Positions 1 to 64,000 of a stretch of DNA of 64,000 nt are shown in pieces. The position numbers and the translations under genes are program-made. Source of the stretch: Bryobacteraceae bacterium (GTDB lineage: Bacteria; Acidobacteriota; Terriglobia; Bryobacterales; Bryobacteraceae); assembly GCA_035502635.1 (NCBI GenBank), contig DATJUG010000064.1, positions 29,783 through 93,782 on the forward strand. Direction: 5' to 3'. Numbering within the stretch: position 1 is the stretch's first letter; the number at the start of each line of letters is the position of its first letter. The notes under the pieces were generated by a model that was given only the letters and a program-made list of their open reading frames with translations, ran no database searches and had not been told where the DNA came from.

Positions 1-234
1 ATCGAGCTTTCGCCGCAGCTCGATTCGGAGAAACAAATTACCGCCTACTTACTCAGCTTGCGTAACATTGCGCTGTCATTCCTTGGCAAAAAGTTACCTA
101 CTTCCGGCGTGACTGATCTTGCGCTCTTTAGCGATTTCCGTAAAGAAGGTGGCGGCAGTTCGCTCAGTTGGTACGCCGCCTACTACACAGAACCTCCTGC
201 CGCACGGCTGCCGGACACTGAGGTTACAGGATAA
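1..234 (+). CDS. 3' end of an unidentified protein-coding gene (N-terminus lies left of the window)
   Basis: Frame 1 is open from base 1 to TAA at 232-234 (...SLSWYAAYYTEPPAARLPDTEVTG*). The stop lies only 2 nt before the GTG start of the giant ORF, suggesting one operon. No family recognised. Confidence 0.5.
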   Translation: MELSPQLDSEKQITAYLLSLRNIALSFLGKKLPTSGVTDLALFSDFRKEGGGSSLSWYAAYYTEPPAARLPDTEVTG

Positions 235-236
235 CT

Positions 237-3200
237 GTGGATCTCGACTACATCGCCCAGCAGTTGAACAACAACATCGACCCGGCCTCGCGAAGGCTCT
301 CGCTTCCCATCTCCGTCGATTTAGGCGCGCCCATCAAGCAACTATTCGAGCAGTTTCTGCTCGGCGGCCCGCTCATCCTGAACGAAGCGCTCGTCACCAT
401 GCAGCAGGGGCAGAATCGTGTCTTGCTGACCGGAACCGGCGCCTCATTCCCGTTCGACACCCTTACTATCCGAGCCTATTTCAGCGTCGCCCCGGCTGGC
501 GATGCCGCGGTGCTGGATCTCATAGGCAATGCAGGCAAGCTCTGGAATTTCGCGGTTGCGTTCCCGGCCTTGGCGCCCACCTTCATGCCGACGCTCTCGT
601 TCGCAAGCGCCGCATTCACCCTCCGTTCGATGGAAGAGCCGGATAAGCCCGCTGGCTTGTCTTTCGCCGGCATTTTGAAACTGGATGGCGCATTATCTTT
701 TCTCCAGCCACTGCTCAATGAAACTCAGCTCGATGTCTCCTCGCCCATCACTCTCGAAGCGAACCTCCCCAAAATCAGGCTGACTGAGAATTACTTCCTG
801 GTTACTCCGGGCATCGGAACCTTCGCTCCGTTTCATGTACGGCTCGTCGCCGCCACGGACCCCACCCCGGATGGCGATATCATTCCTACCTTCGGGATTC
901 AAGGCGTGCTCACTTTTGGCGACGCCCGCGAGCTGAGCATCGGCTACGACTTACTCACAATTATTCCCGGCTATTACCACTTCGTCGCCGATTTTCGCGA
1001 AGCCGATCTTACTTTCGGAAATCTGGCGTCGCTGTTGAACGGATCGGATCCAGCACCCGTTTTGCCCGCTGTCTTCTCCGTCCTGAATAACTTCGAATTC
1101 AAGACCTGGGAGATCTATATTGCGGCATCCGGCTTCAGCGTGGCCAATGTCGTCATTTCCGTCGGTACGAAGCAGCCCTGGGAGCTGCTGCCCAACCATC
1201 TCCTGGATCTGAACCTCGATTATCTGACGCTCAACGTGCAGAACACCGGCAAGCTAGCCGTGTACTGCGACGTGCAGGCCACCTTCACGCTCAAGCAGCA
1301 GGAAGTACCGGCTGTAATCATGCTGCGAGCCAGTTACCCCGGCTTTAAGTTCTCCGGCAAGCTGGTCAGCGGCTACCTCGATATTCCCTATCTAATCGGC
1401 CGCTATATCAGCGAAGCCGCCGCTGAGTTAGTTCCTACTTCGCTCCGCGTCGACGGCTTATATCTTGCTATCGACCCGCCCACATCGTCTTACGCATTTA
1501 GCATCGACACTAAAGCCGAATGGGTGATCAAAATCGCCGACGCCAGCTTCACCGTTCTGGAGATTTCGTTCGACATCAGCCGTGTCGCACAGGCAACCAG
1601 CGGCCGTTTCAAAGGCGCCTTCCGTCTCGGCGCCATTGAGCCGCCCATTCTGGTGGATGTTGCTGCGGGCTACACGACGGCGGGCGGCTGGACCTTTGAA
1701 GGCGGTCTCACCGAAGGCAGTAAGGTCACTTTCAACGACATTCTCAACAGTTACTTCCCCGACTGGAACCTCGAGAGCATGATCGTTACACTCGAGGCCT
1801 TCCGCGTCGAGTATTCCGCGAAAACAGGCGCCTATCGGTTCCAGATCAAGGTCCTGTGGGTCCTCGAATTCCTCGGCTGGACGGCCACTCTGCATGGCGA
1901 GTGCGATATCGCCTACACCGAACAGAAAACGTATAAGGGATTCATTCGCGGCACACTGGACATCGAAGGATTTCTGCTTTCGGCCGAAGTTACTTACCCG
2001 GATAAGACCGTCACCTTGAAATTGGGTGACCTGAAGGTCGAATTTAAAGGCGACCCGGTAGTAATCACCATCTCCTTCCCCAGCATCACGCTTGGCGAAA
2101 TTATCACCACCTTAGTAACTGCCGCCATCGGCGAAAACATTACCCTCCCCGCGCCTTGGAATGTCCTGAACCTGATTAGTCTCAAAGATCTTGTGCTCAG
2201 GATTACCCCCAGCAAGCAAATCTTCGAGGCGGAATACTCGCCGAATCTCAACCTCGGCTTCGTCTCCATCGAGAAATTCGTCCTGCGCTACACCGGCGGC
2301 CAAAACTCCGCCAGCAGCAAGGTCGAGTTCGCAATCACCGCCGGCTCTTTCCTCGGCCAACCCATCGACCCCGCCGACCCGGTCAAGATGAACGTGCTCG
2401 AGCCGGCCTCTGCGCCCAAGGTGCCTGGCGCCGGCGACACAGTTTTCACGTTGCATTTCCTCGCCATCGGCCAACGCGTCGCCCTCAAAGATCCGGTCAA
2501 TGCGAAGACCGTGACCCAAGCCATGGAGATCGTTGAAAAAGCCTTCTACAAACAGCAAGACGAGGAGGGCTCGCCCGTCGCCGGCACCGGCCTCGTTCCC
2601 AGTGAGCGCAGCTCCTGGATCTTCGCCATCCGCGCCGAAATTCTCAGTTCCATCACCATCCGCGCTCTGTTCTTCGATCCCGATCTCTACGGCCTCGGCA
2701 TCAACGTCGGCGGCACGAAGTTCCCCAGCTTCACTGGCCTCAACTTCGAGATCCTCTACAAGAAGATCAACGAGAACGTCGGAGTCTACCAGATCGAGCT
2801 GAAACTCCCAGACGTGATGCGGCAGCTCGAATTCGGAAGCGTGTCCATCACGCTGCCGATCATTGCGCTCGAGATCTACACCAACGGCGATTTCCTCATC
2901 GACTTCGGCTTCCCGGCTAACGGCGATTTCACGCGCTCCTTCGCGATTCAGGTGCTGCCGTTCACCGGCGCAGGCGGCTTCTATTTCGGAGTGCTCAGCA
3001 ACGCCACCGCCAAGCGCCTCCCGCCCGGGCCGCTCTGCGGCAGCTTCAGCCCGGTTATCGAAGCCGGCGTCGGCCTGCGCATCGGCTTGGGGAAAGACAT
3101 CAATAAGGGCGTTTTGAAGGCTGGCCTCAGCCTCACCGTGCAGGGCATCATCGAAGGAACGCTGGCCTTCTATAACGACAACCTGAAACGCCCTGAATAC

Positions 3201-6200
3201 GCCGCCGCCGTCTTCTATTACATCTCCGGACAAGTCTCGATCGTCGGCCAAATCTATGGCGAGATCGATTTCGCAATCATCTCCGCGCGCCTCGACGTGC
3301 TCATCCGCATCGGCGTCACGTTCGCGATGCAGGCGCTCGACCCCATCGTGCTCGGCTTCTTCGCCGAAATCACCGTCAGCGTGTCGGTCAAGATCAATCT
3401 TGGGATCTTCAAGATCACCATCTCGCTATCCTTCTCGGCCACCTTCCGCGAATCGTTCACCATCGGCAGTGTTTCGCCCAAGCCTTGGTACATCTGCCCC
3501 GGCTCCACGCAACCACGGGCCATCCGTGCGCGCCGCACCGCGCTCGATGTCTTCGATCCCGGCTGCGACGACGTTGAGCTCGTTTTCCATCCTGTCACCA
3601 GAACAACGCCGCAGGATGTGCAGGTTCTCTTCGTTCCGCAGTTCACCCCGGCGTCGGATGTCAATGGCGGCGTTCAACCGTCCAAAGCCCGCTGCGTGGC
3701 CGCCTTCAACGTCGAGACTTCGACCGGTAAGTCATCTGCCGTCGAGACCGCTTTCGACCGGCTCGCGCGCGGAGTTTTCCTGTGGACACTCGCCGCTTAT
3801 CTGTTCCCGGAACCAAAGAGCACGCCGGAAGAAGATGTGCTCTCGCAAGAGATCACGCTCACGCAACTCGAGAAGCTCTATTGCGCTCTCACCCGTACCT
3901 CCGCAAGCCTGCTCTTCGATGAAACCCAGCTCACCGGCTTCTTCGCCGCCTATTTCAAGTTCATCGTCAGCCTGGCCGAGGAGCAAGCGGACGCCCGCAT
4001 CACCACCATCTTCCCGGCTCTCACGCCATTCATCCTCGTGCCGCCCACCCTGCCGGAAATTCCGTTCGCTTCCTGGCGAATGGTCTCGAGCCAATACCTG
4101 GCCGCCATCAAGAAATACTTCGAGCCCATGCAGGTGGATTACCTCTCGCCCAAAGAGAAGGCCGCGAAAGCCGCGCGCGCCGCCGCAGCGCCGGCTGACC
4201 CCGGCGACAAGTCGCTTGCCTGCTGGATGATGCTCGATTACTTCACTCTCCTTGTGAAAGACACCACGCAAGCCGCCATCGACACCATGACCGCCATGAC
4301 CACTACGGTCGGCGAAGGCGCCACCCTCGGGTCCATCCTGGCGCGCTATCCGGGTTCGGGCGCAACGGTCGAAGAGCTGGTCTGGGCAAATGCCACCACG
4401 CCGCTTTCTCTCAACGCCGGAGTTCGGCTGGGCGCACCCATGGGTGCTGAATACCGCGTCGACGCGAACGGCCCGAACACGCTATTCGGAATCGCGCGTC
4501 ATCACCATATCCGGCTGAACGAATTGGCGCGCACGAATCAGGACGTTCCCGGTCTCTTCCCGGCCGGCCGCCGCATCTGGTTTCCACTCATCGATTCCAT
4601 CAAAGTTTCAGACCTGCTCGCCGCCATGCAAGACCAAAGCGCGTTCCAGCACCTGGCTGGAAGCGCCTCGCGCGTGCTGCTCTCCGGGTTGCGTCCCCCT
4701 GCTCCCAACGACGGCCCGCTCACACCGCTGTATGAGCTGAATGGCCAGCAGTTTGATGCATCCACGCTCCAGGTTGGCAGCTCCTTCAGCCTGAAGATCA
4801 ATGCCGATCTGAAGTGGCTCGTCTTTGCTAAGCCCTCCTCGGACCCGCTCAGTCTCCCCGTCGTCATCAGTGCCGACGAAGCCAACGTTATTGCGGCATT
4901 CAACACCGCCAAGCTCGATCCGCAGATTCAATTGCTCCAGCCGTTGGATCTCTACAAAGTGGAACCGAAGTCATTCGGAGTCGGCAACGCGACTCTCTGG
5001 CAACTGGCCGAGGACCCGGTCAACCGCTCGATCTGGATGCTCCCCCAGAATCTGCAAACCATGCTCTTCGACAATCCCGATGCACGACCCCAAGTTGAGC
5101 TTTGGGAATCCATCCAGAAGAACCCCAACCAGGCTCCGCAACCAATCAAAGTTCCCTCCGCCGACTACACCTGGACATCGCGCATCAATGTCGTGGTGCG
5201 CAGAATTCGCACCCGTACTGGCGACCTGGTGCCCAACACCTATGAAATGCGCGGTGCCGGTGTCGCATTTAGCACGGTGCTGCAAAACTTGCTCACTTAC
5301 GCCACGCCAGATCCGGTAACCGATCTCCATATCCTTTATCTGCCCGACCCGCTCGGCGATTTCCAGGGCTTGCTCTCGCCCGCCGCAACAGCAACCCAAA
5401 TCTTCCTTCTGCAGACGAATCTCTCGACCGAAGCCAACCCGGAACTGTCCTTTGCGAGCGCGGCAGCCGTCACGAACACGTCGTATATCACCGGCATGAC
5501 CGCTCTGGACGTCCTCAAATATGTCTGGGAGGGGAGCGTCGTGCGCTCGGGCGGCTACTATCTCTACTACAAGCAAGTCCCCAGCGGCGAGGGCCTGCCC
5601 GAATACTTATTCAACGACACCGAAGAGACCACCCTCACTCTGCTCGTCACCTTGAATCCTGCCGCGCCCGGATTGTGGCCGTACATGAACAGCCTCCTTA
5701 TGACGCGCGAAGTGGATATTCAGAACACCGCGTTCTATCTGAAGGCGATCGGTCCGGAGTTAGTCGAACGCGTTCCAACCATAGGCCCAGGTTTGAACGG
5801 TTTCAACGTTCAGCGCACCACGCCCGTAACTCCGGACCTCAACGGCGCCGTTACTGCCCAGGTCGCTACGCCATTTGTAAGCGAACTCTATAATCTCCTT
5901 AATTTCCGCATTGCAGACTTTGGCGGATTCGATAGCAGCCCGTTCGCCATGCCGGCCACTCCCGCCGATGTCACCGATCCCGATCCGGATCCCAACGCCA
6001 ATCGCACTCCGCGCCTCGAAACGGACCATTGGAATTATCAGTCCGTCGCGCCCATTTACCGTTTCTCGAAAGTAATTCCGCCGCCACCGTCGGATTTACC
6101 CGCTCCGCTGCCGTCCCCGGAAAAGAATCCCTATCGCGGAATCGGCTCCGATGTACGCTTCGAGATTTCCTGGCTCGATCTGTTCGGCAACCGCATCGAG

Positions 6201-9056
6201 ACCCAGAACACCGGGCTGCAGCCCTCGCTCGATATCCCGGTCAGATACTCCGACAATCTGATTCCGGTGGACAAGTGGCCGGCTGTTTCTACCGATTTCC
6301 TCGTGAAAAAAGGCGCTTCGGCTGCGCAGCTCGATGTTACCTTGCGCTTCGACGCCTGCCGTTATCTCCCACCCTCCAGCGGCGGAACAAACGAGGACTA
6401 CAAGAGCATCGCCCTCGCCGACCGCCCGACTTATGAACTGATTTATTATCAACTTACTCAAACCGGCGTCTCTGCCACTATTTCCTCCACCTTCGATTCT
6501 GCCCAGACGCCGTGCATCAAGCCGCTGGTCGAATGTGCCGTATCCATCTATCAGTTCTTGAATGCCATTGTCGAGAATTCATCCTGGACAATTCCAGCCG
6601 ATAAAGGGATTTCTTTCACGGCAAAAGATACTAATCCTCTGCAGTATTATCAGTTGCTGGTTTCTATTTCCATTGAGCGTCCGGCTGCCCAAATACACGC
6701 CCAATTAAAGGACCCGCCGTTTGATCCCGTGCGCCGCGTCAGCAGCTTCGTTCCGGCCCAGTATACGGAAACACCCACGGATGATCCGAAGGAAAAGCCG
6801 CTTACTTTGCGCGCTTTCGTGGAACAACTGGAGCTCGCCTTCCCGAACTTGGCTGTGGCGACCGCCAAACCGCGCGCCTCCGCGAATGCCGAAAACACCC
6901 TGAAAGAGATTTGGATGGTGCGCTTCGGCGGCACAAACGGCATCGTCTACGATGTCAAACAGCCCGCCTTTTACTTCGCGCCCCTGCCGCTCTCGCGCAC
7001 TCTCCAGTCCACCGAAGTTTCCCTCTATTCGTACAGCAGCGGAAAACCCATCGATCAGGGCACGCTGCAGTCCTATTCGTTCTCGGGCGTCGATATGGAC
7101 CTGCTCGCGAAAACGTTCCTGGAAACCGTCGACCTGGTTCTTTCTCCCCAATTTGTAGTGCCCGCGTGGCTGGCGGTGAATGAAGAGGAACCGAATGCGT
7201 CGGGCCCGAACGCGATTGAACGAATACTCAGCTACAAGAAGGATCTCGCGGGCGCCATCGCTGGAGGGATCGCGCCCGTGCTGGTCGAAGAGCAAAGCAC
7301 GGGAAAAAATCTCGAAGCCGCAACCGCGAAACTACGCCAGCAGCTCCTGATCCGGCTCTCCGACCTGTATTCGGTGCATTGCATCGTGCAGTTCAACGTC
7401 TCCATCGACTCCAGCTTCACTGATGAAGCAACTGCACCGCGCCTGTTCGGCCATCCGGGACCGAAGCAGGCCATCCCGGCGCCCGGCGCGCAAACTCAGG
7501 ACTATTCATTCTCCACGGCGGAAATATCGCTATGCAACAAGCCCGGCGCTTCGCTGCTGACATTCCTGTTTGGCACGCGCGATCCTTCGGCCGCCAAGAA
7601 CGTCACGCTGGAGATGGACTATCAGCGCTCCAACCTGCAGCACGGATTCTCTACCATTCCCGGCATTCCGGACTACGAAGCTTCTTCGTGGCTCGCCTTC
7701 TATCAATTGGAGCAAGCCGAACCCGCGGGGGCGTCACAGAGCGGCCGCACCGATCTCGGCCTCGTCACGGTGCCCGTCCCGCTGCGCGCTTATCCGCCGC
7801 CGCCTGTGCTTCTGGAGCAAAGAGGATTGCCGCAGGAAGCGGTCGCGCTGCACGCGTCCGGCAATCCCGTGCTCGAACTTACGAAACGCTGGGTTTTTGA
7901 ATTTAATTGGACTTACGACCTCGCCGAGCAAGACACCCTCTATAGCGATGTTCAGTTCAACGTGCCTGGCGGAAAAGCAGCCTTCCTCAAAGCCGTACCA
8001 ACCTTGGATCTGCTTGGCGCGCTTCTGCAGTTCTCAACCGTGTATGCTGATGTCCTCCGCGACCTGGAAGATTCGTTGATCGCGACACCCAATTCGGAGC
8101 TTGCGACCGTAACCCTGAATTCTTTAGCCTGGCTAGTCCAGTTAGTCTCCGCGGCGTCGTCCGCATGGCCCCAGGCAAAGACCGCGCTGTTTGTGTTGCC
8201 CGAAGTGCTGACCGCGAACTTGCGGGTCACGCAAGCGCCCGCTACGGTGTCGGGTGTTGATTACCCGGTATTTTCCGTTACCGTGGAGTGCGAAACCGAT
8301 GGCCGCCTCTTGGAACCTACCGTAAGCCTGCCCGGTTTCAAGGCCGTACCTTTGCCCAAGCTTGCTGCCAGTAACACGACTAAGACCTATGCGTATCTGG
8401 ACGCGCAGGCTGAATACTTGCCTTACAGCGCAGGCGCCGCGATTCACACCCGTGGAATTCGTTTCCAGAACATGAATATCCTCGACGAGCAAACCGGTTG
8501 GGCCGGTCTTCACATCCGCCGCAACGAAGTCCTGGTCGAAGGCTATGAAACTAACCCAAAGTTCGTCTATGAGACGCCCGACCTACGCTTCGCCTCGGTG
8601 CTGACCCCGCTCCTGAATCCGGATGTGCCCATTAACATCGCCGATTCCAGCGCCTCGAAACCGGCATCGGACAAACTCTACCATTATCTGTTTAACTTCC
8701 TTTCGGATTTCTTCGGCAGTGCGCCTGACGCTGGCGGCACAATCAAACTGGGCGGAAGTTTTGTCTATGATTTGAACGCCGGGACGGGCCCGGTGCCTCT
8801 GCCCGTTTCCTTGCCCGTCTGGATGACTCTTCCAACTCAAGTCACTACCGGCACAGCCATGCCCCCGGAAGTCACCATTCAGGAATTCTCCCGTTCGCTT
8901 GCCGATTTTATTGTCCCGTGGTTTGCGGACCGGGGCCTTACAGGCCGCATCGGCCAGCTTGCTGTCCAGCTATCTCTTTATTCCGCTCTCGCCGGTAGTA
9001 ACCTGCCAGTCCTCGAATTACAACAATTATATTTAGAAACGGAGTTGATATGGTAA
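237..9056 (+). CDS. Giant hypothetical protein (2,939 aa), function unknown
   Basis: Uninterrupted 8.8-kb ORF, which is very unlikely by chance. GTG start 2 nt after the upstream stop, and its stop is embedded in the start region of the next gene. No N-terminal signal peptide, no Walker A, no HExxH, no YD/RHS, Ig or other repeat family visible by eye. The N-terminal third looks beta-rich and the protein contains Pro-rich linkers. Confidence 0.9.
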   Translation: MDLDYIAQQLNNNIDPASRRLSLPISVDLGAPIKQLFEQFLLGGPLILNEALVTMQQGQNRVLLTGTGASFPFDTLTIRAYFSVAPAGDAAVLDLIGNAGKLWNFAVAFPALAPTFMPTLSFASAAFTLRSMEEPDKPAGLSFAGILKLDGALSFLQPLLNETQLDVSSPITLEANLPKIRLTENYFLVTPGIGTFAPFHVRLVAATDPTPDGDIIPTFGIQGVLTFGDARELSIGYDLLTIIPGYYHFVADFREADLTFGNLASLLNGSDPAPVLPAVFSVLNNFEFKTWEIYIAASGFSVANVVISVGTKQPWELLPNHLLDLNLDYLTLNVQNTGKLAVYCDVQATFTLKQQEVPAVIMLRASYPGFKFSGKLVSGYLDIPYLIGRYISEAAAELVPTSLRVDGLYLAIDPPTSSYAFSIDTKAEWVIKIADASFTVLEISFDISRVAQATSGRFKGAFRLGAIEPPILVDVAAGYTTAGGWTFEGGLTEGSKVTFNDILNSYFPDWNLESMIVTLEAFRVEYSAKTGAYRFQIKVLWVLEFLGWTATLHGECDIAYTEQKTYKGFIRGTLDIEGFLLSAEVTYPDKTVTLKLGDLKVEFKGDPVVITISFPSITLGEIITTLVTAAIGENITLPAPWNVLNLISLKDLVLRITPSKQIFEAEYSPNLNLGFVSIEKFVLRYTGGQNSASSKVEFAITAGSFLGQPIDPADPVKMNVLEPASAPKVPGAGDTVFTLHFLAIGQRVALKDPVNAKTVTQAMEIVEKAFYKQQDEEGSPVAGTGLVPSERSSWIFAIRAEILSSITIRALFFDPDLYGLGINVGGTKFPSFTGLNFEILYKKINENVGVYQIELKLPDVMRQLEFGSVSITLPIIALEIYTNGDFLIDFGFPANGDFTRSFAIQVLPFTGAGGFYFGVLSNATAKRLPPGPLCGSFSPVIEAGVGLRIGLGKDINKGVLKAGLSLTVQGIIEGTLAFYNDNLKRPEYAAAVFYYISGQVSIVGQIYGEIDFAIISARLDVLIRIGVTFAMQALDPIVLGFFAEITVSVSVKINLGIFKITISLSFSATFRESFTIGSVSPKPWYICPGSTQPRAIRARRTALDVFDPGCDDVELVFHPVTRTTPQDVQVLFVPQFTPASDVNGGVQPSKARCVAAFNVETSTGKSSAVETAFDRLARGVFLWTLAAYLFPEPKSTPEEDVLSQEITLTQLEKLYCALTRTSASLLFDETQLTGFFAAYFKFIVSLAEEQADARITTIFPALTPFILVPPTLPEIPFASWRMVSSQYLAAIKKYFEPMQVDYLSPKEKAAKAARAAAAPADPGDKSLACWMMLDYFTLLVKDTTQAAIDTMTAMTTTVGEGATLGSILARYPGSGATVEELVWANATTPLSLNAGVRLGAPMGAEYRVDANGPNTLFGIARHHHIRLNELARTNQDVPGLFPAGRRIWFPLIDSIKVSDLLAAMQDQSAFQHLAGSASRVLLSGLRPPAPNDGPLTPLYELNGQQFDASTLQVGSSFSLKINADLKWLVFAKPSSDPLSLPVVISADEANVIAAFNTAKLDPQIQLLQPLDLYKVEPKSFGVGNATLWQLAEDPVNRSIWMLPQNLQTMLFDNPDARPQVELWESIQKNPNQAPQPIKVPSADYTWTSRINVVVRRIRTRTGDLVPNTYEMRGAGVAFSTVLQNLLTYATPDPVTDLHILYLPDPLGDFQGLLSPAATATQIFLLQTNLSTEANPELSFASAAAVTNTSYITGMTALDVLKYVWEGSVVRSGGYYLYYKQVPSGEGLPEYLFNDTEETTLTLLVTLNPAAPGLWPYMNSLLMTREVDIQNTAFYLKAIGPELVERVPTIGPGLNGFNVQRTTPVTPDLNGAVTAQVATPFVSELYNLLNFRIADFGGFDSSPFAMPATPADVTDPDPDPNANRTPRLETDHWNYQSVAPIYRFSKVIPPPPSDLPAPLPSPEKNPYRGIGSDVRFEISWLDLFGNRIETQNTGLQPSLDIPVRYSDNLIPVDKWPAVSTDFLVKKGASAAQLDVTLRFDACRYLPPSSGGTNEDYKSIALADRPTYELIYYQLTQTGVSATISSTFDSAQTPCIKPLVECAVSIYQFLNAIVENSSWTIPADKGISFTAKDTNPLQYYQLLVSISIERPAAQIHAQLKDPPFDPVRRVSSFVPAQYTETPTDDPKEKPLTLRAFVEQLELAFPNLAVATAKPRASANAENTLKEIWMVRFGGTNGIVYDVKQPAFYFAPLPLSRTLQSTEVSLYSYSSGKPIDQGTLQSYSFSGVDMDLLAKTFLETVDLVLSPQFVVPAWLAVNEEEPNASGPNAIERILSYKKDLAGAIAGGIAPVLVEEQSTGKNLEAATAKLRQQLLIRLSDLYSVHCIVQFNVSIDSSFTDEATAPRLFGHPGPKQAIPAPGAQTQDYSFSTAEISLCNKPGASLLTFLFGTRDPSAAKNVTLEMDYQRSNLQHGFSTIPGIPDYEASSWLAFYQLEQAEPAGASQSGRTDLGLVTVPVPLRAYPPPPVLLEQRGLPQEAVALHASGNPVLELTKRWVFEFNWTYDLAEQDTLYSDVQFNVPGGKAAFLKAVPTLDLLGALLQFSTVYADVLRDLEDSLIATPNSELATVTLNSLAWLVQLVSAASSAWPQAKTALFVLPEVLTANLRVTQAPATVSGVDYPVFSVTVECETDGRLLEPTVSLPGFKAVPLPKLAASNTTKTYAYLDAQAEYLPYSAGAAIHTRGIRFQNMNILDEQTGWAGLHIRRNEVLVEGYETNPKFVYETPDLRFASVLTPLLNPDVPINIADSSASKPASDKLYHYLFNFLSDFFGSAPDAGGTIKLGGSFVYDLNAGTGPVPLPVSLPVWMTLPTQVTTGTAMPPEVTIQEFSRSLADFIVPWFADRGLTGRIGQLAVQLSLYSALAGSNLPVLELQQLYLETELIW

Positions 9057-9847
9057 CTCGACTCGTCTGGCTGGCCATACTATTCGCCGCCATCCAGCCA
9101 CTCTACGCCCAAATACTTGTCAGCTCCCAGAACACGTTGCATCTCAGCGATAGCACACGAGGAGCAACCAAGCGCAAGACCATCCTGGATCAGAATGACA
9201 ATTACAATGTCAACCTTCTGCAAGAAGTCATGAAAACTGCGGATCTGGATGATGTAACTCCAGGCAAATACTATTGGAAGGAAAGCGATCTAAAGGGCAA
9301 ATCAAGCTACAAAGAAACATACGGGATTATATACAGCGACTATCTGACAGCCAATGGAGAAATCGAGGACTACCCGGACGATAACGACGATTTCGCTAGG
9401 CCGCCCAGCGGTGTGATGCTCAAGATGAAGTCAGGCGACTACGTCTGGTTTATCGACTTTCATGCTATTTGGGGCAAAAGCGCAAGCCTGCGCGAGGACG
9501 AGGCCACAGAAATGGCCGAGGTCTATAAATACTTCAAGAATCTGGAGATCAACAAGATAAAAACCACCAAAATTGTTATCGCGGGCGACTGGAATCTGGA
9601 TGCGGACAATGACGGCTTCGACGCCTTGAAAGAACTGGATAAGGGGATATTAGAGGTAACTCCTAACATGGAGACCAGCCTCACAAGGTCAGGCGATCCT
9701 TCGCAGCCCTATGATCACTTCATCGCGGAAAAAGGCAAGCTGACTGGTTGCGTTCTCACGCCCATACCTGACGATGAAGATTCGGAATGGTGGCGGGACA
9801 ATGTCTCGGATCATCGTGGAATCAAGTGCACTTACACGTATAAGTAG
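9050..9847 (+). CDS. Secreted DNase I-like nuclease (endonuclease/exonuclease/phosphatase, EEP, superfamily)
   Basis: N-terminal Sec signal (MVTRLVWLAILFAAIQPLYA/Q). Blocks align colinearly with bovine DNase I catalytic motifs: NLLQEV (LIQEV), SSYKETY (NSYKERY), DFHA (ALHS), AGDWNLD (MGDFNAD), YDHFI (YDRIV), VSDHRGI (ISDHYPV). GGAG sits 5 nt upstream of the ATG. The ATG overlaps the giant ORF stop (ATGGTAA). Confidence 0.85.
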   Translation: MVTRLVWLAILFAAIQPLYAQILVSSQNTLHLSDSTRGATKRKTILDQNDNYNVNLLQEVMKTADLDDVTPGKYYWKESDLKGKSSYKETYGIIYSDYLTANGEIEDYPDDNDDFARPPSGVMLKMKSGDYVWFIDFHAIWGKSASLREDEATEMAEVYKYFKNLEINKIKTTKIVIAGDWNLDADNDGFDALKELDKGILEVTPNMETSLTRSGDPSQPYDHFIAEKGKLTGCVLTPIPDDEDSEWWRDNVSDHRGIKCTYTYK

Positions 9848-9854
9848 GGTGTTT

Positions 9855-10724
9855 ATGCGCGGACTATACTTAGGCATCTCTTTCTGCCTTGCGCTGCGCG
9901 TTTCAGCCGCGCCACCGGTTGCCACAGGCGTATCGTTCACCGATCGCTTTATAGCAACTCCCAACCGGCATGGCCCCGTGATGGTCTATATTGCCGCTAA
10001 TTCCTTTCTCATGGGCAGCAGTCCAGAGGAATTCGGTTACACGCCATACGAACTGCGTCATCCCGTGCAGCTCTCAGCTTTCTCAATCGGTAAGTACGAA
10101 GTCACAAACGCCGAGTTTTGCCGTTTTCTGAATAACCAAGGGAACCAGATCGACGGCGGAATCCCTTGGATTCTAACCGGTCGATCGCATCGTTGTCGCA
10201 TTCAGCAGCACGGCGCCGTCTTCACGCCGGTCCCCGGTTTTGCGAACCACCCGGTCGTGACCGTATCCTGGCTCGGCGCGCGCGCTTACTGCCGGTGGCT
10301 GTCCCAGCAGACCGGCCGCAATTATCATCTCCCGACCGAAGCCCAGTGGGAATGCGCCGCCCGCGCCGGCGTCCGCACCTTGTGGGATTGGGGGAACGAG
10401 TTCGCGCCGGGCCGCCTCAATTGGCGCGGCTATTCGCTCGATCCGGCAACTACTCCGGTCGGCTCCTTCCCCCCGAACGCGTGGGGAATTTGCGATATGC
10501 TCGGCAACGTTTGGGAGTGGGTGCTGGATGCTTTCGATCCGGAGTTCTATTTATATTCGCCACTGAAAGATCCGGTCTTTTTCAAGGACGAGTGCTTGAC
10601 TCCGGGTATCCGCGGCGGAAGCTTCCGCGATAGCCTCGAATTCTGCCGTCCGGGGTACCGGGTCAACATGTGGTGGTGGGGGGATTATGACAGCATCGGT
10701 TTCCGCGTTGCTTCTCAGGCTTGA
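9855..10724 (+). CDS. Secreted SUMF1/EgtB/PvdO (FGE-sulfatase fold) domain protein
   Basis: Motifs HPVVTVSW, AxAYCxWL, YHLPTEAQWECAARAG, GNVWEWVLD and RGGSF are typical of PF03781-type domains. Start chosen at ATG 9855 (MRGLYLGISFCLALRVSAAPP signal-like N-terminus) rather than 9774, which would overlap the nuclease gene. Only one Cys follows RGGSF (EFCRPGY), so the FGE catalytic Cys pair is absent. Confidence 0.85.
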   Translation: MRGLYLGISFCLALRVSAAPPVATGVSFTDRFIATPNRHGPVMVYIAANSFLMGSSPEEFGYTPYELRHPVQLSAFSIGKYEVTNAEFCRFLNNQGNQIDGGIPWILTGRSHRCRIQQHGAVFTPVPGFANHPVVTVSWLGARAYCRWLSQQTGRNYHLPTEAQWECAARAGVRTLWDWGNEFAPGRLNWRGYSLDPATTPVGSFPPNAWGICDMLGNVWEWVLDAFDPEFYLYSPLKDPVFFKDECLTPGIRGGSFRDSLEFCRPGYRVNMWWWGDYDSIGFRVASQA

Positions 10725-12675
10725 GATTTTGGTTTGCGTCCTCGCTGCCGCGCTTCCCGCCGGGGCCGTTACTCATCTTGTGTATTCCCATTCTGGCCAA
10801 CCCGCCCAGGGGCTGTCCGTCGTCGAACGTGCGCCGGAACAGCGTGCCCGGCGCCTCGTCACCGACGAGCTAGGACAGGTCCCAACTCTCCAGGCGGGCA
10901 GCGAAGTCACCATTCGCGATTCGCGCACACACATCATCTTGATGCGCATCGCTCGCGGCGAATCGATTCCCGATCCCATCAAGGTTCCCGAGCTGATCCG
11001 CCTCTCCGGCACTGTTCAGGCCGATCCCGACGCGCGTACCGGCCTGATTGTCCGATACGGCGTTGGCAAGCGCATCACCGCCATGCAGCGATTGCAACGC
11101 AATTACGACCGGTACTCCACACTGAAAGCTCCCGAGAACACCTTCTTCGGTCTGGACCTGCCAACGGCTCCCGCTCATTGGTTAAACGCCACGGTCGATG
11201 CCGCCGGTCGCTTCACCACCAAATGGTTCCCCGCGGTCGACCATCCCATGATCGTCGCTCACAACGCTGCACGCGCGATCGGCATCAGCGACTTCACCCT
11301 CCCGAAAAGCTTCCGCACCGGCGAAACGTTCACGCTCGATCCGCTGTCCCTCACCCCTACCCGAAGTCTCACCATCCGCTATAACGCTCCGCCGAGTCCG
11401 ATAGCCCTTGATGCCGAGGTTTTTCTCAGGGATGTTCAAGTCGATCCGCAACAGCGGGAGTCCGTGCGCCGCGTCCTCAGTGTCCTCGATGCCATTGACC
11501 CGCGCCTGCTCGTCTTTGCAATCGGTTTACGGCCTTATAACATCGAAACGGGCGAAACGGTTATCTCCGGTCTTCCGCAATTTCGCGAAATGCAGGTAAG
11601 ACTGAAGGGCGCCTTCACTCCCGACACTCTCGATCGCACCGTCCAGTTCCAGGGCAATCAAGCCGATGTAGCCGTCTCCTCCGGCGATCTGTTTCCCCGC
11701 GGAGCCTCTACGCTCCTCAAAGGAGTTGTGGTGCTCGAAGATTCTTACGAGCCGGTCAAGGACGCCAAAGTCGTCTATAGCTGCTATCCGGAAAAGGTGG
11801 AAACCACCACGAATGAAAACGGCGAATTCAGTATTCCGGGTGCCTGCGCCGATCGCGATGTCACTTTCTTCGTTACCGCTTCGGATTCTCTTCAACCGGC
11901 TCGCTTCCCTCCTGTGCAGGTGCGCAAGCGAATTCAACCGAAACGGACCTCGCAGCCACTCGTCATCACGCTCCCGGTTCCGCCGCAGCCGGGCCGCTCG
12001 CCTGCGCCGCACGCGGTCGTCTCCATCGGCCCTCAGGAGCGTTTCCAGGCCGAACACGAGCGGCCGCACCTTCAGGCCCTGGAAGGCTCGCCGTTAGCGG
12101 GACTTTTTCGCGGCTCCGCTGTTCCCCCCGGAGCCTATTTCCTTCAGGACTCCCAATATGACGAGGGACCCATCGTTTACGTCTACGAGGACAACATGGA
12201 GGGCGAAATCCCCGACAACGTTGTCAAGGCCACTTGGGAATACCAGTTCGGTTCCAAGATCAGGCTCACCGTCTCAACGACTGGCACTTGGCATGTGCTT
12301 CTCGCCGTCTCTGCGTTCATGGTCTACACCGACGATGCTGTCGATTTGATCGCAAATCAGGAGAAGGAAGTCACTTTGAAGCCGCTGCACTTTGTCAGGT
12401 TTGGTAGCTGGTTGAGCGTCGTCTCAGCCTACCTTCCCCGGCCCGCTTCTAATATCCCGGTTTATTTTGCCAGTCCCGCCGTGGATCCCGATCCCACTGA
12501 GATTGATACTAATGAACTGGGAGTTGCCAAAATGGGCCTGCTCGATACCGACACCATACACGTATTTGTCAGTGATAAGAGGGCGGGCTATTTCGATTGT
12601 GACGTCAAGCTCGATTTTCGCCTTGATGCCAACGTCTTACTCTTGCCCACACCCAGCACGCCCTGCCCGAAATAG
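10687..12675 (+). CDS. Secreted hypothetical protein (662 aa) with a carboxypeptidase-regulatory-like beta-sandwich segment
   Basis: Hydrophobic N-terminus (LLLRLEILVCVLAAALPAGA). Segment VVLEDSYEPVKDAKVVYSCYPEKVETTTNENGEFSIPG resembles CarboxypepD_reg repeats. No catalytic motif seen. The ATG at 10687 overlaps the previous gene by 38 nt; an alternative TTG at 10729 would remove the overlap. Confidence 0.65.
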   Translation: MTASVSALLLRLEILVCVLAAALPAGAVTHLVYSHSGQPAQGLSVVERAPEQRARRLVTDELGQVPTLQAGSEVTIRDSRTHIILMRIARGESIPDPIKVPELIRLSGTVQADPDARTGLIVRYGVGKRITAMQRLQRNYDRYSTLKAPENTFFGLDLPTAPAHWLNATVDAAGRFTTKWFPAVDHPMIVAHNAARAIGISDFTLPKSFRTGETFTLDPLSLTPTRSLTIRYNAPPSPIALDAEVFLRDVQVDPQQRESVRRVLSVLDAIDPRLLVFAIGLRPYNIETGETVISGLPQFREMQVRLKGAFTPDTLDRTVQFQGNQADVAVSSGDLFPRGASTLLKGVVVLEDSYEPVKDAKVVYSCYPEKVETTTNENGEFSIPGACADRDVTFFVTASDSLQPARFPPVQVRKRIQPKRTSQPLVITLPVPPQPGRSPAPHAVVSIGPQERFQAEHERPHLQALEGSPLAGLFRGSAVPPGAYFLQDSQYDEGPIVYVYEDNMEGEIPDNVVKATWEYQFGSKIRLTVSTTGTWHVLLAVSAFMVYTDDAVDLIANQEKEVTLKPLHFVRFGSWLSVVSAYLPRPASNIPVYFASPAVDPDPTEIDTNELGVAKMGLLDTDTIHVFVSDKRAGYFDCDVKLDFRLDANVLLLPTPSTPCPK

Positions 12676-12773
12676 TCAGACTCTAAAATCGGCGGTCACA
12701 AACGCCAACAAGAAATTTTCACCTCGCTCCGTAGCTGCGCTATCTTGTACAACTGAAAAGGCATAGCCTCGAT

Positions 12774-12813
12774 CTACACTGCCTCTACGTGCCTTCTACG
12801 CGACGCCTGCTAC
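12774..12813 (+). repeat. Short phased CTAC(G)-N-GCCT repeats in the intergenic region upstream of the AAA+ gene
   Basis: CTAC occurs at 12774, 12785, 12796 and 12810 (spacing 11, 11, 14 nt), each preceded or followed by GCCT. A fifth CTAC is at 12837. Possible operator array, function unknown. Confidence 0.3.
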
Positions 12814-12935
12814 GCTCCAATCCGTCTCCGCCCGCGCTACATTTTTGACCGAAAGGGTTTGGAGCTCGAAAGCGCGGAATGCCCCTTCTCTTATGGAGAT
12901 GAACTCCCGCTTGACAAGCCCCAAGAGAGAGGCGG

Positions 12936-13967
12936 ATGCGAACTTATTCCTTATCCGGGCGCTCGAGACGCCCTGTTCTGCCAGAAGACCCAGATGGATT
13001 GGCCGCCAGGCTGAAAGATCTGCTCGTCGGTCAGCCCGAAGCCATCGACACCATCATTCCGTATATCCAGATGCACCAGGCTGGCCTCGCGCCTGAAGGC
13101 CGTCCGGTCGGCGTGGTCTTGTTACTTGGCCCCACCGGCACTGGAAAAACGCGTACCGTGGAAGCGCTCGCTGAAGTCCTGCACGGCAGCAGCAAAAACC
13201 TGCTCAAGGTGGATTGTGGCGAATTTCAGATGGAGCATGAAGTTGCCAAATTGATCGGCGCGCCTCCCGGATATCTGGGCCATCGCGAAACTCAGCCCAT
13301 GTTGACGCAGGCCAAAGTCAACAGCGTCGCCACCGAAAGCAGCGATATCTCGCTCGTCCTTTTCGATGAAATCGAAAAAGCCGCGCCTTCCATGACGCGC
13401 CTGCTGCTGGGCATTCTCGACAAAGCCACCCTGCGCCTCGGCGACAACACAACCGTCAACTTTGAGCGTACGCTGATCTTTCTCACCAGCAACCTGGGCG
13501 CGAAATCCATTCAGCGGCTCAATAAGCCCGATTTCGGCTATGAAGCCATGCTGCCGCCGCCGGCCATGGAAGATATGGTCAAGCTTCAAAGCGTCGGCAT
13601 GTCGGCCGTGCGTCACAAGTTTTCACCGGAATTTGTAAACCGCATCGATTCGGTCATCACCTACAAGCCTCTCGACCGCGATGCTTGCGAGATCATCCTG
13701 GATCAAATCTTCTCCAACTTCTCGCGGCTGATCAATCACCGCCTCGGTCTGCGCGGTTTCCGATTGCAGTGCACCATATCCGGGCGCAACCTGCTCCTCG
13801 ACATGGGCATCAGCGTCGAGTTTGGCGCGCGCGAGCTAAAACGCACGGTTCAGCGTAGTTTCATTCAGCCCGTGGCGGCGCTGGTCGCGCAGGGCCAGAT
13901 CCCGCCCGGCAGTACCGTAATGCTCGACGCCAAGAACGGCGAGTTCAACATCCTTCTGCGGCAATAA
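12936..13967 (+). CDS. Stand-alone single-ring AAA+ ATPase of the ClpA/ClpB D2 type (343 aa)
   Basis: Walker A GPTGTGKT, pore loop GAPPGYLGH, Walker [11 protein letters not shown], sensor-1 LTSNLG, sensor-2 GARELKR, and a D2-small-like C-terminus. Colinear with the D2 module of the bona fide ClpB at 37125-39764. No N-domain, D1 or coiled-coil middle domain. GAGAGAGG Shine-Dalgarno upstream of the ATG. Confidence 0.85.
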   Translation: MRTYSLSGRSRRPVLPEDPDGLAARLKDLLVGQPEAIDTIIPYIQMHQAGLAPEGRPVGVVLLLGPTGTGKTRTVEALAEVLHGSSKNLLKVDCGEFQMEHEVAKLIGAPPGYLGHRETQPMLTQAKVNSVATESSDISLVLFDEIEKAAPSMTRLLLGILDKATLRLGDNTTVNFERTLIFLTSNLGAKSIQRLNKPDFGYEAMLPPPAMEDMVKLQSVGMSAVRHKFSPEFVNRIDSVITYKPLDRDACEIILDQIFSNFSRLINHRLGLRGFRLQCTISGRNLLLDMGISVEFGARELKRTVQRSFIQPVAALVAQGQIPPGSTVMLDAKNGEFNILLRQ

Positions 13968-13970
13968 ACA

Positions 13971-14954
13971 TTACGGCGCCCATTTCGTGGATTCAGTCAT
14001 CGGCGCGGCACCGGCAGTGTTCACCGTCATCGTCACGTCCACCTCCCGGCCCGCGCCATCATATGCAAGGCTTCCCATCTTCAGCTCGTCTGCGCCCAAC
14101 TTGATTTCTCGCCGGCTCGAGCCGTCCGTTATGGTCACCGTCGCCCTCGACGCCGGGCCCATCTGCCGGGCATCGTGGTTCCACGAAATCTTCAATAAGT
14201 GGTCGTTGCTTGTCACCTTGAGATCCAATTGCTTCGAGCCGGTAGCGAGCCAGTCCGGCAAGGCCCCGCTTCCAGCCGCCAGCCAAAGAGCGATCAACAC
14301 GATCAGCAATCCCGCCAGCGCGGACCCGATGTACCAATTTCTCGGCGAACGCGCCCGCGATGCCGGCTCTTCGCCTTGCGGGGTTGCGGTCTCCGCTTCC
14401 ACCTCGGGAAGTGCTCTGAATTCAGCCTCGTTGAAGCGAAACTCACGGACCGATGCGTCCTGCGGTAATTCGCCGTTCTCGGCGATGAAGAATGCGGCCG
14501 TACGCGGCGCGCTCACTTGGATCAGCAGCAGAGCGTACGCCGCGCTCTTGAACTCTGTGGATAGCAGGCTTCGATCGGCCAACGACGGCTTGAGCGGCCC
14601 GGGACGGCAATGGCTGCGAAACATCCCTAATGCCGTCTTGTGCTGCGCCCGTGCCGCCTTCCGGATTTCTTCCCACCGCTTCAAATGATCGGGACCGGGA
14701 ATGTAGATTGCGCCATTCTCTGCGCCGCGCGGCATGATCTCGATAGCGTCTATCCGCAGCGTCGGTACGCGCCCGCCAAGCACGTTGCCGATCAGCACGC
14801 CGCCGATTTCGATGTCCAGTTTCTCTGTCCGGTTGAGCTCTTCAGAGATCTTCGAGACCAGATGCAGCTTCAACTCAATCGCAAACCGGGAGTGTTCCGG
14901 GCTCCATCGAATATAAAACGGCGACTCCTCGGCCGCCCGTGGCTCAGACGCCAT
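13971..14954 (-). CDS. Membrane-anchored protein with degenerate MPN/JAB-like N-terminal domain
   Basis: EIGGVLIG (the Glu-GG motif of MPN domains), then RSHCRPGPLKPSLAD where JAMM enzymes have HxHx7Sx2D, so the first His is replaced by Arg. One TM helix (WYIGSALAGLLIVLIALWLAAG) followed by a ~100-aa C-terminal beta-rich domain. The domain call is tentative. Confidence 0.5.
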   Translation of the reverse strand: MASEPRAAEESPFYIRWSPEHSRFAIELKLHLVSKISEELNRTEKLDIEIGGVLIGNVLGGRVPTLRIDAIEIMPRGAENGAIYIPGPDHLKRWEEIRKAARAQHKTALGMFRSHCRPGPLKPSLADRSLLSTEFKSAAYALLLIQVSAPRTAAFFIAENGELPQDASVREFRFNEAEFRALPEVEAETATPQGEEPASRARSPRNWYIGSALAGLLIVLIALWLAAGSGALPDWLATGSKQLDLKVTSNDHLLKISWNHDARQMGPASRATVTITDGSSRREIKLGADELKMGSLAYDGAGREVDVTMTVNTAGAAPMTESTKWAP

Positions 14955-15069
14955 AATTCAAGTTCAACGATACACTCTGTATGTTACGGTCGCTCTCTAC
15001 CTCGTCTCAACTCCCATCGGCAACCTCGAGGACATCACGTTCCGCGCCCTTCGCATCCTGCGCGACGAG

Positions 15070-15834
15070 GTGGCTTTGATCGCTTGCGAGGACACTCGCC
15101 AGACTCAAAAGCTGCTTCACCACTATGAGATTCGTAAACCGCTTGTCAGCTATCACGAACATAACGAAGCGACTCGCACGGCCGAAATTCTCGCGGCTCT
15201 CGAACGCGGCGAATCCGTCGCTCTTGTCAGCGATGCCGGCACGCCGCTGGTCTCGGATCCCGGCTACCGCGTCGTAGCCGCAGCCATCGAACACGGCTTC
15301 CAGGTAATTCCCATACCTGGAGCTTCTGCCGCCCTGGCAGCGCTCGCTGCCTCAGGTCTGCCCCCTGACGAGTTCCGGTTCATTGGCTTTCTTCCATCAA
15401 AGACCAACGCTAGAAGAAAAGCCCTCGAACAACTGGCAAACGAGCCCTCTACCGTGATCGCCTACGAAAGTCCGCACCGCATTCTCGAAACATTGAGCGA
15501 CATGGCGGAAATTCTAGGCGGCCGCCGAGTCGTGTTAGCTCGCGAGCTCACTAAAATCCACGAAGAGTTTCTGCGTGGAACGGCGCAAACCATCCGCGAG
15601 GAACTCGAGCGGCGCAGCGCTGTCAAAGGTGAGATGACGCTGCTCATCGCAGGCTCCGAAAGGATAGCCGACATCGCCGATCCGCTCGCCGAGGTCCATC
15701 GGCTCGAAGAGGAAGGGCTCGACCGAATGGAAGCCATCAAGACCGTGGCGAAACAAATGGGACTTCCGAAGCGTGAACTCTACCGGCTCGTGACGGGGCA
15801 GGGCAGCAGCCTTCCGGACAAACAGCCGCATTAG
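15070..15834 (+). CDS. rsmI: 16S rRNA (cytidine1402-2'-O)-methyltransferase RsmI
   Basis: ACEDTRQTQKLL, SDAGTPLVSDPGY, IPGASA, YESPHR and ELTKIHEE are hallmarks of RsmI/tetrapyrrole-methylase fold. 15070 (GTG) is the first canonical start, but the conserved N-terminal LYLVSTPIGNLEDITFRALRIL is encoded in the same frame upstream (from about 14986). See the rsmI finding. Confidence 0.9.
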   Translation: MALIACEDTRQTQKLLHHYEIRKPLVSYHEHNEATRTAEILAALERGESVALVSDAGTPLVSDPGYRVVAAAIEHGFQVIPIPGASAALAALAASGLPPDEFRFIGFLPSKTNARRKALEQLANEPSTVIAYESPHRILETLSDMAEILGGRRVVLARELTKIHEEFLRGTAQTIREELERRSAVKGEMTLLIAGSERIADIADPLAEVHRLEEEGLDRMEAIKTVAKQMGLPKRELYRLVTGQGSSLPDKQPH

Positions 15835-16747
15835 GCTCTGAGATCAATTGGCGGATCATTTTGACGAACGCGGGGTGTGCGCCAACCGTTGCCGCCCGCA
15901 CCAACTTCATCCCCAATTCCTTCGCTAGCGCCGCGGCCTCTACATCCAGGTCATAGAGAACTTCCATGTGATCCGAAACGAACCCAAGCGGCGCAACCAG
16001 AACGTTCGACACACCTTCGCCGTAGAGCATGCGCAAGTGATCGAGAATATCCGGGCCCAGCCACGGCTGGCTGGGCGGGCCGCTCCGGCTCTGAAAGACC
16101 AAATCCCAGCGGTCGATTCGAACGGCTGCGGCGACCAGCCGCGAGGTTTCCCGCAACTGATTTTCGTAATCGCTGGTCTCGGCCATCGACGACGGAATGC
16201 TGTGAGCCGAAATTACCAAACGAAATGAATTGGGTTCGTCTCGCAAAAACGGTGGCAAAGCTTCCCGGACCCGGTCTGCGCAACCTTCGATGAACCCCGG
16301 ATGGTTGTAGAATGCCGGGAGCTTGTCAATCTTCGGCGCGCCTTCGCCTACCTCCGCCTGAGCCGCCGCGATGTTCTCGCGGTACTGGCGGCAACCGGAA
16401 TACGAGCTGTACGCCGAAGTCACTAACGCCGCGGCATGCTGAACGCCATCGGCTCGCATCTGGCGCAGCGTCTCGGCCAGGAACGGATGCCAATTGCGAT
16501 TTCCCCAATAGACCGGGAGATCCGGCCCGTTGGCTGCCAGTTCGTTTCGCAAAGCGGCCATCAGGTCCCGGCATTGGTCGTTGATCGGACTCTTGCCGCC
16601 GAAGTGGTAGTAATGTTCGGCGACCTCGAGCAAGCGCTCGCGCGGAACGTTTCGGCCACGCGTCACATTCTCGAGGAACAGCAGGACGTCTTCGGCCTTC
16701 TCGGGGCCGCCAAACGAAACGATCAGGACGGCATCGTACATCGTCAA
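15737..16747 (-). CDS. hemH: Ferrochelatase
   Basis: N-terminus DAVLIVSFGGPEKAEDVLLFLENVTRGRNVP, plus SAHSIPSSMA and FVSDHMEVLYDLD, are typical ferrochelatase blocks. TTG start at 16747 overlaps the pyk stop; ATG at 16741 is an alternative. The C-terminal ~35-aa tail (..CPEGCCPAP..) overlaps the rsmI 3' end. Confidence 0.9.
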   Translation of the reverse strand: MTMYDAVLIVSFGGPEKAEDVLLFLENVTRGRNVPRERLLEVAEHYYHFGGKSPINDQCRDLMAALRNELAANGPDLPVYWGNRNWHPFLAETLRQMRADGVQHAAALVTSAYSSYSGCRQYRENIAAAQAEVGEGAPKIDKLPAFYNHPGFIEGCADRVREALPPFLRDEPNSFRLVISAHSIPSSMAETSDYENQLRETSRLVAAAVRIDRWDLVFQSRSGPPSQPWLGPDILDHLRMLYGEGVSNVLVAPLGFVSDHMEVLYDLDVEAAALAKELGMKLVRAATVGAHPAFVKMIRQLISEPNAAVCPEGCCPAPSRAGRVHASEVPFVSPRS

Positions 16748-18168
16748 TTGCGGAGATCGCCGATCCGGTGCAGCTTCAACATATTTGTCGAGCCACGCAG
16801 CCCAACGGGCTGCCCCGCCACGAAGACGATGTTGTCGCCGGGGCGAACGCGCCCCGTCTCGATCAGCATCCGTTCCATCTCATGCAGCATCTCATCCGTC
16901 GAATGAAAAGCGGGCGAAACGATCGGCTGCACGCCGTAGACAATCGAGAGTTGGCGCGCCACCATCTCACTCGACGTGAACGCATAGATCGGAACCGGTG
17001 GACGAGATCGCGCCAGTAATCGCGCTGAGCTTCCGGTGGATGTGCCGACCGCCAACGCCACCACGCCCGCCGATCGCGCGGCATGATAGGCGCCATCGGC
17101 AATGATTTCCGGAATCGTCGTATGTTCCCTCGTCCAAACTTCCGGGAATCCTTTTTCCCGCATCGAGCTTTCGGTCTCGCACGCGATCCGCGCCATCATC
17201 TTGACGGATTCCACCGGATGCTGGCCGGCCGATGTTTCCGCGGAAAGCATGACCGCGCTTGTGCCGTCATAGATGGCATTCGCCACGTCGCTGACTTCGG
17301 CTCGCGTGGGCAAGGAATTCGTAATCATGGATTCGAGCATCTGGGTCGCCGTGATGACGAACTTCCCACATTTTCTCGCCTTCTCGATGATGGCCTTTTG
17401 AATCGCCGGCACTCGCTCGATGGCCATTTCGACGCCCAGATCGCCGCGCGCTACCATCACACCTTCGCACTCCTCGAGAATGGCATCGAGATTCTGCCAG
17501 CCTTCCGGCTTCTCAATCTTTGCGATGATGGGCTGCTTAGCATCCACTTCCTCGAGCAGATGCCGAAGCCGCAGCACATCGCGCGCCTGGCGCACAAACG
17601 AAAGCGCAAAGAAATCCACGTTCTGTTCCACGCCGAAGTGCGCGTCGGCCACATCTTTCCTTGAAAGCGACGGCGTGCTGATGTTCACGCCGGGAAGGTT
17701 GATGCCTTTGCGATCGCTGATCGGTCCTCCGCTAATCACCTGGCAGCGAACGGCCGTTCGATCCGTGCTCAACACTCGAAGTTCGATCGATCCATCGGCC
17801 AGCAGCACTGGGTCACCCGGCTTGACGTCGTGCGCCAGATTCGTGTAGGTCGTCGATGCGATCTCACACGTTCCTTCGACCGGCTCGGTGGTGATCGTGA
17901 ACATCGTGCCGTCCTGAAGCACGCACGAGCCGTTTCGAAAAGTTCCCAGCCGGATCTTCGGCCCCTGCAGATCCAGTAATATTCCGGCCTGCGATCCGAA
18001 CTCCGCCGCAAGTTCGCGGACGGCCTTGATCCGGCGGGCGTGATCTTCCCGCGTGCTGTGCGACGCATTCAACCGGAAAACGTCAACTCCCGCCTCAAAC
18101 AGCCTTCTCAACACGCTATCTGCATCGGTCGAGGGTCCGAGTGTGGCGACGATTTTTGTGGCTCGCAT
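16744..18168 (-). CDS. pyk: Pyruvate kinase
   Basis: MRATKIVATLGPS, FRLNASH, MVARGDLGVE and VITATQMLESM are canonical pyruvate kinase motifs. 474 aa. Confidence 0.95.
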   Translation of the reverse strand: MRATKIVATLGPSTDADSVLRRLFEAGVDVFRLNASHSTREDHARRIKAVRELAAEFGSQAGILLDLQGPKIRLGTFRNGSCVLQDGTMFTITTEPVEGTCEIASTTYTNLAHDVKPGDPVLLADGSIELRVLSTDRTAVRCQVISGGPISDRKGINLPGVNISTPSLSRKDVADAHFGVEQNVDFFALSFVRQARDVLRLRHLLEEVDAKQPIIAKIEKPEGWQNLDAILEECEGVMVARGDLGVEMAIERVPAIQKAIIEKARKCGKFVITATQMLESMITNSLPTRAEVSDVANAIYDGTSAVMLSAETSAGQHPVESVKMMARIACETESSMREKGFPEVWTREHTTIPEIIADGAYHAARSAGVVALAVGTSTGSSARLLARSRPPVPIYAFTSSEMVARQLSIVYGVQPIVSPAFHSTDEMLHEMERMLIETGRVRPGDNIVFVAGQPVGLRGSTNMLKLHRIGDLRN

Positions 18169-18241
18169 GAAGAGGATCAGTGAGATAGGTACACTACGAT
18201 TTCAAGAACTTCACGACGAGGGGAATTTCACTCACCATCAT

Positions 18242-19069
18242 ATGCCGCTCTATCAGGCAATTATCCTGGCGATTGTTCAAGGATTGACAGAGTTCTTTCC
18301 GGTCAGCAGCAGCGCACATTTGATCGTGATCCCCGAATTTCTGCGTTGGGACGACGGGGGCCTGGTATTCGATGTCGCGCTGCACACAGGCACGCTGGCG
18401 GCGATCATTATTTATTTCTTCAAGGATTGGGTGCAAGTGATCGCGAACGGTTTGGGCTTCTCATACAGGGGTTCGCATCCCGACGAAAACAGCCGGTTTC
18501 TGTTGTGGTACCTGGTGATCGGCACCATACCCGGAGCATTAGCCGGTTGGAGGTGGGACAAGTATGCAGAGCACGCCTGGCGCAGCCCGTACATCATCGG
18601 GACGGCTGCGATTCTGGTAGCAATTTACATGGCCGTGGCCGACCGGAAGATTGGCAGAAAGACCGGCCTGGACCAGATGACATGGTCCGACGCCGCGATT
18701 ATAGGAGTCGCGCAAGCGTTTGCCATTATTCCAGGCGTTTCGAGGAGCGGAAGCACCATCGCGGCGGCTCGTTTTTGCAGGCTGGATCGCGAAGCGGCGG
18801 CGCGTTTCTCATTTCTGCTCTCGGCGCCGCTTATCGCCGGCGCGGCAGCGAAGAAATTTCTCGACGTTCATAAAGAGGGCGGATTGCCTCCGGAGATGCG
18901 GCTCCCGTACGCGGTCGGAATACTGGTGAGCGGCATAGTCGGGATTTTGGTGATTGCCTTCTTCTTGAAGTACCTGCGCCACCACAGCCTGGCGGTGTTC
19001 GTGTGGTACCGCATATTTTTTGGCATAATAGTAATCGCTCTGGCAGTGTTCTTCCGCATCGGCGGATGA
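18242..19069 (+). CDS. uppP: Undecaprenyl-diphosphate phosphatase (BacA/UppP)
   Basis: AIVQGLTEFFPVSSSAHL, PGVSRSGSTI, and a polytopic membrane profile. Start set at ATG 18242 (MPLYQAI..), because the longer ORF from 18053 overlaps the pyk 5' end. Confidence 0.9.
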   Translation: MPLYQAIILAIVQGLTEFFPVSSSAHLIVIPEFLRWDDGGLVFDVALHTGTLAAIIIYFFKDWVQVIANGLGFSYRGSHPDENSRFLLWYLVIGTIPGALAGWRWDKYAEHAWRSPYIIGTAAILVAIYMAVADRKIGRKTGLDQMTWSDAAIIGVAQAFAIIPGVSRSGSTIAAARFCRLDREAAARFSFLLSAPLIAGAAAKKFLDVHKEGGLPPEMRLPYAVGILVSGIVGILVIAFFLKYLRHHSLAVFVWYRIFFGIIVIALAVFFRIGG

Positions 19070-21432
19070 CATTACTCTCACCGTCTCGCCACACCCGGCT
19101 CAATGAAGCCGTGGGGCTTCTATTGTTATTGCTCGGCCTTGCCGTTGTGCTGAGCCTGGTGTCGTACTCTTCGGCCGATCCCTCCTGGAACACGGCGACT
19201 GCCTCGACGCACACGCACAATTTGCTTGGGCTTTTCGGAGCCAAATGGGCTGATTTGCTGTTCCAGGTGTTCGGAATCAGCGTGCTCTTGCTGCCGGTGC
19301 ATATCTGGGCACTCGGCTGGAAGTGGGTGCGATCCGCGCCCATCGAGAGCACGTGGTTCCGCGTTCTTGGCAGTTTGGCGCTGTGGTTCTGCGTTTCGGC
19401 GGGATGCGGACTCATTCCTCGGCCTTGGCTGATTGCGGGAAGCGTCCGGCCCAGCGGCATCGTGGGAATGGTCATCGCAGACTTTCTCCTGGCCCGGTTC
19501 GACTTGGCGGGTTCGGCGATCATCACCGTGGCAGCCGGAATCGTGGCGCTGTATTTTGCATCCACGTTTGAAGTCGCTACGCTCATGCGCTGGTTGCGTG
19601 GGCCGCTTGCCAAGTGGAAAGCGATGACCGCCAGATGGCGCGCTTCGCGTGAGGCAAGCCGTCAACGAGCGATTGAAAAGGCTAAGGAAAAAGCAGCAGA
19701 ACGCAAGGCGAGGCGCACTGGACGGCCTCAACGACCGCCGGCACAGGCCGATCCAATTCCAGAGGCTGCTTTTGCGCCGGTCGCTGCGCAGGATGAACCT
19801 CCCTTCGATGTGGAACCCGAACCGGAAGAAATTCCGATCCGCACACTCGAGTATCAACCGCTCATTCGTGCGCAAGCCTCTGAAGAACCGGAAGACGAAA
19901 TGCCGCCGTTCCACGAGCCCGCTGCGATGTCAGCGCCGCCGCCGAGGCGCAAGCGCGCGTACCGTCTGCCGACCAGCGAATTGTTGAATGAAGTGCCGGA
20001 AGGGAACGGCTACGACAGCTTCGAACTGAAAGACATCGCCGGCCGAATCAAATCGAAGCTGGAAGAATTCAATGTTCGGGGCTCGGTGGTGCAGATCAAT
20101 CCGGGACCCGTCGTGACGACGTTCGAATACAAGCCCGAAGCGGGCGTGAAGTATAGCCGCATCACCACCCTGAACGAAGATCTTTGCTTAGGCCTGCAGG
20201 CTGAATCGATTCTAATTGAACGTTTGCCAGGAAAGCCGACCGTAGGGATCGAGGTTCCCAACACCCGGCGGGAGGTCATTAGTCTGCGGGCGATCCTGGA
20301 ATCGGATGAGTTTCGCGATTCACCCTCGAGAATGACGATGGCGCTTGGCAAAGACATCAACGGGCGAATCAAAGTGGCCTCTTTAGAGACGATGCCGCAC
20401 TTGCTGATTGCCGGTTCGACGGGCTCGGGCAAGAGCGTGATGCTAAACGCCATGATCATGTCGTTCCTCTACAAAGCGACTCCGGATGAAGTAAGAATGA
20501 TAATGGTGGACCCCAAGCGGGTCGAACTCGGGATTTATGAAGGCATTCCGCATCTGTTGACTCCGGTTATCACAGAGCCGAAGAAAGCTACCAATGCGTT
20601 GCGAAACGCGGTGCTCGAGATGGAGCGCAGGCTGAAGTTACTGGCGGCGCAAGGAGTGCGCAATATCGATCAATACAATAGAAAAATCGTCCAGCTTCGG
20701 CAAGAGCCGCGTAACTTATTCGAAGAAGACGAAGCCGAAGACGCGAAGCCGCTGCCGTATGTGCTGATTCTCATTGACGAGCTTGCGGATTTGATGATGC
20801 TCGAACGCGCCAACGTGGAAGAGTGCATCACCCGGCTGGCGCAGATGGCGCGCGCAGTCGGGATGCACCTGGTGTTGGCGACGCAGCGGCCGAGCGTTGA
20901 TGTGATCACGGGTTTGATCAAGGCGAATTTCCCTTCACGCATCAGCTTCCGGGTGGCAACGCGCGTAGATTCGCGGACCGTTCTCGATACCATGGGCGCC
21001 GAACATCTGCTCGGGAAAGGCGACATGCTGTTCCTGCCGCCCGGTTCTTCACGCTTGACACGCGTACACGGCGCGTTCGTCACGGAAGCGGAGACGATTC
21101 GCGTGGTCGATTTCTGGAAGGAACAGGCGACGCCGGAGTACGACGATACCTTCCTAATGGCGCCGCCACCGGAAGACGATGAAGAAAACGCGGAGGTTTT
21201 CGAAGGCGAACAGGATCCGATGTACGAGGATGCGGTGCGCGTGGTGGTCGAGATGGGCAAAGCGTCCACTTCCACGCTCCAAAGGCGGCTACGGTTAGGC
21301 TACGGGCGAGCGGCTCGCATTTTAGACGTGATGCAGCGCGACGGAATTATTGGACCGCCGGACGGCAGTAAACCGCGTGAGGTGCTGAAGCGCCCGGATT
21401 GGTTGAGAGAAGTGGAAGGCCAACTAAGATAG
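19066..21432 (+). CDS. ftsK: DNA translocase FtsK
   Basis: N-terminal TM helices, a Pro/Glu-rich linker, motor domain with Walker A GSTGSGKS and LPYVLILIDELADLMM, and a C-terminal gamma winged-helix (STSTLQRRLRLGYGRAARIL). ATG 19066 overlaps the uppP stop (ATGA). Confidence 0.95.
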   Translation: MTLLSPSRHTRLNEAVGLLLLLLGLAVVLSLVSYSSADPSWNTATASTHTHNLLGLFGAKWADLLFQVFGISVLLLPVHIWALGWKWVRSAPIESTWFRVLGSLALWFCVSAGCGLIPRPWLIAGSVRPSGIVGMVIADFLLARFDLAGSAIITVAAGIVALYFASTFEVATLMRWLRGPLAKWKAMTARWRASREASRQRAIEKAKEKAAERKARRTGRPQRPPAQADPIPEAAFAPVAAQDEPPFDVEPEPEEIPIRTLEYQPLIRAQASEEPEDEMPPFHEPAAMSAPPPRRKRAYRLPTSELLNEVPEGNGYDSFELKDIAGRIKSKLEEFNVRGSVVQINPGPVVTTFEYKPEAGVKYSRITTLNEDLCLGLQAESILIERLPGKPTVGIEVPNTRREVISLRAILESDEFRDSPSRMTMALGKDINGRIKVASLETMPHLLIAGSTGSGKSVMLNAMIMSFLYKATPDEVRMIMVDPKRVELGIYEGIPHLLTPVITEPKKATNALRNAVLEMERRLKLLAAQGVRNIDQYNRKIVQLRQEPRNLFEEDEAEDAKPLPYVLILIDELADLMMLERANVEECITRLAQMARAVGMHLVLATQRPSVDVITGLIKANFPSRISFRVATRVDSRTVLDTMGAEHLLGKGDMLFLPPGSSRLTRVHGAFVTEAETIRVVDFWKEQATPEYDDTFLMAPPPEDDEENAEVFEGEQDPMYEDAVRVVVEMGKASTSTLQRRLRLGYGRAARILDVMQRDGIIGPPDGSKPREVLKRPDWLREVEGQLR

Positions 21433-21462
21433 GTAACCGATTACAGAATTCGATAAAACCGG

Positions 21463-21490
21463 TTCACAAAGCTTCTACTTGCTGTATACT
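21463..21490 (+). promoter_or_regulatory. Candidate sigma70-type promoter (TTCACA-N16-TATACT) upstream of the TonB-dependent receptor gene
   Basis: Hexamers at 21463-21468 and 21485-21490, about 135 nt upstream of ATG 21625. Pattern match only. Confidence 0.25.
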
Positions 21491-21624
21491 AGCCTTTTCT
21501 CCTAGTCTGAGGACCACTCTAAGTCGAACGATATGAACTAAACGATCGCCGAGCGGAGCATTGGCTATTTATGTGCTTGCGCTTCAGGACATCAATATAA
21601 CTGTGCGCATTTGTCAGGAGGATT

Positions 21625-24600
21625 ATGAATCGCTTTCTGGTACTTATGCTCTCAGTGCTTCTCCCTGTTGCAGCAGCACACGCCCAAACATTCCGAGGCG
21701 CAATTAATGGTACGGTGACAGATCCGTCAGGAGCTGTTCTTCCGAACGCGGCGGTGGTCGCAACGGAAAACGCGACCGGCGTGGCGTACAACAGCGTTAC
21801 CACGAACGACGGTGAGTTCTCGTTTCAAGACCTTCCCATAGGCGTATATACGGTGACGGTGACGTCCGCTGGGTTCGAGAAGGTCACGGTCTCAAAAATC
21901 AACGTAACGGCGGGAAACATTTATACGTTGCCGGTGAAGATGACGATGGGGCAGACGTCGACGACGGTGGAAGTTTCCGCCGCCGCAGTGCAGGTAGACA
22001 CCACGACAGCGACACAGAGTGACACCATTCCGACTACGGCTCTGCAGAACATTCCGCTGAACGGGCGCGATTTCTCGCAGCTTATCGCGGTATCGCCGGG
22101 CTACGGCGGATACTCAGTGGGCGGCTACGGGTCGTTGAATGGAACTCGCGCGAACCAGATGAACTGGCAGATCGACGGGACCGATAACAACGATCTTTGG
22201 CACAATATTCCAGCCGTGAATCAAGGTGGCGTGTCGGGGATCGCCGGCGTGGTTATGCCGATTGACGCTATCGATGAGTTTTCGGCGCAAACCCAATCGA
22301 ACGCGGAGAGCGGGCGCAATGCCGGGGGAACGGTAAACCTGACAATCAAAAGCGGCACTAATGAACTACACGGTAGTGCATATTATTACAACCGGAATGA
22401 GTTCTATGCCGCCAGTTCGCCATTTTTCGTACCCACTCCGGATTTCCCAAAAGCGCCGGAATTGCGCAATTACAACACCGGATTTACTATTGGCGGACCG
22501 ATCATCAAGGATAGGACGTTCTACTTCATCGGATTCGAGAGGCAAGATTACGTCTTCGGGCTGACCGGGCTTTCTACCGAGCCCTCGGCTGCCTGGGTAT
22601 CGCAAGCGACTAGCCTGCTGCATCAATTCGGCGTTCCTGAGAGCTCATTATCGGCGAGGCTATTGGCAACCCTTTGGCCGAGCTCGATTGTAAACTTGCC
22701 GGGCACTGTTAACAACTATTTCGCGACGGTTCCGGGAACAGGTTACAGCTATAACGGCGTGGTCAAAGTAGACCATAACTTCAATGACAAAGAGCATCTG
22801 TCGCTCCACTGGTTCGCAGGACAAGGAGACCAGACTCAGCCACCGGGCGCGAGCCTGGCGCTTGCCACCGCGAGCTCCAATCTTGGTTACTATTTCGAAG
22901 TCGCTCCGCTTCATGTGCAGAACTATTCCGCCGTTTTGAATTCGCTCTTTACGGCGCGACTGACTAACCAATTGCTTTTCGGCATCAGTTACTTTAACCA
23001 AGTTTTTCATGATGCCAACAACAGCTTCAACATGGCAGCTCTGGGCCTGGACCTGAGCCCGGATGCGACCAAGAACGGGCAACCCATCATGGGGGCTTCA
23101 AACATCGAGATCAGCGGGTTCGATCAAGCGGGAATTACGCCTCCCGAGGGGCGGAACGACGTTACGGGACACTTGACGGATATTGTTTCCTATGTTGCGG
23201 GAGCTCACCAACTGCGCTTCGGCGGCGAGGTTCGGCAGGGACGAGTGGACGAGTTCTACTTCCGAAGGTCAACCGGGGAGTTCACGTTCGACGGAACACA
23301 GGGACCGTGGGCGGCCTTCTGCACGTCGAATGCTACTGCGTCAGGTTGTAACAGCAATACTCTGGCACTGGCCGATTTCCTTGCTGGCGATGTGAGCACG
23401 TCCTCCATTGCGGTAGGTGATGCGGAGCGAAAGGTTGCGGTGAACGCGTTTGATTTCTTCGGACAAGATGACTGGCAGATTACCCCGAGGCTCAATCTGA
23501 ATTTCGGGCTGCGCTACGAATATTTCGGGCCGTTGCACAGCACGAATGGCGACGATCTCGGTGTCTTCGTGCAAGGAAGCGGCTTAGAGATTCAGGGGAA
23601 GGGCATCAACGCGGTCTTCCCGCCGGATAAGAACAACTTTGCTCCGCGCTTTGGATTCGCGTATCAGGCCGATAGCAGCGGCCATCTGGTGGTGCGCGGC
23701 GGGTTAGGCGTTTTCTATGACCAAATCAACATGAATCCCTTTCTGGACTTTCGCCCTCCCATCAGCGCGGCGGATGGGTTGGAAGACAATCCCATCGGGC
23801 CTCATGCGGTAGACAACTACAGCTTGAATAATTACAATTGGCAAACCGTCCAGGCGGGAGGAGCTTCCATTTTTCCAGGAGTTACAACTTGCTTGGGAAA
23901 TTTCACCACAGATCCCGGGTGCCTGAGTCCAAGTCAGACGTTCAACGTATTCTCAGTGAGTCAGAACTTTCGGGCGCCGTATTTCTTCAACTTCAACCTG
24001 AATGTCGAAAAGAGCCTGGGCAATTCAGCCGTCTGGCAGGTAGGTTACGTAGGCAGCGAAGGACGCAAGCTGTCCATTATGCAGAACATCAACCAGGACG
24101 GAGCGTTTGCGGCGCAATATCCCAACTACGGCTCGATCATCCAATTAAATAGCGACGGAACGTCCAACTATAATTCGCTGCAGACTACTTTGAAGATCAG
24201 GCAGTGGCACGGATTTAACGCGCAATTCGCCTACACTTATGCTCACGAATTAGACGAGGTAACGGAGTATCGCGGCGCAATCCCGCTGGACAGTTTCAAT
24301 CTGGCGCAAGAATACGCGAGCGGCGACTTCGATACACGGCATAATTTCACGGCGTTCTTCACGTGGGATATTCCGGGTTCGTCGCATCTCAAGCTGCTTA
24401 CCAGCGGCTGGCAGGTCAGCAGCGAAATCACGCTTCACAGCGGGCAGCCTTTCAACTTCGATGCCGGAACGCAGCGCCCAGGCTTGAATATTGTGTCGAA
24501 CCCGTTCGCGGGGGTTAGCCACACGTTCGTGAACGGAGTCGGTGAGCAATGGGTGAATCCGGCCGCTTTCTGTGTGCCGGGATCGGCGGGGTGCCCGGGA

Positions 24601-24885
24601 ACAACGAACCCTGACGGAGATCTTTCGCGCAATGCCTTTTACGGACCGGGATTCGCAGATGTAGACTTGTCGGTGTTCAAGAACATTCCAATCAAGGAAC
24701 GGCTGAGAATTCAGCTTCGCGCCGAGATGTTCAATTTGTTTAATCGGATCAATCTCGCCTCCGGCGCAGGTTCGGTGGGGTCTAACGGCGTGGTGGCTGA
24801 TACCATCGGCGATTTCAACGGGGCTCCCGGTCTAGGACCCGGCGAGCCATTCAACATGCAGCTTGCGGCTAAAATCATCTTTTAG
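21625..24885 (+). CDS. TonB-dependent receptor-like outer-membrane protein with N-terminal carboxypeptidase-regulatory-like domain
   Basis: Signal peptide (..PVAAAHA/Q). GTVTDPSGAVLPNAAVVATENATGV...DGEFSFQDLPIGVYTVTV is CarboxypepD_reg-like. Plug-like region (IPLNGRDFSQL), long beta-barrel-like body, C-terminal ...LAAKIIF. GGAGGA Shine-Dalgarno. Confidence 0.8.
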   Translation: MNRFLVLMLSVLLPVAAAHAQTFRGAINGTVTDPSGAVLPNAAVVATENATGVAYNSVTTNDGEFSFQDLPIGVYTVTVTSAGFEKVTVSKINVTAGNIYTLPVKMTMGQTSTTVEVSAAAVQVDTTTATQSDTIPTTALQNIPLNGRDFSQLIAVSPGYGGYSVGGYGSLNGTRANQMNWQIDGTDNNDLWHNIPAVNQGGVSGIAGVVMPIDAIDEFSAQTQSNAESGRNAGGTVNLTIKSGTNELHGSAYYYNRNEFYAASSPFFVPTPDFPKAPELRNYNTGFTIGGPIIKDRTFYFIGFERQDYVFGLTGLSTEPSAAWVSQATSLLHQFGVPESSLSARLLATLWPSSIVNLPGTVNNYFATVPGTGYSYNGVVKVDHNFNDKEHLSLHWFAGQGDQTQPPGASLALATASSNLGYYFEVAPLHVQNYSAVLNSLFTARLTNQLLFGISYFNQVFHDANNSFNMAALGLDLSPDATKNGQPIMGASNIEISGFDQAGITPPEGRNDVTGHLTDIVSYVAGAHQLRFGGEVRQGRVDEFYFRRSTGEFTFDGTQGPWAAFCTSNATASGCNSNTLALADFLAGDVSTSSIAVGDAERKVAVNAFDFFGQDDWQITPRLNLNFGLRYEYFGPLHSTNGDDLGVFVQGSGLEIQGKGINAVFPPDKNNFAPRFGFAYQADSSGHLVVRGGLGVFYDQINMNPFLDFRPPISAADGLEDNPIGPHAVDNYSLNNYNWQTVQAGGASIFPGVTTCLGNFTTDPGCLSPSQTFNVFSVSQNFRAPYFFNFNLNVEKSLGNSAVWQVGYVGSEGRKLSIMQNINQDGAFAAQYPNYGSIIQLNSDGTSNYNSLQTTLKIRQWHGFNAQFAYTYAHELDEVTEYRGAIPLDSFNLAQEYASGDFDTRHNFTAFFTWDIPGSSHLKLLTSGWQVSSEITLHSGQPFNFDAGTQRPGLNIVSNPFAGVSHTFVNGVGEQWVNPAAFCVPGSAGCPGTTNPDGDLSRNAFYGPGFADVDLSVFKNIPIKERLRIQLRAEMFNLFNRINLASGAGSVGSNGVVADTIGDFNGAPGLGPGEPFNMQLAAKIIF

Positions 24886-24918
24886 GACTTGCATGCGACC
24901 ACGCGCCGGGAGATCTGG

Positions 24919-25467
24919 ATGAGCTTCAGCCGGCGCGATTGGATTTTGGGCACGCTGGGCTCTACGGCATGGGCTGCCATTGCGGCGGCGCAGGAACACG
25001 CGCGGCAGTCGGTGGAACAACCGAACACCACGCATTTCGAGTTCTTCGACGCCTCCACCGCGGCTGACGTCGCGGCCATTGCAGAACAGATACTTCCTTC
25101 CGACGATGGCCCAGGCGCGACCGAGGCGGGCGTGGTCTTTTTCATCGATCGCGCCTTGACCACATTCGATGCGGATAAGCAAGATACCTACCGGCGCGGA
25201 TTGGGCGAATTGAACAAGCGCCGCAAAGAACTCTTTCCCAATTCCCAGACTATTGCGGCCCTCTCGAATGCCCAACAGATCCAGTTACTCCAGGCGATTG
25301 ACAAATCCGATTTCTTCGAAGTTATCAGAACCCATACGTTACTTGGCTTCCTAGGAAATCCGAGTTATGGCGGAAATCGTGGATCCGTAGGTTGGAAATA
25401 CATCGGTTTTGAAGATCGCATGGTGTGGACGCCGCCTTTTGGCTATTATGATGCGGAGATGAAGTGA
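24919..25467 (+). CDS. Gluconate 2-dehydrogenase subunit 3-family protein (Tat-signal small subunit)
   Basis: Twin-arginine N-terminus MSFSRRDWILGTLGSTAWAAIAAA. ILPSDDGPGATEAGVVFFIDRAL is typical of this family. Start at ATG 24919 (GGGAGA upstream) preferred over TTG 24889. Confidence 0.7.
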   Translation: MSFSRRDWILGTLGSTAWAAIAAAQEHARQSVEQPNTTHFEFFDASTAADVAAIAEQILPSDDGPGATEAGVVFFIDRALTTFDADKQDTYRRGLGELNKRRKELFPNSQTIAALSNAQQIQLLQAIDKSDFFEVIRTHTLLGFLGNPSYGGNRGSVGWKYIGFEDRMVWTPPFGYYDAEMK

Positions 25468-27116
25468 CTGCGCAATTCAAACCGGCCGAGACGGTCGATT
25501 TCGTAGTGATCGGCGCTGGAGCCGCGGGCGGCGTTGTGGCAAAGGAGCTGTCAACGGCGGGATTTAGCGTGGTGGTGCTTGAGCAAGGGCCTTATCTGCA
25601 AGAGAAAGATTACTCGCACGACGAAATCAAGTACACGTTCCAGGCGGGATTTACCAACGATCCCAAATTGCAGCCCCTCATGTTCCGCAAGAACGAGAAC
25701 GAGCCGGCGATAGCCAAGCAGACCATCATGTACGGCAGGCAAGTGGGCGGCGGGTCGGTACACTTTACGGCCAATTACTGGCGCTTTCACGAGAGCGACT
25801 TTCACGAGCGAAGCCTTTTTGGAGATGTACCGGGAACTTCGTTCGCTGACTGGCCGATCAGTTACAACGATCTGGAACCGTTCTACACGAAGGCCGAATA
25901 CGACCTGGGGATTTCCGGTTTGGCCGGCGCCAACCCGTTTGAGGCGCCGCGATCGAAACCGTATCCCTTACCACCCATGCCGGTCAAGTCCTCCGGAGTG
26001 CTGTTTGAGCAGGCAACTAAGAAACTCGGGCTGCATCCGTTTCCGGCGCCGGTAGCCATTCTTTCGCAACCCTATCGGGGTCGAGGCGCATGCGTCCACT
26101 GCGGCTTCTGCGAAGCGTTCGGATGCGAGATTCGCGCGAAATCCAGCACGAAAGTCACCGTTATTCCAGTGGCCGAGAAAACCGGGCGTTGCGAGATCCG
26201 GCCGGATTCCTATGTACGGAAGGTTGAAACGGATGCGCGCGGCCGCGCAACCGGCGCGATCTACTTCGACTCGCAGCGGCGTGAGGTGTTTCAGCGTGCG
26301 CGTGCTGTGGTGGTCTGTGCGAACGGAGTAGAATCGCCCAGGTTGCTGCTTAATTCTAGGTCCAACTTATTCCCCCAGGGCCTCGCGAACTCCAGCGGCT
26401 TAGTCGGCAAGAATCTCATGTGGGATCTCGGCGTACTGGCGAGCGCCGTCTTTGAACACCCCCTGAACGAATTCAAGAGCATTCAGGTAACCCGGCTGAT
26501 TCACGATTACTACCGCGCCGATCCAAAGCGTGGATTTTATGGAGGCGGCGGAATTGACGCGCGGTTCCAGTATTATCCGGCGGGATTCGCATTGTTCGGC
26601 TTGCCAGAAAATGCGCCGCGGTGGGGCTTGGAGTACAAGAAAACGGTAGGTGAGTACTTCACGCGTACGATGTCGCTGCTGGGACATGCAACGTCGCTGC
26701 CGATGGAGAAAAACTCTGTGAGTCTTGATCCCGGCGTGAAAGACGCGTGGGGGCTGCCCGCGGTGCGAATTACTTACGAACGCCACCCGGACGATATGGC
26801 TAACCTGAAGTGGCTGCTGGAGAGGGAATACGAGATTTTTGAAGCCATGAAACCGAAAAAGTATTGGGCCGCCCCTGACGCATTTGACCTTCCTGTGTCG
26901 GTACATCTGATGGGTACTTGCCGGATGGGAGCGGATCCGAAAAAGTCTGTTGTGAATCGCTATAGCCAGACGCACGACGTGCCGAACCTGTTTGTAGTGG
27001 ACGGAAGCAATTTCGTAACATCGGCGCGGCAGCAGCCGACTGCCACGATTCAGGCGCTCGCCTATCATGCGGCCGACCACATGATTCGCGCGGCGAAGAG
27101 CGGCGAAATCAGCTAA
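25464..27116 (+). CDS. GMC-family FAD-dependent oxidoreductase (large subunit)
   Basis: FAD fold DFVVIGAGAAGGVVAKELSTAGFSVVVLEQG and C-terminal GMC block HLMGTCRMG...VVDGSNF. 4-nt overlap with the small-subunit gene. Confidence 0.85.
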   Translation: MTAQFKPAETVDFVVIGAGAAGGVVAKELSTAGFSVVVLEQGPYLQEKDYSHDEIKYTFQAGFTNDPKLQPLMFRKNENEPAIAKQTIMYGRQVGGGSVHFTANYWRFHESDFHERSLFGDVPGTSFADWPISYNDLEPFYTKAEYDLGISGLAGANPFEAPRSKPYPLPPMPVKSSGVLFEQATKKLGLHPFPAPVAILSQPYRGRGACVHCGFCEAFGCEIRAKSSTKVTVIPVAEKTGRCEIRPDSYVRKVETDARGRATGAIYFDSQRREVFQRARAVVVCANGVESPRLLLNSRSNLFPQGLANSSGLVGKNLMWDLGVLASAVFEHPLNEFKSIQVTRLIHDYYRADPKRGFYGGGGIDARFQYYPAGFALFGLPENAPRWGLEYKKTVGEYFTRTMSLLGHATSLPMEKNSVSLDPGVKDAWGLPAVRITYERHPDDMANLKWLLEREYEIFEAMKPKKYWAAPDAFDLPVSVHLMGTCRMGADPKKSVVNRYSQTHDVPNLFVVDGSNFVTSARQQPTATIQALAYHAADHMIRAAKSGEIS

Positions 27117-27123
27117 CTTCGAA

Positions 27124-28398
27124 ATGATGATGGAAAGACTGCTCCTTCTGCTAAGCTGCGCTGCGTTTCTGGCGACCGCTCAGCCTCCGGCTCCGCGAAC
27201 GGTTGTCCTGCACGCCGCGCGCCTGCTCGAAATCGAAAGCGGGCGCGTGTTGACTCCGGGTGAGGTGCTGGTTACAGGCGAACGCATCACCGCGGCCGGC
27301 GCATCGGTGCCGCATCCCGCGGGCGCGGAACTCGTCGATCTCGGGGACGCGACTCTAATGCCGGGCTTGATCGATGCGCATGTCCACCTGTTCCTTCATC
27401 CAGGCGCCGAAGATTTGCAGACGGTAGAGGAATCTGTGCCGCAGCGCACCATCACCGCTGTGCTGGCGGCGCGGGCGGACTTGATGGGCGGCTTCACAGC
27501 CGAACGTGACATGGGAACGGAAGGCGCAGGCTCGGCCGACACTGCTGTTCGCAATGCGATCGATCAGGGGCTGGTTCCCGGTCCACGCCTGCGCGTGAGC
27601 GGTAACGCGATCGACATTCTGGGGGGCCATGAGGACGCTATCGGATTCAATCCGGCGCAGCACGTGCTTTCGAACGCGACTTATGCGAATAACGCTGACG
27701 AGATTGTAGAGGCTATCCGCGAGCAGTTGAAAGAAGGTGCGGATTTCATCAAGATGTACGAAACCGGCCGAGATACATTGCGCGATGGCGAACTTCATAC
27801 GCCGTATCAATTCACGGAGGCGCAACTGAGTGCCGCCGTACAGGAGACCGCGCGCGTAGGAAAGCGTGTGGGCGTGCATGCGACCGGCGAGCCCGGAACA
27901 CTCTACGCCGCACAAGCGGGCGTTGCGTCCATCGACCATGCGTTGCAGCTCAGTGCGGAGACTATGCACCTGATGCGCGAAAAGCATATTCCGGCGGTTC
28001 CTACGTTCACCATCTTCGAATATTTCGCAAATCATGCCGCTAATGCCGCGCAAGGCGAGCGTGAGCGGGCTTTGTTTGAATATCATGCGCGCGAGTTTCG
28101 TAACCAGCTTGCGGCCGGAGTGCCGATGGCGGTGGGGTCCGATGTGGGCCCATTTCCCCATGGCACCCAGGCGCGAGAGCTGGTTCTGATGGTCAAATAC
28201 GGAATGTCTCCCACCGCCGCGCTGCAGGCCGATTTGCTGAATGGCGCGAAATTGCTGGGGTGGGAAGGCCAGATCGGGGCGCTCAAGCCGGGCTACTGGG
28301 CGGATATCATCGCCGTTCCGGGCAACCCGCTCGAAGACATCGGGGTAGTCGAAAAAGTCTCGTTTGTGATGAAGGGCGGAGTCATTTACCGCCGCTGA
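27124..28398 (+). CDS. Secreted amidohydrolase-family metallo-hydrolase
   Basis: Signal-like N-terminus, PGLIDAHVHL metal-binding motif, later HATG and GSD blocks (amidohydrolase superfamily). Confidence 0.8.
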   Translation: MMMERLLLLLSCAAFLATAQPPAPRTVVLHAARLLEIESGRVLTPGEVLVTGERITAAGASVPHPAGAELVDLGDATLMPGLIDAHVHLFLHPGAEDLQTVEESVPQRTITAVLAARADLMGGFTAERDMGTEGAGSADTAVRNAIDQGLVPGPRLRVSGNAIDILGGHEDAIGFNPAQHVLSNATYANNADEIVEAIREQLKEGADFIKMYETGRDTLRDGELHTPYQFTEAQLSAAVQETARVGKRVGVHATGEPGTLYAAQAGVASIDHALQLSAETMHLMREKHIPAVPTFTIFEYFANHAANAAQGERERALFEYHAREFRNQLAAGVPMAVGSDVGPFPHGTQARELVLMVKYGMSPTAALQADLLNGAKLLGWEGQIGALKPGYWADIIAVPGNPLEDIGVVEKVSFVMKGGVIYRR

Positions 28399-28399
28399 C

Positions 28400-29125
28400 T
28401 TATCGCTTTCCGCCGAGCGTGACGGCGCCCAGTTGAGGTTTCGTGAAGAATTCCGGCTTCAAACCAACATTCTGATCGATACTCGAGATCCTTATCTCTT
28501 TGTCCTTCATTCCCGGTTCGGTGGTGGAATGCACAATGCGAAATGGGAACTCTATGCCGTCCACGCTTTTGTAATCAAGAAACTCGGTCACCTGCTTATA
28601 ATAGGCGGATGTTACGCCGAATTCTTCCATCCTCACTAAGAGATGGCTGGACGCATCGAAATAGAACTTAGTGGACCCGATATTGTTTGGCGCGACTATC
28701 ACATCCATCGGCCGGGCATCGAGGCTTTCAGGCGGGGCGGCTTCGAGCTCGGAATATAAGTCATGCAAGTAGGCGTATCGTAGCGGATTGGCGTTGGTCT
28801 CAAGCTCCTGCTGCTCGGGCTTCGGCAATTTGGTGAGCTTCTTCTTGCGCGACAACATCCAGCCGCTGCTTCCATCGAAGCCGACCTTCTCGCCGTGGGC
28901 GACCCGCACTACCTTGTTCGGCTTGGCCCAATAGTAAGTTACTTTCCCGGCGCGATGAACCTTCGCCTCAATTTGGCGGTCGTTGATCCGGTTGATTGCC
29001 GCCTCGCCGCCAAGGGCCTGCACGTAGGCGTGCAACACGGCGTCGACGGATTTAGGCTGCGTCGCGGCCGTCAAGCCGAGCGCGGCGGTTGTAACCCAAA
29101 GGGCGATGGTCCTAAATATCTTCAA
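28400..29125 (-). CDS. Secreted hypothetical protein (241 aa)
   Basis: Signal peptide [23 protein letters not shown]. No family recognised with confidence. The 4-nt overlap with the upstream E1 gene suggests co-transcription. Confidence 0.55.
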
Positions 29126-31239
29126 AACGCCAGCAACCGCTCGCCTTCGCGAACGATGTCTCCCACCTGCGGGAGAATCTCATCTTCGAGTTGGGGATTA
29201 TAAGCGATCCAGGTATCGAGCGCACCGACGCGGCCAACCGGCGCATCCAGATCAGTAAACAACTGGTTTGCAATTCTGGCCGCCAGTTCCGCGCCGAAGC
29301 CCCAGGAAAGCGTATCCTCATGCGCGATCAGCACGCGGCTGTTCTTTTTTACAGAAGCGCTGATGGCCTCCCAATCGTAGGGCGAGAGCGAGCGCAGATC
29401 GATTACTTCCACCGATGCATTTCCCCGCTGCTCTATCTGCAATGCCGCTTGCAACGACTTCTGCACGAGGGCGCCATAAGTAACGATGGTGAGATCCTGC
29501 CCGAGCTTGACCACCTTGGCTTTCCCAAACGGCACGGTGTAATCGACTCCAGGGTGAGGCGCGCGGTTGTAAGGCTCGCGATAGAGCTTCTTGTGCTCGA
29601 GAAACATCACTGGATCGTCGCTCCGGATCGCGGTGCGCAGCAGCCCGCAGGCATCGAGCGCATTGGAGGGAAAGACCACCCGCAGGCCGGGGATATGGGT
29701 GAAGATCACTTCGCCGCACTGGCTGTGATAAATTGCACCGCCGGTCAAGTAACCGCCGATGGGCACGCGAATTACCATGGGGCACGAAAAGCCGCCGTTC
29801 GAGCGCCAGCGGAACGTCGCCACCTCATCGCGAAGCTGCATCATAGCGGGCCAGATGTAATCGAAGAATTGAATCTCCGGGACCGGCTTCAGGCCGCGGG
29901 CCGCGAGCCCAACCGCGCGGCCGACAATCGAGGCCTCGGCGATGGGCGTATTGAAGCAGCGTTTCGGGCCAAACTCGCGCTGCAGGTTCGCGGTGGCTTT
30001 GAAAACGCCGCCCTTGCCTTTCACTTCGGAGAGATACTGCTCACGGCTGCAATCCGCCACGTCCTCGCCGAAGACGACAATGCGCTCGTCGCGCCGCATC
30101 TCCTCCGCTAACGTTTGGTTGATGGAATCGATCATGGTGCGCGGCTCGCCCGTGAAGTGCGGCTGCATTTCGAAATTGTGCGAAGTGGGGTCGATCTTCT
30201 CGGAATAGAGATGAGCGAATGCGGAATCGCGCGGGGGCCCAGGTTCTTGAAGAACGCGTTGGGTGATCTCCGCCACCTCGAGGTCGATCTCTCGTATCAT
30301 GCGATCGATTGCCTGCCGCTCCGCGTAGCCTTCGCGCACCAGGAACTCCGGAAACGTGGTGAGCGGATCGCGCGCTGCTTCGCGCTCGCGCTCCGATTTC
30401 GGTTTGTAGAGCCGCTCGTCGTCTGAGAGCGAGTGCGAATAGGGACGGATCACCGAGGCGTGCACCAGCGCGGGCCCGTTTCCGCCGCGGCAATAATCGG
30501 CGGCGTGTTTCAACGCCCGAAAGGACTCAGTGAAGTTTGTCCCATCCACCTCCAGGCGCAACAGGCCGGGAAAACCTTCTAACAGCTTCGAGACGTTGCC
30601 TCCCGCAGTCTGCCGTTCCACGGGAACCGAAATCGCGTACCCGTTGTCTTCGACCAGCACCAGCAGCGGCAAGCGTTGCATGCAGGCGATGTTCATCGAC
30701 TCCCAGAATTCGCCCTCGCTGGTTGCGCCTTCGCCCGAACACACCAGTGTGATTTCATCCGAATCCGGATTCAAGAAGGCCTTCGCTTCCGCGCAACCAA
30801 TAGCGTGCAGGAACTGCGTGCCGGTGGGCGAGGAGCCGGTAACGATGTGCAGCGCTGGAGCGGACCAGTGAGATGGCATCTGCCGGCCGCCCGAGCTGGG
30901 GTCGCGCGCCGCCCCCACCGCGGCCAGCAGCATCTCTTCGGCCGTCATGCCCAAGGTCAGGGCCAGCGCACGGTCGCGATAATAGGGCAAAATCCAGTCA
31001 TAGCCGGGGCGCAGCACAAGGCCCGCAGCCACCTGCACCGCTTCGTGCCCGGCACCGCTGATCTGAAAAAAAATCCGGTTCTGCCGCTTCAACATCACCT
31101 CGCGGTCGTCCAGGCAGCGCGCCAGGTACATGGTGCGAAAAGCCTGGATGAGCGTTTCGCGGTTGAGCTCCGGCGAACCGTCAAGAGAGGCAGCGGCAGC
31201 GGCTAAAGTCGGAAGGGATTGCGCCGGCGTGGTCACCAA
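29122..31239 (-). CDS. Fused alpha/beta E1 component of a 2-oxoacid (branched-chain/pyruvate-type) dehydrogenase, TPP-dependent
   Basis: The N-terminal half has the E1-alpha TPP-binding region ([15 protein letters not shown]). The C-terminal half is E1-beta/transketolase-like (FGEDV.., [11 protein letters not shown]). 705 aa. Confidence 0.85.
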
Positions 31240-31396
31240 ACTGCATTATCGCCCGACAGCGGTTCCGATTTGAGGCCTAAATCGCCGCACCGCTAGAAGC
31301 GTGAGATCTAACGGGCGTACAGGGTGCTGCGCCGTTGTGCCTGAATAATTCGCACCGGGCGTAAGGCGACCCGCTTGTTACGATGGTTTAAATCTG

Positions 31397-32851
31397 ATGA
31401 TCACTGAGGTGTTACAGGAAGGACTCACATTCGACGACGTTCTTCTGCAGCCAGCGCACAGCCAAGTTATTCCCGCCGATGCGGACACCACCACGCACCT
31501 TACGTCCAAGATTCAGCTCAAGATCCCGATCATTAGCGCCGCCATGGACACCGTGACGGAGTCGCACATGGCGATCGCGCTGGCGCAACAAGGCGGCATT
31601 GGCATCATTCATCGCAATATGCCGATCGAGAAGCAGGCTGAGGAAGTGGACCGCGTGAAGCGCAGTGAAAGCGGCATGATCGTAGACCCGGTGACGATCG
31701 AGCCGGACCGCAAGATTTCGGAAGCGCTCGAACTGATGAGCCGCTACCGCATCTCCGGGGTGCCGGTCACGCATAAGGGGAGGCTGGTCGGCATTCTCAC
31801 GAATCGCGATCTTCGTTTCGAGACGCGGTACCATCTGCCGATTTCGGAGGTGATGACGAAGGAAGATCTCATTACTGTTCCGGTGGGCACGACGCTTGAA
31901 GAGGCGCAGCAGATTCTGCACAAGCATCGTGTTGAAAAGCTGCTGGTAGTGGATGAGAACTTCGCGCTGAAGGGGCTGATTACGGTCAAGGATATTCAAA
32001 AGAAGTTGAAGTATCCGCACGCGGCGAAGGATGCGCAGGGCCGGCTACGCGTGGCTGCGGCAATCGGCGCCACGGGAGATTTTCTGGAACGCGCGCAGGA
32101 ACTGGTGCGCAGGAAAGTGGATGTCATTGCGATCGATTCCGCGCATGGCCATAGCCAGCGTGTACTGGATGCGCTGGCGGCGGTGAAACAGAAGCTGCCG
32201 GAGGTGCAGGTGCTGGCGGGCAATGTCGCTTCTCGCGAAGGCGCGCGCGATTTGATCGCTCGCGGCGCAGACGGTATCAAGGTCGGCATCGGCCCGGGTT
32301 CCATCTGCACGACGCGCGTGGTCAGCGGCGCGGGCGTGCCGCAAATCACGGCCATAGCGGAATGTGCGAAAGCAGCTCGCGAGGCGGGGGTGCCGTTGGT
32401 GGCCGATGGCGGCGTGAAGTATTCGGGAGATATCACGAAGGCCATTGCGGCGGGCGCCGATTGCGTGATGATCGGCAGTCTGCTGGCCGGAACTGACGAA
32501 AGCCCCGGCGAGACTATTCTTTACCAGGGGCGGACGTTCAAGAGTTACCGCGGCATGGGATCGCTGGGGGCGAATCCGTCGGGCGGGTCGGAGCGTTATG
32601 CGCAGAGCGCGAGCGGCAAGCTGGTGCCGGAAGGCATCGAAGGGCGCGTTCCCTATAAGGGACCGGTTGCGGAGATGACTTATCAGTTAGTCGGCGGGCT
32701 ACGCGCCGGGATGGGCTACACCGGCTGTCGCACCATCCCGGAGCTGCAGCAAAAAGGAAGGTTCCTTCGCGTGACCTTCGCCGGCTTGCGTGAGAGTCAC
32801 GTGCACGACGTGATTATTACTAAGGAAGCACCGAATTACCAGGTGGAGTAG
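31397..32851 (+). CDS. guaB: IMP dehydrogenase
   Basis: [10 protein letters not shown], tandem CBS insert, catalytic [27 protein letters not shown]. Confidence 0.97.
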
Positions 32852-32866
32852 CTTTCGCGAGGACCG

Positions 32867-35230
32867 CTAGCTTGCTAGAGCCAGCGGTCTCACGTTGATA
32901 TTCGGAATCACAATCGAAAGCACTTCTTCGACGCGATCCACAAAGTGGAACTGCATTTCTTGCCGGACATGGTCCGGAATTTCGCGCAGATCCTTCTTAT
33001 TGCCGTAGGGCAGAATCACTTGCTTGATTCCGGCGCGGCGGGCGGCGAGCACTTTCTCTTTGATGCCGCCGATCGGCAACACCAAGCCGGCCAGCGTCAC
33101 CTCACCCGTCATCGCGATATCGCTGCGCGCGGGCAGGTTCGCGTAGAGCGAAGCCATGGCGCTCGTCATCGTCACACCGGCTGACGGTCCATCCTTGGGA
33201 ATGGCGCCCGCCGGCACGTGCACGTGAACGCCGCTGTTCTTGATCAGCTCGGGATCGATGCCCAAATCCGCGGCGTGCGCCCAGACGTAACTCTGTGCGA
33301 TCTTCGCGGATTCCTGCATCACCTCTCCGAGTTGTCCCGTCAGCGTCAAGCCCTTGCCGTTCGGCAGCAGCGTGCTCTCAATATAGAGAACGTCGCCGCC
33401 AGTCTCGGTCCAAGCCAACCCCGTTACCACACCCGGCAGCATGTTCTTGCGCATCTCTTCAGGCAGGAACATCTCCGGCCCAAGCAGATCGCTCAACAGG
33501 TCCGGCGTAATGAGCGCTTTCTCCTCGTTGCCTTCGGCAAAGCGCAGCGTCACCTTGCGTGTTACGCGGGCGATCGCCCGTTCCAGCTTTCGCAGCCCCG
33601 CTTCGCGCGTGTAGCCGCGAATGATGGTCTTGAGTCCCTCATCGGTGAACTCGATCTGCTCATCGGTCAATCCGGTCGCTTTCAACTGCTTCGGAATGAG
33701 ATACCGCCGCGCGATCTGCTGCTTCTCTTCCTCGCTATAACCCGAGAGCCGCAGAATCTCCATGCGATCCAGCAAAGCTTGCGGAATCGTGTCCAACGAG
33801 TTGGCGGTCGTGATGAACAGCACCTTCGACAAATCGAAGGCTAAGTCGAGATAGTTATCGCGGAACGTTTTGTTCTGCTCGGGATCGAGCACCTCGAGCA
33901 GCGCCGCCGCGGGATCGCCTCGAAAATCGCGCCCGAGTTTGTCCACTTCGTCCAGCAACAGCACCGGATTCAATGCCCCGGCGCGCCGCATGGCCTGCAG
34001 CAATCGCCCAGCCATGGCGCCGATATAGGTCCGGCGATGACCGCGCAGCTCGGCCTCATCATGCATGCCGCCCAGGCTAAAGCGCTCGAACTTGCGTCCT
34101 ACAGCCCGCGCGATGGATTGCCCGAGCGACGTTTTGCCGACGCCCGGCGCACCCACGAAGCACAAGATCGGAGCCTTCGCTTCCGGATTGCGCTTCAGCA
34201 CACTCAGGTGCTCCAGGATTCGTTCCTTTACTTCTTTCAATCCGAAGTGGTCTTCGTCCAGCACTTCGCGCGCATGCGCAATCTCGAGATTGTCTTCTGT
34301 CGTCTTGTTCCAGGGCAGATCCAACACGAACTCGAGATAAGTTCGCGTGACGTGATAATCGGGCGCACCGGCAGGCAACCGTTCCAGGCGCGCCAGCTCG
34401 CGCTCGATTTCTTTCTTCGCTTCTTCGGGAAGATTCGCTTTATCGAAACGCTCCCGGAGCATATCCACTTCGGCCTTGTCGGCGTCTTTATCGCCGAGTT
34501 CCTGCTGAATCGCTCGCAACTGCTGCCGCAGCAGATACTCACGCTGCTCCTTCGACATTTCGTCCCGGGCGCTCGAAGCGATCTTCTGGCGTAGCTCGAG
34601 CACCTGCAGCTCGTGGGCGAGATAGGAGTGCATTAAGCGCAGCGCGTCGACCCGCGTGTCCGCTTCCAGCAGCCTCTGTTCGCGGGCCAGATCCAGACTG
34701 AAGATGCTCGCCAGCAGATAGGCCAGCCGCAGCGGGTCTTCGTTTCCCGCCAACATGCGTGTCAGCTCGGCAGCCGATTGCGGCTGCGACAGAGCGATTG
34801 CCTTGGTTGCCAACTCCAGCATCGCGCCCGATAGCGCTTCTACTTCGGAACCGCCATCCTGCGGCAACGGCAAGATGCGAAACTTTGCGCTGAGATAGGG
34901 CTCTGTGCTCTCGAGCTTCACAACCACCACGCGCTCGGTCCCTAGCACAAGGATCTCCATCATGCCTTCGTTGGGCCGCGATGACTTACGAATGACCGCC
35001 TTGGTGCCGATCGTATACAGATCGTCCTGCTGCGGGGATTCGATTTGTGCATCCCGCTGTGCGATCAGGATGATCTCTTTCCCTTCGGTATTCAGCGCGG
35101 CTTGCACGGCGCGCAGCGAGTTGTCCCGACCTACCGAAAGCGGCAACAGCAATCCTGGGAACAGGATGGTGTTCTTTAGCGGCAATGCCGGCAGTACTTG
35201 AAAATCAGTATTTCCCATGACGGGTCTCAA
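32867..35230 (-). CDS. lon: ATP-dependent Lon protease (LonA)
   Basis: Lon N-domain (LPLKNTILFPG), Walker A GAPGVGKTS, and a protease domain with PKDGPSAGV (catalytic Ser) and ...GGIKEKVLAA. Confidence 0.97.
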   Translation of the reverse strand: MRPVMGNTDFQVLPALPLKNTILFPGLLLPLSVGRDNSLRAVQAALNTEGKEIILIAQRDAQIESPQQDDLYTIGTKAVIRKSSRPNEGMMEILVLGTERVVVVKLESTEPYLSAKFRILPLPQDGGSEVEALSGAMLELATKAIALSQPQSAAELTRMLAGNEDPLRLAYLLASIFSLDLAREQRLLEADTRVDALRLMHSYLAHELQVLELRQKIASSARDEMSKEQREYLLRQQLRAIQQELGDKDADKAEVDMLRERFDKANLPEEAKKEIERELARLERLPAGAPDYHVTRTYLEFVLDLPWNKTTEDNLEIAHAREVLDEDHFGLKEVKERILEHLSVLKRNPEAKAPILCFVGAPGVGKTSLGQSIARAVGRKFERFSLGGMHDEAELRGHRRTYIGAMAGRLLQAMRRAGALNPVLLLDEVDKLGRDFRGDPAAALLEVLDPEQNKTFRDNYLDLAFDLSKVLFITTANSLDTIPQALLDRMEILRLSGYSEEEKQQIARRYLIPKQLKATGLTDEQIEFTDEGLKTIIRGYTREAGLRKLERAIARVTRKVTLRFAEGNEEKALITPDLLSDLLGPEMFLPEEMRKNMLPGVVTGLAWTETGGDVLYIESTLLPNGKGLTLTGQLGEVMQESAKIAQSYVWAHAADLGIDPELIKNSGVHVHVPAGAIPKDGPSAGVTMTSAMASLYANLPARSDIAMTGEVTLAGLVLPIGGIKEKVLAARRAGIKQVILPYGNKKDLREIPDHVRQEMQFHFVDRVEEVLSIVIPNINVRPLALAS

Positions 35231-35311
35231 TCTTTCCTATTCCTTCGATGCGCCTACCCAGCAGAAGGCTGCGATAAGTTGCGCGTCGAACACTCAAGGT
35301 TTACCATCGAC

Positions 35312-35349
35312 AAAAAAGCCCGGGGCAGGCACAAGCCAGATCCCCGGGC
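35312..35349 (-). terminator. Rho-independent terminator downstream of the HtrA-like gene
   Basis: On the minus strand: GCCCGGGG (35349-35342), 16-nt loop, CCCCGGGC (35325-35318), then TTTTTT (35317-35312). Located 22 nt after the stop at 35371. Confidence 0.7.
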
Positions 35350-35370
35350 GTCTCGCTTATCCCTTACTTC

Positions 35371-36918
35371 TTACTTCGGCTGAACCACGACGAACGTTAC
35401 CGCTCCACCGCGATTCAGCGTCAACAGCGCCGGCTTGCCGTTCGCTGCCGCCATGAGTCGCTGGAAGTCCTCGACGTTATTCACAGGATGACGGTTCACG
35501 CCCATGATCACGTCGCCCCGCGTCAGCGTATCCGCCGCCGGGCTATCCGGATCGACGCTGTCGATCACCACTCCGTGGGTGTTGGCCGGCAGTTGCAACT
35601 GCTGGGTCAGGTCGGAAGTCAGCGTCTCCACCGTCAGGCCGTAGGCCGTCTTGCCGGTGTTGCCGGAATTGCCGTTACCCGAGCCGTTTCCATTCTCTTC
35701 CTGGTTTCCGGGCTGGCCGAAATCGGCTCCGTTTGGCCGTTGTCCCAAAGTGACGTTGACTTTCATCGGTTGCCCATTGCGGATCACATCCAGCGCCACG
35801 CTGCTGCCGGGTGCATGCTCGGTTACTTTCAGCGTCAGGTCGTTAGAGTCATCAATCTTCTGGCCGTCGATGCCCACGATCGCATCGCCCACCTTCAGAC
35901 CAGCTTTGTCGCCGGGCTTGCCGGGAACTACTTGCGTGATGACGGCAGCATGCGTGTCCTTCAATCCGAATTGTTGCGCCAGCTCAGGACTGACCGATTC
36001 CAGAGTCACGCCAATATAGCCGCGGGAAACCTTGCCGCCCTTCATCAGTTGATCCATGACCTGCTTGGTCAAGTTAGAAGGAACCGCGAATCCGATGCCG
36101 ATGTTCCCGGCCTCGCCGCCAAAGCTAGCTCCGCCCCCGGTGAGGATCATGGTGTTCATCCCGATCATCTCTCCGCGTGCATTGATCAACGCGCCACCCG
36201 AATTGCCCGGATTTATGGCGGCATCCGTTTGAATGAAATCCTGAATTTGTCCCAGGCTCTCGCGGAGGTTGCGCCCTTTCGCGCTCACGATGCCCATGGT
36301 CACCGTATGGCTCTGGCCGAACGGATCGCCGATCGCAAAGCACAAATCGCCTACCCGGGTGCCATCGGAATTGGCGAACGGCATGGTGGGCAAATTGTTG
36401 GCGTTGATCTTCACCACCGCCACATCGGTTTGCGGGTCAGTGCCAACCACCTTCGCCGGGAAATCGCGCCCATCCGATAGGATCACTTTCAAAGTGGTCG
36501 CTTTATCAACGACGTGATTGTTGGTGACGATGTAGCCGGTTGGGCTGATGATCACGCCCGACCCGAGACCTTCCTCGCGCTGGTCGCGCGGCCGCATGGA
36601 CTGCCCGTTGCCGCCGAAAAATTGGCGAAAGAACGGGTCGGAGAGAAACGGGTTGTTCCCTTGTTGTTCCGACGCCTTAATCACGCGCGTCATGGTGATC
36701 TCCACCACCGCCGGTGAAGCCTTCTCAATAATGTCGGCAAACGAATTTGACAACTGGCTCACGGCCCGTTGCGAGTTCGTATCCGCGCGCGCGACTACTG
36801 CCACCGGCGCATTCGAGTGGTTCATCACGGCGAATGCCGCAATCAGCCCACCACCGATCGAAGCCGCAACCAGCGTTAGAATCGCTGTCGTGCGGCGAAA
36901 TTGGACCACGTTAGACAT
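35371..36918 (-). CDS. Do/DegP/HtrA-family periplasmic serine endopeptidase with two PDZ domains
   Basis: TM/signal anchor (TAILTLVAASIGGGLIAAFAV), His block TNNHVV, Asp block, catalytic GNSGGAL, and two PDZ-like regions. Start set at ATG 36918 (MSNVVQF..). Confidence 0.9.
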   Translation of the reverse strand: MSNVVQFRRTTAILTLVAASIGGGLIAAFAVMNHSNAPVAVVARADTNSQRAVSQLSNSFADIIEKASPAVVEITMTRVIKASEQQGNNPFLSDPFFRQFFGGNGQSMRPRDQREEGLGSGVIISPTGYIVTNNHVVDKATTLKVILSDGRDFPAKVVGTDPQTDVAVVKINANNLPTMPFANSDGTRVGDLCFAIGDPFGQSHTVTMGIVSAKGRNLRESLGQIQDFIQTDAAINPGNSGGALINARGEMIGMNTMILTGGGASFGGEAGNIGIGFAVPSNLTKQVMDQLMKGGKVSRGYIGVTLESVSPELAQQFGLKDTHAAVITQVVPGKPGDKAGLKVGDAIVGIDGQKIDDSNDLTLKVTEHAPGSSVALDVIRNGQPMKVNVTLGQRPNGADFGQPGNQEENGNGSGNGNSGNTGKTAYGLTVETLTSDLTQQLQLPANTHGVVIDSVDPDSPAADTLTRGDVIMGVNRHPVNNVEDFQRLMAAANGKPALLTLNRGGAVTFVVVQPK

Positions 36919-37124
36919 GTCCTTGAAAATCCTTTCGTTAATAACGAACTCGCGCAAAACGGTCGCGTTATCAAGCGCGCCGCCCAAAGTTTTGCGAAGC
37001 TGCTCACCGTTTTGCGGCGCGCATCCGCGACCTTTGCGCTTTCAGAGCGGCATGGAGCGAATCCGCCGCATTTCCTACCATTGGACGTAATAAATTAGTA
37101 TTCGATTCACACCCAGAATTCTTC

Positions 37125-39764
37125 TCATGCAATTGCCGCTTCCGCCGGCCGGCCAGCCTCCACACGGAACGCCAGGCCGCTACCGTTCGGATCTGCATCG
37201 ATCCAAACGGTTTGGCCTTCTCGAATCTCACCGCCGACAATTTTCTTGGCCAGCGGCGTCTCAATTTCCCGTTGAATAGCCCGCTTCAGTGGCCGTGCGC
37301 CGTAGTTCGGATCGTACCCGCTCCGCACCAATCGCGTCCTGGCCGCATCGGAAAGCTGCAACGTGATGTGCCGCTCCTCCAACCGGGCTCGCAAAGTCCC
37401 TAGCTGGATTTCGACAATCTGCTTCAAGTGTTCCTCGCTCAAAGCATGGAAGACGATGATTTCATCCAGGCGGTTCAGAAACTCGGGCCGGAAAGCGCGC
37501 CTCAACTCTTCCAAAACCGCGTCCTTCATCCGCCGGTACTCCTCGCCTTCGAAAGCCCCGTGGTATTCGAGAATCCGATGGCTGCCCACGTTCGAGGTCA
37601 TGATGACGATCACGTTCTTGAAATCGACCGTGCGTCCTTGACCGTCGGTGAGCCGCCCGTCATCCAACACCTGTAGCAGGGTATTGAACACATCGTGGTG
37701 CGCCTTCTCAATCTCATCGAACAGCACCACTGAGTAGGGCCGGCGCCGCACGGCCTCTGTCAACTGGCCGCCCTCGTCGTAGCCGATGTACCCGGGAGGC
37801 GCGCCAATCAGGCGCGATACCGTGTGCTTCTCCTGGTATTCCGACATGTCGATCCGGATCATAGCCCGCTCATCATCGAACAGGAATTCCGCGAGCGCCC
37901 GCGCCAGCTCCGTCTTGCCGACGCCCGTCGGGCCCAGGAAGATGAAGCTTCCGATCGGCCGCCTAGGGTCTTTCAGTCCTGAGCGTGCACGAATCACCGC
38001 TTCCGCCACCGCCATCACCGCTTCGTCTTGACCGATTACGCGCTTGTGCAACTCGTCTTCGAGCGCCAAGAGCTTCTTCATCTCGCCCTCGAGAAGCTTC
38101 GAAACTGGCACTCCCGTCCAGCGGCTCACTACTTCCGCGATGTCTTCTTCATCCACTTCTTCTTTGAGCAGCCGCGTGCCGCCGTGCTTACTCGACACGC
38201 GCTCCTGCTCGGCATTCAACTGCCGCTCGAGCTCCGTCAGGCGGCCATACTTCAGCTCCGCAGCCTTGTTCAGGTCATAGGCGCGCTCGGCTTGCGCGAT
38301 CTGCACCTTGATTTGCTCGATCTGTTCGCGCAAAGCCCTGACACGCTGCACGCCTTCTTTCTCGGTCTGCCACTGCGCTTGCAACGCGGCGGACTGAGTC
38401 TTCAACTCCGCCAGTTCTTTTTCAATGCGCGTCAGCCGTTCCTTTGAAACTGCATCGCTTTCTTTCTTCAACGCCTCGCGCTCAATTTCGAGTTGCATCG
38501 TGCGGCGCAAAATCTCATCCAGCTCGCTCGGCATGGAATCAATTTCCGTGCGCAGCTTGGCCGCGGCTTCATCCACCAAATCAATTGCTTTATCGGGCAA
38601 GAACCGGTCGGTAATATAGCGATTCGACATCACTGCGGCCGCCACCAGCGCTGTGTCCTTTATGCGCACGCCGTGATGTAGTTCGTAACGCTCGCGCAGC
38701 CCGCGCAGAATCGAAATCGTGTCTTCGACGGTCGGTTGGTCGACATAGACTGTTTGGAAGCGCCGCTCGAGTGCCGCATCCTTTTCTATATGCTTGCGGT
38801 ATTCGTCCAGCGTGGTGGCGCCGATGCAGTGCAGCTCGCCTCGCGCCAGCATGGGCTTCAACAGGTTGCCCGCGTCCATTGCGCCTTCCGCCTTGCCCGC
38901 GCCCACCACAGTGTGCAATTCATCGATGAACAGGATGATGCGTCCTTCAGAGGACTGCACCTCTTTGAGCACTGCCTTCAGCCGCTCTTCGAATTCGCCG
39001 CGGAATTTTGCACCGGCAATCAGTGCGCCCATATCGAGCGCAACCACTTTCTTGTCCTTCAATCCCTCCGGCACATCGCCGCGCACGATCCGCTGCGCCA
39101 GCCCTTCGACGATCGCCGTCTTTCCGACGCCGGGTTCGCCGATTAGCACCGGGTTGTTCTTCGTGCGCCGCGAAAGCACTTGGATGACGCGCCGGATCTC
39201 TTCGTCGCGTCCGATGACCGGATCCAGCTTTCCTTTCGAAGCCATGTCCGTCAGATCGCGGCCATACTTCTCGAGGGCCTCGTAGGTCGCTTCCGGATTC
39301 TGCGTCGTCACCCTCTGGTTGCCGCGCACCTCGACCAGCGCCTTCATCAACCGGTCTCGCGTCAGCCCAAACTCGCGCAGCAGCTTGCCGGCCGCGCCCT
39401 GATCCTCCGCCGCACCGAGCAGCAGATGCTCGATCGAGACGTACTCGTCCTTCAACCGCTTAGCCTGTTCCTCGGCAGTACTCAACAGTTGCGAGAGGCG
39501 GTTCGTTATATACACCTGGTCAGGCCGCACACCGGCGCCGCTCACCTTCGGGAGTTTTTCGATCTCTTGCAGCAGCCGTTTGTGCAGCGTCTCCAGCGGC
39601 ACGTCGGCCCGTAACAGGATCGATGGCGCCAGTCCGCCTTCCTGCTCCAACAGGGCTAGCAACAGATGCTCGACGTCTACCTGTTGATTGCCGTGATTGA
39701 TAGCGGTGGTTTGCGCCTGCCGAATCGCTTCCTGCGATTTCTCGGTCAGCCGATTGAAATCCAT
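37125..39764 (-). CDS. clpB: Chaperone disaggregase ClpB
   Basis: Clp N-domain repeats, D1 Walker [10 protein letters not shown], long coiled-coil middle domain, D2 GPTGVGKTE / GAPPGYIGY / [11 protein letters not shown], and D2-small. Start at ATG 39764 ([11 protein letters not shown]). Confidence 0.97.
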
Positions 39765-39901
39765 GGTTAGAGCCTCACTAAGAAGATACCAGATGAGTGA
39801 CTTAAGATGCAATAATCTGAGTGTCTAAGACTAAAGATTCTGGTCTCGATTCCCGAGCCGCTCTGAGCTACCCTAGGACTTACGCAGCTTGGCCGCACCT
39901 C

Positions 39902-40786
39902 ATGACCCGCCTTGTCGCCCTCCTCCTAACTCTTTGCATCGCTTGCCCTTTTCCGGCTTACCCGTGGTGGGAAACCGGACACCAAGTGGTGGCCCGCATT
40001 GCCGCCGCCCACCTCACCCCCGCCGCCCGGACCCGGATTGCCCGTATATTAGATGTTCCCGATAATCCCGAAGGTATCGCCGACGCCTTGGCCAAGGCCT
40101 CCACTTGGGCCGATGAAACCAAGAGCGAAACCAAGACCGGCGCCTGGCATTACATCGATCTGACGATTGAGGACCACAAATCCGACATTCCGGAGCGCTG
40201 CAAGGATGATAACTGCGCTCCTGCGCGCATTCGCCTGTTTGCCGAGCAGCTCGCCGGCCACCCCGGGCATCTAGGAAATACCCGCTGGAGCCAGCTTGAT
40301 GCGTTGCGCTATCTCGTGCACTTGGTGGGTGATGTCCATCAGCCGTTGCACACGATTTCGGATGCCGACCTCGGTGGCAACTGCGAGCTGCTGGACCCAC
40401 CGGTCGGCAAGGCCAAGAACCTGCACGCGCTCTGGGATGGCGGAATTATTGACCAGATCAACACGAGCGATCGGGCGCTTGCCGAGGAGCTGGACGATGC
40501 GATCGAGGGACTTGGTCCTCACCGCGAACATGTGCTGGCCGAGGGCAAAGAGGATGACTGGGTTTGGGAATCGCATGAGCTGGCTGTACGCGATATCTAC
40601 CGCCGGCTGCACATTCCGGTGGAGCCGGTGGAATTTCCCGCCAGTTGCGCCGAAGCGCCTGCCGAAATTACCGGCCTGAGGCTGGATATTCCGGCCTTTT
40701 ACATCAGTGAGATGAAACCTGTGGTGCGCGAGCAACTCATCAAAGGCGGCCTGCGTTTGGCGCGGCTATTGAATGAGTCGTTGTGA
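39902..40786 (+). CDS. Secreted S1/P1-family nuclease
   Basis: Signal peptide followed by mature W (..AYPWWETGHQVVA). WHYIDL, GDVHQPLH, GGN and LHALWD are zinc-ligand blocks of S1/P1 nucleases. Confidence 0.85.
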   Translation: MTRLVALLLTLCIACPFPAYPWWETGHQVVARIAAAHLTPAARTRIARILDVPDNPEGIADALAKASTWADETKSETKTGAWHYIDLTIEDHKSDIPERCKDDNCAPARIRLFAEQLAGHPGHLGNTRWSQLDALRYLVHLVGDVHQPLHTISDADLGGNCELLDPPVGKAKNLHALWDGGIIDQINTSDRALAEELDDAIEGLGPHREHVLAEGKEDDWVWESHELAVRDIYRRLHIPVEPVEFPASCAEAPAEITGLRLDIPAFYISEMKPVVREQLIKGGLRLARLLNESL

Positions 40787-40811
40787 AACAGTCAGTATCG
40801 AAAGGCACGCC

Positions 40812-40958
40812 TATGGACGATTCGCAACCCGCTACGTGGAAAACTCTATTGGTTGATGGGTTCCCTGACCGCCGCTTACATTTCAGAGGTCTGTTACAGA
40901 GCTTCGAAAGGTTCGGAGTTGAATACCTGATTGTGGGCGGTTACGCGATTATGAAGTA
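40812..40958 (+). pseudogene. 48-codon remnant resembling the N-terminus of a nucleotidyltransferase-fold (AbiEii/DUF-type) protein
   Basis: The ORF MDDSQPATWKTLLVDGFPDRRLHFRGLLQSFERFGVEYLIVGGYAIMK* ends abruptly. The ..GVEYLIVGGYA.. block is typical of the first strand/helix of such nucleotidyltransferases. Too short to be functional. Confidence 0.3.
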
Positions 40959-41033
40959 GACCGAGCGGCGATCTGTCGAAAGTCTGAGCTTATAATTCGC
41001 GACGAGACCGGCCCACCCCGCTACACTCAAACA

Positions 41034-41645
41034 GTGGCTGAGCCCGATGCATCGAAGTGGAAAATCGCTGCGTTCGTCTCCGCGTTCGCATTTCTCGCAC
41101 TGCTGGCAAGCATCTTCATCGCAGGCCGAGTTCGCGCCCTGTTCGGCCTTCGTTCGCTGAATTCGGCTACCATCATCACGCGCGTCCAATCGCTGAAGCA
41201 GCTCGTGACGGTGCGCTACAGCATCGAGCGGGTGGTCGGGCTCCGGGAGCCCAAAGTTCCGCTGGGCGAAGAATCGATTCTGCTCATGGTGGAAGGCGAG
41301 GCGCTCGCCGGAGTGGATCTTGAAACCATGCGCGCTCGCGATATCGCGCATTCGGGAAATCGAAAGTTCCTGATTACGCTTCCTTCGGCTCGGCTCTTCG
41401 ATGTCTTCTTGAATGAGAAGGAGACGAAAGTATGGGATCGCCAGGTCACCTGGTGGACGCCGTGGGTGCCTCCCGATCCGGACCTCGAGCACAAGGCGCG
41501 GCTGCAGGGCCTGGACGATGTTCGGAACGCGGCGCTCAAAATGGGTATCCTTGACGAGGCTCAGAAGAACGCACAGACTGCCATTCGAGACTTGCTTGCC
41601 GGCTTCGGAGCGCAGGCCGATTTCAAGACGCGACCGCTCGATTGA
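41034..41645 (+). CDS. DUF4230-like membrane-anchored protein
   Basis: N-terminal TM (IAAFVSAFAFLALLASIFIAG), then the pattern ...LVTVRYSIERVV...LLMVEGEALAGVDL...ITLPSARLF.. that I associate with DUF4230. GTG start. Confidence 0.55.
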   Translation: MAEPDASKWKIAAFVSAFAFLALLASIFIAGRVRALFGLRSLNSATIITRVQSLKQLVTVRYSIERVVGLREPKVPLGEESILLMVEGEALAGVDLETMRARDIAHSGNRKFLITLPSARLFDVFLNEKETKVWDRQVTWWTPWVPPDPDLEHKARLQGLDDVRNAALKMGILDEAQKNAQTAIRDLLAGFGAQADFKTRPLD

Positions 41646-42960
41646 CTTGCGACGGCTGATAGGCAGCATATGCCTGGTCGAGCACCTCAATCACATGCGC
41701 AACGCGTTGCCCCGCGCCGTAGAGCCGCGCGCCCGCCGCAAGCTGCAGCATGCACCCCGGATTCGCCGTCGCTACCAACGAAGCGCCGGTCATCTCAATC
41801 GACTCCATTTTGTGGCGCAAGATCTGCATCGACATTTCCGTATGAGCGACGTTGTAAATGCCCGCGCTTCCACAACACAGATCGGCCATCGGCATTTCCC
41901 GAAGCGTCAGACCGGGGATTGCTCGCAGCAGCCGGCGCGGCGCGTCCTTGATCTTCTGCCCGTGCGCGAGATGGCAAGAATCCTGGTAGGTGGCGATTGC
42001 ATCGACGTTTCCCATCTCGGGATTGAGGCCGACGGAGGCAAGAAACTCCGTCACATCTTTCATCTTGCTTGCAAATTGAGCGGCCCGATCTCGATAGGCC
42101 CCATCTTCGGCGAGTAACTCCCCATACTCCTTCAGCGTGGAACCGCAACCCGCCGCGTTGGTGACGATGGCATCGAAATTCTCGGAGAGCACTGCGTCGA
42201 TGTTGTTGCGCGCGAGCGAGCGCGCCTGCTCCTTCAATCCCGAATGCACGTGCAGCGCCCCGCAACAGTTCTGCGCCGCCGGAATTACGACTTCGCAACC
42301 GTTCCGCTGTAGCACACGCACGGTTGCCTCGTTCAATCTTGCGAAGGCTACATTGGCGATGCAGCCCGCCAGAAACGCCACGCGAAACCGCCGCTCACCG
42401 GCCGCTGGAAAGGTCTTGCCGAGATTTCGATAGAAGAACGGAACTTCGGCATGGGGCGACAGCGCTTCGATATTCGCAAGATTTCCAAGCAGCTTGAGTA
42501 CGCCGGTGGCTCGCATCAGACGCTGCAGCCCCGAAGCCTGGTAGAGATACAAGGCTGTGCCGGCCATTTGAAGCGCGGCTCGCAAGGGTAGCAGGCGCTC
42601 GAACACGATCTTCTTCGCAGCCCTTTCCCAGAAGGGACTTCGCTTGCGGGCCTCGATTTCGGCGCGCGCGGCTTCGATCAGCCGGCCGTAGGGAACGCCG
42701 GACGGACAAGCGGTCTCGCATCCACGGCACGCCAGGCATAAATCCAGATGTTCGATATAGGAGGGCGTGATCGGCGCTCCGTTGGCGACCGCGTTCATCT
42801 GGTAAATCCGCCCGCGCGGCGAATCCATCTCGACGCCCAGCTCGCGATAGGTAGGGCACGCATTCAGGCAGAGTCCGCAGTGCACGCATTTATCGAGATC
42901 GGACTGCGCGGGACCATCGCCGCGCCCCGCGGGGACGGTGAGGATGCTAAATCCGCCCAT
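41623..42960 (-). CDS. glcF: Glycolate oxidase iron-sulfur subunit GlcF-like (Fe-S)-binding protein
   Basis: Two 4Fe-4S motifs (CVHCGLCLNACP, CLACRGCETACP) followed by two CCG (cysteine-rich) domains. Confidence 0.8.
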   Translation of the reverse strand: MGGFSILTVPAGRGDGPAQSDLDKCVHCGLCLNACPTYRELGVEMDSPRGRIYQMNAVANGAPITPSYIEHLDLCLACRGCETACPSGVPYGRLIEAARAEIEARKRSPFWERAAKKIVFERLLPLRAALQMAGTALYLYQASGLQRLMRATGVLKLLGNLANIEALSPHAEVPFFYRNLGKTFPAAGERRFRVAFLAGCIANVAFARLNEATVRVLQRNGCEVVIPAAQNCCGALHVHSGLKEQARSLARNNIDAVLSENFDAIVTNAAGCGSTLKEYGELLAEDGAYRDRAAQFASKMKDVTEFLASVGLNPEMGNVDAIATYQDSCHLAHGQKIKDAPRRLLRAIPGLTLREMPMADLCCGSAGIYNVAHTEMSMQILRHKMESIEMTGASLVATANPGCMLQLAAGARLYGAGQRVAHVIEVLDQAYAAYQPSQVNRAVAS

Positions 42961-44107
42961 ACAGCCGCAGCCGATTCAGCAGGGTGTTCGGATCGAACAT
43001 GTGCTTCACTTTTTTCATCATGGCAAAGCCTGCCGATTCAATCCCGCAGGATGGCGAAAGCCACAGATCTTTTGCCGCGCGGATTTCGTCCGGCGCATAT
43101 TCGATCACGGCGCTCCAGTCGCGCTCGCTTGCTGCTTTCCATACTGGAGCCACGCCCTGCCACGACGTGAGGTAGAGATACGAGACGCCCGAAGCGGCGC
43201 GCGAGATGCAGGGGCCGGTCGCGAGGCGCAGCAAATCAACGATACCGCTTAAGCCGGTGGAGACGCGAACCACGATGCCGCCCGGTTGCCGCCGAAGAAA
43301 CTCGGGAGAGAACTCGCGAATCTGTTGCCACAACTGCGCATCCCGATCGCCGGTGAGCTGCTCGCTATCCCTCAATTCGCGTGCATAGCGTGAGAGCACG
43401 GTCTCGCTGCCGCCTGCTCTCACAGCGACTAGATAGCCGCGCGACCCGAGCCGAGCCGCAGCGGCAGGGCTCATCAGATCTATAGCGAGCGGTTGCAGAA
43501 CCCCACGCACGATGGAGTTGCGCCTCTCGATCGCTGCCTCGAGGTCATTGAACGAGAACAGAAACGTGCGCATCTCGCGAGGAAGCGCATGCACGCGAAA
43601 ATTGATGCTGGTTATCACGGCGAGCGTGCCGAAGCTGCCAATCATCAGCTTGCCGATATCCAGCCCCGCGACATTCTTGACCACCATGCCGCCGGTCTTC
43701 ACCAGCTTGCCATCGAGCGTGGCTAAACTCATGCCGATCACCAGATCGCGTGCCGTGCCGAACGCGCGGCGCATAGGCCCGCTCGAATTCGTGGCGATCG
43801 TGCCGCCAATCGTCGCCTCGGCGGAATGAGGCGGATCGAGGGCAATCATTTGCCCGTGCGAGGCCAGCAGCTTCTGCACGTCCGCGAACGGCATGCCAGC
43901 CTCGACGCTGAGGGTCAGATCGTTTGGTTCGTATGCGAGAACGCGACGCAGCTTTGCAGTGGAAAGCGTGACGTCTGCCGGCAGCACGGGGCCGGCCATG
44001 AAACGCTTGCTATGGTTGCCGCTCACCGCGATCGTTTGAAAGTTCGACGCGGCGTCTTTCAGTACGTGAGCCAGATCCTCCGCCGACGAGGGCGCGACTA
44101 CGGGCAT
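42947..44107 (-). CDS. glcE: FAD-binding (PCMH-type) oxidoreductase, GlcE-like
   Basis: FAD_binding_4-like N-terminus (VSGNHSK.., GGTIATNSSGP, KNVAGLDIGKLMIGSFGTLAV). 14-nt overlap with glcF. Confidence 0.7.
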   Translation of the reverse strand: MPVVAPSSAEDLAHVLKDAASNFQTIAVSGNHSKRFMAGPVLPADVTLSTAKLRRVLAYEPNDLTLSVEAGMPFADVQKLLASHGQMIALDPPHSAEATIGGTIATNSSGPMRRAFGTARDLVIGMSLATLDGKLVKTGGMVVKNVAGLDIGKLMIGSFGTLAVITSINFRVHALPREMRTFLFSFNDLEAAIERRNSIVRGVLQPLAIDLMSPAAAARLGSRGYLVAVRAGGSETVLSRYARELRDSEQLTGDRDAQLWQQIREFSPEFLRRQPGGIVVRVSTGLSGIVDLLRLATGPCISRAASGVSYLYLTSWQGVAPVWKAASERDWSAVIEYAPDEIRAAKDLWLSPSCGIESAGFAMMKKVKHMFDPNTLLNRLRLYGRI

Positions 44108-44135
44108 GCCCTTTCATTTTGCACACCCGGCCGAA

Positions 44136-44663
44136 TCAGAGGCCTTCGAAAATCGAAGTTACTGGAATGACCACGCCGTGGAAACTCACTGTTTCACCGC
44201 AGCGGGCTTCAGTCTGGCTCTCAGCCTCATGAACCATCAGAGTTCGCTGCTTTGGATACACGACCCAGACGGCTTCCGCGCCGTGTTGCAGGTATAGCGC
44301 AGCCTTTTGCGCCATCAAGGCTTTGCGATTCGACGGAGAAAACACCTCGACAACCAATTCAGGCGATCCAACCAGGTAATCGTCTTCACCGACACTGCGC
44401 CACCGTTCCGCCCGGATCGCGGCCAGGTCCGGCCCAGGCAAAGAGTGTTTGCCAAGGATGCAGCCGAAGTCGGTCGCACGCGCATACCCGAGCGCCTCGA
44501 GCGGTTTCAAGATTTCAAACAGACGAGCGACAACTTTGGCGTGCAGTGGCTTAGCACTGGGTGACAAAACAATTTCTCCCTGAATTAACTCATCGTCCAG
44601 TCCGTCTTCACGCGGCTCAAGCTGCAGATATTCCTCAACCGATAAGAGCACCGAAGTCGCCAT
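44136..44663 (-). CDS. Uma2-family (DUF820) endonuclease
   Basis: LSVEEYLQL, ELIQGEIVLSPSAKPLHA, PDLAAI, PELVVEVFSPSN and YLQHGAEAVWVV match the PD-(D/E)xK Uma2 pattern. Confidence 0.8.
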   Translation of the reverse strand: MATSVLLSVEEYLQLEPREDGLDDELIQGEIVLSPSAKPLHAKVVARLFEILKPLEALGYARATDFGCILGKHSLPGPDLAAIRAERWRSVGEDDYLVGSPELVVEVFSPSNRKALMAQKAALYLQHGAEAVWVVYPKQRTLMVHEAESQTEARCGETVSFHGVVIPVTSIFEGL

Positions 44664-44691
44664 GCCTTAAGATTACTCGAAAAACACGCAG

Positions 44692-45693
44692 TTAAGTCAA
44701 AGCTTTCTCGAGCTGCTCCAGATCGGGCTGCTCGCCCAGCACGATGAGGAAATCGCCTGCAGCGATCTTTGTCGACGGCGGTGGGTTGAAGATCATCTCC
44801 GCGTCCGCTCGGCGGATTGCCAGCACGATCAGGGCGAGATTACGCGCTTGAAGGATTTCGCCCAAAGACTTAGCAAAACGTTCTGTACCTGGCGCAACGC
44901 GAAACTGCTCCATCCTCATCTTTGGTGCGAGGGCTCCAGTTGCAAATTCCAGAAACTCGACCACATGCGGCCTCAGCAGAGCATGGGCGAGCCGATGGCC
45001 CGCCATGGTGTAGGGCGCGAATACCGTGTCGGCGCCCGCCCGCCGCAGCTTCTGTTCAGCTTCTTCCTCTGACGCGCGCGTGGCGATTGTCAATTGCGGA
45101 TTTAAAGTTTTGGCTGACAAGATAATGAACAGATTCTCGGCATCGGAAGGCAAAGCGGCGATCAATCCGCGCGCTCGTGTAACGCCTGCCTCGCGCAAGC
45201 ATTCGTCCTGTGTCGCATCTGCCACCAGCGCGAGCATCCCCGCGCTCGTCGCGTGCTGAACGCGCTGCTCACTGCGGTCGACGACAATGAAGGGCACTTT
45301 GCCCCGTTGCAGCTCAAGTGAAGCATTACGGCCGACGCGGCCAAAGCCACAGACGATGAAATGATTCTGCAAGCGCGTGATCATGCGTTTCTTCCGGCGT
45401 TTTCCATAATGATCCTGCAATTCAAATTCAATGATGGTCTGCGTCACCGCGCCAACGGCGAAGAACATCGCACTTACGCCAAACAAGATCAGAAAAGAAT
45501 TAAAGATTCGTCCGGCGTGGCTGAGTGGATGGATTTCCTGGTACCCGACCGTGGTGATCGTGATCAGAGTCATGTAGAACGCGTCGAATAGCGGATAGCC
45601 TTCGATGCTATGAAATCCAAGGGTGCCAATGCATACGGTCAAAAGCAAGACGGTGGTGATCAGCGTGGCGCGCTGGAACAACCTGCGACGCAT
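44692..45693 (-). CDS. 2-TM potassium-channel-type protein with RCK (TrkA-N/TrkA-C) domains and an atypical selectivity filter
   Basis: Two TM helices flank a pore helix plus filter, ITTVGYQE. Rossmann motif IVCGFGRVGRN, and a TrkA-C-like C-terminus. Confidence 0.8.
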   Translation of the reverse strand: MRRRLFQRATLITTVLLLTVCIGTLGFHSIEGYPLFDAFYMTLITITTVGYQEIHPLSHAGRIFNSFLILFGVSAMFFAVGAVTQTIIEFELQDHYGKRRKKRMITRLQNHFIVCGFGRVGRNASLELQRGKVPFIVVDRSEQRVQHATSAGMLALVADATQDECLREAGVTRARGLIAALPSDAENLFIILSAKTLNPQLTIATRASEEEAEQKLRRAGADTVFAPYTMAGHRLAHALLRPHVVEFLEFATGALAPKMRMEQFRVAPGTERFAKSLGEILQARNLALIVLAIRRADAEMIFNPPPSTKIAAGDFLIVLGEQPDLEQLEKALT

Positions 45694-45778
45694 GGAGGTT
45701 TCAGTATACGGCCATGCGCGTTCACGCTTTAGAACACTGCAGCAGTGTATTCTAATGGGCTAGCTTGCCCAGCCGATT

Positions 45779-47701
45779 ATGAACCGCTTTGATCGCGTCC
45801 CGATCCGACTCATTTTTATCTCCTGCTTGTCTTTGCTGCTGTTCGCGTCCGCGCGTGCGCCGCTTGCGTATGCACAACGCGAGCCGCTCTATGAAGTCGC
45901 CGTAACGAAGAACCAGATGGTCGTGATGCGGGATGGCGTTCGGCTTGCTACCGATATCTATCGCCCGGCACAAAGCGGCTCCGCGGTTGACGAGAAGTTT
46001 CCGGTAATCCTTGAGCGCACCCCCTATAACAAGGATGGCCTCTCAGTTGCGGCCGGCCACTACGTGCCTAAGGGCTACATCCTGGTTGCACAGGATGTTC
46101 GAGGCCGCTACAAATCGGAAGGGCATTGGTTTCCAATTCGTGACGACCCGAATGACGGATTCGACACGGCGAAATGGATTGGGTCTCAGCCATGGTGCGA
46201 CGGAAGTATCGGCACCATGGGGAGCTCTTACGATGGCGCAACTCAGCATGCGCTTGCCATTGCAAATGCTCCTTATATAAAGGCGATGATTCCGCGGAAC
46301 GCGATGTCGGACATCGGCCATTACGGCGTGCGGCACGACGGCGCTTTCGAGCTGCGCTTTTTTAACTGGGTTCTAACGCTCGGAAATCCGACGCCGACCG
46401 GCAATGAAGAGGCCGCGGCCGAGCGTGCCGCCATCGATCCAGCCGCGGCTCCTGCACTGGTTGAGATGGGAACTCACGTGCGCGATTATGTGCGCGGTCT
46501 GCCACTGCGTGCAGGCACAACGCCTCTTAAGTTTGCTCCCGATTACGAAGCGTGGCTGGTGCAGGCGATGAGTCACGGCGATTACGACGACTTCTGGAAG
46601 AATTCCGGTTCGAGCGTGGTCGATCACTTAGCCGAATACAAGGACGTTCCGGAGTATCACACCACCGGTTGGTACGACTCCTGGGGCGCTCAGGTCGCGA
46701 ATCTGAATTTCGTCGAGCTGCGAAGAACGAAAAAGAGCTTGCAACGATTGATCATTGGGCCTTGGATTCACAGCTCCGAAAATCGCAGCTTCGCCGGTGA
46801 AGCGCAGTTTACCGAAGATGCGGCGCTAGATCTTTGGGCTTTCCATTTGCGATGGTTCGATCATTGGCTGAAAGGAATCGATAACGGAGTCGACCGGGAG
46901 CCGCCTGTCCGCATTTATGTCATGGGCGGAGGCGACGGTCACAAGACTGCCGAGGGGCGCATCTATGTCGGTGGGCATTGGCGCGACGAGCATGAGTGGC
47001 CGCTTGCGCGTACGCGCCCCACTTCGTACTATCTTCACGCACGTGGCGTCCTTTCTCCCGCTAAACCCTCGGACGATTCGCCCATACATTACTTGTTCGA
47101 CCCTCGCAATCCCGTTCCGACCTTAGGGGGCAACGTATCCTCGCAAGGAACCCTAATGTTCCAGGGTGCGGCAGACCAAAGGTGCCGGCCGGACTTCTGG
47201 CTGTGCAAAGATTCGAGACCACTATCCGCGCGCAATGACGTACTCGTCTTTCAGACGCCCCCGCTCGAGAGCGATACGGAAGTGACCGGTCGCCTGATCG
47301 TGAAGCTCTGGGCTTCGTCGAATTCCTATGACACCGATTTCACCGCCAAGCTGATTGATGTTTATCCGCCGAATGCCGGTTTTCCCGCGGGTGTAGACCT
47401 GAACATTGCCGACAGCATTGTGCGGGCGCGTTATCGCAATGGCGCCGCCAAAGCGGAGTTGCTCAAGCCGGGGCAGCCCTACGAATTTACGATCGAGATG
47501 TACCCGACCTCGCTTGTTTTTCAGCATGGGCACCGCATTCGTCTCGACATCTCGAGCAGCAACTTTCCGCGCTTCGATATAAACCCCAACACCGGCGAGC
47601 CGTTGAACGATAATCGCCGTTGGCAGATCGCCGAAAATACTGTTTATCTCGACGCAAAACATCCTTCGCATATCGTGCTTCCGGTCATTCCGGCTAAATG
47701 A
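45779..47701 (+). CDS. Secreted CocE/NonD-family (S15 X-Pro dipeptidyl-peptidase-like) hydrolase
   Basis: Signal peptide, ERTPYNK, nucleophile elbow GSSYDG, and a C-terminal beta-sandwich ending with ...HPSHIVLPVIP. Confidence 0.8.
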   Translation: MNRFDRVPIRLIFISCLSLLLFASARAPLAYAQREPLYEVAVTKNQMVVMRDGVRLATDIYRPAQSGSAVDEKFPVILERTPYNKDGLSVAAGHYVPKGYILVAQDVRGRYKSEGHWFPIRDDPNDGFDTAKWIGSQPWCDGSIGTMGSSYDGATQHALAIANAPYIKAMIPRNAMSDIGHYGVRHDGAFELRFFNWVLTLGNPTPTGNEEAAAERAAIDPAAAPALVEMGTHVRDYVRGLPLRAGTTPLKFAPDYEAWLVQAMSHGDYDDFWKNSGSSVVDHLAEYKDVPEYHTTGWYDSWGAQVANLNFVELRRTKKSLQRLIIGPWIHSSENRSFAGEAQFTEDAALDLWAFHLRWFDHWLKGIDNGVDREPPVRIYVMGGGDGHKTAEGRIYVGGHWRDEHEWPLARTRPTSYYLHARGVLSPAKPSDDSPIHYLFDPRNPVPTLGGNVSSQGTLMFQGAADQRCRPDFWLCKDSRPLSARNDVLVFQTPPLESDTEVTGRLIVKLWASSNSYDTDFTAKLIDVYPPNAGFPAGVDLNIADSIVRARYRNGAAKAELLKPGQPYEFTIEMYPTSLVFQHGHRIRLDISSSNFPRFDINPNTGEPLNDNRRWQIAENTVYLDAKHPSHIVLPVIPAK

Positions 47702-47769
47702 GCGCCGTTCGCCGCTGGGCTTGTTCCTTTGCGCGCACCGAACTTGTGTAATGGCGCATCCCTATTAGA

Positions 47770-48348
47770 GTGCTGTCTTCCAGGAGGGAACCTAGCGTGG
47801 CCTCGCCTACACAAGAAGAGTTAGATAGTTCAAAACTGTTATTGCCGATTCAGCCTTACGATCACGTGCAGGGCGAACCAGAAGCGCGTTACACGCTAGT
47901 CGAATACGGTGATTACGAGTGCCCTGATTGCGGGCGCCTGTTCGTAACCATCCGCGAGCTGCGTGACAAGCTGCCAGGCGACATCCGCCTGGTCTTCCGC
48001 CATTACCCACGTTCGGGCATTCACCCGCACGCGCAGCAGGCCGCCGAGGCGGCCGAAGCTGCCAGCGCGCAGGGCTGCTTCTGGGAGATGCACGATCTCC
48101 TATTTGCCAATCAGAATGCTCTTGCCATGAAAAATCTGAATACGTATGCCCAGCAACTGTCGCTAGACACAGAAAGGTTTCGCAGCGAAATGAAGCGTCG
48201 AGTGTACGAAGATCGGGTGCGCGAGGATTTTCGCAGAGGAGTTGAAAACGGAGTATATGGAACCCCGGGTCTGTTCATCAACGGTATCCGGCACGATGGC
48301 GAGTTAGATCTGGATTCGTTACTTACTCGACTTCGGTCCTCAGCTTAG
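47770..48348 (+). CDS. DsbA-family thioredoxin-fold protein (no signal peptide)
   Basis: CxxC active site in YGDYECPDCG, and C-terminal GTPGLFING typical of the DsbA-like/thioredoxin_4 family. GTG start. Confidence 0.7.
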   Translation: MLSSRREPSVASPTQEELDSSKLLLPIQPYDHVQGEPEARYTLVEYGDYECPDCGRLFVTIRELRDKLPGDIRLVFRHYPRSGIHPHAQQAAEAAEAASAQGCFWEMHDLLFANQNALAMKNLNTYAQQLSLDTERFRSEMKRRVYEDRVREDFRRGVENGVYGTPGLFINGIRHDGELDLDSLLTRLRSSA

Positions 48349-48365
48349 GGAAAGAGGCTACGCTA

Positions 48366-50036
48366 ATGGCGAGACCAATAATACTGGCCATCGACGACGA
48401 TCCTGATGTATTACGTGCGATTGAACGCGACCTACGCCAACGATACAACCAGAACTACCGGATCTTACGGGCTGACTCGGGAGTAAGTGCTCTCGCTTTG
48501 TTGCGCCGTCTGCAACAAAGGAACGATGCGGTTGCGCTATTTGTAGTCGATCATAGAATGCCGCAGATGAATGGTATCGAGACTCTAATCGAGGCGATGA
48601 AGCTTTATCCGGACGCGAAACGCGTTTTGCTGACCGCCTACGCCGACACCGAAGCGGCGATAAAAGCCATCAACGACGTTCAGTTACATCACTATTTACT
48701 CAAGCCATGGGACCCGCCGGAGCAGCAACTGTATCCTGTGCTGGATGACCTATTGGCCGATTGGTCTTCGACACATAAGCCGCCGTTTGAGGGAGTGCGG
48801 GTTCTCGGCACGCGCTGGTCGCCGAAATCTTACGAAGCGCGCGATTTCCTCGCCCGCAACCAGGTGCCGTTTCAGTGGTTGGACGCCGATGCAGCCGCGC
48901 GCGACGGCGAGGTGAGCCGTCTTGTGGAAAGTCTCGGGCCGAATCAACTGAAACTGCCGATGATTTTCTTTCCGGATGGCGATCGGCTGGAGCAGCCAGG
49001 CTTGCAAGAGGTGGCGGCTAAGCTAGGTCTCCGTATGCGCGCCGGGCTTGAATTTTATGACGTAGCCATAGTAGGAGGCGGGCCGGCTGGTCTGGCAGCC
49101 GCCGTTTATGGAGCGTCAGAAGGTCTGAAGACGCTGATGGTAGAACGAGAAGCGCCCGGAGGGCAAGCCGGACTTAGTTCTAACATTGAAAACTATCTCG
49201 GCTTTCCTGCGGGGCTGAAGGGATCCGATCTGGCGATGCGAGCCGTAACTCAGGCCCGGCGTTTCGGCGTCGAAATTGTTTCGCCACAGGAAGCTAGTGC
49301 GATTCGCGTGGACGGGGCTTACCGCTACCTCAAGTTGAGCGACCAGACGGAGGTTTCATGCCACAGTTTGATACTAGCGACGGGAGTCCAGTGGCGGTCG
49401 CTCGATGTGCCGGGTATCGAGCGCTTACAGGGAGCGGGCGTCTATTACGGCGCCGCGGCCACCGAGGCCATGTCCTGCCGTAACGAAGTGGTTTATGTAG
49501 TGGGCGGCGCCAACTCCGCCGGCCAGGCCGCCATGTCTTTTTCGAAATACGCGAGGAACGTGGTGATGCTGGTTCGCGGTCCGTCGCTAGCAGCTACCAT
49601 GTCGCAATACCTGATTGATCAAATCGAAAAGACAGAAAACATTCAGGCTGTATTCCGGAGCCGCGTGACGGAAGTTCACGGCGAAGAGCACCTGGAATCC
49701 ATTTCGATTACATGCGATGCCAGTGGAGAAACTGAAACCGTTCCCGCGAGCGCGCTGTTTATTTTTATCGGCGCCGAACCTCGCACCAAGTGGCTGGATG
49801 GAGTGATCGAGCGGGATTCCAGAGGATTCATCCTGACTGGCCCCGATCTGCTGCGCGATGGCAAGCGGCCCAAAGGCTGGACGCTCGAGCGCGATCCCGG
49901 TCTTCTTGAAACCAATGTCCCTGGAATTTTCGCGGTCGGAGATGTTCGTCATGGGTCGATCAAACGTGTGGCTTCCGGTGTGGGGGAAGGCTCCGTCGCA
50001 ATCCAGTTTGTTCATCAATATCTCAGTAAAGTGTGA
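48366..50036 (+). CDS. Fused response-regulator receiver / thioredoxin-reductase-like flavoprotein
   Basis: Receiver domain (ILAIDDDPD, phospho-acceptor in FVVDHRMPQMNG, K in LLKPW). FAD motif DVAIVGGGPAGLAAA, NAD(P) motif VVGGANSAGQAA, and GIFAVGDV. Confidence 0.8.
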   Translation: MARPIILAIDDDPDVLRAIERDLRQRYNQNYRILRADSGVSALALLRRLQQRNDAVALFVVDHRMPQMNGIETLIEAMKLYPDAKRVLLTAYADTEAAIKAINDVQLHHYLLKPWDPPEQQLYPVLDDLLADWSSTHKPPFEGVRVLGTRWSPKSYEARDFLARNQVPFQWLDADAAARDGEVSRLVESLGPNQLKLPMIFFPDGDRLEQPGLQEVAAKLGLRMRAGLEFYDVAIVGGGPAGLAAAVYGASEGLKTLMVEREAPGGQAGLSSNIENYLGFPAGLKGSDLAMRAVTQARRFGVEIVSPQEASAIRVDGAYRYLKLSDQTEVSCHSLILATGVQWRSLDVPGIERLQGAGVYYGAAATEAMSCRNEVVYVVGGANSAGQAAMSFSKYARNVVMLVRGPSLAATMSQYLIDQIEKTENIQAVFRSRVTEVHGEEHLESISITCDASGETETVPASALFIFIGAEPRTKWLDGVIERDSRGFILTGPDLLRDGKRPKGWTLERDPGLLETNVPGIFAVGDVRHGSIKRVASGVGEGSVAIQFVHQYLSKV

Positions 50037-50054
50037 CATGAGGCAAAGTGCGAA

Positions 50055-51509
50055 ATGAGCAGCGCGATGGACATTTTGCGATCGTCGCCACAGGCCGGTT
50101 CAGACACTGCGGTCTCGCACCCGGCGGTAGATGAGCTCCAGGCAATCTCTGTTTTCTCCGATCTTCCATCGGATGCGTTGACTTGGCTCGCCACTCACAT
50201 GAGCGTGTTCGAGCTGCAACCTGGGGAGATTCTCGTTAGGGCCGGGGATCCCGCCGATCATCTCGTGGTTCTGTTTCGAGGTGAAGTACACGCCGAGCGG
50301 GCAGATGGAAGCGTCTATATCATGCACACGGGCCAAGTGACAGGGCTGCTCCCCTATTCACGCCTGACGCATTATCCATCTACCGCGCGAGCGGTCGCCG
50401 CCAGCCGTGGAGCTCGGCTCCACAAAGATCATTTCGCGGAGATGCTGGAACGGATACCGGCGCTGCAGCAGCGGCTCGTCAGCGTGTTGGCTGACCGCGT
50501 CCGTGAAACCACCGCGGCGGATCAGCAACGCGAAAAGCTGATGGCGCTTGGCAAGATCTCGGCCGGCCTTGCGCACGAACTGAATAATCCCGCGTCCGCG
50601 GCCCGGCGTGCGGCGCAAAATCTTCGACAGGCATTTATTTCGGTGCGCACCGCTGCTCTCGAACTCGAGAAACGCGGCTTGCCTCTCTCGGCCCGACTGT
50701 TTCTCGCACAGCTAGACTCAGACCGGATTAAAGAAGCCGGTGCACAGTCCGCTCTTGATACTCTGGACCGCAGCGATCGTGAAGAAGAGTTCGCGCGGTG
50801 GCTCGACGACCACGATGTTCCCAACTCCTGGGATCTCGCGGCCTCGCTGGTGGATGCGGGGTGCGATCGAAGCACGCTCGAACGCGTTGCCGAAGCAATT
50901 CCAGCAGAGTTCCTCGGCGATGCCTTCGTCCGCATCACCGCCTCGGTCACTATAACCAGGTTAATCGCAGACATTGAAAGCAGCGTTGGTAAAATCTCAG
51001 AGCTGGTCCGCGCGGTAAAGGAATACTCTTACATGGACCAGATGCCCGAGCAGGAGGTCGACATCCACGCGGGGTTGGAGAACACGCTGCTGATGCTGCG
51101 TCATCAATTGAAAAACGGCATTGAAGTCGTCCGCGATTACGATCGAAGCCTCCCGACCATATGCGCGCGCGGCAGCGAGCTGAACCAGGTCTGGACCAAT
51201 CTGATTTCGAATGCCGCTGACGCCATGAAGGGCAAAGGGAAGCTGCGCATCAAAACATCGCGCGAGGGAGCATGGGCCGTGGTGGACGTGGTGGACAATG
51301 GGCCAGGAATTCCGCCCAAAATTCAGAGTCGAATCTTTGAGCCGTTCTTCACTACCAAGCCGGTGGGCGAAGGCACCGGCCTGGGATTGGATACGGTTTA
51401 CCGGATTGTCAAGGCCCATCGCGGCGAGGTTAGCTTTCAATCCCAGCCCGGTGAAACTCAATTCGAAGTTCGCATTCCGCTTGCGAACTCAGGAAAGGCG
51501 GCGACCTGA
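50055..51509 (+). CDS. Cyclic-nucleotide-binding-domain histidine kinase
   Basis: cNMP-binding-like N-terminus (FELQPGEILVRAGDPADHLVVLFRGEV), H-box GLAHELNNP, N-box NLISNAADAM, G-boxes DNGPGI and GTGLGL. Confidence 0.8.
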   Translation: MSSAMDILRSSPQAGSDTAVSHPAVDELQAISVFSDLPSDALTWLATHMSVFELQPGEILVRAGDPADHLVVLFRGEVHAERADGSVYIMHTGQVTGLLPYSRLTHYPSTARAVAASRGARLHKDHFAEMLERIPALQQRLVSVLADRVRETTAADQQREKLMALGKISAGLAHELNNPASAARRAAQNLRQAFISVRTAALELEKRGLPLSARLFLAQLDSDRIKEAGAQSALDTLDRSDREEEFARWLDDHDVPNSWDLAASLVDAGCDRSTLERVAEAIPAEFLGDAFVRITASVTITRLIADIESSVGKISELVRAVKEYSYMDQMPEQEVDIHAGLENTLLMLRHQLKNGIEVVRDYDRSLPTICARGSELNQVWTNLISNAADAMKGKGKLRIKTSREGAWAVVDVVDNGPGIPPKIQSRIFEPFFTTKPVGEGTGLGLDTVYRIVKAHRGEVSFQSQPGETQFEVRIPLANSGKAAT

Positions 51510-51694
51510 GACGCACGCGCGCAGGGTTGTGAGCGGCGCCCAGGATTTATTTCGACGTGGCTATTGAGGAACTCGCGCAAAACAGCCGCGGTACTAAGCG
51601 CCGCCCCGAGACTTAGCGAGTTCCTTTGCTGTCTGGCGGCGCGCATCACGCCCTTTGCTTCGTGGGACAATCAACCTCAAGGCACTTTTTCGGA

Positions 51695-52684
51695 ATGCCG
51701 CTGCTTCGGCCGCTTCGAATCGTCATCCCTGGCGGCACCGGCCAGGTGGGTCAAATTCTGGCGCGGCATTTTCATGAGCGGGGACATCGGGTCACCGTCA
51801 TTGCCCGCCATCCCAAGCCGGCTGAATGGGCCGCCGTGGAGTGGGACGCGAGCCATCTTGACCGGTGGGCTCTGGCGATTGACGGCGCTGACGTGGTCAT
51901 CAACCTGGCTGGCCGAAGCGTCAACTGCCGCTACAACGCAGCCAACCGCCGCGAAATCAAGAATTCTCGAACCATTACGACTGGTTTGGTCGGCGAGGCG
52001 ATCGCAAGGTCCTCGCATCCGCCCCGGGTCTGGTTGAACGCGAGCACGGCAACCATTTACCGCCACGCTCTGGATAAGCCGATGGACGAAGCAACCGGCG
52101 AGCTGGGCGGCGGCGAGCCCGATGTGCCCCGCACCTGGCGCTTCAGTATCGACGTGGCGACAAGTTGGGAACGCGCATTCTTTGCCGCGGATACACCGCG
52201 CACCCGAAAAATTGCCTTACGTAGCGCAATGGTGATGAGTCCGGACGCCGGAGGCATTTTCGATACGCTGCTGCAGCTTGTCAAGTGGGGACTCGGCGGT
52301 GCGGCCGGAAACGGAGAGCAATACGTTTCCTGGATTCACGATGTCGATTTCACGCGAGCTATCGAGCATCTGATCGAGCATGAGGAGTTGAGTGGCGTGG
52401 TCAACATCTCTTCTCCATTCCCAGTACCCAATCGCGATTTCATGTGCTGTCTCCGCCACTCGTGGTGTACCAGCTATGTCGGCTTGCCGGCCCCGAAATG
52501 GGTGCTCGCGCTGGGCGCTGTTTTTCTAGGCACGGAAACCGAGTTAGTGCTCAAGAGCCGACGCGTGGTGCCGCGCCGTCTGCTGGAATCGGGTTTCGAA
52601 TTTCACTTCCCGAACTGGCGCGGAGCTTGCCAGGATCTAGTGCAACGCTGGCGCGAACTGCACTGCGAAGTAGCGGCGCATTGA
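51695..52684 (+). CDS. TIGR01777/YfcH-type NAD-dependent epimerase-family protein (with DUF1731 C-terminus)
   Basis: Rossmann IPGGTGQVG, internal SASTATIY, and C-terminal SRRVVPRRLLESGFEFHFP. Start at ATG 51695. Confidence 0.85.
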   Translation: MPLLRPLRIVIPGGTGQVGQILARHFHERGHRVTVIARHPKPAEWAAVEWDASHLDRWALAIDGADVVINLAGRSVNCRYNAANRREIKNSRTITTGLVGEAIARSSHPPRVWLNASTATIYRHALDKPMDEATGELGGGEPDVPRTWRFSIDVATSWERAFFAADTPRTRKIALRSAMVMSPDAGGIFDTLLQLVKWGLGGAAGNGEQYVSWIHDVDFTRAIEHLIEHEELSGVVNISSPFPVPNRDFMCCLRHSWCTSYVGLPAPKWVLALGAVFLGTETELVLKSRRVVPRRLLESGFEFHFPNWRGACQDLVQRWRELHCEVAAH

Positions 52685-52809
52685 ACCGAAGTCGCGATCG
52701 CAACCTAAGTCCCGAAAAGTGTGTGGCGGAGCGAGCTTCCTACTGGCGGCTGCGTTCGAACGAGCCCGAGACGCCATTTGGAAGTGGCCGGCGGCTGATC
52801 AGAGTCATA

Positions 52810-53172
52810 CTACGCTAGCTTCACAGCCTTTGATTTTCGAATACGGGAGTCGCGGGTTAGGAGCGGAATGTCATGCGTCAGACTTGTGGCCGCGATAATT
52901 TCATCGGCGGGATCGGACTGAAAATCCAGCGCGCGAAGATTCAGGCACACTTGGCGGGTAATCGGCCAGACATGCACCTGGTCCACGGCGGCGGCAAAGG
53001 TCTCATGGTCGAGGCCATACGTCAGCCGTCCAAGCTGATGCAATTTAGCGATCTCCCACAGGACGATGGCGGAAATGCTCCATTCAGGATCTTCGGTGAG
53101 GACGTTTCGCTCGCGTTGTGTGAGACTTCCCTCGAACGCTTTGATCAGAATATGAGTGTCCAGATTCAGCAT
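52810..53172 (-). CDS. vapC: PIN-domain toxin, VapC family
   Basis: MLNLDTHILI (first acidic residue), ...ISAIVLWEI..., and ...DPADEIIAATS.. are typical PIN blocks. First ATG at 53172; TTG at 53181 is also possible. Confidence 0.8.
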   Translation of the reverse strand: MLNLDTHILIKAFEGSLTQRERNVLTEDPEWSISAIVLWEIAKLHQLGRLTYGLDHETFAAAVDQVHVWPITRQVCLNLRALDFQSDPADEIIAATSLTHDIPLLTRDSRIRKSKAVKLA

Positions 53173-53380
53173 CCCAAGCAACTCCAGTCGAGAAGAGATC
53201 GTCTTGTGGATTCGACGCGAGACCTTTCAGGATCCCGATGAGGTCAGCGCAGGAGGAAGGGAGGGGCGTAATCTTGGCTATCGGCCGCCCGCGCTTCGTG
53301 ATGAGAATCCCATCCGCCGGCAGACCGTCGAGCAATTGGAGACACTGCTCGCGGAAATCGCTGACATTTAAGGTTTTCAT
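53084..53380 (-). CDS. Phd/YefM-like antitoxin (VapB-type partner) with an extended reading frame
   Basis: MKTLNVSDFREQCLQLLDGLPADGILITKRGRPIAKITP is a typical Phd/YefM N-terminus. The ORF has no stop near the vapC start and continues 25 codons inside vapC. Confidence 0.7.
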   Translation of the reverse strand: MKTLNVSDFREQCLQLLDGLPADGILITKRGRPIAKITPLPSSCADLIGILKGLASNPQDDLFSTGVAWDAESGHSYSDQSVRGKSHTTRAKRPHRRS

Positions 53381-53431
53381 GCCACAAGTGTACACCCTCT
53401 TGTACAATCGCCGAGCAGATGCAAGCCGCGC

Positions 53432-53476
53432 ACAAAGCGAGTGGATTCGAACCACCGACCTCCTGCTCCTCGGTCG
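53432..53476 (-). other. Orphan tRNA 3'-half-like fragment (T-arm plus 3' acceptor strand)
   Basis: The minus strand reads AGGTC-GGTGG-TTCGAAT-CCACT-CGCTTTG-T, i.e. variable-loop-like, T-stem, canonical T-loop, T-stem, then a 7-nt acceptor-like strand. No complementary 5' acceptor strand (CAAAGCG) or D-arm lies within ~90 nt upstream, so it is not a complete gene. Confidence 0.45.
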
Positions 53477-53481
53477 TCCAC

Positions 53482-55617
53482 TTACGGCTGGATCTGCAAG
53501 AAATTGAGCCGGGTCGGCAGCGTGGCCGGTACCTGGAAGAGATTGCTTCCCGTATATTCGCCTGTTAAGAACAGATCAGGGTCTAGGGTCAAAGCACCGC
53601 CGGATACAAGGAACGCCCCCGCCTGCCACTGATCTGCCATCGAGAGAGGCGTTTCGTATGGATATTCAAAAATTGTAGGATTGCTCAAGATACGATGAGG
53701 CAGGATCGGCAACGGCGCAACCGAGGGCATGGTCACAGGGAGCAAGCGCGGATCGATCTGCGCGGCCTTATCGAAGCGGAAGAACCATCCGCTCGACTGC
53801 GCACTTGCGGCGCGTATCACGGCCGACTCCGTGGGATTTGGTACTTCTAAATCGCCATAGCCGAACTGAAATAAGGTCGATTTTGCAGGAACGCCGGCGA
53901 GCGGCAAGGTCTTCAAATGTGGTGCGAAGCTCAGCGGGTCGCCCACCATTCCGACCCATTCCGCTGCTTCAAAGGCCGCTTGGATCGCCATTGCACCCGC
54001 GATTGAGTTAGTAACGGCCGGCATGTCGCGGAAAACATAATTGTCGTTGAAGTCATCGTGGAAGTACGGCTCCGGTGGCGCAATCCCCGCATCTACATTT
54101 AAGAGTGCCGGACTTATCGAAGCGAGATATTCGATCGCTAACGGGCGTCCGGTTATAGCTAGCCGCGCAACATCTACGGACGTGCCCCCTGCACCGTTTA
54201 GCAGTGCGACCTTCTCATTCGGTTCCGTTGCATGAAACAGCGTGCCGTAAGTGCCGCCGAAGGACTGGCCGACATAGTATATCCGTGAGGGATTCAATCC
54301 GAAGCCGAGGCCATTTGTCTTGCGGATAGTCTGCACGAGGGCGAACAGATCTATTGCTGTCTGGCGTCCGCAATCGCGAACCGCGAGAGCCCCAGGCAAT
54401 ATGCAGCCGTCACTCGGACCAATGTTTGTGTTGCCTGGAAGCAGAATGCCGCGCCCCGGTGTCGAGACCGTCTGGACGCCGTTGCTCCCGGTTATGTTTA
54501 CCACGCCTCCTTGACCATAGCCGTGTCCCGTAATCTCGAACGCGAGTGTTGCGATGCCGAGTTGCGCCAACGTAGAGGCGATGTAAGTGGGTGCCCCAAA
54601 TTGGTTGTCGCCTAATCCGTGACCGTAAATAGCGACCGGGTAGCTGCCGCCATTCGAGTTAGCCGCCGGCAGAAACAGATGAAAGGAAACGGGAATATAA
54701 GCTGCCGGTGCGCCGATCGGTTGCGCAGTGGGAGTTACCGGAATACTTCCGCTGGTGGGATCGAGAAACAAGGGAGTCATGAACATCCCAAACGCGATTT
54801 GCCGGACGCCAGAGAGCAGGCTCGGCGTGATTGTTTCGGAGTTGTCCGTGTCGTCCCCGCTGCCTTGTGGGACCCAGGTCATGCTCTGTATGCCAGACAA
54901 ATTGAAGACTGAGGGAGCGCCATTAAGTCCCGCCGGAAGCACGACTGCCGGTTGAATTGCATCCACGAATCGCCGCGCCTGTTCGAGCCAGGCAGTCGCA
55001 CTCATGGTTGTAAAGAGCGAAGCAGTCACAATCTTGTTCGACGACGCCGGCTGCTGATGCATTTTCTGCAACGCGGCCGCGAGCGCCTCGCAGTAGGGAT
55101 CGCTGCTTTGCAGGCAAGCCGTGAATGCGTCGGATGATTTAACTTTCTTGCCGCCGCTATCATGAACCGAATCGGTTACCACCAGCAAATATTGACGTTG
55201 TTGATTCAATACTTGATTCGGCTTTGCAAAGGCGCAGTTACTCGCCGGATCGAAAATAATCTGATTAATGGAAACCGCTGCGCCGCCAGCCACCGGGATG
55301 ATCTGTACTCCGCTCTGCAATGTGCTGGTATCCACAGGGCCGGAAAAGCATGCCATCAGCCGGGAATTCACGCTGAATCCATCCAGTTGATTCAACAGCG
55401 CGGTGTTGCTGCAAACGCTCGGACTGGAAGAGGGATCGCACGTTTCGAACGAAGAGGGAAGATTGATGCGGATGCCTGTCGCCTGCGTTCCGTCATTGAC
55501 GGTCAGCGCGTTTGCTGGGAAGGGACCAACGGTGGGCAGCTCGGGATTATACAGCGCGGTGGTTTGACCGGCCCAAACACAAGAAGCGAGAACGGCGGAA
55601 AGAAAAACAGCTTTCAT
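53482..55617 (-). CDS. Secreted protein with alpha/beta-hydrolase-like domain (711 aa)
   Basis: Signal peptide MKAVFLSAVLASCVWAG. GHGLGDN and the nucleophile-elbow-like YYVGQSFGG suggest an esterase/lipase-type fold. The N-terminal ~200 aa look Ig-like. No precise family recognised. Confidence 0.45.
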   Translation of the reverse strand: MKAVFLSAVLASCVWAGQTTALYNPELPTVGPFPANALTVNDGTQATGIRINLPSSFETCDPSSSPSVCSNTALLNQLDGFSVNSRLMACFSGPVDTSTLQSGVQIIPVAGGAAVSINQIIFDPASNCAFAKPNQVLNQQRQYLLVVTDSVHDSGGKKVKSSDAFTACLQSSDPYCEALAAALQKMHQQPASSNKIVTASLFTTMSATAWLEQARRFVDAIQPAVVLPAGLNGAPSVFNLSGIQSMTWVPQGSGDDTDNSETITPSLLSGVRQIAFGMFMTPLFLDPTSGSIPVTPTAQPIGAPAAYIPVSFHLFLPAANSNGGSYPVAIYGHGLGDNQFGAPTYIASTLAQLGIATLAFEITGHGYGQGGVVNITGSNGVQTVSTPGRGILLPGNTNIGPSDGCILPGALAVRDCGRQTAIDLFALVQTIRKTNGLGFGLNPSRIYYVGQSFGGTYGTLFHATEPNEKVALLNGAGGTSVDVARLAITGRPLAIEYLASISPALLNVDAGIAPPEPYFHDDFNDNYVFRDMPAVTNSIAGAMAIQAAFEAAEWVGMVGDPLSFAPHLKTLPLAGVPAKSTLFQFGYGDLEVPNPTESAVIRAASAQSSGWFFRFDKAAQIDPRLLPVTMPSVAPLPILPHRILSNPTIFEYPYETPLSMADQWQAGAFLVSGGALTLDPDLFLTGEYTGSNLFQVPATLPTRLNFLQIQP

Positions 55618-55756
55618 ATGTATTTCGATTTTGGCAAAATGTTGGGAAACTAGAGAATTAATACTAAATTCATTCGCAGGATTTGCGGAAGGAGAGAACT
55701 ACCGGTAAGCTAACATGCGCCGCAACAGAAGGGTACTCGTACAATAACGAGAGGCG

Positions 55757-57013
55757 ATGGCAAAGATCGCACTGGTTTGCCCTCCGCTGCCCGGCCACTT
55801 GAATCCGATGTTGAGTCTAGGCCGGACGCTGCAGCGGCGAGGCCACGAGGTCAGTTTTTTTCACATTCCCGCCATAGAAGCAAGCATCCGGTCTCACGGT
55901 CTCGGATTTCAGCCCGTGGGAGCCGTTCAGAGCGATGCTCTTGCCGAGTCGATTCGCAAGATGGCCCTTATGGAGGGCCTGGGATCTTTGAGATTCGTAG
56001 TCCGGTGCTCGTGTCAAGTGGCCGAGCTGTTGTGCGAGCAACTTCCAGTTGCTTTCAAGAGGGCGCAGATCGATCTTGTGCTAGCCGATCAGAATGAACC
56101 GGCCGCTGCAACTGTTGCCGAGCACCTCGGTCTGCCGTTCGTCAGCGTGTGCCCCAGTTTGCCCCTGAACCGCGAACCCGATATCCCGCCTCCCTTCATG
56201 CCTTGGCCTTACCGCGCAAGTGCGTGGGGACGCGCCCGCAACCGTATCGGTTATGCGTTTTCAGATCTGCTGATCTCGTCGATCAATCGAGTTATCAACC
56301 GCTATCGACGAGGCTGGAAAATGCAGCCGATTTCCCAGCCCGACGATACATTCTCGCCTTTGGCGCAGCTTTGCCAACTGGTTCGCGAGCTCGATTTCCC
56401 CCGGCGCGAGTTGCCGGCGAGTTTCCATTACGTGGGTCCGTTCTATGAAGCGACGGAAACTTCCGTGTCTTTCCCGTTCGAGCAACTGAACGGAAAGCCG
56501 CTGATTTATGCGTCGCTGGGAACACTTCAGGCACGCAACAGCCGACATTTTCACACCATTGCCGAAGCGTGTGCGGGTCTGGACGCGCAGCTAGTGATCG
56601 CAACCGGCGGCGAATCAGGTAGTCTGCCGCAAAGCCTGCCGGGAGCGCCCCTGGTGGTGAGATATGCGCCGCAGCTCGAAATTCTTGCGAGATCGAGTCT
56701 CACCATCACCCATGCCGGCCTGAATACCGTGATGCAGTCGCTTCTGTTCGGCGTTCCAATGATTGCGCTGCCGATCACGCACGATCAGCCGGCGATTGCC
56801 GCTCGAGTGGCCGGCTCCGGGGCGGGGGAAGTAATTCCCATTAAGAAGCTAAGCGCTGCTGCTCTGCGCGAAGCAGTTGGACGTGTATTGCGCGCGAAGA
56901 GTTATCGCGCTCGTGCCCGTGAACTAAGCGAATCGATCAAGCGTGCCGGCGGCGTCGAGCGCGCTGCAACGATTGTCGAAGACGTGCTTGCAAGAAGCGT
57001 CAGACCGGCATAA
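55757..57013 (+). CDS. GT1-family (UDP-glycosyltransferase/MGT-like) glycosyltransferase
   Basis: N-terminus KIALVCPPLPGHLNPMLSLGRTLQRRGHEV and C-terminal donor-binding block THAGLNTVMQSLLFGVPMIALPITHDQP. Confidence 0.75.
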   Translation: MAKIALVCPPLPGHLNPMLSLGRTLQRRGHEVSFFHIPAIEASIRSHGLGFQPVGAVQSDALAESIRKMALMEGLGSLRFVVRCSCQVAELLCEQLPVAFKRAQIDLVLADQNEPAAATVAEHLGLPFVSVCPSLPLNREPDIPPPFMPWPYRASAWGRARNRIGYAFSDLLISSINRVINRYRRGWKMQPISQPDDTFSPLAQLCQLVRELDFPRRELPASFHYVGPFYEATETSVSFPFEQLNGKPLIYASLGTLQARNSRHFHTIAEACAGLDAQLVIATGGESGSLPQSLPGAPLVVRYAPQLEILARSSLTITHAGLNTVMQSLLFGVPMIALPITHDQPAIAARVAGSGAGEVIPIKKLSAAALREAVGRVLRAKSYRARARELSESIKRAGGVERAATIVEDVLARSVRPA

Positions 57014-58259
57014 TCACTGATTCCTGTTTGGGAATCGCGTCCAGCATTGCCGTTCCAACTTTCAGATGTTGGTCCATTAGTAGATGCGGAGTGTGGGCCA
57101 TCCACTCAGCCAAGGAGATGTCCTGGTATTCCATGCTTTTGAACATCTCGAGAAAGATCAGATCCGTGTCGCCCGTGTTCTCGATGTAATGCGGATTGGA
57201 TATGGGAACGTATCCGACATCCCCCTCCTGGAAGTCCATGGTGCGAGCGTCACTGCCGGCAATGAACAGCGTCATCCGGCCTTGGCCCTGAATGTAATAT
57301 TGCCACTCGTCGGCGTTCGGATGCCAATGCAACTCGCGCAGACCGCCCGGTTTCAGAGTGACGATGGCCGCTGCGATGGGACTTACCGGAAAAATCTTTG
57401 AATCGATAATTTTTACTTCGCCGCCCGGTGTAACTTTGGTCGGCTTCATCGTCTTGGGCCTGAAGGCGAAACTCTTCGGAACAGTACCGGTTCCTTCCGC
57501 TGCCTGAGCCTGCTCGGCTTTCAGCGGCCCCGGAAGGCCTGCCTGGAAGATAAATAACTCCTTCTTAGGAACCTTGTCAAACGTGGATGACGGCACATTG
57601 AAGTTCTTCGCAAGTACTTCCTTGGGCGTGTGCGATAGCCAATCGGTAATCAGGAAGGTATGAAATTCATCGAAGTTTCCGTCATCGAATACAAGCAAGA
57701 ACCTACAGCCGTCCGGTCCCAAGCCCTGAATCGAATGAGGAACGCCTGGCGGAAAGAGCCACAAATCGCCTTGGCCCACGTCCTCCACGAAACTCCGCGC
57801 TTCATGGTCCACTGCCGTGATGCGTGCGTTGCCGTAGAGCATGATGGCCCACTCCGCTTCCACGTGCCAGTGAAGTTCGCGAACGCCTCCGGCGGTGAGC
57901 CGCATTTCTACACCGGCGATGTCCTTTGAGATGGCCAGATCGCGCACCGTAACCTGCCGCGTCCAACCACCGTCCTCAATGCGCTTGCGGGAGAGCGCAA
58001 ACGAATACTTGAAGGGCTTCACGCTGCCGTTGTCGGTCTGTGGAGGCCACACGGAATCCGGATTCTCTTTCGCGAGCGGCAAGTTTCTCGGCCCGGGATC
58101 CGTCTCGTTCGGAGCGTTATGGTGTTCCGTCTGCTGGTTCTGCGGCGAGGCGCCGGCACGTCCAGGTGCGGCAACCGTGACTGCGGCGGCGGCTGTGAGA
58201 GCTGCCGAGCCCAGCTCGAAAATTCCTCGCCGGCTTACTTTTGTATCTTGATCTTTCAT
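57000..58259 (-). CDS. Tat-exported bicupin, oxalate decarboxylase/oxidase family
   Basis: Twin-arginine signal (VSRRGIFELGSAALTAAAA). Two cupin Mn-binding motifs (LRELHWHVEAEW... and LRELHWHPNADEW...). Confidence 0.8.
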   Translation of the reverse strand: MKDQDTKVSRRGIFELGSAALTAAAAVTVAAPGRAGASPQNQQTEHHNAPNETDPGPRNLPLAKENPDSVWPPQTDNGSVKPFKYSFALSRKRIEDGGWTRQVTVRDLAISKDIAGVEMRLTAGGVRELHWHVEAEWAIMLYGNARITAVDHEARSFVEDVGQGDLWLFPPGVPHSIQGLGPDGCRFLLVFDDGNFDEFHTFLITDWLSHTPKEVLAKNFNVPSSTFDKVPKKELFIFQAGLPGPLKAEQAQAAEGTGTVPKSFAFRPKTMKPTKVTPGGEVKIIDSKIFPVSPIAAAIVTLKPGGLRELHWHPNADEWQYYIQGQGRMTLFIAGSDARTMDFQEGDVGYVPISNPHYIENTGDTDLIFLEMFKSMEYQDISLAEWMAHTPHLLMDQHLKVGTAMLDAIPKQESVIMPV

Positions 58260-58310
58260 TTCATTAACTGCTCTCCTTTCTATCGGCTCCTTCGTTATCG
58301 CTAGACCCGT

Positions 58311-59720
58311 TTAGAAGATGTATGTCACATATGCGTACGGATAGTTGTAATCTTTTCCCGGGGTGGCTTGGTTTATAAATGCACCTGTGAATATGTGAGC
58401 AAAACCGAAACCATATGTTACATGTTGATTTTGCTTATAGCGAGCGATTAGGTCCAGTTCCGCGCCAAGATGCTTACTGGTGGCTCTTGGGTCTGCGGCG
58501 ATGGAAATGGCGCCGCTGCTGTTATACACCGCATCGTTTTTGGATGCCAGCCATAGATCGTTGAACACCTGCGTCAAGCCCCACCGTTTGCTGATTGTTT
58601 CGTCAACGCCGATCCGTAAGTCTTCGATATTTCTCCAGCCGAACTGATCGGCAAACTCCATCTTGTCGTGGGCCGAAGGATAAAGCTCATCGTGGGTGCT
58701 CCAGGTGTTGCCATTTGGGCTCTTATTCCCGGAGGCGTAATTGTACTCGCTGAAAATTCTCGGCTTGCCGTGGGCATCGTGAAAGGTATAACCGGCGTTC
58801 CAGTGCCCGCCCCAGGCATCGATCGTGTCGTGTCCCAGCGAGCCGGTCTGCTTGTTCATCTCGATATCGTAGTCGACAGCTTTCCACGCCGTGCCGGCTA
58901 GACGCGCGCCTCCAGTAACCTCGCTGAAGTGGCCACGGTGTTCGGTTTCCGGGAGAGACACGTTGCCCGGCGCTACCCGCCATAGTAAATAGGGTTCCAG
59001 TGTCGCGTGGGGAATGATCCTGCTAAAACTACTGTAGACCCCATACAGATTGTTACCCTCTATGTGGTGATCGATTTGGCCGTCAATGGCGTTGATGACA
59101 GATGCCGCGAATATGCTCACGCTCACTCCCGGCGGGTGGAGATCCATGCGAACGGTGTCGAACGTACGACCCATATTGACCCAGTCGGAGGGTCCGATTA
59201 CGCGCTCATCGCCGAAGCTGAATATCTCCCGGCCGGCAATCAGATCAAACCACCCTTCCGTTGAGCTTCCAAGCTCTATGTAAGCTTCGCGAATGTCCCA
59301 AATGTTCTGGTACGACGGCCCAGTAGCAACATGGTGATTAAAGAAAACCCGTGAATCCTGGGTCACGGCGACTAACTCAAGCCATTTGGTGGGCTGCAGA
59401 TACATCCCGATCCGAAGCTGCGTTAGATCATAGGTGTCGCCGGTGTACCCATAGCTGAGCCCGTCCTGGCTTTCCACGCGATCTCGAAACTGTCCACCGA
59501 ACTGAATCCAGGGTGGGAGCGATTGATCGAGCTGAGTAATTGGGTAAAGCCAACCATCCGGATTGGGTCCTGGTATGCGGAGATCCATGCTCGCGTGGGA
59601 TTCACCAGGCGTGTCCGGCGGGTATAAGTTGATACCGGTAGAATTACTGGATTGGGGAAATGCGTCTTGACATAGCAGAGTGGCCAGAGCAATTGCGCTG
59701 GTAACCAGAACACGAGACAT
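58311..59720 (-). CDS. Outer-membrane beta-barrel, alginate-export (AlgE-like) family candidate
   Basis: Signal peptide, an alternating aromatic beta-strand pattern, FGGQFRDRVE block, and C-terminal ...YAYVTYIF (terminal Phe). Confidence 0.5.
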   Translation of the reverse strand: MSRVLVTSAIALATLLCQDAFPQSSNSTGINLYPPDTPGESHASMDLRIPGPNPDGWLYPITQLDQSLPPWIQFGGQFRDRVESQDGLSYGYTGDTYDLTQLRIGMYLQPTKWLELVAVTQDSRVFFNHHVATGPSYQNIWDIREAYIELGSSTEGWFDLIAGREIFSFGDERVIGPSDWVNMGRTFDTVRMDLHPPGVSVSIFAASVINAIDGQIDHHIEGNNLYGVYSSFSRIIPHATLEPYLLWRVAPGNVSLPETEHRGHFSEVTGGARLAGTAWKAVDYDIEMNKQTGSLGHDTIDAWGGHWNAGYTFHDAHGKPRIFSEYNYASGNKSPNGNTWSTHDELYPSAHDKMEFADQFGWRNIEDLRIGVDETISKRWGLTQVFNDLWLASKNDAVYNSSGAISIAADPRATSKHLGAELDLIARYKQNQHVTYGFGFAHIFTGAFINQATPGKDYNYPYAYVTYIF

Positions 59721-59769
59721 TCACCCTAGTATATTTGGAGTGTTCGAAAGTTACCAAGCAAGGTCCAGG

Positions 59770-62211
59770 TCACTCATAGCGCAAGGCCGCCATGGGCTCA
59801 ATGCGCGAAGCACGCCGTGCCGGCACGAAGCACGCGACCAGCGCGACCGCCATGAGAAGGCTCATGACGGCAAAAATAATAAGTGGATTGCGCGAACCGC
59901 CCTCAATCCAATGCGCGACCACGCCGTTAAACAGCACGCTTAGCAGCAGGCCGGCAGCTAATCCGCCCCCGATGCTCACCGCGGTGGACGAGAAAACGTC
60001 GCGCAGTACATCGCGGCGTTGCGCACCGAGTGCCATGCGTATGCCGAATTCGTTGGTTCTCTGCGCCAGGCTATAGGCAACGACGCTATACAGGCCGACC
60101 GCAGCCAACAATAGCGCCAGCACCGAGAACGCGCCGAACAGAATCGTAACCAGCCGCTCCTGTGCCCACTCCGGCTCGCGCGTGATCCAATGGTCCAAAT
60201 CGCGAATATCGCTGAATACCTGTTGGTCGGGGTTTACATCGCGGATCCGCTCTCGAACGGCATGCAGAATCGACAGCGGAGGTACACGCGTCCGCACCAG
60301 GATCTGGGTCCACATCCGAAGCGCGAACGTATACGGCACGTACGCCGCCGGTTTGACTGCATTGCGCAATCCATCGTCGCGAGCATCGGCGACAACGCCG
60401 ATGATTTGAACCCAGCTATCGCTTCCGGGAACTGTTAGCCCGTATGGCGGCTCCGGTTTTAATTCGGGAAAACGGATTTGACGTCCAATCGCATCGCCAT
60501 TTGGCCAGAACTGCCGCGCCATGGTCTCATTGATAAGAGCGAGATGGGCGCCGCGTACGGTCTCTGCATGGTCCCAGACCCTGCCCCTTTCCAATGGGAT
60601 GTGCAGCACGTTCAGATATTCCGGGCTGATGAGGTTTAAACGTAGATTGGATTGCTCCAGTTTCGGTCTGCCGAAGATCTCAAAGGTGTTGTTCCATCCA
60701 TTGTTCGGAGGAGTGGCATTGGTCGAGATGCCGGCCGATACAACCTCCGGCATGGCCGCTATGCGCTCCAGCAGAGCAGTAAAGTACTGCGACCTCGCCT
60801 GCCAAGTAGTGTAAGTGTTGTCGTGAACCGGGATTCCTACCGACATGGTGTTGTGAGGGTCGTAACCGAGTTGCGTGTGCGCCAAACGGATGAAGCCCGC
60901 CATAGCGCTACCGGCTGCCGTCAGCAGCAGCAATGTAAGTGCAAGCTGTCCGGCGACAAGCAGGTTGTGGGTTCGTCTTCCGCGCACTCCGCCGATCACC
61001 CGGCGCATGCTCGCTTGCATGATCTGCGCCAGCTCGGGGCGGGAAAATTGAAGCGCGGGCGACAGGCCGAATCCGATTCCGGTGAGTAGCGCCAACGCGA
61101 CGCTAAAGATCAGAACGTGGAGATCGACCTGAATCGCCGCTTCTTTCGGAAAGGAATCTTCCGGCAGCCAGCGCACGATCAAAGTTACCGTCCGGTAGGC
61201 GAGCAAGACGCCTAAACCTGCACCGGCTAACGAGAGCGCGATGGATTCAGTCAAGAGTTGACGGACGATGCGATAGCGGCTTGCTCCCATCGCGGCGCGT
61301 ACTGCTAATTCATGCTGGCGCGCTGTGCCGCGGGCCAGCAGCAGAATCGAAACGTTCGCGCATCCGATCACCAGCAGCAAAGCCACCGCTCCAAACAGCA
61401 GCGCAAGAGTGACTCCCAAACGCTTCACAAACTGATCGTTCAGACCTTGCACTTGGACCCGGAACTTTTTCGGAAAATGCGTTGGCGTCTGTTTTGCAAA
61501 CTGTTGCAGAATTGCCTGGAACTGAGCATTCGCAGCTTCATGCGTGACACCAGGCTTGAGCTTGATGAACGGATAGAAGGTGTGGACCGGGTCCGAAGTA
61601 AGTTTCAACGGCAAATATACGCCTGCGTCGGGGCCGCCCCAGGTAAAGCGCGGAGGCATGACGCCCACGATGGTGTAAGTCTTGTGTGCGAGCTGGATTG
61701 TGCGCCCAACGATGTCTGGGCGGCCGTTGAAGTGCCGTTGCCAGAACGTATACAACAGCACGGCGACAGGCTCAGGATCTTTTCCTTCGGGTGCATCCGA
61801 AGGGATCAGCCCGCGCCCTATCAGGGCCGGAACTCCTAAGTGCGCCATCGCATTTCCGGTCAGAAAAACGGCATCGACATTTTCGGGAACGTCCTCACCG
61901 GTGGTTGTCAGACTCCAGTCGTCCTGAGCGGCGACGCTTGCCAGGAAGCTCGCTTGCCGAAGCTGCTGAATCTGTGAGCCGGTCAAGAAAATCCAGCGGT
62001 CGTCTCCGGCGGTGTCTTTGACGATCAAATGCACCATGCGATCGGCATCCGCGTAGGGATATGGATTCATCAAGACGCCATAAACAACGCTGAAGACTGC
62101 GGTGGTAGCGGCGATGCCAAGCGCCAGCGAGATGATCGCGGTTGCGTTGAACCCCGGATTCTTGCGCGCTTGCTGGAAGGCGTAGCGGACGTCCTGAAGG
62201 AATGAATGCAC
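59770..62211 (-). CDS. ADOP-family duplicated ABC-type permease (MacB/FtsX-like)
   Basis: Characteristic N-terminus LQDVRYAFQQARKNPGFNATAIISLALGIAATTAVFSV, and two MacB_PCD plus FtsX 4-TM modules. 813 aa. Confidence 0.85.
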   Translation of the reverse strand: MHSFLQDVRYAFQQARKNPGFNATAIISLALGIAATTAVFSVVYGVLMNPYPYADADRMVHLIVKDTAGDDRWIFLTGSQIQQLRQASFLASVAAQDDWSLTTTGEDVPENVDAVFLTGNAMAHLGVPALIGRGLIPSDAPEGKDPEPVAVLLYTFWQRHFNGRPDIVGRTIQLAHKTYTIVGVMPPRFTWGGPDAGVYLPLKLTSDPVHTFYPFIKLKPGVTHEAANAQFQAILQQFAKQTPTHFPKKFRVQVQGLNDQFVKRLGVTLALLFGAVALLLVIGCANVSILLLARGTARQHELAVRAAMGASRYRIVRQLLTESIALSLAGAGLGVLLAYRTVTLIVRWLPEDSFPKEAAIQVDLHVLIFSVALALLTGIGFGLSPALQFSRPELAQIMQASMRRVIGGVRGRRTHNLLVAGQLALTLLLLTAAGSAMAGFIRLAHTQLGYDPHNTMSVGIPVHDNTYTTWQARSQYFTALLERIAAMPEVVSAGISTNATPPNNGWNNTFEIFGRPKLEQSNLRLNLISPEYLNVLHIPLERGRVWDHAETVRGAHLALINETMARQFWPNGDAIGRQIRFPELKPEPPYGLTVPGSDSWVQIIGVVADARDDGLRNAVKPAAYVPYTFALRMWTQILVRTRVPPLSILHAVRERIRDVNPDQQVFSDIRDLDHWITREPEWAQERLVTILFGAFSVLALLLAAVGLYSVVAYSLAQRTNEFGIRMALGAQRRDVLRDVFSSTAVSIGGGLAAGLLLSVLFNGVVAHWIEGGSRNPLIIFAVMSLLMAVALVACFVPARRASRIEPMAALRYE

Positions 62212-62373
62212 TCTTTACCTCGGCGTAGTGTCTAGGCGTGGTACGCACGTCGGTTGCCGAACGTTACCTATTGTGTAACTCGCTAAGGGTACGCAGGTTT
62301 TCCCCAACAACGTTAAGCCTGCCGGTCCGGGAAAGCGTTCGCTTATCGCTCGTGTTGTGCCGTGCGCGGACAC

Positions 62374-62402
62374 TTGCCCGGTGTAGCGCGCGGGCGTATA
62401 GT
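62374..62402 (+). promoter_or_regulatory. Candidate promoter TTGCCC-N17-TATAGT immediately upstream of the MpaB-like gene (very short or absent leader)
   Basis: Hexamers at 62374-62379 and 62397-62402. The -10 element ends 8 nt before ATG 62411. Pattern match only. Confidence 0.25.
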
Positions 62403-62410
62403 AAGGCTCT

Positions 62411-63559
62411 ATGGCCGCTCCTGTTCCCCAGCCGGATCGCTGGACCGACGAGCTACTCAATCCCATGCGGCAGGTTGGCGATCCGTTGGCCGATGCAGTT
62501 GCGGCCGAGCTGTTCGCGGACGGCGAGATCGCCCGCGTCAACGATCTCATGCGTCATTTGATCGTAAACGAATATCCGGTGCCGGAGAATTTGCCGCCCA
62601 TCGTTCGGGAGTATCTTTCGAAAACGGACACGCTGCCTTCCTGGGCGGATGCAGACCTGATGAAGGCCGGGGAAGCGGTCTTCTGGCGTTTCGGGCCCGA
62701 GATCATCGTTATTTTGCTCTGTTATTCGTTGCCGTTTTGCTATCTGGGGAAAAACGGCGTTCAAGTGCTGGCGCTGACGACGCGGCTCATCAGTAATCCG
62801 GCGCGTCGAATTCTAGAGACTGCGCAGATGGCGATAGATGTAATGCAGCCAGGAGGTCTGACTGACGATCAGGGTCGTGGCCGCCGTACCATACAGAAGG
62901 TTCGCTTGATGCATGCGGCGATCCGCAAACTGGCGCCGACGGCCTCCACCTGGCAAACCGCCTACGGCACACCGGTAAACCAGGAAGACCTCGCGGGAAC
63001 GCTGATGTCGTTCTCCTGGGTGGCTCTCGACGGTTTGCAGCGGTTGGGAATTCAAGTCTCCAGTGCGGATCAAGAAGCTTACCTGCATAGCTGGCTAGTG
63101 GTTGGGCAGTTGCTTGGCGTGTCGCCGGAGATGTTGCCAAAGAACATTGCGGATGCACAATCGCTCGCAGGCGCGATATCACGCAGGCAGTTCGGCGCGT
63201 CGCCTGAGGCGGAGGAGATGACGCAGGCGCTCACGAAAATGATGGCGGACGTAATCCCGGGGAACATGTTTCGCCACATCCCCGCTTTGCTGATTCGGTA
63301 CTTCCTGGGTCAGCAACACGCAGCGTGGCTTGGAATTCAAGAAGCCGAGTGGACGGAACTCGTCTTGGCGCCCCTTCGACTTTTGGGCAGGGAAGCCGGC
63401 GATATCTTAGAAGACTCGCGCGCGATGAGTGCGCTGGCCCAAAAGCTGGGACGCCTATTGATCGAGGCGATAGTATACGTGGACCGCGGAGGCGATCGGC
63501 CGGGTTTCAGCGTCCCCGCGCAGCTTCGGCAGCAATGGGGAGTGAACTGGGTCGCCTAG
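62411..63559 (+). CDS. MpaB/rubber-oxygenase-like (DUF2236) family protein
   Basis: N-terminal GDPLAD...LPSWAD.. and ...IQKVRLMHAAIR.. blocks that I associate with DUF2236 oxygenases. 382 aa. Confidence 0.55.
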   Translation: MAAPVPQPDRWTDELLNPMRQVGDPLADAVAAELFADGEIARVNDLMRHLIVNEYPVPENLPPIVREYLSKTDTLPSWADADLMKAGEAVFWRFGPEIIVILLCYSLPFCYLGKNGVQVLALTTRLISNPARRILETAQMAIDVMQPGGLTDDQGRGRRTIQKVRLMHAAIRKLAPTASTWQTAYGTPVNQEDLAGTLMSFSWVALDGLQRLGIQVSSADQEAYLHSWLVVGQLLGVSPEMLPKNIADAQSLAGAISRRQFGASPEAEEMTQALTKMMADVIPGNMFRHIPALLIRYFLGQQHAAWLGIQEAEWTELVLAPLRLLGREAGDILEDSRAMSALAQKLGRLLIEAIVYVDRGGDRPGFSVPAQLRQQWGVNWVA

Positions 63560-63571
63560 CACCAGCGCGCA

Positions 63572-64000
63572 TCACCACTGCGGGATTAAATGTGTTCGCT
63601 CGTAATCGTCCAGTTTGGCGATAAAATCCGCCCACAAGCGGCCCGAATCGATGCTCGTGACCCACGTTATCGTCTTCCCGGTCTTGACCTGCTCGAACGA
63701 CAGGTCGTCTGCCAAATGCGGGCGGGGAATCGTCTTCTGCGTCGTCATGCCTTGCTCGTATGCGAGCGTCACGATGTCCCAAATCACCCACGGCTTCGAA
63801 AAATCGTCGACCCGCAACGGCTTCACAAACCGGAAATACCAGGCCTGATACTCCTGCCAAAGCCAGGCACCCACCGGGCCATGACCGCTGATCAGCTTTT
63901 TCGCGCCCTCGAACGATAGCGCAAGGTCTCGCTGGCAGACATCGGCGGACCCGATGGTTACTGGCGCATCGGAATCCAGAATCACTTGCCAGGCTTTGGG
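63572..64000 (-). CDS. Hypothetical protein, C-terminal part (N-terminus beyond the right window edge)
   Basis: The minus-strand frame is open from the window edge (PKAWQVILDSDAPVTIG...) to the stop at 63572-63574. There is a weak resemblance to nucleoside-hydrolase-like proteins, but it is not convincing. Confidence 0.5.
   Translation of the reverse strand, partial: PKAWQVILDSDAPVTIGSADVCQRDLALSFEGAKKLISGHGPVGAWLWQEYQAWYFRFVKPLRVDDFSKPWVIWDIVTLAYEQGMTTQKTIPRPHLADDLSFEQVKTGKTITWVTSIDSGRLWADFIAKLDDYERTHLIPQW

Follow-up and report, generated by a model that had tools for sequence, protein, structure and literature searches.

A giant LysM protein and its partner form a widespread two-gene bacterial module with an exchangeable hydrolase slot

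Polymorphic toxins (Rhs, CDI, MafB, and LXG) and nuclease bacteriocins (colicin E and S-pyocins) have exchangeable nucleases encoded beside large proteins, are patchily distributed, and occur with tandem diverged copies, and eCIS, T6SS, and Tc toxins are multi-gene systems that combine very large proteins, LysM parts, fibre-like proteins, and swappable effectors. Defence systems typically have exchangeable nuclease effectors without immunity genes, and phage tails and exosporium fibres contain signal-less proteins bearing 'outside' domains. The locus described here resembles the first two groups in all of the respects named. In this study, we found that its giant protein of 2,939 aa and a partner of ~1,120 aa constitute a universal two-gene core, present in many bacterial phyla. 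A first-pass annotation had proposed a conserved, undescribed multi-gene system that continues to the left of the analysed DNA. Both points held, as related loci share the giant, no described family was matched, and the ~1,120-aa partner lies upstream.

The DNA analysed, a stretch of 64,000 nt (hereafter the window), contains the right-hand part of an operon with the order (collagen–Kelch) – partner – giant LysM protein – EEP – FGE-fold – 662-aa (Table 1). It comes from a MAG of Bryobacteraceae (Acidobacteriota), in whose annotation the giant, partner, EEP, 662-aa, and 327-aa genes are all 'hypothetical'. Re-reading of the ORFs confirmed the gene layout proposed earlier, including the junctions. 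The TAA stop of the upstream fragment (at 234) is separated by 2 nt from the GTG start of the giant gene (at 237), the nuclease gene starts at an ATG (9050) inside ATGGTAA and thereby overlaps the giant gene, which ends at 9056, by 7 nt, and a 7-nt gap lies between the end of the nuclease gene (9847) and position 9855, the FGE-fold start also chosen by gene callers in loci L001 and L088. The FGE-fold gene (end, 10724) overlaps the 662-aa gene (start, 10687) by 38 nt, with comparable overlaps in orthologues. A 260-nt spacer (12676-12935) follows, then the ATPase gene (12936-13967), 3 nt from the convergent 327-aa gene (13971-14954), and the downstream housekeeping genes are indeed those for a TP_methylase (rsmI-like), ferrochelatase, and pyruvate kinase. 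As for the phased short repeats reported in the spacer, they amount to two 11-nt copies, GCCTTCTACGC and GCCTGCTACGC, 14 nt apart, and a few CTACG words.

Table 1. Features of the locus and the evidence on which each is assigned
Feature	Coordinates	Strand	Basis
Partner, last 77 codons (NCBI HTU46186.1)	1..234	+	100% match to P0035 residues 1044-1120
Giant, 2,939 aa (HTU46187.1)	237..9056	+	Without signal peptide, without TM helix
Most conserved part of giant, aa 560-1110, all-beta core	1914..3566	+	Conservation, AF2 model
LysM segment of giant, aa ~1330-1460, two degenerate LysM motifs	4224..4616	+	PF01476, family profile against PDB
EEP enzyme, 265 aa, Sec signal, DNase I-like	9050..9847	+	Catalytic motifs, weak profile scores, orthologues
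FGE-sulfatase-fold protein, 289 aa, Sec signal	9855..10724	+	PF03781, synteny
662-aa protein, Sec signal, faint Ig-like CarboxypepD_reg domain	10687..12675	+	Homologue search, synteny
Clp-type AAA+ ATPase, 343 aa	12936-13967		AAA_2 and ClpB_D2-small
327-aa MPN-like protein, convergent to ATPase gene	13971-14954		Weak PADLOC JAB match

A homologue of the partner adjoins the giant, almost always just upstream, at every one of the 79 loci with enough upstream DNA. The 77 partner codons in the window are identical to the C-terminus of P0035, a ~1,120-aa protein. The partner has no TM segment and no signal peptide, finds no match in Pfam, NCBIfam, PHROGs, PADLOC, PDB sequences, or by Foldseek, and gave an unreliable structure model (pLDDT 51). 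Homologues of the giant are 3,000-4,300 aa long and come from many phyla, across which the C-terminus is conserved. Its core (aa 560-1110) contains six ~20-residue strands and a family-defining motif (EIYTNGDFLIDFGFP...). The AF2 model of this core, covering 551 of the 2,939 residues, reached a pLDDT of 77.5, and Foldseek matches spanning most of the query had TM-scores of no more than 0.21 against PDB and BFVD. The weak neighbours (TM < 0.21) were only outer-membrane barrels and pore-forming toxins, likenesses that are a generic beta-sheet resemblance at most.

Apart from LysM, the giant has no match in Pfam, NCBIfam, PHROGs, PADLOC, PDB sequences, or Foldseek. The earlier statement that it carries no recognizable motif was wrong, since a tandem LysM scores above the Pfam cut-off (PF01476, 23.6 bits against 20.9) in two stretches at aa ~1330-1460. 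The giant-family profile matches the LysM structures 4uz2 and 4b8v at E ~1e-7 (best 1.7e-7), LysM being the only PDB match of the full-length profile, and most relatives of the giant have a precomputed LysM assignment. The profile and structure searches recommended in the first-pass annotation thus returned LysM alone and no described family for the giant. Its lack of a signal peptide was borne out, and a TM helix is likewise absent; giant, partner, and collagen–Kelch proteins have neither, whatever the phylum. Around the core, related loci share no conserved secretion machinery and no lysis cassette.

Several described families were considered and rejected for the locus. Sheath, tube, VgrG, PAAR, Rhs, and Tc signatures, which the first reading had not seen, were found neither in the window nor in 80 related loci, and no sheath, tube, or baseplate cluster is among the conserved neighbours. 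For eCIS, T6SS, and phage-tail-like systems, the window proteins and conserved neighbours in the 80 related loci were searched with Pfam, NCBIfam, and PHROGs, and contained no sheath, tube (gp19/Hcp), VgrG/gp27-gp5 spike, gp25, or Baseplate_J; PAAR, TcA/TcB/TcC, and an AAA+ assembly ATPase are not part of any of these loci. A Tc (ABC)/Rhs system was rejected because neither a TcA shell/channel nor TcB/TcC Rhs-YD is matched in Pfam or NCBIfam and the PDB profile search gave LysM only. A TamB/AsmA-like giant was rejected because a TM anchor and a corresponding Pfam match are lacking and the 551 of 2,939 residues modelled gave no TamB/AsmA match in Foldseek (LptD matched the core at TM 0.18). A polymorphic toxin system was rejected because the C-terminus of the giant is conserved, so that a toxin is not its tip, and no immunity gene accompanies it; Pfam and NCBIfam found no Rhs/YD, filamentous haemagglutinin, LXG, or pyocin domains, and there is no cognate secretion system.

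Collagen–Kelch proteins are encoded at 16 loci, with glycosyltransferases adjacent. Together with LysM, they are 'outside' domains borne by signal-less proteins, as expected if the core were a structural part of a particle that is assembled in the cytoplasm and released by lysis, whether virus-derived, tailocin-like, or of a new kind; collagen–Kelch fibres, which the adjacent glycosyltransferases could glycosylate, and LysM wall-binding parts would then belong to the particle. We consider this very unlikely, because the core has no PHROG match, no tblastn match among 50,697 phage records, and no BFVD fold match, and genes for capsid, sheath, tube, portal, terminase, holin, and endolysin are not conserved in the 80 loci.

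The giant gene is real, and the module is widespread in bacteria and undescribed. Among 1.84 billion representatives searched, 1,406 clusters (50% identity) carry the conserved beta-rich core, and a search of 185,579 species genomes yielded 510 confirmed giant stretches in about ten phyla. Carriers belong to Bacteroidota, Acidobacteriota, Chloroflexota, Clostridia, Actinomycetota, Myxococcota, Planctomycetota, Pseudomonadota, and others, and cultured carriers include Chryseobacterium, Pedobacter, Tenacibaculum, Chitinophaga, and Sorangium So ce56. Nine matches are on plasmids, Nostoc among them. Soil, marine, gut, and plasmid-borne genomes are represented among the carriers.

A slot of one to four genes beside the giant is always or nearly always present. 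Its occupant is an EEP, a ComEC-like metallo-beta-lactamase (MBL), an HNH, a PLD, or a member of a ~540-aa family; the enzyme folds are unrelated, and the hydrolases retain intact catalytic motifs. The proposal of a swappable nuclease was therefore correct, as the slot that holds the nuclease in the window holds unrelated nuclease or hydrolase folds in relatives. The EEP protein of the window scores 21.1 bits against PF03372, below the cut-off of 24.5, and finds DNase I in the PDB at E=0.09 and, over part of its length, MnuA at 5.7e-11. Its catalytic motifs LQEV, FHA, GDWN, YDH, and SDH, read directly and aligned to DNase I, are all readable, and the slot EEPs of relatives keep the same catalytic residue set without exception. 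Among these, hhalign (98%) shows two ORF clusters to be homologous, the profile matches DNase I at 8e-6, the residues N, E, H, GDxN, D, and SDH do not vary, and Pfam scores exceed the cut-off in L027, L029, and L085. Orthologues of the EEP gene are present in L003, L004/5, L088, and L089, and the P0009 locus has a gene matching it in size and position. The description of this gene as compositionally foreign applies to the window (GC 0.49 vs 0.58, GC3 0.61 vs 0.72), but the dip is milder in orthologues. The MBLs have an HxHxDH motif and a ComEC-like FLDVGQGD start, and occur as 1-3 tandem copies of 51-75% identity. The ~540-aa occupant, a putative non-nuclease, either stands alone, with as many as 4 copies, or is fused to the N-terminus of the giant, the latter in the Clostridia variants L020 and L047.

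Sec signals on slot enzymes are present in the window clade and in Bacteroidota MBLs and absent in other lineages. Signal-less nucleases (e.g. L074 and L013) leave no space beside them for an immunity gene, and the gene maps of related loci have no intervening small ORF between slot enzymes. Exchangeable nucleases (HNH, PLD, MBL, and EEP) without immunity genes, core proteins without signal or TM segment, and a patchy, HGT-like distribution that includes plasmids would all be in keeping with anti-phage or anti-plasmid defence, in which cytoplasmic giant and partner would sense or scaffold and activate the neighbouring nuclease effector, LysM perhaps sensing muropeptides freed when a phage breaches the wall. 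We nevertheless regard defence as unlikely. No PADLOC model (PADLOC-DB v2) matches the giant, partner, EEP, FGE, or 662-aa protein; the Sec signals of the window-clade effector and Bacteroidota MBLs put these enzymes beyond the cytoplasm; modules of the LysM, collagen–Kelch, and FGE/lectin-like kinds are of an extracellular type; and the neighbours are housekeeping or glycosyltransferase genes, not defence islands.

The FGE-fold protein matches PF03781 over the full profile length (171 bits). Human FGE has a catalytic cysteine pair in a C-terminal GGS..C....C motif; the window protein reads RGGSFRDSLEFCRPGYR at this site, with one Cys only, leaving the pair incomplete, and the NCBIfam equivalogs (PvdO, GldK, EgtB, and others) all score far below their cut-offs. 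Judging from its sequence, it is probably a binding module and not a formylglycine-generating enzyme. The gene is syntenic in L003, L004/5, L088, L089, and the P0009 locus, and in L073 an FGE gene also follows the giant. A search of 5.8 billion proteins gave only 4 homologue clusters for the 662-aa protein: one is that of the window, two are on giant-carrying contigs, and the contig of the last is too short to show whether it carries a giant. By this search, the protein is specific to the giant-bearing system. EEP, FGE-fold, and 662-aa proteins form a predicted Sec-exported trio in the window clade and one distant branch; the Sec-type signals already noticed on the three genes after the giant are visible and are conserved in orthologues. 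The trio moves as a block. The order EEP-FGE-66x is kept in all orthologous loci, in the P0009 locus by gene size and Pfam; there, with a giant 29% identical, 260-aa, FGE, and 657-aa genes lie upstream of the partner, whereas the trio lies downstream of the giant in the window.

Predicted Sec-exported enzyme and binding proteins, a LysM-bearing giant, ComEC-like MBL and DNase I-like enzymes in the slot, and associated glycosyltransferases and collagen-like surface-type proteins could also make up an envelope or matrix apparatus that LysM would tether to peptidoglycan and that would handle phosphodiester polymers or extracellular DNA in nutrient scavenging, biofilm remodelling, or DNA uptake. 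This appears quite unlikely to us, considering that the core proteins have no export signal, that ~510 stretches in 185,579 species genomes are too sporadic for basic physiology, and that fold swapping, tandem diverged copies, and the putative non-nuclease ~540-aa occupant better fit an arms-race effector.

The ATPase and the MPN-like protein had been counted as parts of the system, but L003, L004/L005, L089, and the P0009 locus lack both and have unrelated genes after the 66x-aa gene. Elsewhere the ATPase follows the 662-aa gene only in L088, a 94%-identical relative; by tblastn, it was found, weakly, at one other locus of 87, and the 327-aa protein at none of the 87 beyond the window's own contigs. 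That giant, nuclease, FGE, 662-aa protein, ClpB-D2 ATPase, and MPN-like protein form one system is suggested by their adjacency in the window and by the ATPase in L088, yet it is contradicted by this synteny and by the 260-nt spacer that parts the ATPase from the operon, and is extremely improbable. Of the proposed set, nuclease, FGE, and 662-aa protein are linked to the giant, ATPase and MPN-like protein are not, and the true core is giant plus partner. Similarly, of the neighbourhood pattern predicted for relatives, a variable effector-like slot recurs and FGE is found in the window clade, the distant branch, and L073, but the ATPase is not syntenic in relatives. The call of an orphan single-ring Clp-type ATPase itself holds, as only ClpB residues ~560-851, the D2 region, are covered (AAA_2 and ClpB_D2-small); a two-ring ClpB/ClpV class-1 Hsp100 was rejected because D1 and N-domain are missing and the score is 210 bits vs equivalog cut-offs >880. 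The PADLOC matches PDC-M37B and DolB are to this ATPase, which is unlinked to the core, and the label 'MPN-like' is based on the JAB match (E=0.0013).

Our best guess for the function, which we put forward tentatively, is antagonistic effector delivery, in which partner and giant would assemble into a large apparatus of protein, with the slot enzyme as the effector that it carries or deploys against other cells. Its LysM repeats would attach it to peptidoglycan, its core of long beta-hairpins is a candidate for interaction with membranes or for translocation, and the collagen–Kelch, FGE-fold (C-type-lectin-like), and Ig-like proteins may be target-binding accessories. In the window clade, the effector module (DNase I-like enzyme and two putative binding proteins) would be translationally coupled to the giant and Sec-exported, like a CDT-type tripartite nuclease toxin. 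Core synteny, family breadth, slot content, the trio block, and binding-type accessories suggest delivery, as do the LysM, the beta-hairpin core, and the low-GC effector gene. Against it are the core and collagen–Kelch proteins without export signal, the lack of conserved secretion or lysis genes, the lack of room for an immunity gene, unlike classical nuclease toxins, and, among the models, the Foldseek TM-scores below 0.21 and the partner pLDDT of 51; the mixed Sec-signal status of slot enzymes is awkward for a single delivery route. Toxin delivery or conflict is what we infer for this locus, not what we demonstrate. It is possible, albeit doubtful, that partner and giant are the two structural subunits of an unrecognised phylum-spanning machine, neither phage-tail-derived nor a known secretion system, that would be bound to peptidoglycan and would move a modular effector (a DNase I-like, MBL, HNH, PLD, or glycosyltransferase-like domain) across the target envelope.

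If effector delivery is true, the module would represent a new family of weapons used between bacteria or against hosts, or of immunity devices, built from two proteins without known fold and with a slot into which enzymatic effectors plug. Alongside secretion systems, contractile injection systems, and Tc toxins, this would be a further principle of delivery, and >1,000 'hypothetical' giant genes would gain a function. Whatever the mechanism, the strict two-gene core with its exchangeable hydrolase slot is a well-defined target.

Three further described systems come close in individual parts. Like Bacillus BclA and phage and giant-virus fibres, the collagen–Kelch proteins are signal-less, with GXX collagen repeats, a C-terminal globular domain, and adjacent glycosyltransferases, but their head is a Kelch beta-propeller, and they are accessories of giant and partner with no exosporium or virion genes. 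Like CdtA-CdtB-CdtC, the window has a DNase I-like EEP and two putative binding proteins, all with Sec signals, in one tight operon; here, the binding partners are FGE/C-type-lectin-like and a 662-aa Ig-containing protein instead of ricin-type lectins, and CDT has no counterpart of the two giant genes to which the trio is coupled. In contrast to TcdA/TcdB and binary AB toxins (anthrax PA type), the giant system has nuclease-fold effectors and an obligatory ~1,120-aa partner, its LysM points to the bacterial wall and not to animal-cell receptors, and the giant matches neither the TcdA/B delivery domain nor PA in sequence or fold. Nevertheless, it shares with these toxins a very large signal-less carrier and an effector that is N-terminally fused (L020 and L047) or separately encoded, and its modelled core has long beta-hairpins like those of pore-forming B components. 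In its mode of action, the proposed apparatus would resemble a binary AB toxin or a large single-chain one, with a carrier that the two giant genes encode.

The giant 2,939-aa protein and its partner, a protein of about 1,120 aa encoded just upstream, form the universal core of the system, since a partner homologue adjoins the giant in all 79 loci with enough upstream DNA, nearly always immediately upstream (tblastn). The notion that the two proteins are paralogues was rejected on comparison. In the window, the partner is represented by a 77-aa fragment at the left edge, which is the C-terminus of the 1,120-aa protein P0035 (HTU46186.1). The partner matched nothing in the databases searched (Pfam, NCBIfam, PHROGs, and PADLOC) or in a PDB profile search, and its structure model, with which Foldseek returned no matches, is unreliable (pLDDT 51). 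An ORF scan reproduced the gene layout of the first-pass annotation to the base (Table). These genes were identified by exact-sequence look-up as VMF91_14055-14085, where those for the giant, partner, EEP (the DNase I-like enzyme), 662-aa, and 327-aa proteins are annotated as hypothetical and the other two carry generic family names.

Table. Coordinates of features in the window and in related loci
Feature	Position	Strand	Remarks
Partner, C-terminal fragment	frame open from base 1, stop at 234	+	ORF scan; 77 aa
Giant	GTG 237 to 9056	+	ORF scan; 2,939 codons
EEP gene, 265 aa	9050-9847	+	ORF scan; start inside ATGGTAA
FGE-fold gene	9855-10724	+	ORF scan
662-aa gene	10687-12675	+	ORF scan
Spacer, 260 nt	12676-12935		between 662-aa and AAA+ genes
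15-nt inverted repeat in spacer	12814-12828 / 12851-12865		
AAA+ gene, 343 aa	12936-13967	+	ORF scan
327-aa gene	13971-14954	-	ORF scan; convergent with AAA+ gene, 3 nt from its end
~540-aa slot family, L039	3150-9473		Microscillaceae MAG; four tandem copies, 44-74% identity
~540-aa slot family, L020	7784-9400		gut Clostridia; fused to giant's N-terminus
~540-aa slot family, L047	7844-9500		gut Clostridia; fused to giant's N-terminus
Bacteroidota small pair	L074 3131-3875; L070 3890-4659; L068 3154-3907		examples
Conflict-type/STAND-like neighbours	L003 28322-28850; L004 25906-28824; P0009 locus		
L090, Mycetohabitans rhizoxinica plasmid pBRH02	389-15968		plasmid-borne module
L091, Paenibacillus sp. 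37 plasmid	9369-23051		plasmid-borne module

The whole giant matched no model in Pfam, NCBIfam, PHROGs, or PADLOC, and a search of 5.8 billion proteins recovered 30 relatives of 2,900-4,300 aa, most of them with LysM. The first-pass annotation could place no motif in the window's giant; a LysM domain is nevertheless present at aa ~1330-1460, where the isolated segment scores 23.6 bits (cut-off, 20.9), and the full-length family profile matched LysM structures in PDB at 1e-7. Apart from LysM, PDB profile searches with the full-length giant and with its best-conserved region (aa 560-1110) gave no match. The AlphaFold model of this region (pLDDT 77.5) is all-beta with six strands of ~20 residues, and its Foldseek neighbours, namely LptD, porins, ushers, and gasdermin and MAC pores, reflect generic beta-sheet likeness, with TM-scores of at most 0.21 for matches over most of the region (PDB and the viral models of BFVD).

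This conserved region of the giant is widespread. Its profile matched 1,406 clusters (50% identity) in a set of 1.84 billion representatives, with 3,000-4,400 residues where the gene is complete, and a scan of 185,579 genomes, one per species, yielded 510 confirmed stretches in Bacteroidota, Acidobacteriota, Chloroflexota, Clostridia, Actinomycetota, Myxococcota (Sorangium So ce56), Planctomycetota, Pseudomonadota, Spirochaetota, and others. Nine matches lie on plasmids, including those of Nostoc, Mycetohabitans (pBRH02), and Paenibacillus, and in the latter two the giant is split into ORFs of about 1,100-1,500 aa and about 1,600-2,600 aa. The Mycetohabitans copy, whose host is a fungal endosymbiont, adjoins plasmid partition genes, and on the Paenibacillus plasmid a protein of Nal1-like serine-protease fold is encoded ahead of the partner. 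Phage origin was rejected, with no tblastn match in 50,697 phage records.

What varies is the slot, a position adjoining the giant that lies between partner and giant and, in the window's clade, directly after the giant. The neighbourhood analysis of giant homologues proposed earlier, which covered 80 of the ~510 genomic loci, bore out this variability, as the slot genes range over unrelated hydrolase folds. The commonest occupants are EEP enzymes, of which two ORF clusters are homologous (hhalign 98%), with a profile matching DNase I at 8e-6, invariant N, E, H, GDxN, D, and SDH, and three members exceeding the Pfam cut-off. Others are HNH endonucleases, a PLD-family protein, and proteins of the metallo-beta-lactamase fold, which carry HxHxDH, start with a ComEC-like FLDVGQGD, and stand singly or in tandem arrays of up to three (51-75% identity). 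A further family of ~540 aa without annotation is found free-standing in up to four copies or, in Clostridia, as an N-terminal fusion to the giant. It carries the motifs IRIxIPNxxNFGHQ and FEGxGTxNLxxNLGKPFI. The sole hint of its nature is a non-significant match to the arginine rhamnosyltransferase EarP (E ~1), so that assignment as a glycosyltransferase was rejected and a glycosyltransferase-type effector is retained as a possible lead.

In the window, the slot enzyme opens a trio of EEP, FGE-fold, and 662-aa proteins, whose order after the giant is unchanged in L003, L004/5, L088, and L089 (giants 46-94% identical). In the locus of P0009, a giant 29% identical, genes for a 260-aa, an FGE, and a 657-aa protein (faint CarboxypepD_reg) form a block upstream of the partner, a correspondence based on gene size, order, and Pfam. 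The 265-aa EEP falls just under the Pfam cut-off and weakly matches DNase I structures, and it retains every DNase I-like catalytic motif (LQEV, FHA, GDWN, YDH, and SDH). As noted in the first-pass annotation, all three proteins start with Sec-type signal peptides, a feature that their orthologues share. The EEP gene is indeed compositionally distinct (GC 0.49 vs 0.58 in its neighbours), but the dip is milder in orthologues, and therefore the gene is not simply a recent import. The FGE fold was likewise borne out (FGE-sulfatase, 171 bits); because a single Cys stands at the site of FGE's catalytic pair, a binding role seems more likely than catalysis. For the 662-aa protein, the entire 5.8-billion-protein database yielded just four homologue clusters: the window's own, two on giant-bearing contigs, and one whose contig is too short for a judgement. 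An envelope or eDNA-handling apparatus would suit the LysM domain and the Sec-bearing DNase I-like enzyme; given slot genes of unrelated folds, we consider it quite unlikely.

Terminator prediction gave no candidate site after the 662-aa gene. The spacer that follows contains a pair of 11-nt direct repeats (GCCTTCTACGC and GCCTGCTACGC) lying 14 nt apart, more CTACG words, and an inverted repeat, and may be a regulator-binding site. The 343-aa AAA+ protein beyond it is, as first recognized, a single-ring ClpB-D2 ATPase, since AAA_2 and ClpB_D2-small cover the D2 half of ClpB alone. Among relatives, however, this ATPase and the 327-aa protein are found only in the near-identical L088, and they are excluded from the system because their place is taken by unrelated genes in L003, L004/5, L089, and the P0009 locus. 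The earlier proposal of a seven-gene unit including both is thus hardly tenable. The two may form a separate small system. The ATPase matches the PADLOC candidate-defence models PDC-M37B (2e-19) and DolB (6e-12), and the N-terminal domain of the 327-aa protein weakly resembles JAB/MPN (PADLOC JAB, E=0.0013), with SHC in place of the JAMM-motif HxH. The 327-aa protein also has a single TM helix, close to residue 210.

Collagen-repeat–Kelch proteins without signal peptides occur in 16 loci, where they either precede the partner or follow the giant; glycosyltransferases are recurrent accessories too. A collagen–Kelch gene very probably lies left of the window, because one directly precedes the partner in L088, a 94%-identical relative, and in L003, L004/5, and L089 (46-66% identical), from which the upstream content is deduced. 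Contigs with the exact EEP protein end inside the giant, none of the giant, P0035, and P0074 had an exact match on look-up, and metagenome contigs matched neither a 50-nt DNA pattern nor the P0035 protein. As for a shared third component upstream of the partner, the candidates (a small Bacteroidota pair, a ~230-aa family, and a ~450-aa family) were mutually unrelated by hhalign. The small pair precedes the partner in 21 Bacteroidota loci and consists of paralogues of ~118 and ~143 aa (hhalign 97%), both without Pfam match and the latter with a signal peptide. In Tenacibaculum and in a single Chitinophaga locus, PorP/SprF (T9SS) is encoded immediately upstream. Several giants have genes of conflict or STAND-like type nearby (CHAT-TPR, BTAD–AAA_22–TPR, and a MoxR–VWA–DUF58 set), none conserved across loci.

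From this anatomy and conservation, we tentatively favour an effector-deploying apparatus. In this scenario, partner and giant would be the carrier, LysM would attach it to the wall, and the beta-hairpin core would be a candidate membrane-interacting element; target binding would fall to the collagen–Kelch, FGE-fold, and Ig-like proteins, with the slot enzyme as effector. The N-terminal fusion of a slot family to the giant, the translational coupling in the window, the exchange between unrelated nuclease folds with intact active sites, and the diverged tandem copies are all in keeping with a relation of cargo to carrier and with an arms race. Against such an apparatus, the core proteins lack any export route, with no TM helix or signal peptide in giant or partner in any phylum examined; the gene maps leave the slot genes no room for an adjacent immunity gene; and Sec signals are inconsistent, being present on some slot occupants and absent from others. 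A lysis-released particle would suit the signal-less LysM and collagen–Kelch proteins; we regard it as very doubtful. A defence system with a nuclease effector, which the EEP and HNH enzymes of the slot would suit, is unlikely, and PADLOC defence systems are among the groups, along with eCIS/T6SS, Tc/Rhs, TamB/AsmA, and polymorphic toxins, to none of which the system could be assigned.

In summary, with no published description found in open-access papers and bioRxiv preprints, the system is real, conserved, and apparently of an undescribed kind. In its logic, it resembles the large clostridial and binary AB toxins and polymorphic toxin loci, and the likeness to CDT is that of the trio.

Follow-up and report, generated by a model that had tools for sequence, protein, structure and literature searches.

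Tc complexes (TcA/TcB-TcC) and the gene cassette described here both comprise a few very large, adjoining proteins without signal peptides and are patchily distributed, and in both an all-beta partner of ~1,100 aa stands beside a protein of ~2,500-4,000 aa that may insert into a membrane, together with a variable enzyme. Nuclease bacteriocins and cytolethal distending toxin (colicin E2/E9, S-pyocins, CdtB) likewise tie a DNase-type enzyme to large binding and translocation components, and CdtB is a DNase I-like EEP protein, sharing its fold class with P0002 and the hydrolase families fam0 and fam5. Phage tail fibres and eCIS (Afp, PVC) share collagen-repeat fibres, LysM domains on signal-less proteins and a presumed cytoplasmic assembly with the cassette, while collagen-like glycoproteins (BclA nap, Scl1/2, Legionella Lcl) share Gly-X-Thr/Pro repeats followed by a globular head and linked glycosyltransferase genes. 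Two further points of comparison are outer-membrane barrels (CymA, TonB-dependent receptors, FhaC/TpsB, autotransporters, BamA), on which a block of long, amphipathic strands in the largest cassette protein superposes with Z 8-12.6 over 176-210 residues, and the AsmA/TamB proteins, likewise envelope proteins of very large size that are rich in beta structure and have amphipathic sheets.

However, no described system that we tested matched the locus, in agreement with the first-pass annotation, and searches for homology to Tc, eCIS/T6SS, Rhs, TamB and DUF6603 found none. Tc, eCIS/T6SS and TamB/AsmA, the described families whose homology to the giant protein would make this a known system, gave no match to it. 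The VRP1, TcA, SpvB, RHS/YD and TcdB-mid signatures of Tc toxins were not found in the cassette, and Foldseek rows to TcdB2-TccC3 (TM 0.07) are noise. Moreover, the putative membrane element here is a beta-hairpin rather than an alpha-helical channel, the variable enzyme is encoded by its own gene or fused at the N-terminus rather than forming a C-terminal HVR, and Tc toxins have neither LysM domains nor collagen fibres. With bacteriocins and CdtB homology is confined to the EEP fold, an immunity gene was not recognised, the EEP of the own clade carries its own Sec signal, and the partner proteins are unrelated and more than 10 times larger. Sheath, tube, spike, gp25, gp6/gp7 and Afp15-type ATPase genes of phages and eCIS are absent from the locus and upstream of it, and neither structural model (A1 or the giant's conserved block) matched their folds. 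The giant differs from outer-membrane barrels in having no signal peptide, only 3-12% identity, no Pfam OMP family and a block that lies mid-protein; the collagen-like protein differs from known glycoproteins in having no LPXTG, signal peptide or exosporium motif, a Kelch propeller as its head and a unique genetic context; and P0001 and P0008 have neither a Pfam match to AsmA, TamB or DUF490/DUF748 nor an N-terminal anchor helix. Near the Hymenobacter locus there is a true TamB gene, which stands apart from it.

The window analysed here (64,000 nt of a contig from a Bryobacteraceae bacterium) opens inside a 19-kb cassette of seven genes, the three leftmost of which lie outside it save for the end of the third. 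In order they encode a GT4 glycosyltransferase, a collagen-repeat/Kelch protein, a 1,120-aa all-beta protein (A1), the 2,939-aa giant, a DNase I-like EEP protein, an FGE-fold protein and a 662-aa protein (Table 1). That the system runs on leftwards had been predicted: the fragment at the start of the window is the end of the 1,120-aa gene, which the collagen/Kelch and GT4 genes precede, and with the contig extended left and annotated, no sheath, tube, VgrG, PAAR, Rhs or Tc genes were found upstream either. All ORF coordinates and junctions of the closely packed genes were reproduced. The A1 stop codon (TAA, 232-234) is followed two bases on by the giant's GTG at 237, and the giant and EEP genes overlap by ATGGTAA at 9050-9056, which points to translational coupling of the two. 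The EEP and FGE genes are separated by 7 nt (between 9847 and 9855), the start at 9855 being the one called in the near-identical contig L015, and the FGE and 662-aa genes share 38 nt. Since the N-terminus MTASV of the 662-aa protein is conserved in its orthologue P0137, the ATG at 10687 is the favoured start.

Table 1. Features of the cassette and of the adjoining chromosome (window coordinates unless a contig is named).
Feature	Coordinates	Strand	Basis or remark
Left part of cassette, three genes	G000:C64:23443-29782		left of window
A1 gene end (last 77 codons; 1,120 aa)	1..234	+	whole gene G000:C64:26654-30016
Giant gene, 2,939 aa, GTG start	237..9056	+	ORF coordinates reproduced
Giant N-terminal module, aa 1-720	237..2396	+	homologue comparison
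Giant most conserved block, aa 847-1079	2775..3473	+	conservation and AF2 model
Giant LysM pair, about aa 1355-1452	4299..4592	+	profile and Pfam matches
Giant C-terminal module, aa 1840-2939	5754..9053	+	conserved across giant family
EEP gene, DNase I-like, 265 aa, Sec signal	9050..9847	+	domain match and motifs
FGE-sulfatase-fold gene, 289 aa from 9855 start	9774/9855..10724	+	Pfam match, E = 4e-50
662-aa gene, signal peptide, final cassette gene	10687..12675	+	one weak CarboxypepD_reg-like domain
ATPase upstream region, 245 nt; outside cassette	12691..12935	.	synteny with cassette-less genomes starts here
ClpB-D2-type single-ring AAA+ ATPase, 343 aa; outside cassette	12936..13967	+	backbone
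MPN/JAB-like protein, 327 aa, one TM helix; outside cassette	13971..14954	-	convergent with ATPase gene; backbone

The cassette order recurs in five metagenome contigs, in which the giant is 46-94% identical. The series glycosyltransferase, (collagen)Kelch, ~1,120 aa, ~3,000 aa, EEP, FGE and ~660 aa is found in L006, L007/L008, L014 and L015, and the EEP and 662-aa proteins are orthologous among these cassettes. With gene order kept across related contigs, the giant ORF belongs with its packed neighbours to a conserved unit of several genes, as had been proposed. A relative of the giant was found in none of 40 close relatives and in only 4 of a further 400 genomes from the phylum, and synteny breaks at window position ~12,687, 12-15 nt past the 662-aa gene; a blastn match of G018:C77:11194-11450 to C64:42469-42725 shows the synteny with a cassette-less genome on the spacer side. 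Because of this absence, rarity and break, we conclude that window positions 1-12,675 and the three genes to the left are one horizontally acquired 19-kb cassette.

The first-pass annotation had envisaged a system of at least nine genes in which the Clp-type unfoldase and the MPN-like protein work with the giant and the nuclease. The genes do adjoin both here and in the 94%-identical contig L015. However, the ATPase keeps its position in the giant-less genomes G018, G015 and G017, at 79-96% identity, orthologues of the MPN-like protein occur in 11 of 18 genomes from the same genus (next to rsmI in all three regions inspected), and the arrangement of ATPase, MPN-like gene and rsmI is kept as a block in same-genus genomes without the giant. 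The more distant cassettes, at 46-65% identity (L006, L008, L014), lack both genes. Because the block persists without the giant and synteny breaks between the 662-aa gene and the spacer, both genes lie outside the unit, and the nine-gene version is extremely improbable. The spacer aligns to G018 and L015 as a conserved region upstream of the ATPase gene; of the phased repeats seen in it, the CTAC repeats are not kept in the closest relatives. ATPase, MPN-like gene and 245-nt spacer are thus ordinary chromosome backbone, unrelated to the cassette. The domain assignments were of uneven quality: ClpB-D2 (AAA_2 2.8e-36, ClpB_D2-small 2.7e-10) and FGE are strong, the MPN/JAB match is marginal (PADLOC JAB 1.3e-3, Pfam 0.15), and the EEP match is weak by itself (Pfam 2.9e-4, MnuA 5.7e-11) with the catalytic motifs LLQE, FHA, GDWN, YDH and SDH read directly in the sequence.

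The EEP gene had been taken for a swappable, foreign nuclease, and its GC content is indeed low (49.0% versus 57.6% for the genome). However, its orthologues (P0135 and P0136 among them) hold the same position, all five related cassettes have such a positional orthologue, and it is the lowest-GC gene in each of them, so it is not a swapped-in foreign gene. The idea of a variable effector survives only in a weaker form, as a hydrolase slot that is filled across the deep family by DNase I-like proteins, metallo-beta-lactamase (MBL) folds and others. Families fam0 and fam5 keep the invariants WN, E, H, GDFN, DN and S-x-H and have DNase I/DNase gamma as their best PDB match, whereas fam9 is MBL-fold; at some loci hydrolase paralogues stand in tandem arrays of 3-4. 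The FGE-fold gene, for which the best NCBIfam models (PvdO and GldK) score below cut-off, is an accessory of its own clade, found only in own-clade cassettes in the neighbourhood comparison, and the 662-aa gene is a clade-specific accessory too. EEP and 662-aa proteins have hydrophobic, signal-like N-terminal segments, and one can be read directly from the 9855 start of the FGE protein, in line with the Sec-type signals originally ascribed to the three genes after the giant. Sec signals on these three proteins and none on the core proteins fit poorly with a shared particle and may instead indicate a location in the envelope, reached by some other route.

Beyond the own clade, at least 506 relatives of the giant occur in a set of one genome per species (at least 500 species), mostly in Bacteroidota and also in Acidobacteriota, Chloroflexota, Ignavibacteria, Chlorobiales, Gammaproteobacteria and others. 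The family core consists of A1 (~1,100-1,250 aa, all-beta), a small hydrolase or module and a giant of 2,500-4,400 aa, often accompanied by collagen-repeat proteins and glycosyltransferases. The A1 family holds 1,205 clusters at 50% identity. Of 81 loci with a full-length giant, 77 have an A1 gene upstream in the same orientation, as counted from printed rows that include the own locus and some duplicate records. Gene fusions link the parts: an A1-like domain is joined to giant residues ~740-end in P0217, P0235, P0268 and P0282, 26 sequences have a fam7 module joined to the N-terminus of the giant (the set searched holds some proteins twice), and an MBL module is fused to the giant in Niastella. 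The giant's N-terminal module is accordingly replaced by the A1-like domain in some homologues and in others follows a fused fam7 or MBL module. Apart from generic domains, no model of Pfam, NCBIfam, PADLOC or PHROG covers the giant family, our literature searches found no published study of it, and its loci showed no recognisable immunity gene, lysis gene or export machinery.

Glycosyltransferases recur at these loci, among them GT2-TPR proteins at 14 loci, either close to the giant or downstream of it, and, in F. pallidum, a multi-GT protein of 1,459 aa. Such frequent neighbours would suit a housekeeping-type assembly, a cytoplasmic or envelope scaffold that makes or remodels a GlcNAc-containing polymer built by the glycosyltransferases and bound by LysM. 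EEP and MBL folds cover phosphatases and phosphodiesterases as well as nucleases, so the hydrolases could on that account be phosphoesterases. We consider this unlikely, as a distribution this patchy (0/40 and 4/400, as above) speaks against a core role in the envelope, both EEP groups have DNases as their best structural relatives, and a variable, tandemly amplified slot is unusual for biosynthesis genes.

The giant itself, annotated only as "LysM domain protein", belongs to a collinear family of 2,500-4,400 aa in which 312 homologues align along the whole length. The first-pass annotation could place no motif in it; it does, however, contain two LysM domains, with a single-sequence match to 4uz2 at E = 0.023, profile matches to LysM structures at E = 1.5e-4 to 6e-3 and a Pfam LysM match at 1.7e-3, and most homologues have precomputed PF01476 matches. 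These domains are predicted to bind peptidoglycan or GlcNAc glycans. Its most conserved block forms long (18-23 residue), strongly amphipathic beta-hairpins (confident AF2 model, pLDDT 83.8), and in VIA-align against 48,161 chains this block matched 75 chains at Z >= 8, the rows shown all being transmembrane beta-barrel proteins, with Z up to 12.6 for CymA (rmsd 4.8 Å over 191 residues). Hydropathy alternates between about +3.5 and -1.5 family-wide; controls alternate too, less strongly, and amphipathic strands occur in soluble sheets as well. The modelled block resembles the walls of outer-membrane beta-barrels. As first reported, no signal peptide is seen at the giant's N-terminus, and the same holds for giants and A1 (all-beta, multidomain; confident AF2 model, pLDDT 88.4, pTM 0.79) across the phyla examined. 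A barrel-like fold without a signal peptide is paradoxical.

The LysM pair, the barrel-like block, the recurring glycosyltransferases and collagen-repeat proteins and the Sec signals of three own-clade accessories are all consistent with an envelope-anchored surface structure, in which the giant would sit in the outer membrane, tied by LysM to peptidoglycan, and display glycosylated collagen-like fibres as a fibrillar nap or adhesin layer, by a logic like that of the BclA exosporium nap. As the three accessories carry Sec signals, at least part of the system would lie in the envelope, with secreted EEP, FGE and 662-aa proteins acting beside the giant in the periplasm or outside the cell. This is possible but somewhat doubtful: giant, A1 and collagen/Kelch proteins have no signal peptide in the lineages examined, no T1SS, T9SS-CTD or Bam-related gene was found linked to the loci, and it is hard to see what a conserved nuclease-type hydrolase, in some cases fused to the giant, would do in an adhesin.

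Collagen-repeat proteins occur at 15 loci, including Flavobacterium and Hymenobacter, and the collagen region of P0009 has matches to numerous tail-fibre PHROGs of phages. If the collagen-like protein were a tail fibre, the locus could be a highly diverged remnant of a phage or eCIS baseplate-and-fibre module, its gp6/gp7-like wedge proteins fused into giants, that functions with neither sheath nor tube. LysM domains on signal-less proteins are typical of phage tail proteins (the P2 gpX type would be the model), and the core proteins here also are without signal peptides. However, the PHROG matches fall only within the collagen repeats, A1 and giant having none in PHROG, Pfam or NCBIfam beyond generic domains, neither model matched a baseplate (Foldseek against PDB and BFVD; VIA-align against 48,161 chains), and capsid, terminase, sheath, tube and spike genes are absent from every locus examined. 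We regard such a remnant as very unlikely.

The account that joins the acquired cassette, the widespread family and a proposed complex explains the data best, and we give it about even credence. As to how the complex works, our tentative best guess, drawn by analogy, is a complex that bears fibres, inserts into a membrane and deploys a nuclease. As A1, giant and collagen/Kelch proteins carry no Sec signals, they would assemble in the cytoplasm as one large complex. Collagen-like fibres, glycosylated and ending in Kelch heads, would serve for binding; peptidoglycan or GlcNAc glycans would be gripped by the LysM pair, and the block of amphipathic hairpins would enter a membrane. The hydrolase, DNase I-like here and MBL-fold elsewhere, would supply the enzymatic payload or tool. 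In this toxin-delivery or conflict reading, the whole may be a new kind of particle-like device for antagonism or predation rather than an add-on to a secretion system.

Our ORF map reproduced every gene coordinate of the first-pass annotation, and its junctions, from the TAA/GTG ahead of the giant gene to the convergent gene at the far end, were confirmed by direct reading of the sequence. The suggestion that the system continues to the left of the window was likewise borne out when the contig was extended 29.8 kb upstream, as the gene fragment at the left edge proved to be the tail of a 1,120-aa gene (A1), itself preceded by genes for a collagen-repeat/Kelch protein and a GT4 glycosyltransferase. 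Among the ORFs and Pfam matches left of the window there is no sheath, tube, spike or secretion gene. The earlier finding is real, but the unit needs redrawing: it spans contig position 23,443 to window position 12,675 and leaves out the ATPase and MPN-like genes. A secreted, lectin-like tectonin beta-propeller gene lies directly left of the cassette and was considered as its first gene; it is missing from related cassettes, has a 74%-identical copy elsewhere in the same-genus genome G018, and is probably backbone. Farther left follow divergent genes for a PilZ protein, an M56 peptidase and a TonB-type receptor. A stretch of ∼80 nt located 6.5 kb left of the cassette, away from its edge, has many matches in related genomes (79–100% identity) and is probably a tRNA gene. 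Promoter and terminator scans of positions 12,400–15,200 and of the region upstream of the glycosyltransferase gene gave nothing above the shuffled expectation. The sequencing runs found to contain this DNA are wetland and soil DNA metagenomes only.

Features of the locus (window coordinates; C64, own contig, with the window at G000:C64:29783-93782; L004, own locus)
Feature	Coordinates	Strand	Remarks
∼80-nt stretch	C64:16895-16978 (L004:2895-2978)		
P0011, tectonin	C64:22403-23260 (L004:8403-9260)		
P0010, GT4 glycosyltransferase			upstream of P0009
P0009, collagen/Kelch	C64:24676-26646 (L004:10676-12646)		656 aa; ∼270 residues of Gly-X-Y repeats plus Kelch propeller
P0008, A1	C64:26654-30016		ends at window 1-234 (TAA at 232-234)
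P0001, giant	237-9056	+	2,939 aa; GTG start at 237
Giant/EEP overlap	9050-9056		ATGGTAA
P0002, EEP	9050-9847	+	
EEP to FGE gap	9847 to 9855		7 nt
FGE gene	9855-10724	+	
FGE/662-aa gene overlap	10687-10724		38 nt
P0004, 662-aa protein	10687-12675	+	
Spacer			260 nt, then ATPase gene
CTAC motifs	12775-12830		five, ∼10–14 nt apart, in ATPase upstream region
P0005, ATPase	12936-13967	+	343 aa
P0006, MPN-like	13971-14954	-	convergent with ATPase gene

The description of P0005 as a single-ring Clp-type AAA+ protein is supported, as it matches AAA_2 (2.8e-36) and ClpB_D2-small (2.7e-10), the domains of the ClpB/ClpA D2 type, and aligns with ClpB residues 560–851 only, making it a single-ring, D2-only protein. 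It also has weak matches to the PADLOC candidate-defence models PDC-M37B and DolB. P0006, which carries a single TM segment and ends 3 nt from the convergent ATPase gene, matches JAB marginally (PADLOC 1.3e-3, Pfam 0.15) and gives only noise against the PDB by sequence; direct reading of its JAMM motif (E...HxH...S..D) finds the EIGGVL start and PSLAD with RSH in place of HxH, so that it is possibly an inactive MPN. The assignment of this unfoldase and MPN-like protein to the system is contradicted by their distribution. The MPN-like protein occurs in 11 of the 18 same-genus genomes sampled, though the giant is absent from all 40 close relatives searched, and in three giant-less genomes of the genus (G018, G015 and G017) the ATPase (79–96% identity), the MPN-like gene, rsmI and the next genes are arranged exactly as in the window. 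Alignment with G018 covers the 245 nt ahead of the ATPase gene, beginning at window position ∼12,687–12,691, and G018 DNA to the left of this point matches another contig of our genome (C108). Both genes are missing at cassettes of 46–65% identity, where unrelated genes follow. Together this places the end of the cassette 12–15 nt past the stop codon at 12,675 and makes the ATPase gene, the MPN-like gene and the spacer backbone. The junction is not an assembly artefact, as the independent Logan contig L015 has the same order of 662-aa gene, spacer and ATPase, with the first 102 ATPase residues identical to P0005. The phased CTAC repeats of the spacer are conserved neither in L015, whose giant is 94% identical, nor in G018, and are probably due to chance. 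For annotation, the lesson is to keep the cassette apart from the ClpB-D2 and MPN-like genes, a pair that is itself uncharacterised.

Five metagenome contigs carry close homologues of the giant (46–94% identity), all in the same gene order: glycosyltransferase, (collagen-)Kelch protein, ∼1,120–1,135 aa, ∼2,940–3,000 aa, ∼265–274 aa, FGE and ∼660–700 aa. The 265–274-aa proteins are orthologues of our EEP protein, with 54–98% identity and every catalytic position invariant. With 49.0% GC in a genome averaging 57.6%, the EEP gene had been taken for a swappable, compositionally foreign nuclease; it is, however, the lowest-GC gene within each related cassette, indicating that low GC is intrinsic to the gene rather than a mark of recent replacement. 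Orthology across these cassettes extends to the 662-aa protein, whose conserved N-terminal MTASV speaks for the ATG at 10687. Among the neighbours of the compared loci, the FGE and 662-aa genes are limited to the window's own clade. Beyond the close relatives, the giant is present in only 4 of 400 other sampled genomes of its phylum. The cassette is mobile and patchily distributed; the locus itself is not unique, and the novelty lies in recognising the system.

The giant, previously thought to lack any placeable motif, contains two LysM domains at about residues 1355–1452. Its family profile matches the LysM structures 4uz2, 8i2e, 4b8v and 1e0g (E = 1.5e-4 to 6e-3) and nothing else in the PDB, the single sequence reaches a LysM structure at E = 0.023 and Pfam LysM at 1.7e-3 (under the gathering score), and most giant homologues have precomputed PF01476 matches. 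The DNase I-like fold proposed for P0002 holds on sequence grounds: although the single-sequence Pfam EEP match (2.9e-4) is under cut-off, the protein has the complete motif set of PF03372 (N-terminal E, central H, GD(W/F)N, D-H pair and C-terminal SDH) as LLQE, FHA, GDWN, YDH and SDH, invariant in five orthologues, and in the PDB it matches DNase I and DNase gamma best. P0002 is thus a member of the DNase I-like EEP superfamily and a predicted enzyme. The FGE-fold protein matches FGE-sulfatase (PF03781) over its full length (positions 3–254 of 255, E = 4e-50), has no NCBIfam equivalog, and falls far under cut-off for PvdO, GldK and EgtB. Neither P0004 nor the A1 profile matched the PDB by sequence, and hhalign found no relationship between A1 and the giant (probability 0.2%).

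The AF2 model of A1 (pLDDT 88.4, pTM 0.79) is almost all-beta and multidomain. Foldseek searches against the PDB and BFVD returned only rows with TM 0.05–0.12, and VIA-wide gave a best Z of 5.7 for a small barrel (residues 744–923), which is not significant; A1 has no convincing relative in either database. A model of giant residues 700–1850 (pLDDT 83.8) had no Foldseek PDB row at E ≤ 0.001, and these searches found no known fold for A1 or for this part of the giant. The most conserved part of the giant family, residues 847–1079 (motifs FEILYKK, IYTNGDF and PFTGAGGFYFG), is modelled as beta-hairpins of 18–23 residues that superpose on the walls of outer-membrane barrels, including CymA (Z 12.6, rmsd 4.8 Å, 191 residues), HasR (Z 11.2) and FhaC (Z 10.7, rmsd 3.1 Å, 176 residues). 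In total, Z ≥ 8 is reached by 75 chains, and the rows shown are all transmembrane beta-barrel proteins. The family-averaged hydropathy of the hairpin strands alternates strongly, for example between +3.6 and −1.5; as other strands alternate too, if less strongly, this amphipathicity is suggestive rather than proof. The block may form part of an outer-membrane-type barrel, but the giant has no signal peptide.

Among the candidates scored, 312 giant homologues of 1,616–5,144 aa were found, named, where at all, 'LysM peptidoglycan-binding domain-containing protein' or 'hypothetical'. They align collinearly from about residue 250 as far as the C-terminus, and length differences stem mostly from additional LysM repeats and N-terminal additions. 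A pattern scan using one genome per species identified at least 599 stretches, 506 of them encoding giant relatives, in Chitinophaga, Mucilaginibacter, Pedobacter, Chryseobacterium, Flavobacterium, Tenacibaculum, Aquimarina, Niastella and Saprospiraceae as well as in Acidobacteriota, Chloroflexia, Ignavibacteria/Kapaibacterium, Chlorobiales, some Gammaproteobacteria and others. The A1 family is just as large (1,205 clusters at 50% identity), and A1 lies upstream of the giant on the same strand in most fetched comparison loci with a full-length giant (77 of 81 among the rows listed, our own locus and some duplicate records included), with 0–4 small genes in between. These intervening genes belong to several families. 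Two of them, fam0 and fam5, can be aligned with each other (shared invariants WN, E, H, GDFN, DN and S-x-H) and find DNase I and DNase gamma as best PDB matches (4e-7); fam9 has a metallo-beta-lactamase (MBL) fold; fam7 (∼500–566 aa) has no Pfam or PDB match, and its motifs SGxGH and EGxGT might point to a GT-B-like protein. In four loci (L043, L044, L078 and L102) tandem arrays of 3–4 paralogous fam9 or fam7 genes lie between A1 and the giant, an arrangement that by analogy resembles diversifying effector or cargo arrays.

Gene fusions link the same components. Four proteins of 3,422–3,976 aa join an A1-like region (∼40–1,190) to the giant from ∼740 to its end, without the giant's N-terminal module; 26 giants begin with a fused fam7 module (the set searched contains some proteins twice), including those of F. 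pallidum and R. palustris, and an MBL module is joined to a Niastella giant. These Rosetta-stone fusions speak for a single physical unit in which A1, the small module and the giant work together. Complex prediction for giant 739–1099 with A1 740–1120 scored 0.18 against a mark of 0.32, which is evidence neither way. Collagen-repeat proteins occur in 15 loci, and a Hymenobacter locus encodes a collagen-Kelch protein. The collagen-repeat protein of Flavobacterium pallidum (L009:5340-6578) shares with P0009 the non-collagen interruption GYPG(A/N)TWS(F/Y)LV, a pattern pointing to a conserved kink or docking site within a putative fibre. In the same Flavobacterium locus a MACPF (pore-forming) gene (L009:26774-28360) is located 6 kb downstream from the giant gene, past two glycosyltransferase genes. 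Glycosyltransferase genes are frequent neighbours across loci, and a role of the system in glycan metabolism is one of two lesser alternatives to the reading developed below.

The other is a diverged phage-baseplate origin. No sheath, tube, spike (VgrG/gp5) or gp25/gp6/gp7 protein of eCIS, T6SS or phage contractile systems was found in the 30 kb upstream, the region itself or eight annotated homologous loci, and the first-pass statement that sheath, tube, VgrG, PAAR, Rhs, Tc and T6SS signatures are lacking holds for the region and the 30 kb upstream. A1 and the giant have no Pfam, NCBIfam or PHROG match to a Cis11/Cis12-type baseplate, and gp6/gp7-like chains are absent from the Foldseek and VIA lists for the A1 and giant 700–1850 models, lists that single domains dominate. 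No cassette protein matches VRP1/TcA, SpvB, RHS/YD or the Rhs core in Pfam or NCBIfam (a Foldseek row for TcdB2-TccC3 has TM 0.07 and probability 0.14), and giant tiles have no AsmA/TamB (DUF490) Pfam match at E ≤ 10 and no hydrophobic N-terminal segment. PADLOC-DB had no match for P0001–P0004, P0008, P0009 or P0011, and PHROGs none for cassette proteins beyond collagen repeats. A lead from protein-atlas embeddings only, DUF6603, was rejected: PF20248 is silent in our genome at E ≤ 10, and ORFs from the phylum compared with the A1 and giant profiles by hmmsearch and hhalign gave nothing (probability 0.3–4%). In Acidobacteriota, DUF6603 proteins form runs of 3–4 consecutive ORFs of 800–2,000 aa, or proteins of ∼3,280 aa (L121–L123, that is G177:C7, G160:C8 and G241:C12, and L119/L120), and by sequence comparison appear to be another uncharacterised large-protein cluster with no detectable relation to the giant family. 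Likeness to known systems is functional only: to Tc toxins in size logic, to CdtB and nuclease bacteriocins in the DNase payload, to tail fibres and BclA in the collagen fibres, and to outer-membrane barrels in the hairpin block. Full-text searches found no published description of the family, and we found no curated model for it beyond generic LysM; the giant proteins treated in a passage of PMC12419801 are unrelated.

The conserved system is a three-part core of A1, a hydrolase slot and the giant, with fusions, LysM domains, DNase I-like or MBL proteins in the slot, collagen fibres, glycosyltransferases and an amphipathic block resembling a barrel wall. We tentatively propose that these form a device for antagonism or predation: a large complex would come together in the cytoplasm, attach to a target surface through its fibres and LysM domains, enter a membrane with its hairpin block and inflict damage by means of its hydrolase. 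In every lineage inspected, the giant and A1 are free of signal peptides and TM helices; Sec signals are present, on the other hand, on the clade-specific EEP, FGE and 662-aa proteins, as would suit the main alternative, a fibril organelle on the producer's own surface, fixed in its outer membrane and to peptidoglycan. We consider such an organelle rather unlikely, with core proteins lacking any signal and a linked nuclease both speaking against it. The antagonism or predation reading in its most specific form is itself doubtful: that A1, the hydrolase and the LysM-bearing giant with collagen-like fibres constitute an unrecognised class of Sec-less, cytoplasm-made devices that bind glycans or peptidoglycan of target cells, form a beta-hairpin pore and deploy interchangeable DNase I-like or MBL enzymes in at least 500 species, above all gliding and lytic Bacteroidota, Chloroflexota and Acidobacteriota.

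Although it takes up 15–20 kb of coding capacity per genome, the module is found again and again, in no fewer than 500 species of six or more phyla, with cultured carriers that include Chryseobacterium, Chitinophaga, Pedobacter, Tenacibaculum, Flavobacterium and Niastella. Given the fusions, the confident models and the defined cassette boundaries, the system is directly testable in culturable hosts. The cassette described here is one member of a large family filed in databases as 'LysM' or 'hypothetical'. Were its product to act as a toxin or predation particle, this would represent a new delivery principle beside Tc toxins, tailocins and contractile injection systems; were it a surface fibril organelle, a new envelope structure would be the outcome.

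Follow-up and report, generated by a model that had tools for sequence, protein, structure and literature searches.

The left part of the 64,000-nucleotide stretch of DNA analysed here (the window) carries closely packed genes around one very large open reading frame, and the question it raises is which of these genes belong together and what they might do. On the + strand, the 3' end of a gene (1..234, 78 codons within the window) is followed by the listed ORF of GIANT (P0001, 2,939 aa; 237..9056), the core of the module described below; the junction bases, read directly, place its GTG start at 237, 2 nt after the preceding stop at 234. The stop codon of GIANT is overlapped over 7 nt (ATGGTAA) by the ATG, at 9050, of a gene for a DNase I-like EEP enzyme (P0002, 265 aa; 9050..9847), and after a gap of 7 nt comes the ATG, at 9855, of a PvdO-like FGE-sulfatase-fold protein (P0003, 289 aa; 9855..10724), for which a further ATG, at 9774, would be open upstream. 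This gene shares 38 nt with the next, which encodes a Sec-signal protein of 662 aa (P0004; 10687..12675). Beyond a 260-nt spacer (12676..12935) lie the genes of a single-ring AAA_2/ClpB-D2-type ATPase (P0005; 12936..13967, + strand) and of a JAB/MPN-like membrane protein (P0006; 13971..14954, - strand). All ORFs, gaps and overlaps listed in the initial annotation were present on re-reading the sequence, and its rsmI, hemH and pyk calls further downstream were confirmed as a TP_methylase (rsmI-type), a ferrochelatase and a pyruvate kinase. The phased repeats that it described in the spacer do exist, but consist of just two copies of 11 nt (TRF score 33).

It had also been proposed that the ATPase and the MPN-like protein are members of the system, a view that can no longer be maintained. 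The ATPase matches AAA_2 (2.8e-36) and ClpB_D2-small (2.7e-10), and the MPN-like protein, which has no Pfam match, owes its label to a weak PADLOC JAB match (E 0.0013) and an EIGGVLIG motif. What speaks for a full seven-gene system, in which a Clp-type unfoldase and an MPN-like membrane protein would serve GIANT, is proximity: the spacer measures 260 nt, the ATPase lies on the same strand and one contig spans the junction. The occurrence of the two genes elsewhere speaks against it. Of the 18 congeners searched, 16 have an ATPase orthologue (76-96% identical) and 11 have the MPN-like gene, which in eight is the convergent neighbour of the ATPase gene, and none of these genomes matched GIANT. 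Both genes are also absent from the two closest GIANT loci (L005 and L008) and from all 80 wider loci. Furthermore, tblastx similarity to three congeners begins at contig 42624-42700 (window 12842-12918) and unrelated soil metagenome contigs diverge at 12921, placing the right-hand boundary of the acquired DNA at about 12842-12921, inside the spacer and upstream of the ATPase start codon. Because synteny with relatives starts there, the pair, which is conserved throughout the genus, is assigned to the flank, and the seven-gene model, already contradicted by these observations, is extremely improbable.

The expectation that the system continues leftwards was correct. The contig extends 29.8 kb to the left of the window, and the cut gene, known before only as a 78-codon fragment, proved to encode a protein of 1,120 aa, here P1120 (P0128; contig 26654-30016, L003 12654-16016), homologous over its full length to the protein encoded upstream of the giant in Flavobacterium pallidum (33% identity, E 9e-169). 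P1120 is a near-universal upstream partner of GIANT. A homologue lies upstream of the giant gene in 69 of 80 genome loci and, in the census, within 10 kb of it in 57/63, 57/72 and 3/12 carriers by likeness band, against 0 near random control places. Apart from a weak LysM in GIANT, neither protein has a family match in Pfam, NCBIfam, PADLOC, PHROGs or PDB sequences, and a BFVD structure search gave no convincing match for either (TM <=0.16 for long matches). The earlier view that the locus matches no known system is supported by the lack of eCIS, T6SS, Tc, Rhs or AsmA family matches in Pfam, NCBIfam, PADLOC and PHROGs.

GIANT is a real gene, and a search with its product returned 312 homologues of 2,476-4,416 aa; among the 120 listed, BLAST cover is high in the middle of the protein and lower in the first ~250 and last 40 residues. 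The initial annotation could place no motif in it, which is nearly so, but a LysM-like region at aa 1355-1434 (4299..4538) gives a weak Pfam match (E 0.067) and a PDB sequence match to the LysM cell-wall-binding protein 4uz2 (E 0.023), and PF01476 (LysM) is precomputed, and significant, on most homologues. As had been stated, there is no signal peptide: the N-terminus scores 1.3 in the crude hydropathy test behind all signal-peptide calls here (mark for families, 2.2), by which 1 of 120 giants, 1 of 64 P1120s and none of 20 collagen proteins have a hydrophobic N-terminus. The most conserved core, aa 733-1078 (2433..3470), holds the motifs FEILYKK at 837, TNGDF at 882 and GAGGFYFG at 911, drawn from the invariant columns of alignment A1, and is predicted by AF2 (pLDDT 83.8) to form a long antiparallel, porin-like curved beta-sheet. 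With VIA-align this model resembles OccAB1 (5dl5) at Z 12.2-12.4 (rmsd 5.7-6.3 A, 238-248 residues aligned), and OprD, OprP, BcsC, BamA and CdiB at Z 10-12; the ApoB-100 belt, an open amphipathic sheet, scores comparably (Z 11.4). The modelled likeness of these 350 residues to OprD/Occ porins, Omp85/TpsB and BcsC, in long antiparallel strands and Z of 10-12.4, is a fold-level match at an rmsd of ~6 A and 5-10% sequence identity. Unlike outer-membrane beta-barrels, the sheet region lacks a signal peptide, lies in the middle of a 2,939-aa protein and belongs to a family found also in monoderms (Streptomyces, Glycomyces, Clostridia, Chloroflexia). The C-terminal 1,200 aa (5454..9053) are modelled as compact mixed alpha/beta (pLDDT 84.3, pTM 0.73) with no solved analogue by Foldseek (TM mostly <=0.10, maximum 0.15), and the best VIA Z, 7.8, concerns an Ig-like subdomain only. 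Within the confident AlphaFold models of the core proteins, the porin-like sheet core alone is recognisable (Z ~12).

Upstream of P1120 are genes for a collagen+Kelch fibre-like protein, a GT1 glycosyltransferase and a Tectonin lipoprotein; annotation of the operon and 30 kb upstream found no sheath, tube, baseplate or secretion genes. The fibre-like protein matches phage tail-fibre PHROGs via its collagen repeats. In many lineages, as in this one, the core is joined by a collagen-like protein (18 loci), which here has a Kelch propeller as its head, and by glycosyltransferases (10 loci). Downstream of the EEP gene, the FGE-fold protein (Pfam FGE-sulfatase, 2.9e-50) has PvdO (5hha, 2.4e-27) as its closest solved relative, and the 662-aa protein contains a weak CarboxypepD_reg-like domain. 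All three genes after GIANT had been regarded as Sec-type; the N-termini of the EEP enzyme (hydropathy 2.81) and of the 662-aa protein (3.22) are clearly hydrophobic, but that of the FGE-fold protein, read here as a Sec signal, is borderline at 2.05 and falls below the mark. The order giant-EEP-FGE-~660 aa is kept in two related loci (63% and 46% identity), L005 and L008, with the FGE-fold gene in the same position and genes of 667 and 658 aa, respectively, in that of the 662-aa gene; an FGE-fold gene also adjoins an EEP in L091. This synteny supports the earlier inclusion of the two genes in the system, but as lineage-specific accessories of an acidobacterial and proteobacterial branch, not as core, and the 662-aa protein has no homologue in the 80 wider loci.

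The family is widely but thinly spread. The census found it in 147 of 36,145 genera (0.4%), from 20 phyla, whereas a search of 24 congeners did not find the giant; among 2.9 million viral contigs there were only four matches, at contig edges. Positions 1-12,840 of the window form the right-hand portion of a module gained by horizontal transfer. In this genome, that of a wetland or soil organism, the module occupies a variable region, and a tRNA-Arg gene lies 13 kb away. The conserved core of the module is P1120 with the beta-rich, LysM-bearing giant, cotranslationally packed and without Sec signals, and this pair is accompanied by an exchangeable phosphodiesterase or nuclease; P1120 and such a nuclease recur in the neighbourhoods of giant homologues. 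This composition, and the exclusion of the ATPase/MPN-like pair, can be stated with high confidence and is much firmer than any mechanism. The module is apparently undescribed, and no published account of it was found in the literature.

The window EEP matches Exo_endo_phos (E 2.9e-4), the MnuA nuclease family (5.7e-11) and the slot-EEP profile A3 (E 8.6e-5), which itself matches DNase I (6e-12), and its sequence contains the catalytic set SQN26, LLQEV56, DFHAIW136, GDWNLD179 and SDH253; the slot proteins c348, c461 and c14, from which the profile derives, share invariant N, E, H, D-x-N, D-N and H. Across loci the slot holds DNase I-like EEP, MBL-fold, HNH or PLD enzymes, with HxHxDH in 12 of 38 short slot proteins (MBL), and the enzyme is fused to P1120 in one locus (P1120+EEP, L081) and to the giant in another (MBL+GIANT, L046). 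The nuclease described as swappable is therefore exchangeable across the family but orthologous, and unswapped, in close relatives, where EEP genes lie directly 3' of the giant (L005, L008). It had also been called compositionally foreign. Its GC is indeed low (0.49 against 0.58-0.60 in neighbours), but because the orthologues in the two related loci also lie 2-4 points below their giants, the dip belongs in part to the gene family and does not prove a recent exchange. Slot nucleases are Sec-exported here and in the Chitinophagales MBL versions; most slot EEPs elsewhere lack a Sec signal, and in many other loci no immunity-like gene lies beside them.

Nuclease weapons do not usually look like a Sec-less EEP without an immunity-like neighbour, which is more in keeping with a regulated effector acting inside the cell. 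It is possible, though rather unlikely, that the module is an intracellular anti-phage or anti-plasmid system, in which a cytoplasmic P1120-GIANT sensor or scaffold would hold the swappable nuclease and unleash it on infection. Exchangeable effectors typify Lamassu, Avs, CBASS and similar defence systems, and the module resembles these in swapping unrelated nuclease folds, drawn from four superfamilies, and in its sporadic, mobile occurrence; all core parts lack Sec signals, and the variable region near a tRNA gene agrees with such a role. However, it has no SMC, STAND or cyclase sensor, and its core proteins contain no NTPase, sensor or other Pfam domain except the weak LysM and have no PADLOC match. 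LysM, collagen/Kelch fibres, glycosyltransferases, the Tectonin lectin and the Sec-exported nucleases point to the outside of the cell. Of 140 neighbour proteins drawn at random, no more than a handful have a PADLOC match, which counts against a defence island.

The same extracellular-type parts could belong to an envelope or matrix complex for eDNA or other phosphodiester polymers, with a peptidoglycan-anchored scaffold positioning a secreted nuclease for scavenging, biofilm remodelling or DNA uptake. LysM, the Sec-exported DNase I-like enzyme, the PvdO/FGE-fold protein and the CarboxypepD_reg-type secreted protein would all suit this, as would a wetland or soil habitat and the FLDVGQGD...HxHxDH of MBL slot enzymes, which we take to be a ComEC-type signature. 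We consider it improbable nonetheless, as the scaffold has no export signal, a trait of 0.4% of genera that is absent from the congeners searched would be odd for a housekeeping or nutritional function, and the fibres and the enzyme fusions to giant proteins are left unexplained.

Our best guess, held tentatively, is a released or surface complex that delivers or presents a nuclease. The parts of tailocins and eCIS (Afp, PVC) also lack Sec signals, and the module resembles these in its large Sec-less parts, LysM-bearing structural protein, tail-fibre-like PHROG matches of collagen-type proteins, association with toxins or nucleases and patchy horizontal spread in environmental bacteria. It differs in that genes for a sheath, tube, gp25, Baseplate_J, VgrG, PAAR, cap or AAA+ assembly ATPase are missing from the operon and from the 30 kb before it, and in that P1120 and GIANT have no PHROG match. 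Rhs, CDI, colicin E-type and pyocin S systems likewise spread horizontally and combine exchangeable nucleases (HNH and others) with a conserved delivery chassis; here, in contrast, the nuclease is usually a separate gene and not a C-terminal tip, RHS/YD, filamentous haemagglutinin, PAAR and colicin translocation domains are missing, no adjacent immunity gene is seen and the chassis proteins fall outside all described families. Tc (ABC) toxins are also multi-gene sets of very large Sec-less proteins (1,000-3,000 aa) that deliver an enzyme across a membrane, which is only proposed for this module, but VRP1, TcA_TcB_BD, RHS and SpvB matches are absent, Foldseek likeness to Tc BC cocoons is marginal (E 0.03, TM 0.06-0.09) and the giant is predicted to be beta-rich, not a TcA-type alpha-helical shell. 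The delivery model would thus be analogous in logic, not homologous, to tailocins, eCIS and nuclease bacteriocins.

Several observations weigh against delivery. The neighbourhood of the core shows no recurrent export route, holin or lysin, and about a third of loci have no nuclease in the fetched stretch (c111/c156 Bacteroidota type, or none). By the hydropathy test the EEP, FGE-like, 662-aa and Tectonin proteins here are Sec or lipoprotein substrates and the scaffold is not, so that payload and scaffold are made in different compartments. The predicted porin likeness, moreover, is of fold only, and the ApoB-100 belt scores as well. If delivery is nevertheless assumed, P1120 and the giant may form a large scaffold that ends outside the cytoplasm, released or surface-bound; binding to a target surface would fall to the collagen/Kelch fibre, in glycosylated form, and to the Tectonin lectin, LysM would hold a GlcNAc polymer such as peptidoglycan, the conserved amphipathic sheet of porin-like form might engage a membrane, and the DNase would be the payload. 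Many groups that glide, prey on others or compete in soil are among the carriers (Chitinophaga, Flavobacterium, Saprospiraceae, Herpetosiphonaceae, Polyangia, Bradymonadia, Streptomyces, Pseudomonas). The core pair, swappable enzyme, fibres and sugars, LysM, Sec-less assembly, porin-like sheet and sporadic spread make delivery the most likely of the readings, and the complex may serve these bacteria as a weapon in competition or predation.

The left end of the window carries a mobile module in which two core proteins are accompanied by a nuclease-type enzyme that can be swapped. The larger core protein, GIANT, is a LysM-bearing protein of 2,939 aa encoded on the + strand at 237-9056. Its partner, P1120, is encoded just upstream by a + strand gene whose 3' end lies in the window, with a stop at 234 ahead of the GTG of GIANT at 237. 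The initial annotation had predicted that the system continues to the left, and when the 29.8 kb upstream of the window were retrieved and annotated the cut gene did prove to be that of P1120, 1,120 aa in length (12654-16016 of L003, a stretch to the left on the same contig). On its other side the GIANT ORF overlaps the gene of the EEP enzyme P0002 by ATGGTAA (9050-9056), and after a 7-nt gap this is followed by the gene of the FGE-fold protein P0003 (+ strand, start 9855), with which the gene of the 662-aa protein P0004 (+ strand, start 10687) overlaps by 38 nt. A spacer of 260 nt (12676-12935) then leads to the AAA gene of P0005 (12936-13967, + strand) and, convergent to it, the MPN-like gene of P0006 (13971-14954, - strand). 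All of the ORFs and junctions first described were recovered in an ORF listing, with the junction bases read directly, and the EEP nuclease-like, FGE-sulfatase and AAA_2 plus ClpB_D2-small calls were confirmed, as were the housekeeping genes downstream (rsmI-type methylase, ferrochelatase and pyruvate kinase), which are accompanied by BacA. The term MPN-like has a weak JAB match as its sole support (PADLOC, E 0.0013); in P0006 the first JAMM His is apparently replaced (RSHC, aa 113-116). The source genome (6.39 Mb, 143 contigs, 96% complete) is represented by DNA in wetland and soil metagenomes, and a single 12-kb contig from the probable source sample bridges window 8107-16000, which is evidence of assembly continuity only. 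A scan for promoters and terminators gave counts no higher than the chance level.

It had also been proposed that window 1-14954 is one undescribed system, with the Clp-like ATPase and MPN-like genes among its members. Comparison with relatives contradicts this part of the proposal. A full-length ATPase orthologue with 76-96% identity is found in 16 of the 18 congeners searched, and in eight of those the MPN-like gene adjoins it convergently, as judged by coordinates, while GIANT residues 1-1200 have no match in any of 24 congeneric genomes, nor in 16 from the order. When the ATPase regions of three congeners were compared by tblastx, the contig was matched only from 42624-42700 (window 12842-12918) onwards, and unrelated soil-metagenome contigs part from the window sequence at 12921. 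The two closest GIANT loci, which come from other metagenomes and show 63% and 46% identity, share the order GT1, Kelch, ~1,120 aa, giant, ~270-aa EEP, FGE and ~660 aa; beyond the last of these genes both carry unrelated genes, and the ATPase and MPN-like genes are absent. Congener synteny that starts within the spacer, the divergence of the soil contigs and the make-up of the two closest loci therefore place the right edge of the module in the spacer. The pair is conserved in congeners that lack GIANT, the proposed unfoldase role of the ATPase for GIANT is not supported, and the two genes are unrelated neighbours of the module.

The flanking pair has features of its own. P0005 aligns to the ClpB model at positions 560-851 alone, scoring 210 bits where the cut-off is 1232. 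ClpB/Hsp104 disaggregases comprise an N-domain, AAA-1 with the middle domain, and AAA-2 with D2-small, whereas this 343-aa protein is a D2-type ring module standing by itself. Because a full-length ClpB-type gene is present elsewhere (region of window 66973-67836, - strand, open frame of ~899 aa), P0005 is not a piece of the housekeeping ClpB but an additional paralogue with D2 alone. Further ATPase paralogues with 45-57% identity occur in every relative. P0005 weakly matches PADLOC PDC-M37B and DolB, and together with the convergent JAB/MPN-like membrane gene it forms a two-gene pair (12936-14954) that is kept across the genus. The phased repeats reported for the spacer do contain CTACG at ~11-nt spacing (12760-12830), but TRF finds 2 copies only, with a score of 33. 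They sit immediately to the left of where synteny with relatives starts and may be the remnant of an insertion joint or a regulatory site.

Around the core this locus carries lineage-specific accessories, namely the FGE/PvdO-like protein, the 662-aa secreted protein, a GT1 glycosyltransferase, a collagen/Kelch protein and a Tectonin protein. The GT1 gene precedes P1120 in the left part of the cluster, and a 656-aa protein with a collagen triple helix and Kelch repeats, whose collagen repeats match phage tail-fibre PHROGs, is encoded 7 nt before the P1120 gene. The Tectonin-domain protein, a beta-propeller lectin with a lipobox (LSGC), is encoded at L003 8403-9260; this gene stands at the head of the cluster in the source genome only, and no counterpart was found in related loci. 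P0003 has the FGE-sulfatase fold (PF03781 at 2.9e-50, whole profile covered), its closest solved relative being PvdO (2.4e-27), ahead of true FGEs (~1e-21). True FGEs have a catalytic copper-binding cysteine pair. By eye, the C-terminal motif region of P0003 has a single Cys (…LEFCRPGYR…), in what we take to be the corresponding region of human FGE. Farther left lie divergent PilZ and BlaI/BlaR1 genes, a TonB-type receptor, tRNA-Arg(TCG), GH127, CYTH and a MoxR-DUF58-BatA-VWA operon, and the upstream 29.8 kb are devoid of genes for a sheath, tube, baseplate, spike or secretion system. The tRNA-Arg(TCG) gene is at L003 2900-2976 (contig 16900-16976), at a distance of 12.9 kb from the left end of the window. 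Congeners have CYTH ~240 nt from it, and in the source genome GH127 intervenes. Between this tRNA and the ATPase gene, the TonB-type receptor gene and a short part of the PilZ gene are all that congener nucleotide searches match. The gene order upstream of the ATPase varies among the congeners themselves, so that they mark no left edge of the island.

Both core proteins belong to widespread families. We retrieved 312 GIANT homologues of about 2,500-4,400 aa, most of them with LysM and named simply as LysM domain-containing or hypothetical; across the 120 homologues listed by BLAST, coverage is high except over the ~250 residues at the start and the 40 at the end, where it is lower. Scanning a single genome from each species gave 546 loci, with carriers among Bacteroidota, Acidobacteriota, Chloroflexota, Pseudomonas, Streptomyces, Glycomyces and Novosphingobium, and a census found the family in 147 of 36,145 genera (~0.4% of bacterial genera) and in 20 phyla. 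P1120 is homologous over its full length to the product of the gene upstream of the Flavobacterium pallidum giant (E 9e-169), and a P1120 homologue lies upstream of the giant in 69 of 80 loci, the remaining loci being mostly short contigs. In the census P1120 was within 10 kb of the giant in 57/63, 57/72 and 3/12 carriers, by likeness band, and in none of the random places. The retrieved P1120 homologues are all hypothetical and none has a Pfam domain. No similarity between P1120 and GIANT was detected by BLAST or hhalign, so that paralogy was rejected. An identity with DUF6603, suggested by a protein atlas, was likewise set aside: the family HMM has no match in the genome even at E up to 1, and no mention of DUF6603 was found in the literature. 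Among 2.9 million viral contigs four have a relative, in each case at the contig end, and these are probably host flank.

Clustering of the neighbouring proteins reveals a slot beside the core pair, in most cases between P1120 and the giant, and the initial suggestion of a swappable nuclease was borne out by the presence of EEP, MBL-fold, HNH or PLD enzymes in this slot across loci. The slot clusters c348, c461 and c14 align with invariant N, E, H, D-x-N, D-N and H, and their profile matches DNase I at 6e-12 and P0002 at 8.6e-5. P0002 itself has the motifs SQN, LLQEV, DFH, GDWNLD and SDH, with a Pfam E of 2.9e-4 and a MnuA family match at 5.7e-11, both under curated cut-offs. On their catalytic and metal residues P0002 and these slot proteins are assigned to the DNase I-like EEP superfamily and are predicted nucleases. 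MBL-fold slot enzymes have HxHxDH and often occur as tandem copies and with signal peptides; HNH proteins and a PLD-type enzyme are further types. The slot enzyme can also be fused to the core: in an actinomycete MAG the EEP is a C-terminal fusion to P1120 in one 1,827-aa ORF (L081 4130-9613), and in Niastella yeongjuensis DSM 17621 an MBL domain (aa 60-390) is joined to the N-terminus of a 3,113-aa giant (L046 8549-17890). Tandem paralogues fill the slot in other loci (L075 3150-9473; L063 5557-9423; L102 6897-9424), like cassette arrays, with four ~520-aa non-MBL modules in a Microscillaceae locus and two or three MBL genes with signal peptides in Chitinophagales loci. In a Bacteroidota subgroup the small proteins c111 and c156 replace the slot enzyme and the giant is split (~500 + ~2,850 aa). 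At L036 3587-4420 and in 18 other Bacteroidota loci P1120 is preceded by two small conserved proteins, one of ~110 aa without a signal and one of ~150 aa with a signal peptide, neither with a family match, and no nuclease gene was found within the stretch fetched. One of the three genes after the giant had been called compositionally foreign, and the GC of the P0002 gene is indeed low (0.49, against about 0.58 for its neighbours). This is no proof of a recent swap, because its orthologues in related loci are also poorer in GC than their giants.

AF2 models were made of GIANT 1-1200 (101-sequence alignment) and 1740-2939. The first model (pLDDT 83.8) is nearly all beta, and its most conserved part, aa 733-1078 (FEILYKK, TNGDF, GAGGFYFG), is modelled as ~20-residue antiparallel strands. 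This core aligns to OccAB1 with Z 12.2-12.4 and rmsd 5.7-6.3 A over 238-248 residues and to OprD, OprP, BcsC, BamA and CdiB with Z 10-12, and it is matched just as well by the open belt of ApoB-100 (Z 11.4). The second model is compact (pLDDT 84.3, pTM 0.73), and no solved analogue of it was found, with Foldseek TM mostly <=0.10 and a best VIA alignment of Z 7.8, on an Ig-like subdomain only. Against the PDB, Foldseek gave TM mostly <=0.13 for both models, some short targets being higher (ApoB-100, LptD, SlpA, complement/A2M and mastigoneme). PDB sequence and profile searches returned for GIANT a LysM protein only, the A1 profile adding two chance-level rows (E >=0.6), and for P1120 a chance-level row (E 0.97) with the single sequence and none with the profile. 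BFVD viral structures held no convincing match.

The resemblance of the modelled core to porin and Omp85 outer-membrane beta-barrels is one of fold only (Z ~12). Such proteins carry a Sec signal and are inserted by BAM as closed barrels into the outer membrane of diderms, whereas only one of 120 giants has a Sec-type N-terminus, and monoderms are among the carriers. Unlike eCIS, T6SS and tailocins, the locus has no sheath, inner tube, gp25/Baseplate_J wedge or VgrG/PAAR spike by Pfam from L003 843 to window 14954 and in the upstream genes of L002, and neither P1120 nor GIANT matches a PHROG. Tc (ABC) toxins differ in that GIANT and P1120 have no Pfam match to VRP1, TcA_TcB_BD, the RHS/YD cocoon or SpvB; Foldseek rows of this type for the modelled part of GIANT are marginal (4igl_B, E 0.03; Tse5, E 0.026; TM <0.1). 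AsmA/TamB-like bridge lipid-transfer proteins are recognised by an AsmA/DUF490-type sequence, a membrane anchor at the N-terminus and an unbroken beta-taco groove. GIANT gave no such Pfam match and no hydrophobic N-terminus, and its Foldseek rows to LPD-3, ApoB-100 and LptD are of low TM (0.07-0.13). In polymorphic toxin systems (Zhang et al. 2012, PMC3482391) a trafficking or stalk protein ends in the toxin domain, and the gene of the matching immunity protein comes next, whereas the nuclease of this module is a separate gene, or in single cases N-terminal on GIANT or C-terminal on P1120. In PADLOC-DB v2 GIANT, P1120, P0002, P0003 and P0004 match no defence model, the only matches being weak ones to the flanking ATPase and MPN-like protein. 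The module is thus no eCIS, Tc, Rhs, polymorphic-toxin system, OMP or known defence system. That it is undescribed, as first proposed, is upheld by the absence of both core families from Pfam, NCBIfam, PADLOC, PHROGs and solved structures, the last compared by sequence for both proteins and by fold for the modelled four fifths of the giant, and a keyword search of full-text literature found no description of either.

Neighbour clustering places collagen-like proteins in 18 loci and glycosyltransferases in 10, and regulators, glycosyltransferases and T9SS-sorted proteins are seen among 140 neighbour proteins. Just downstream of the Flavobacterium pallidum giant are a gene with a MACPF pore-forming domain (L006 26774-28360) and one for a 1,459-aa multi-glycosyltransferase. 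Our leading, still tentative reading is a released or surface-exposed complex that would deliver or present a nuclease by a mechanism that we infer. It is favoured by the fibre-like collagen proteins, glycosyltransferases, LysM and porin-like sheet, and also by large parts without Sec signals (one of 120 giants, one of 64 P1120s and none of 20 collagen proteins have a Sec-type N-terminus), the lifestyle of many carriers and a defence-poor neighbourhood. The large parts of tailocins and eCIS likewise lack Sec signals. Against delivery, no export or lysis genes lie near the core, and no transporter or lysis cassette recurs among the 140 neighbours; the EEP of the source-genome branch carries a Sec-type N-terminus, so that payload and scaffold in the window locus come from different compartments; and cytoplasmic EEPs have no adjoining immunity gene, the gene maps leaving no room for one between slot enzyme and giant. 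These three points keep two other readings alive: a defence-type system, which we consider unlikely, and a function in eDNA or the envelope, which seems quite improbable. Within the preferred reading of a nuclease-delivering or nuclease-presenting complex, it is possible, if doubtful, that P1120 and GIANT form the chassis of an unrecognised class of macromolecular weapon, with no relation to phage tails, Tc toxins, Rhs proteins or the numbered secretion systems, which would carry to target cells a DNase exchangeable among EEP, MBL, HNH and PLD types by means of collagen-like fibres, LysM and a porin-like membrane-engaging sheet, and which would have spread horizontally through at least 20 phyla.

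With the Clp-like ATPase and its MPN-like neighbour removed as a false lead, what stands out is two very large, strictly linked protein families for which neither a solved relative nor a paper was found. A nuclease that constantly accompanies them and is exchanged across four unrelated folds is what marks a biological-conflict machine. As a delivery device, the module would be a new type of bacterial weapon and possibly a chassis for protein delivery; as a defence system, it would be unusually large and without a known sensor domain. Cultured carriers include strains of Flavobacterium, Chitinophaga, Pedobacter, Pseudomonas and Streptomyces, with Flavobacterium pallidum, Pedobacter cryoconitis, Pseudomonas citri, Streptomyces sp. 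DSM 15324, Chryseobacterium kwangjuense and Niastella yeongjuensis DSM 17621 among those in culture, and either reading is directly testable in such cultivable carriers.
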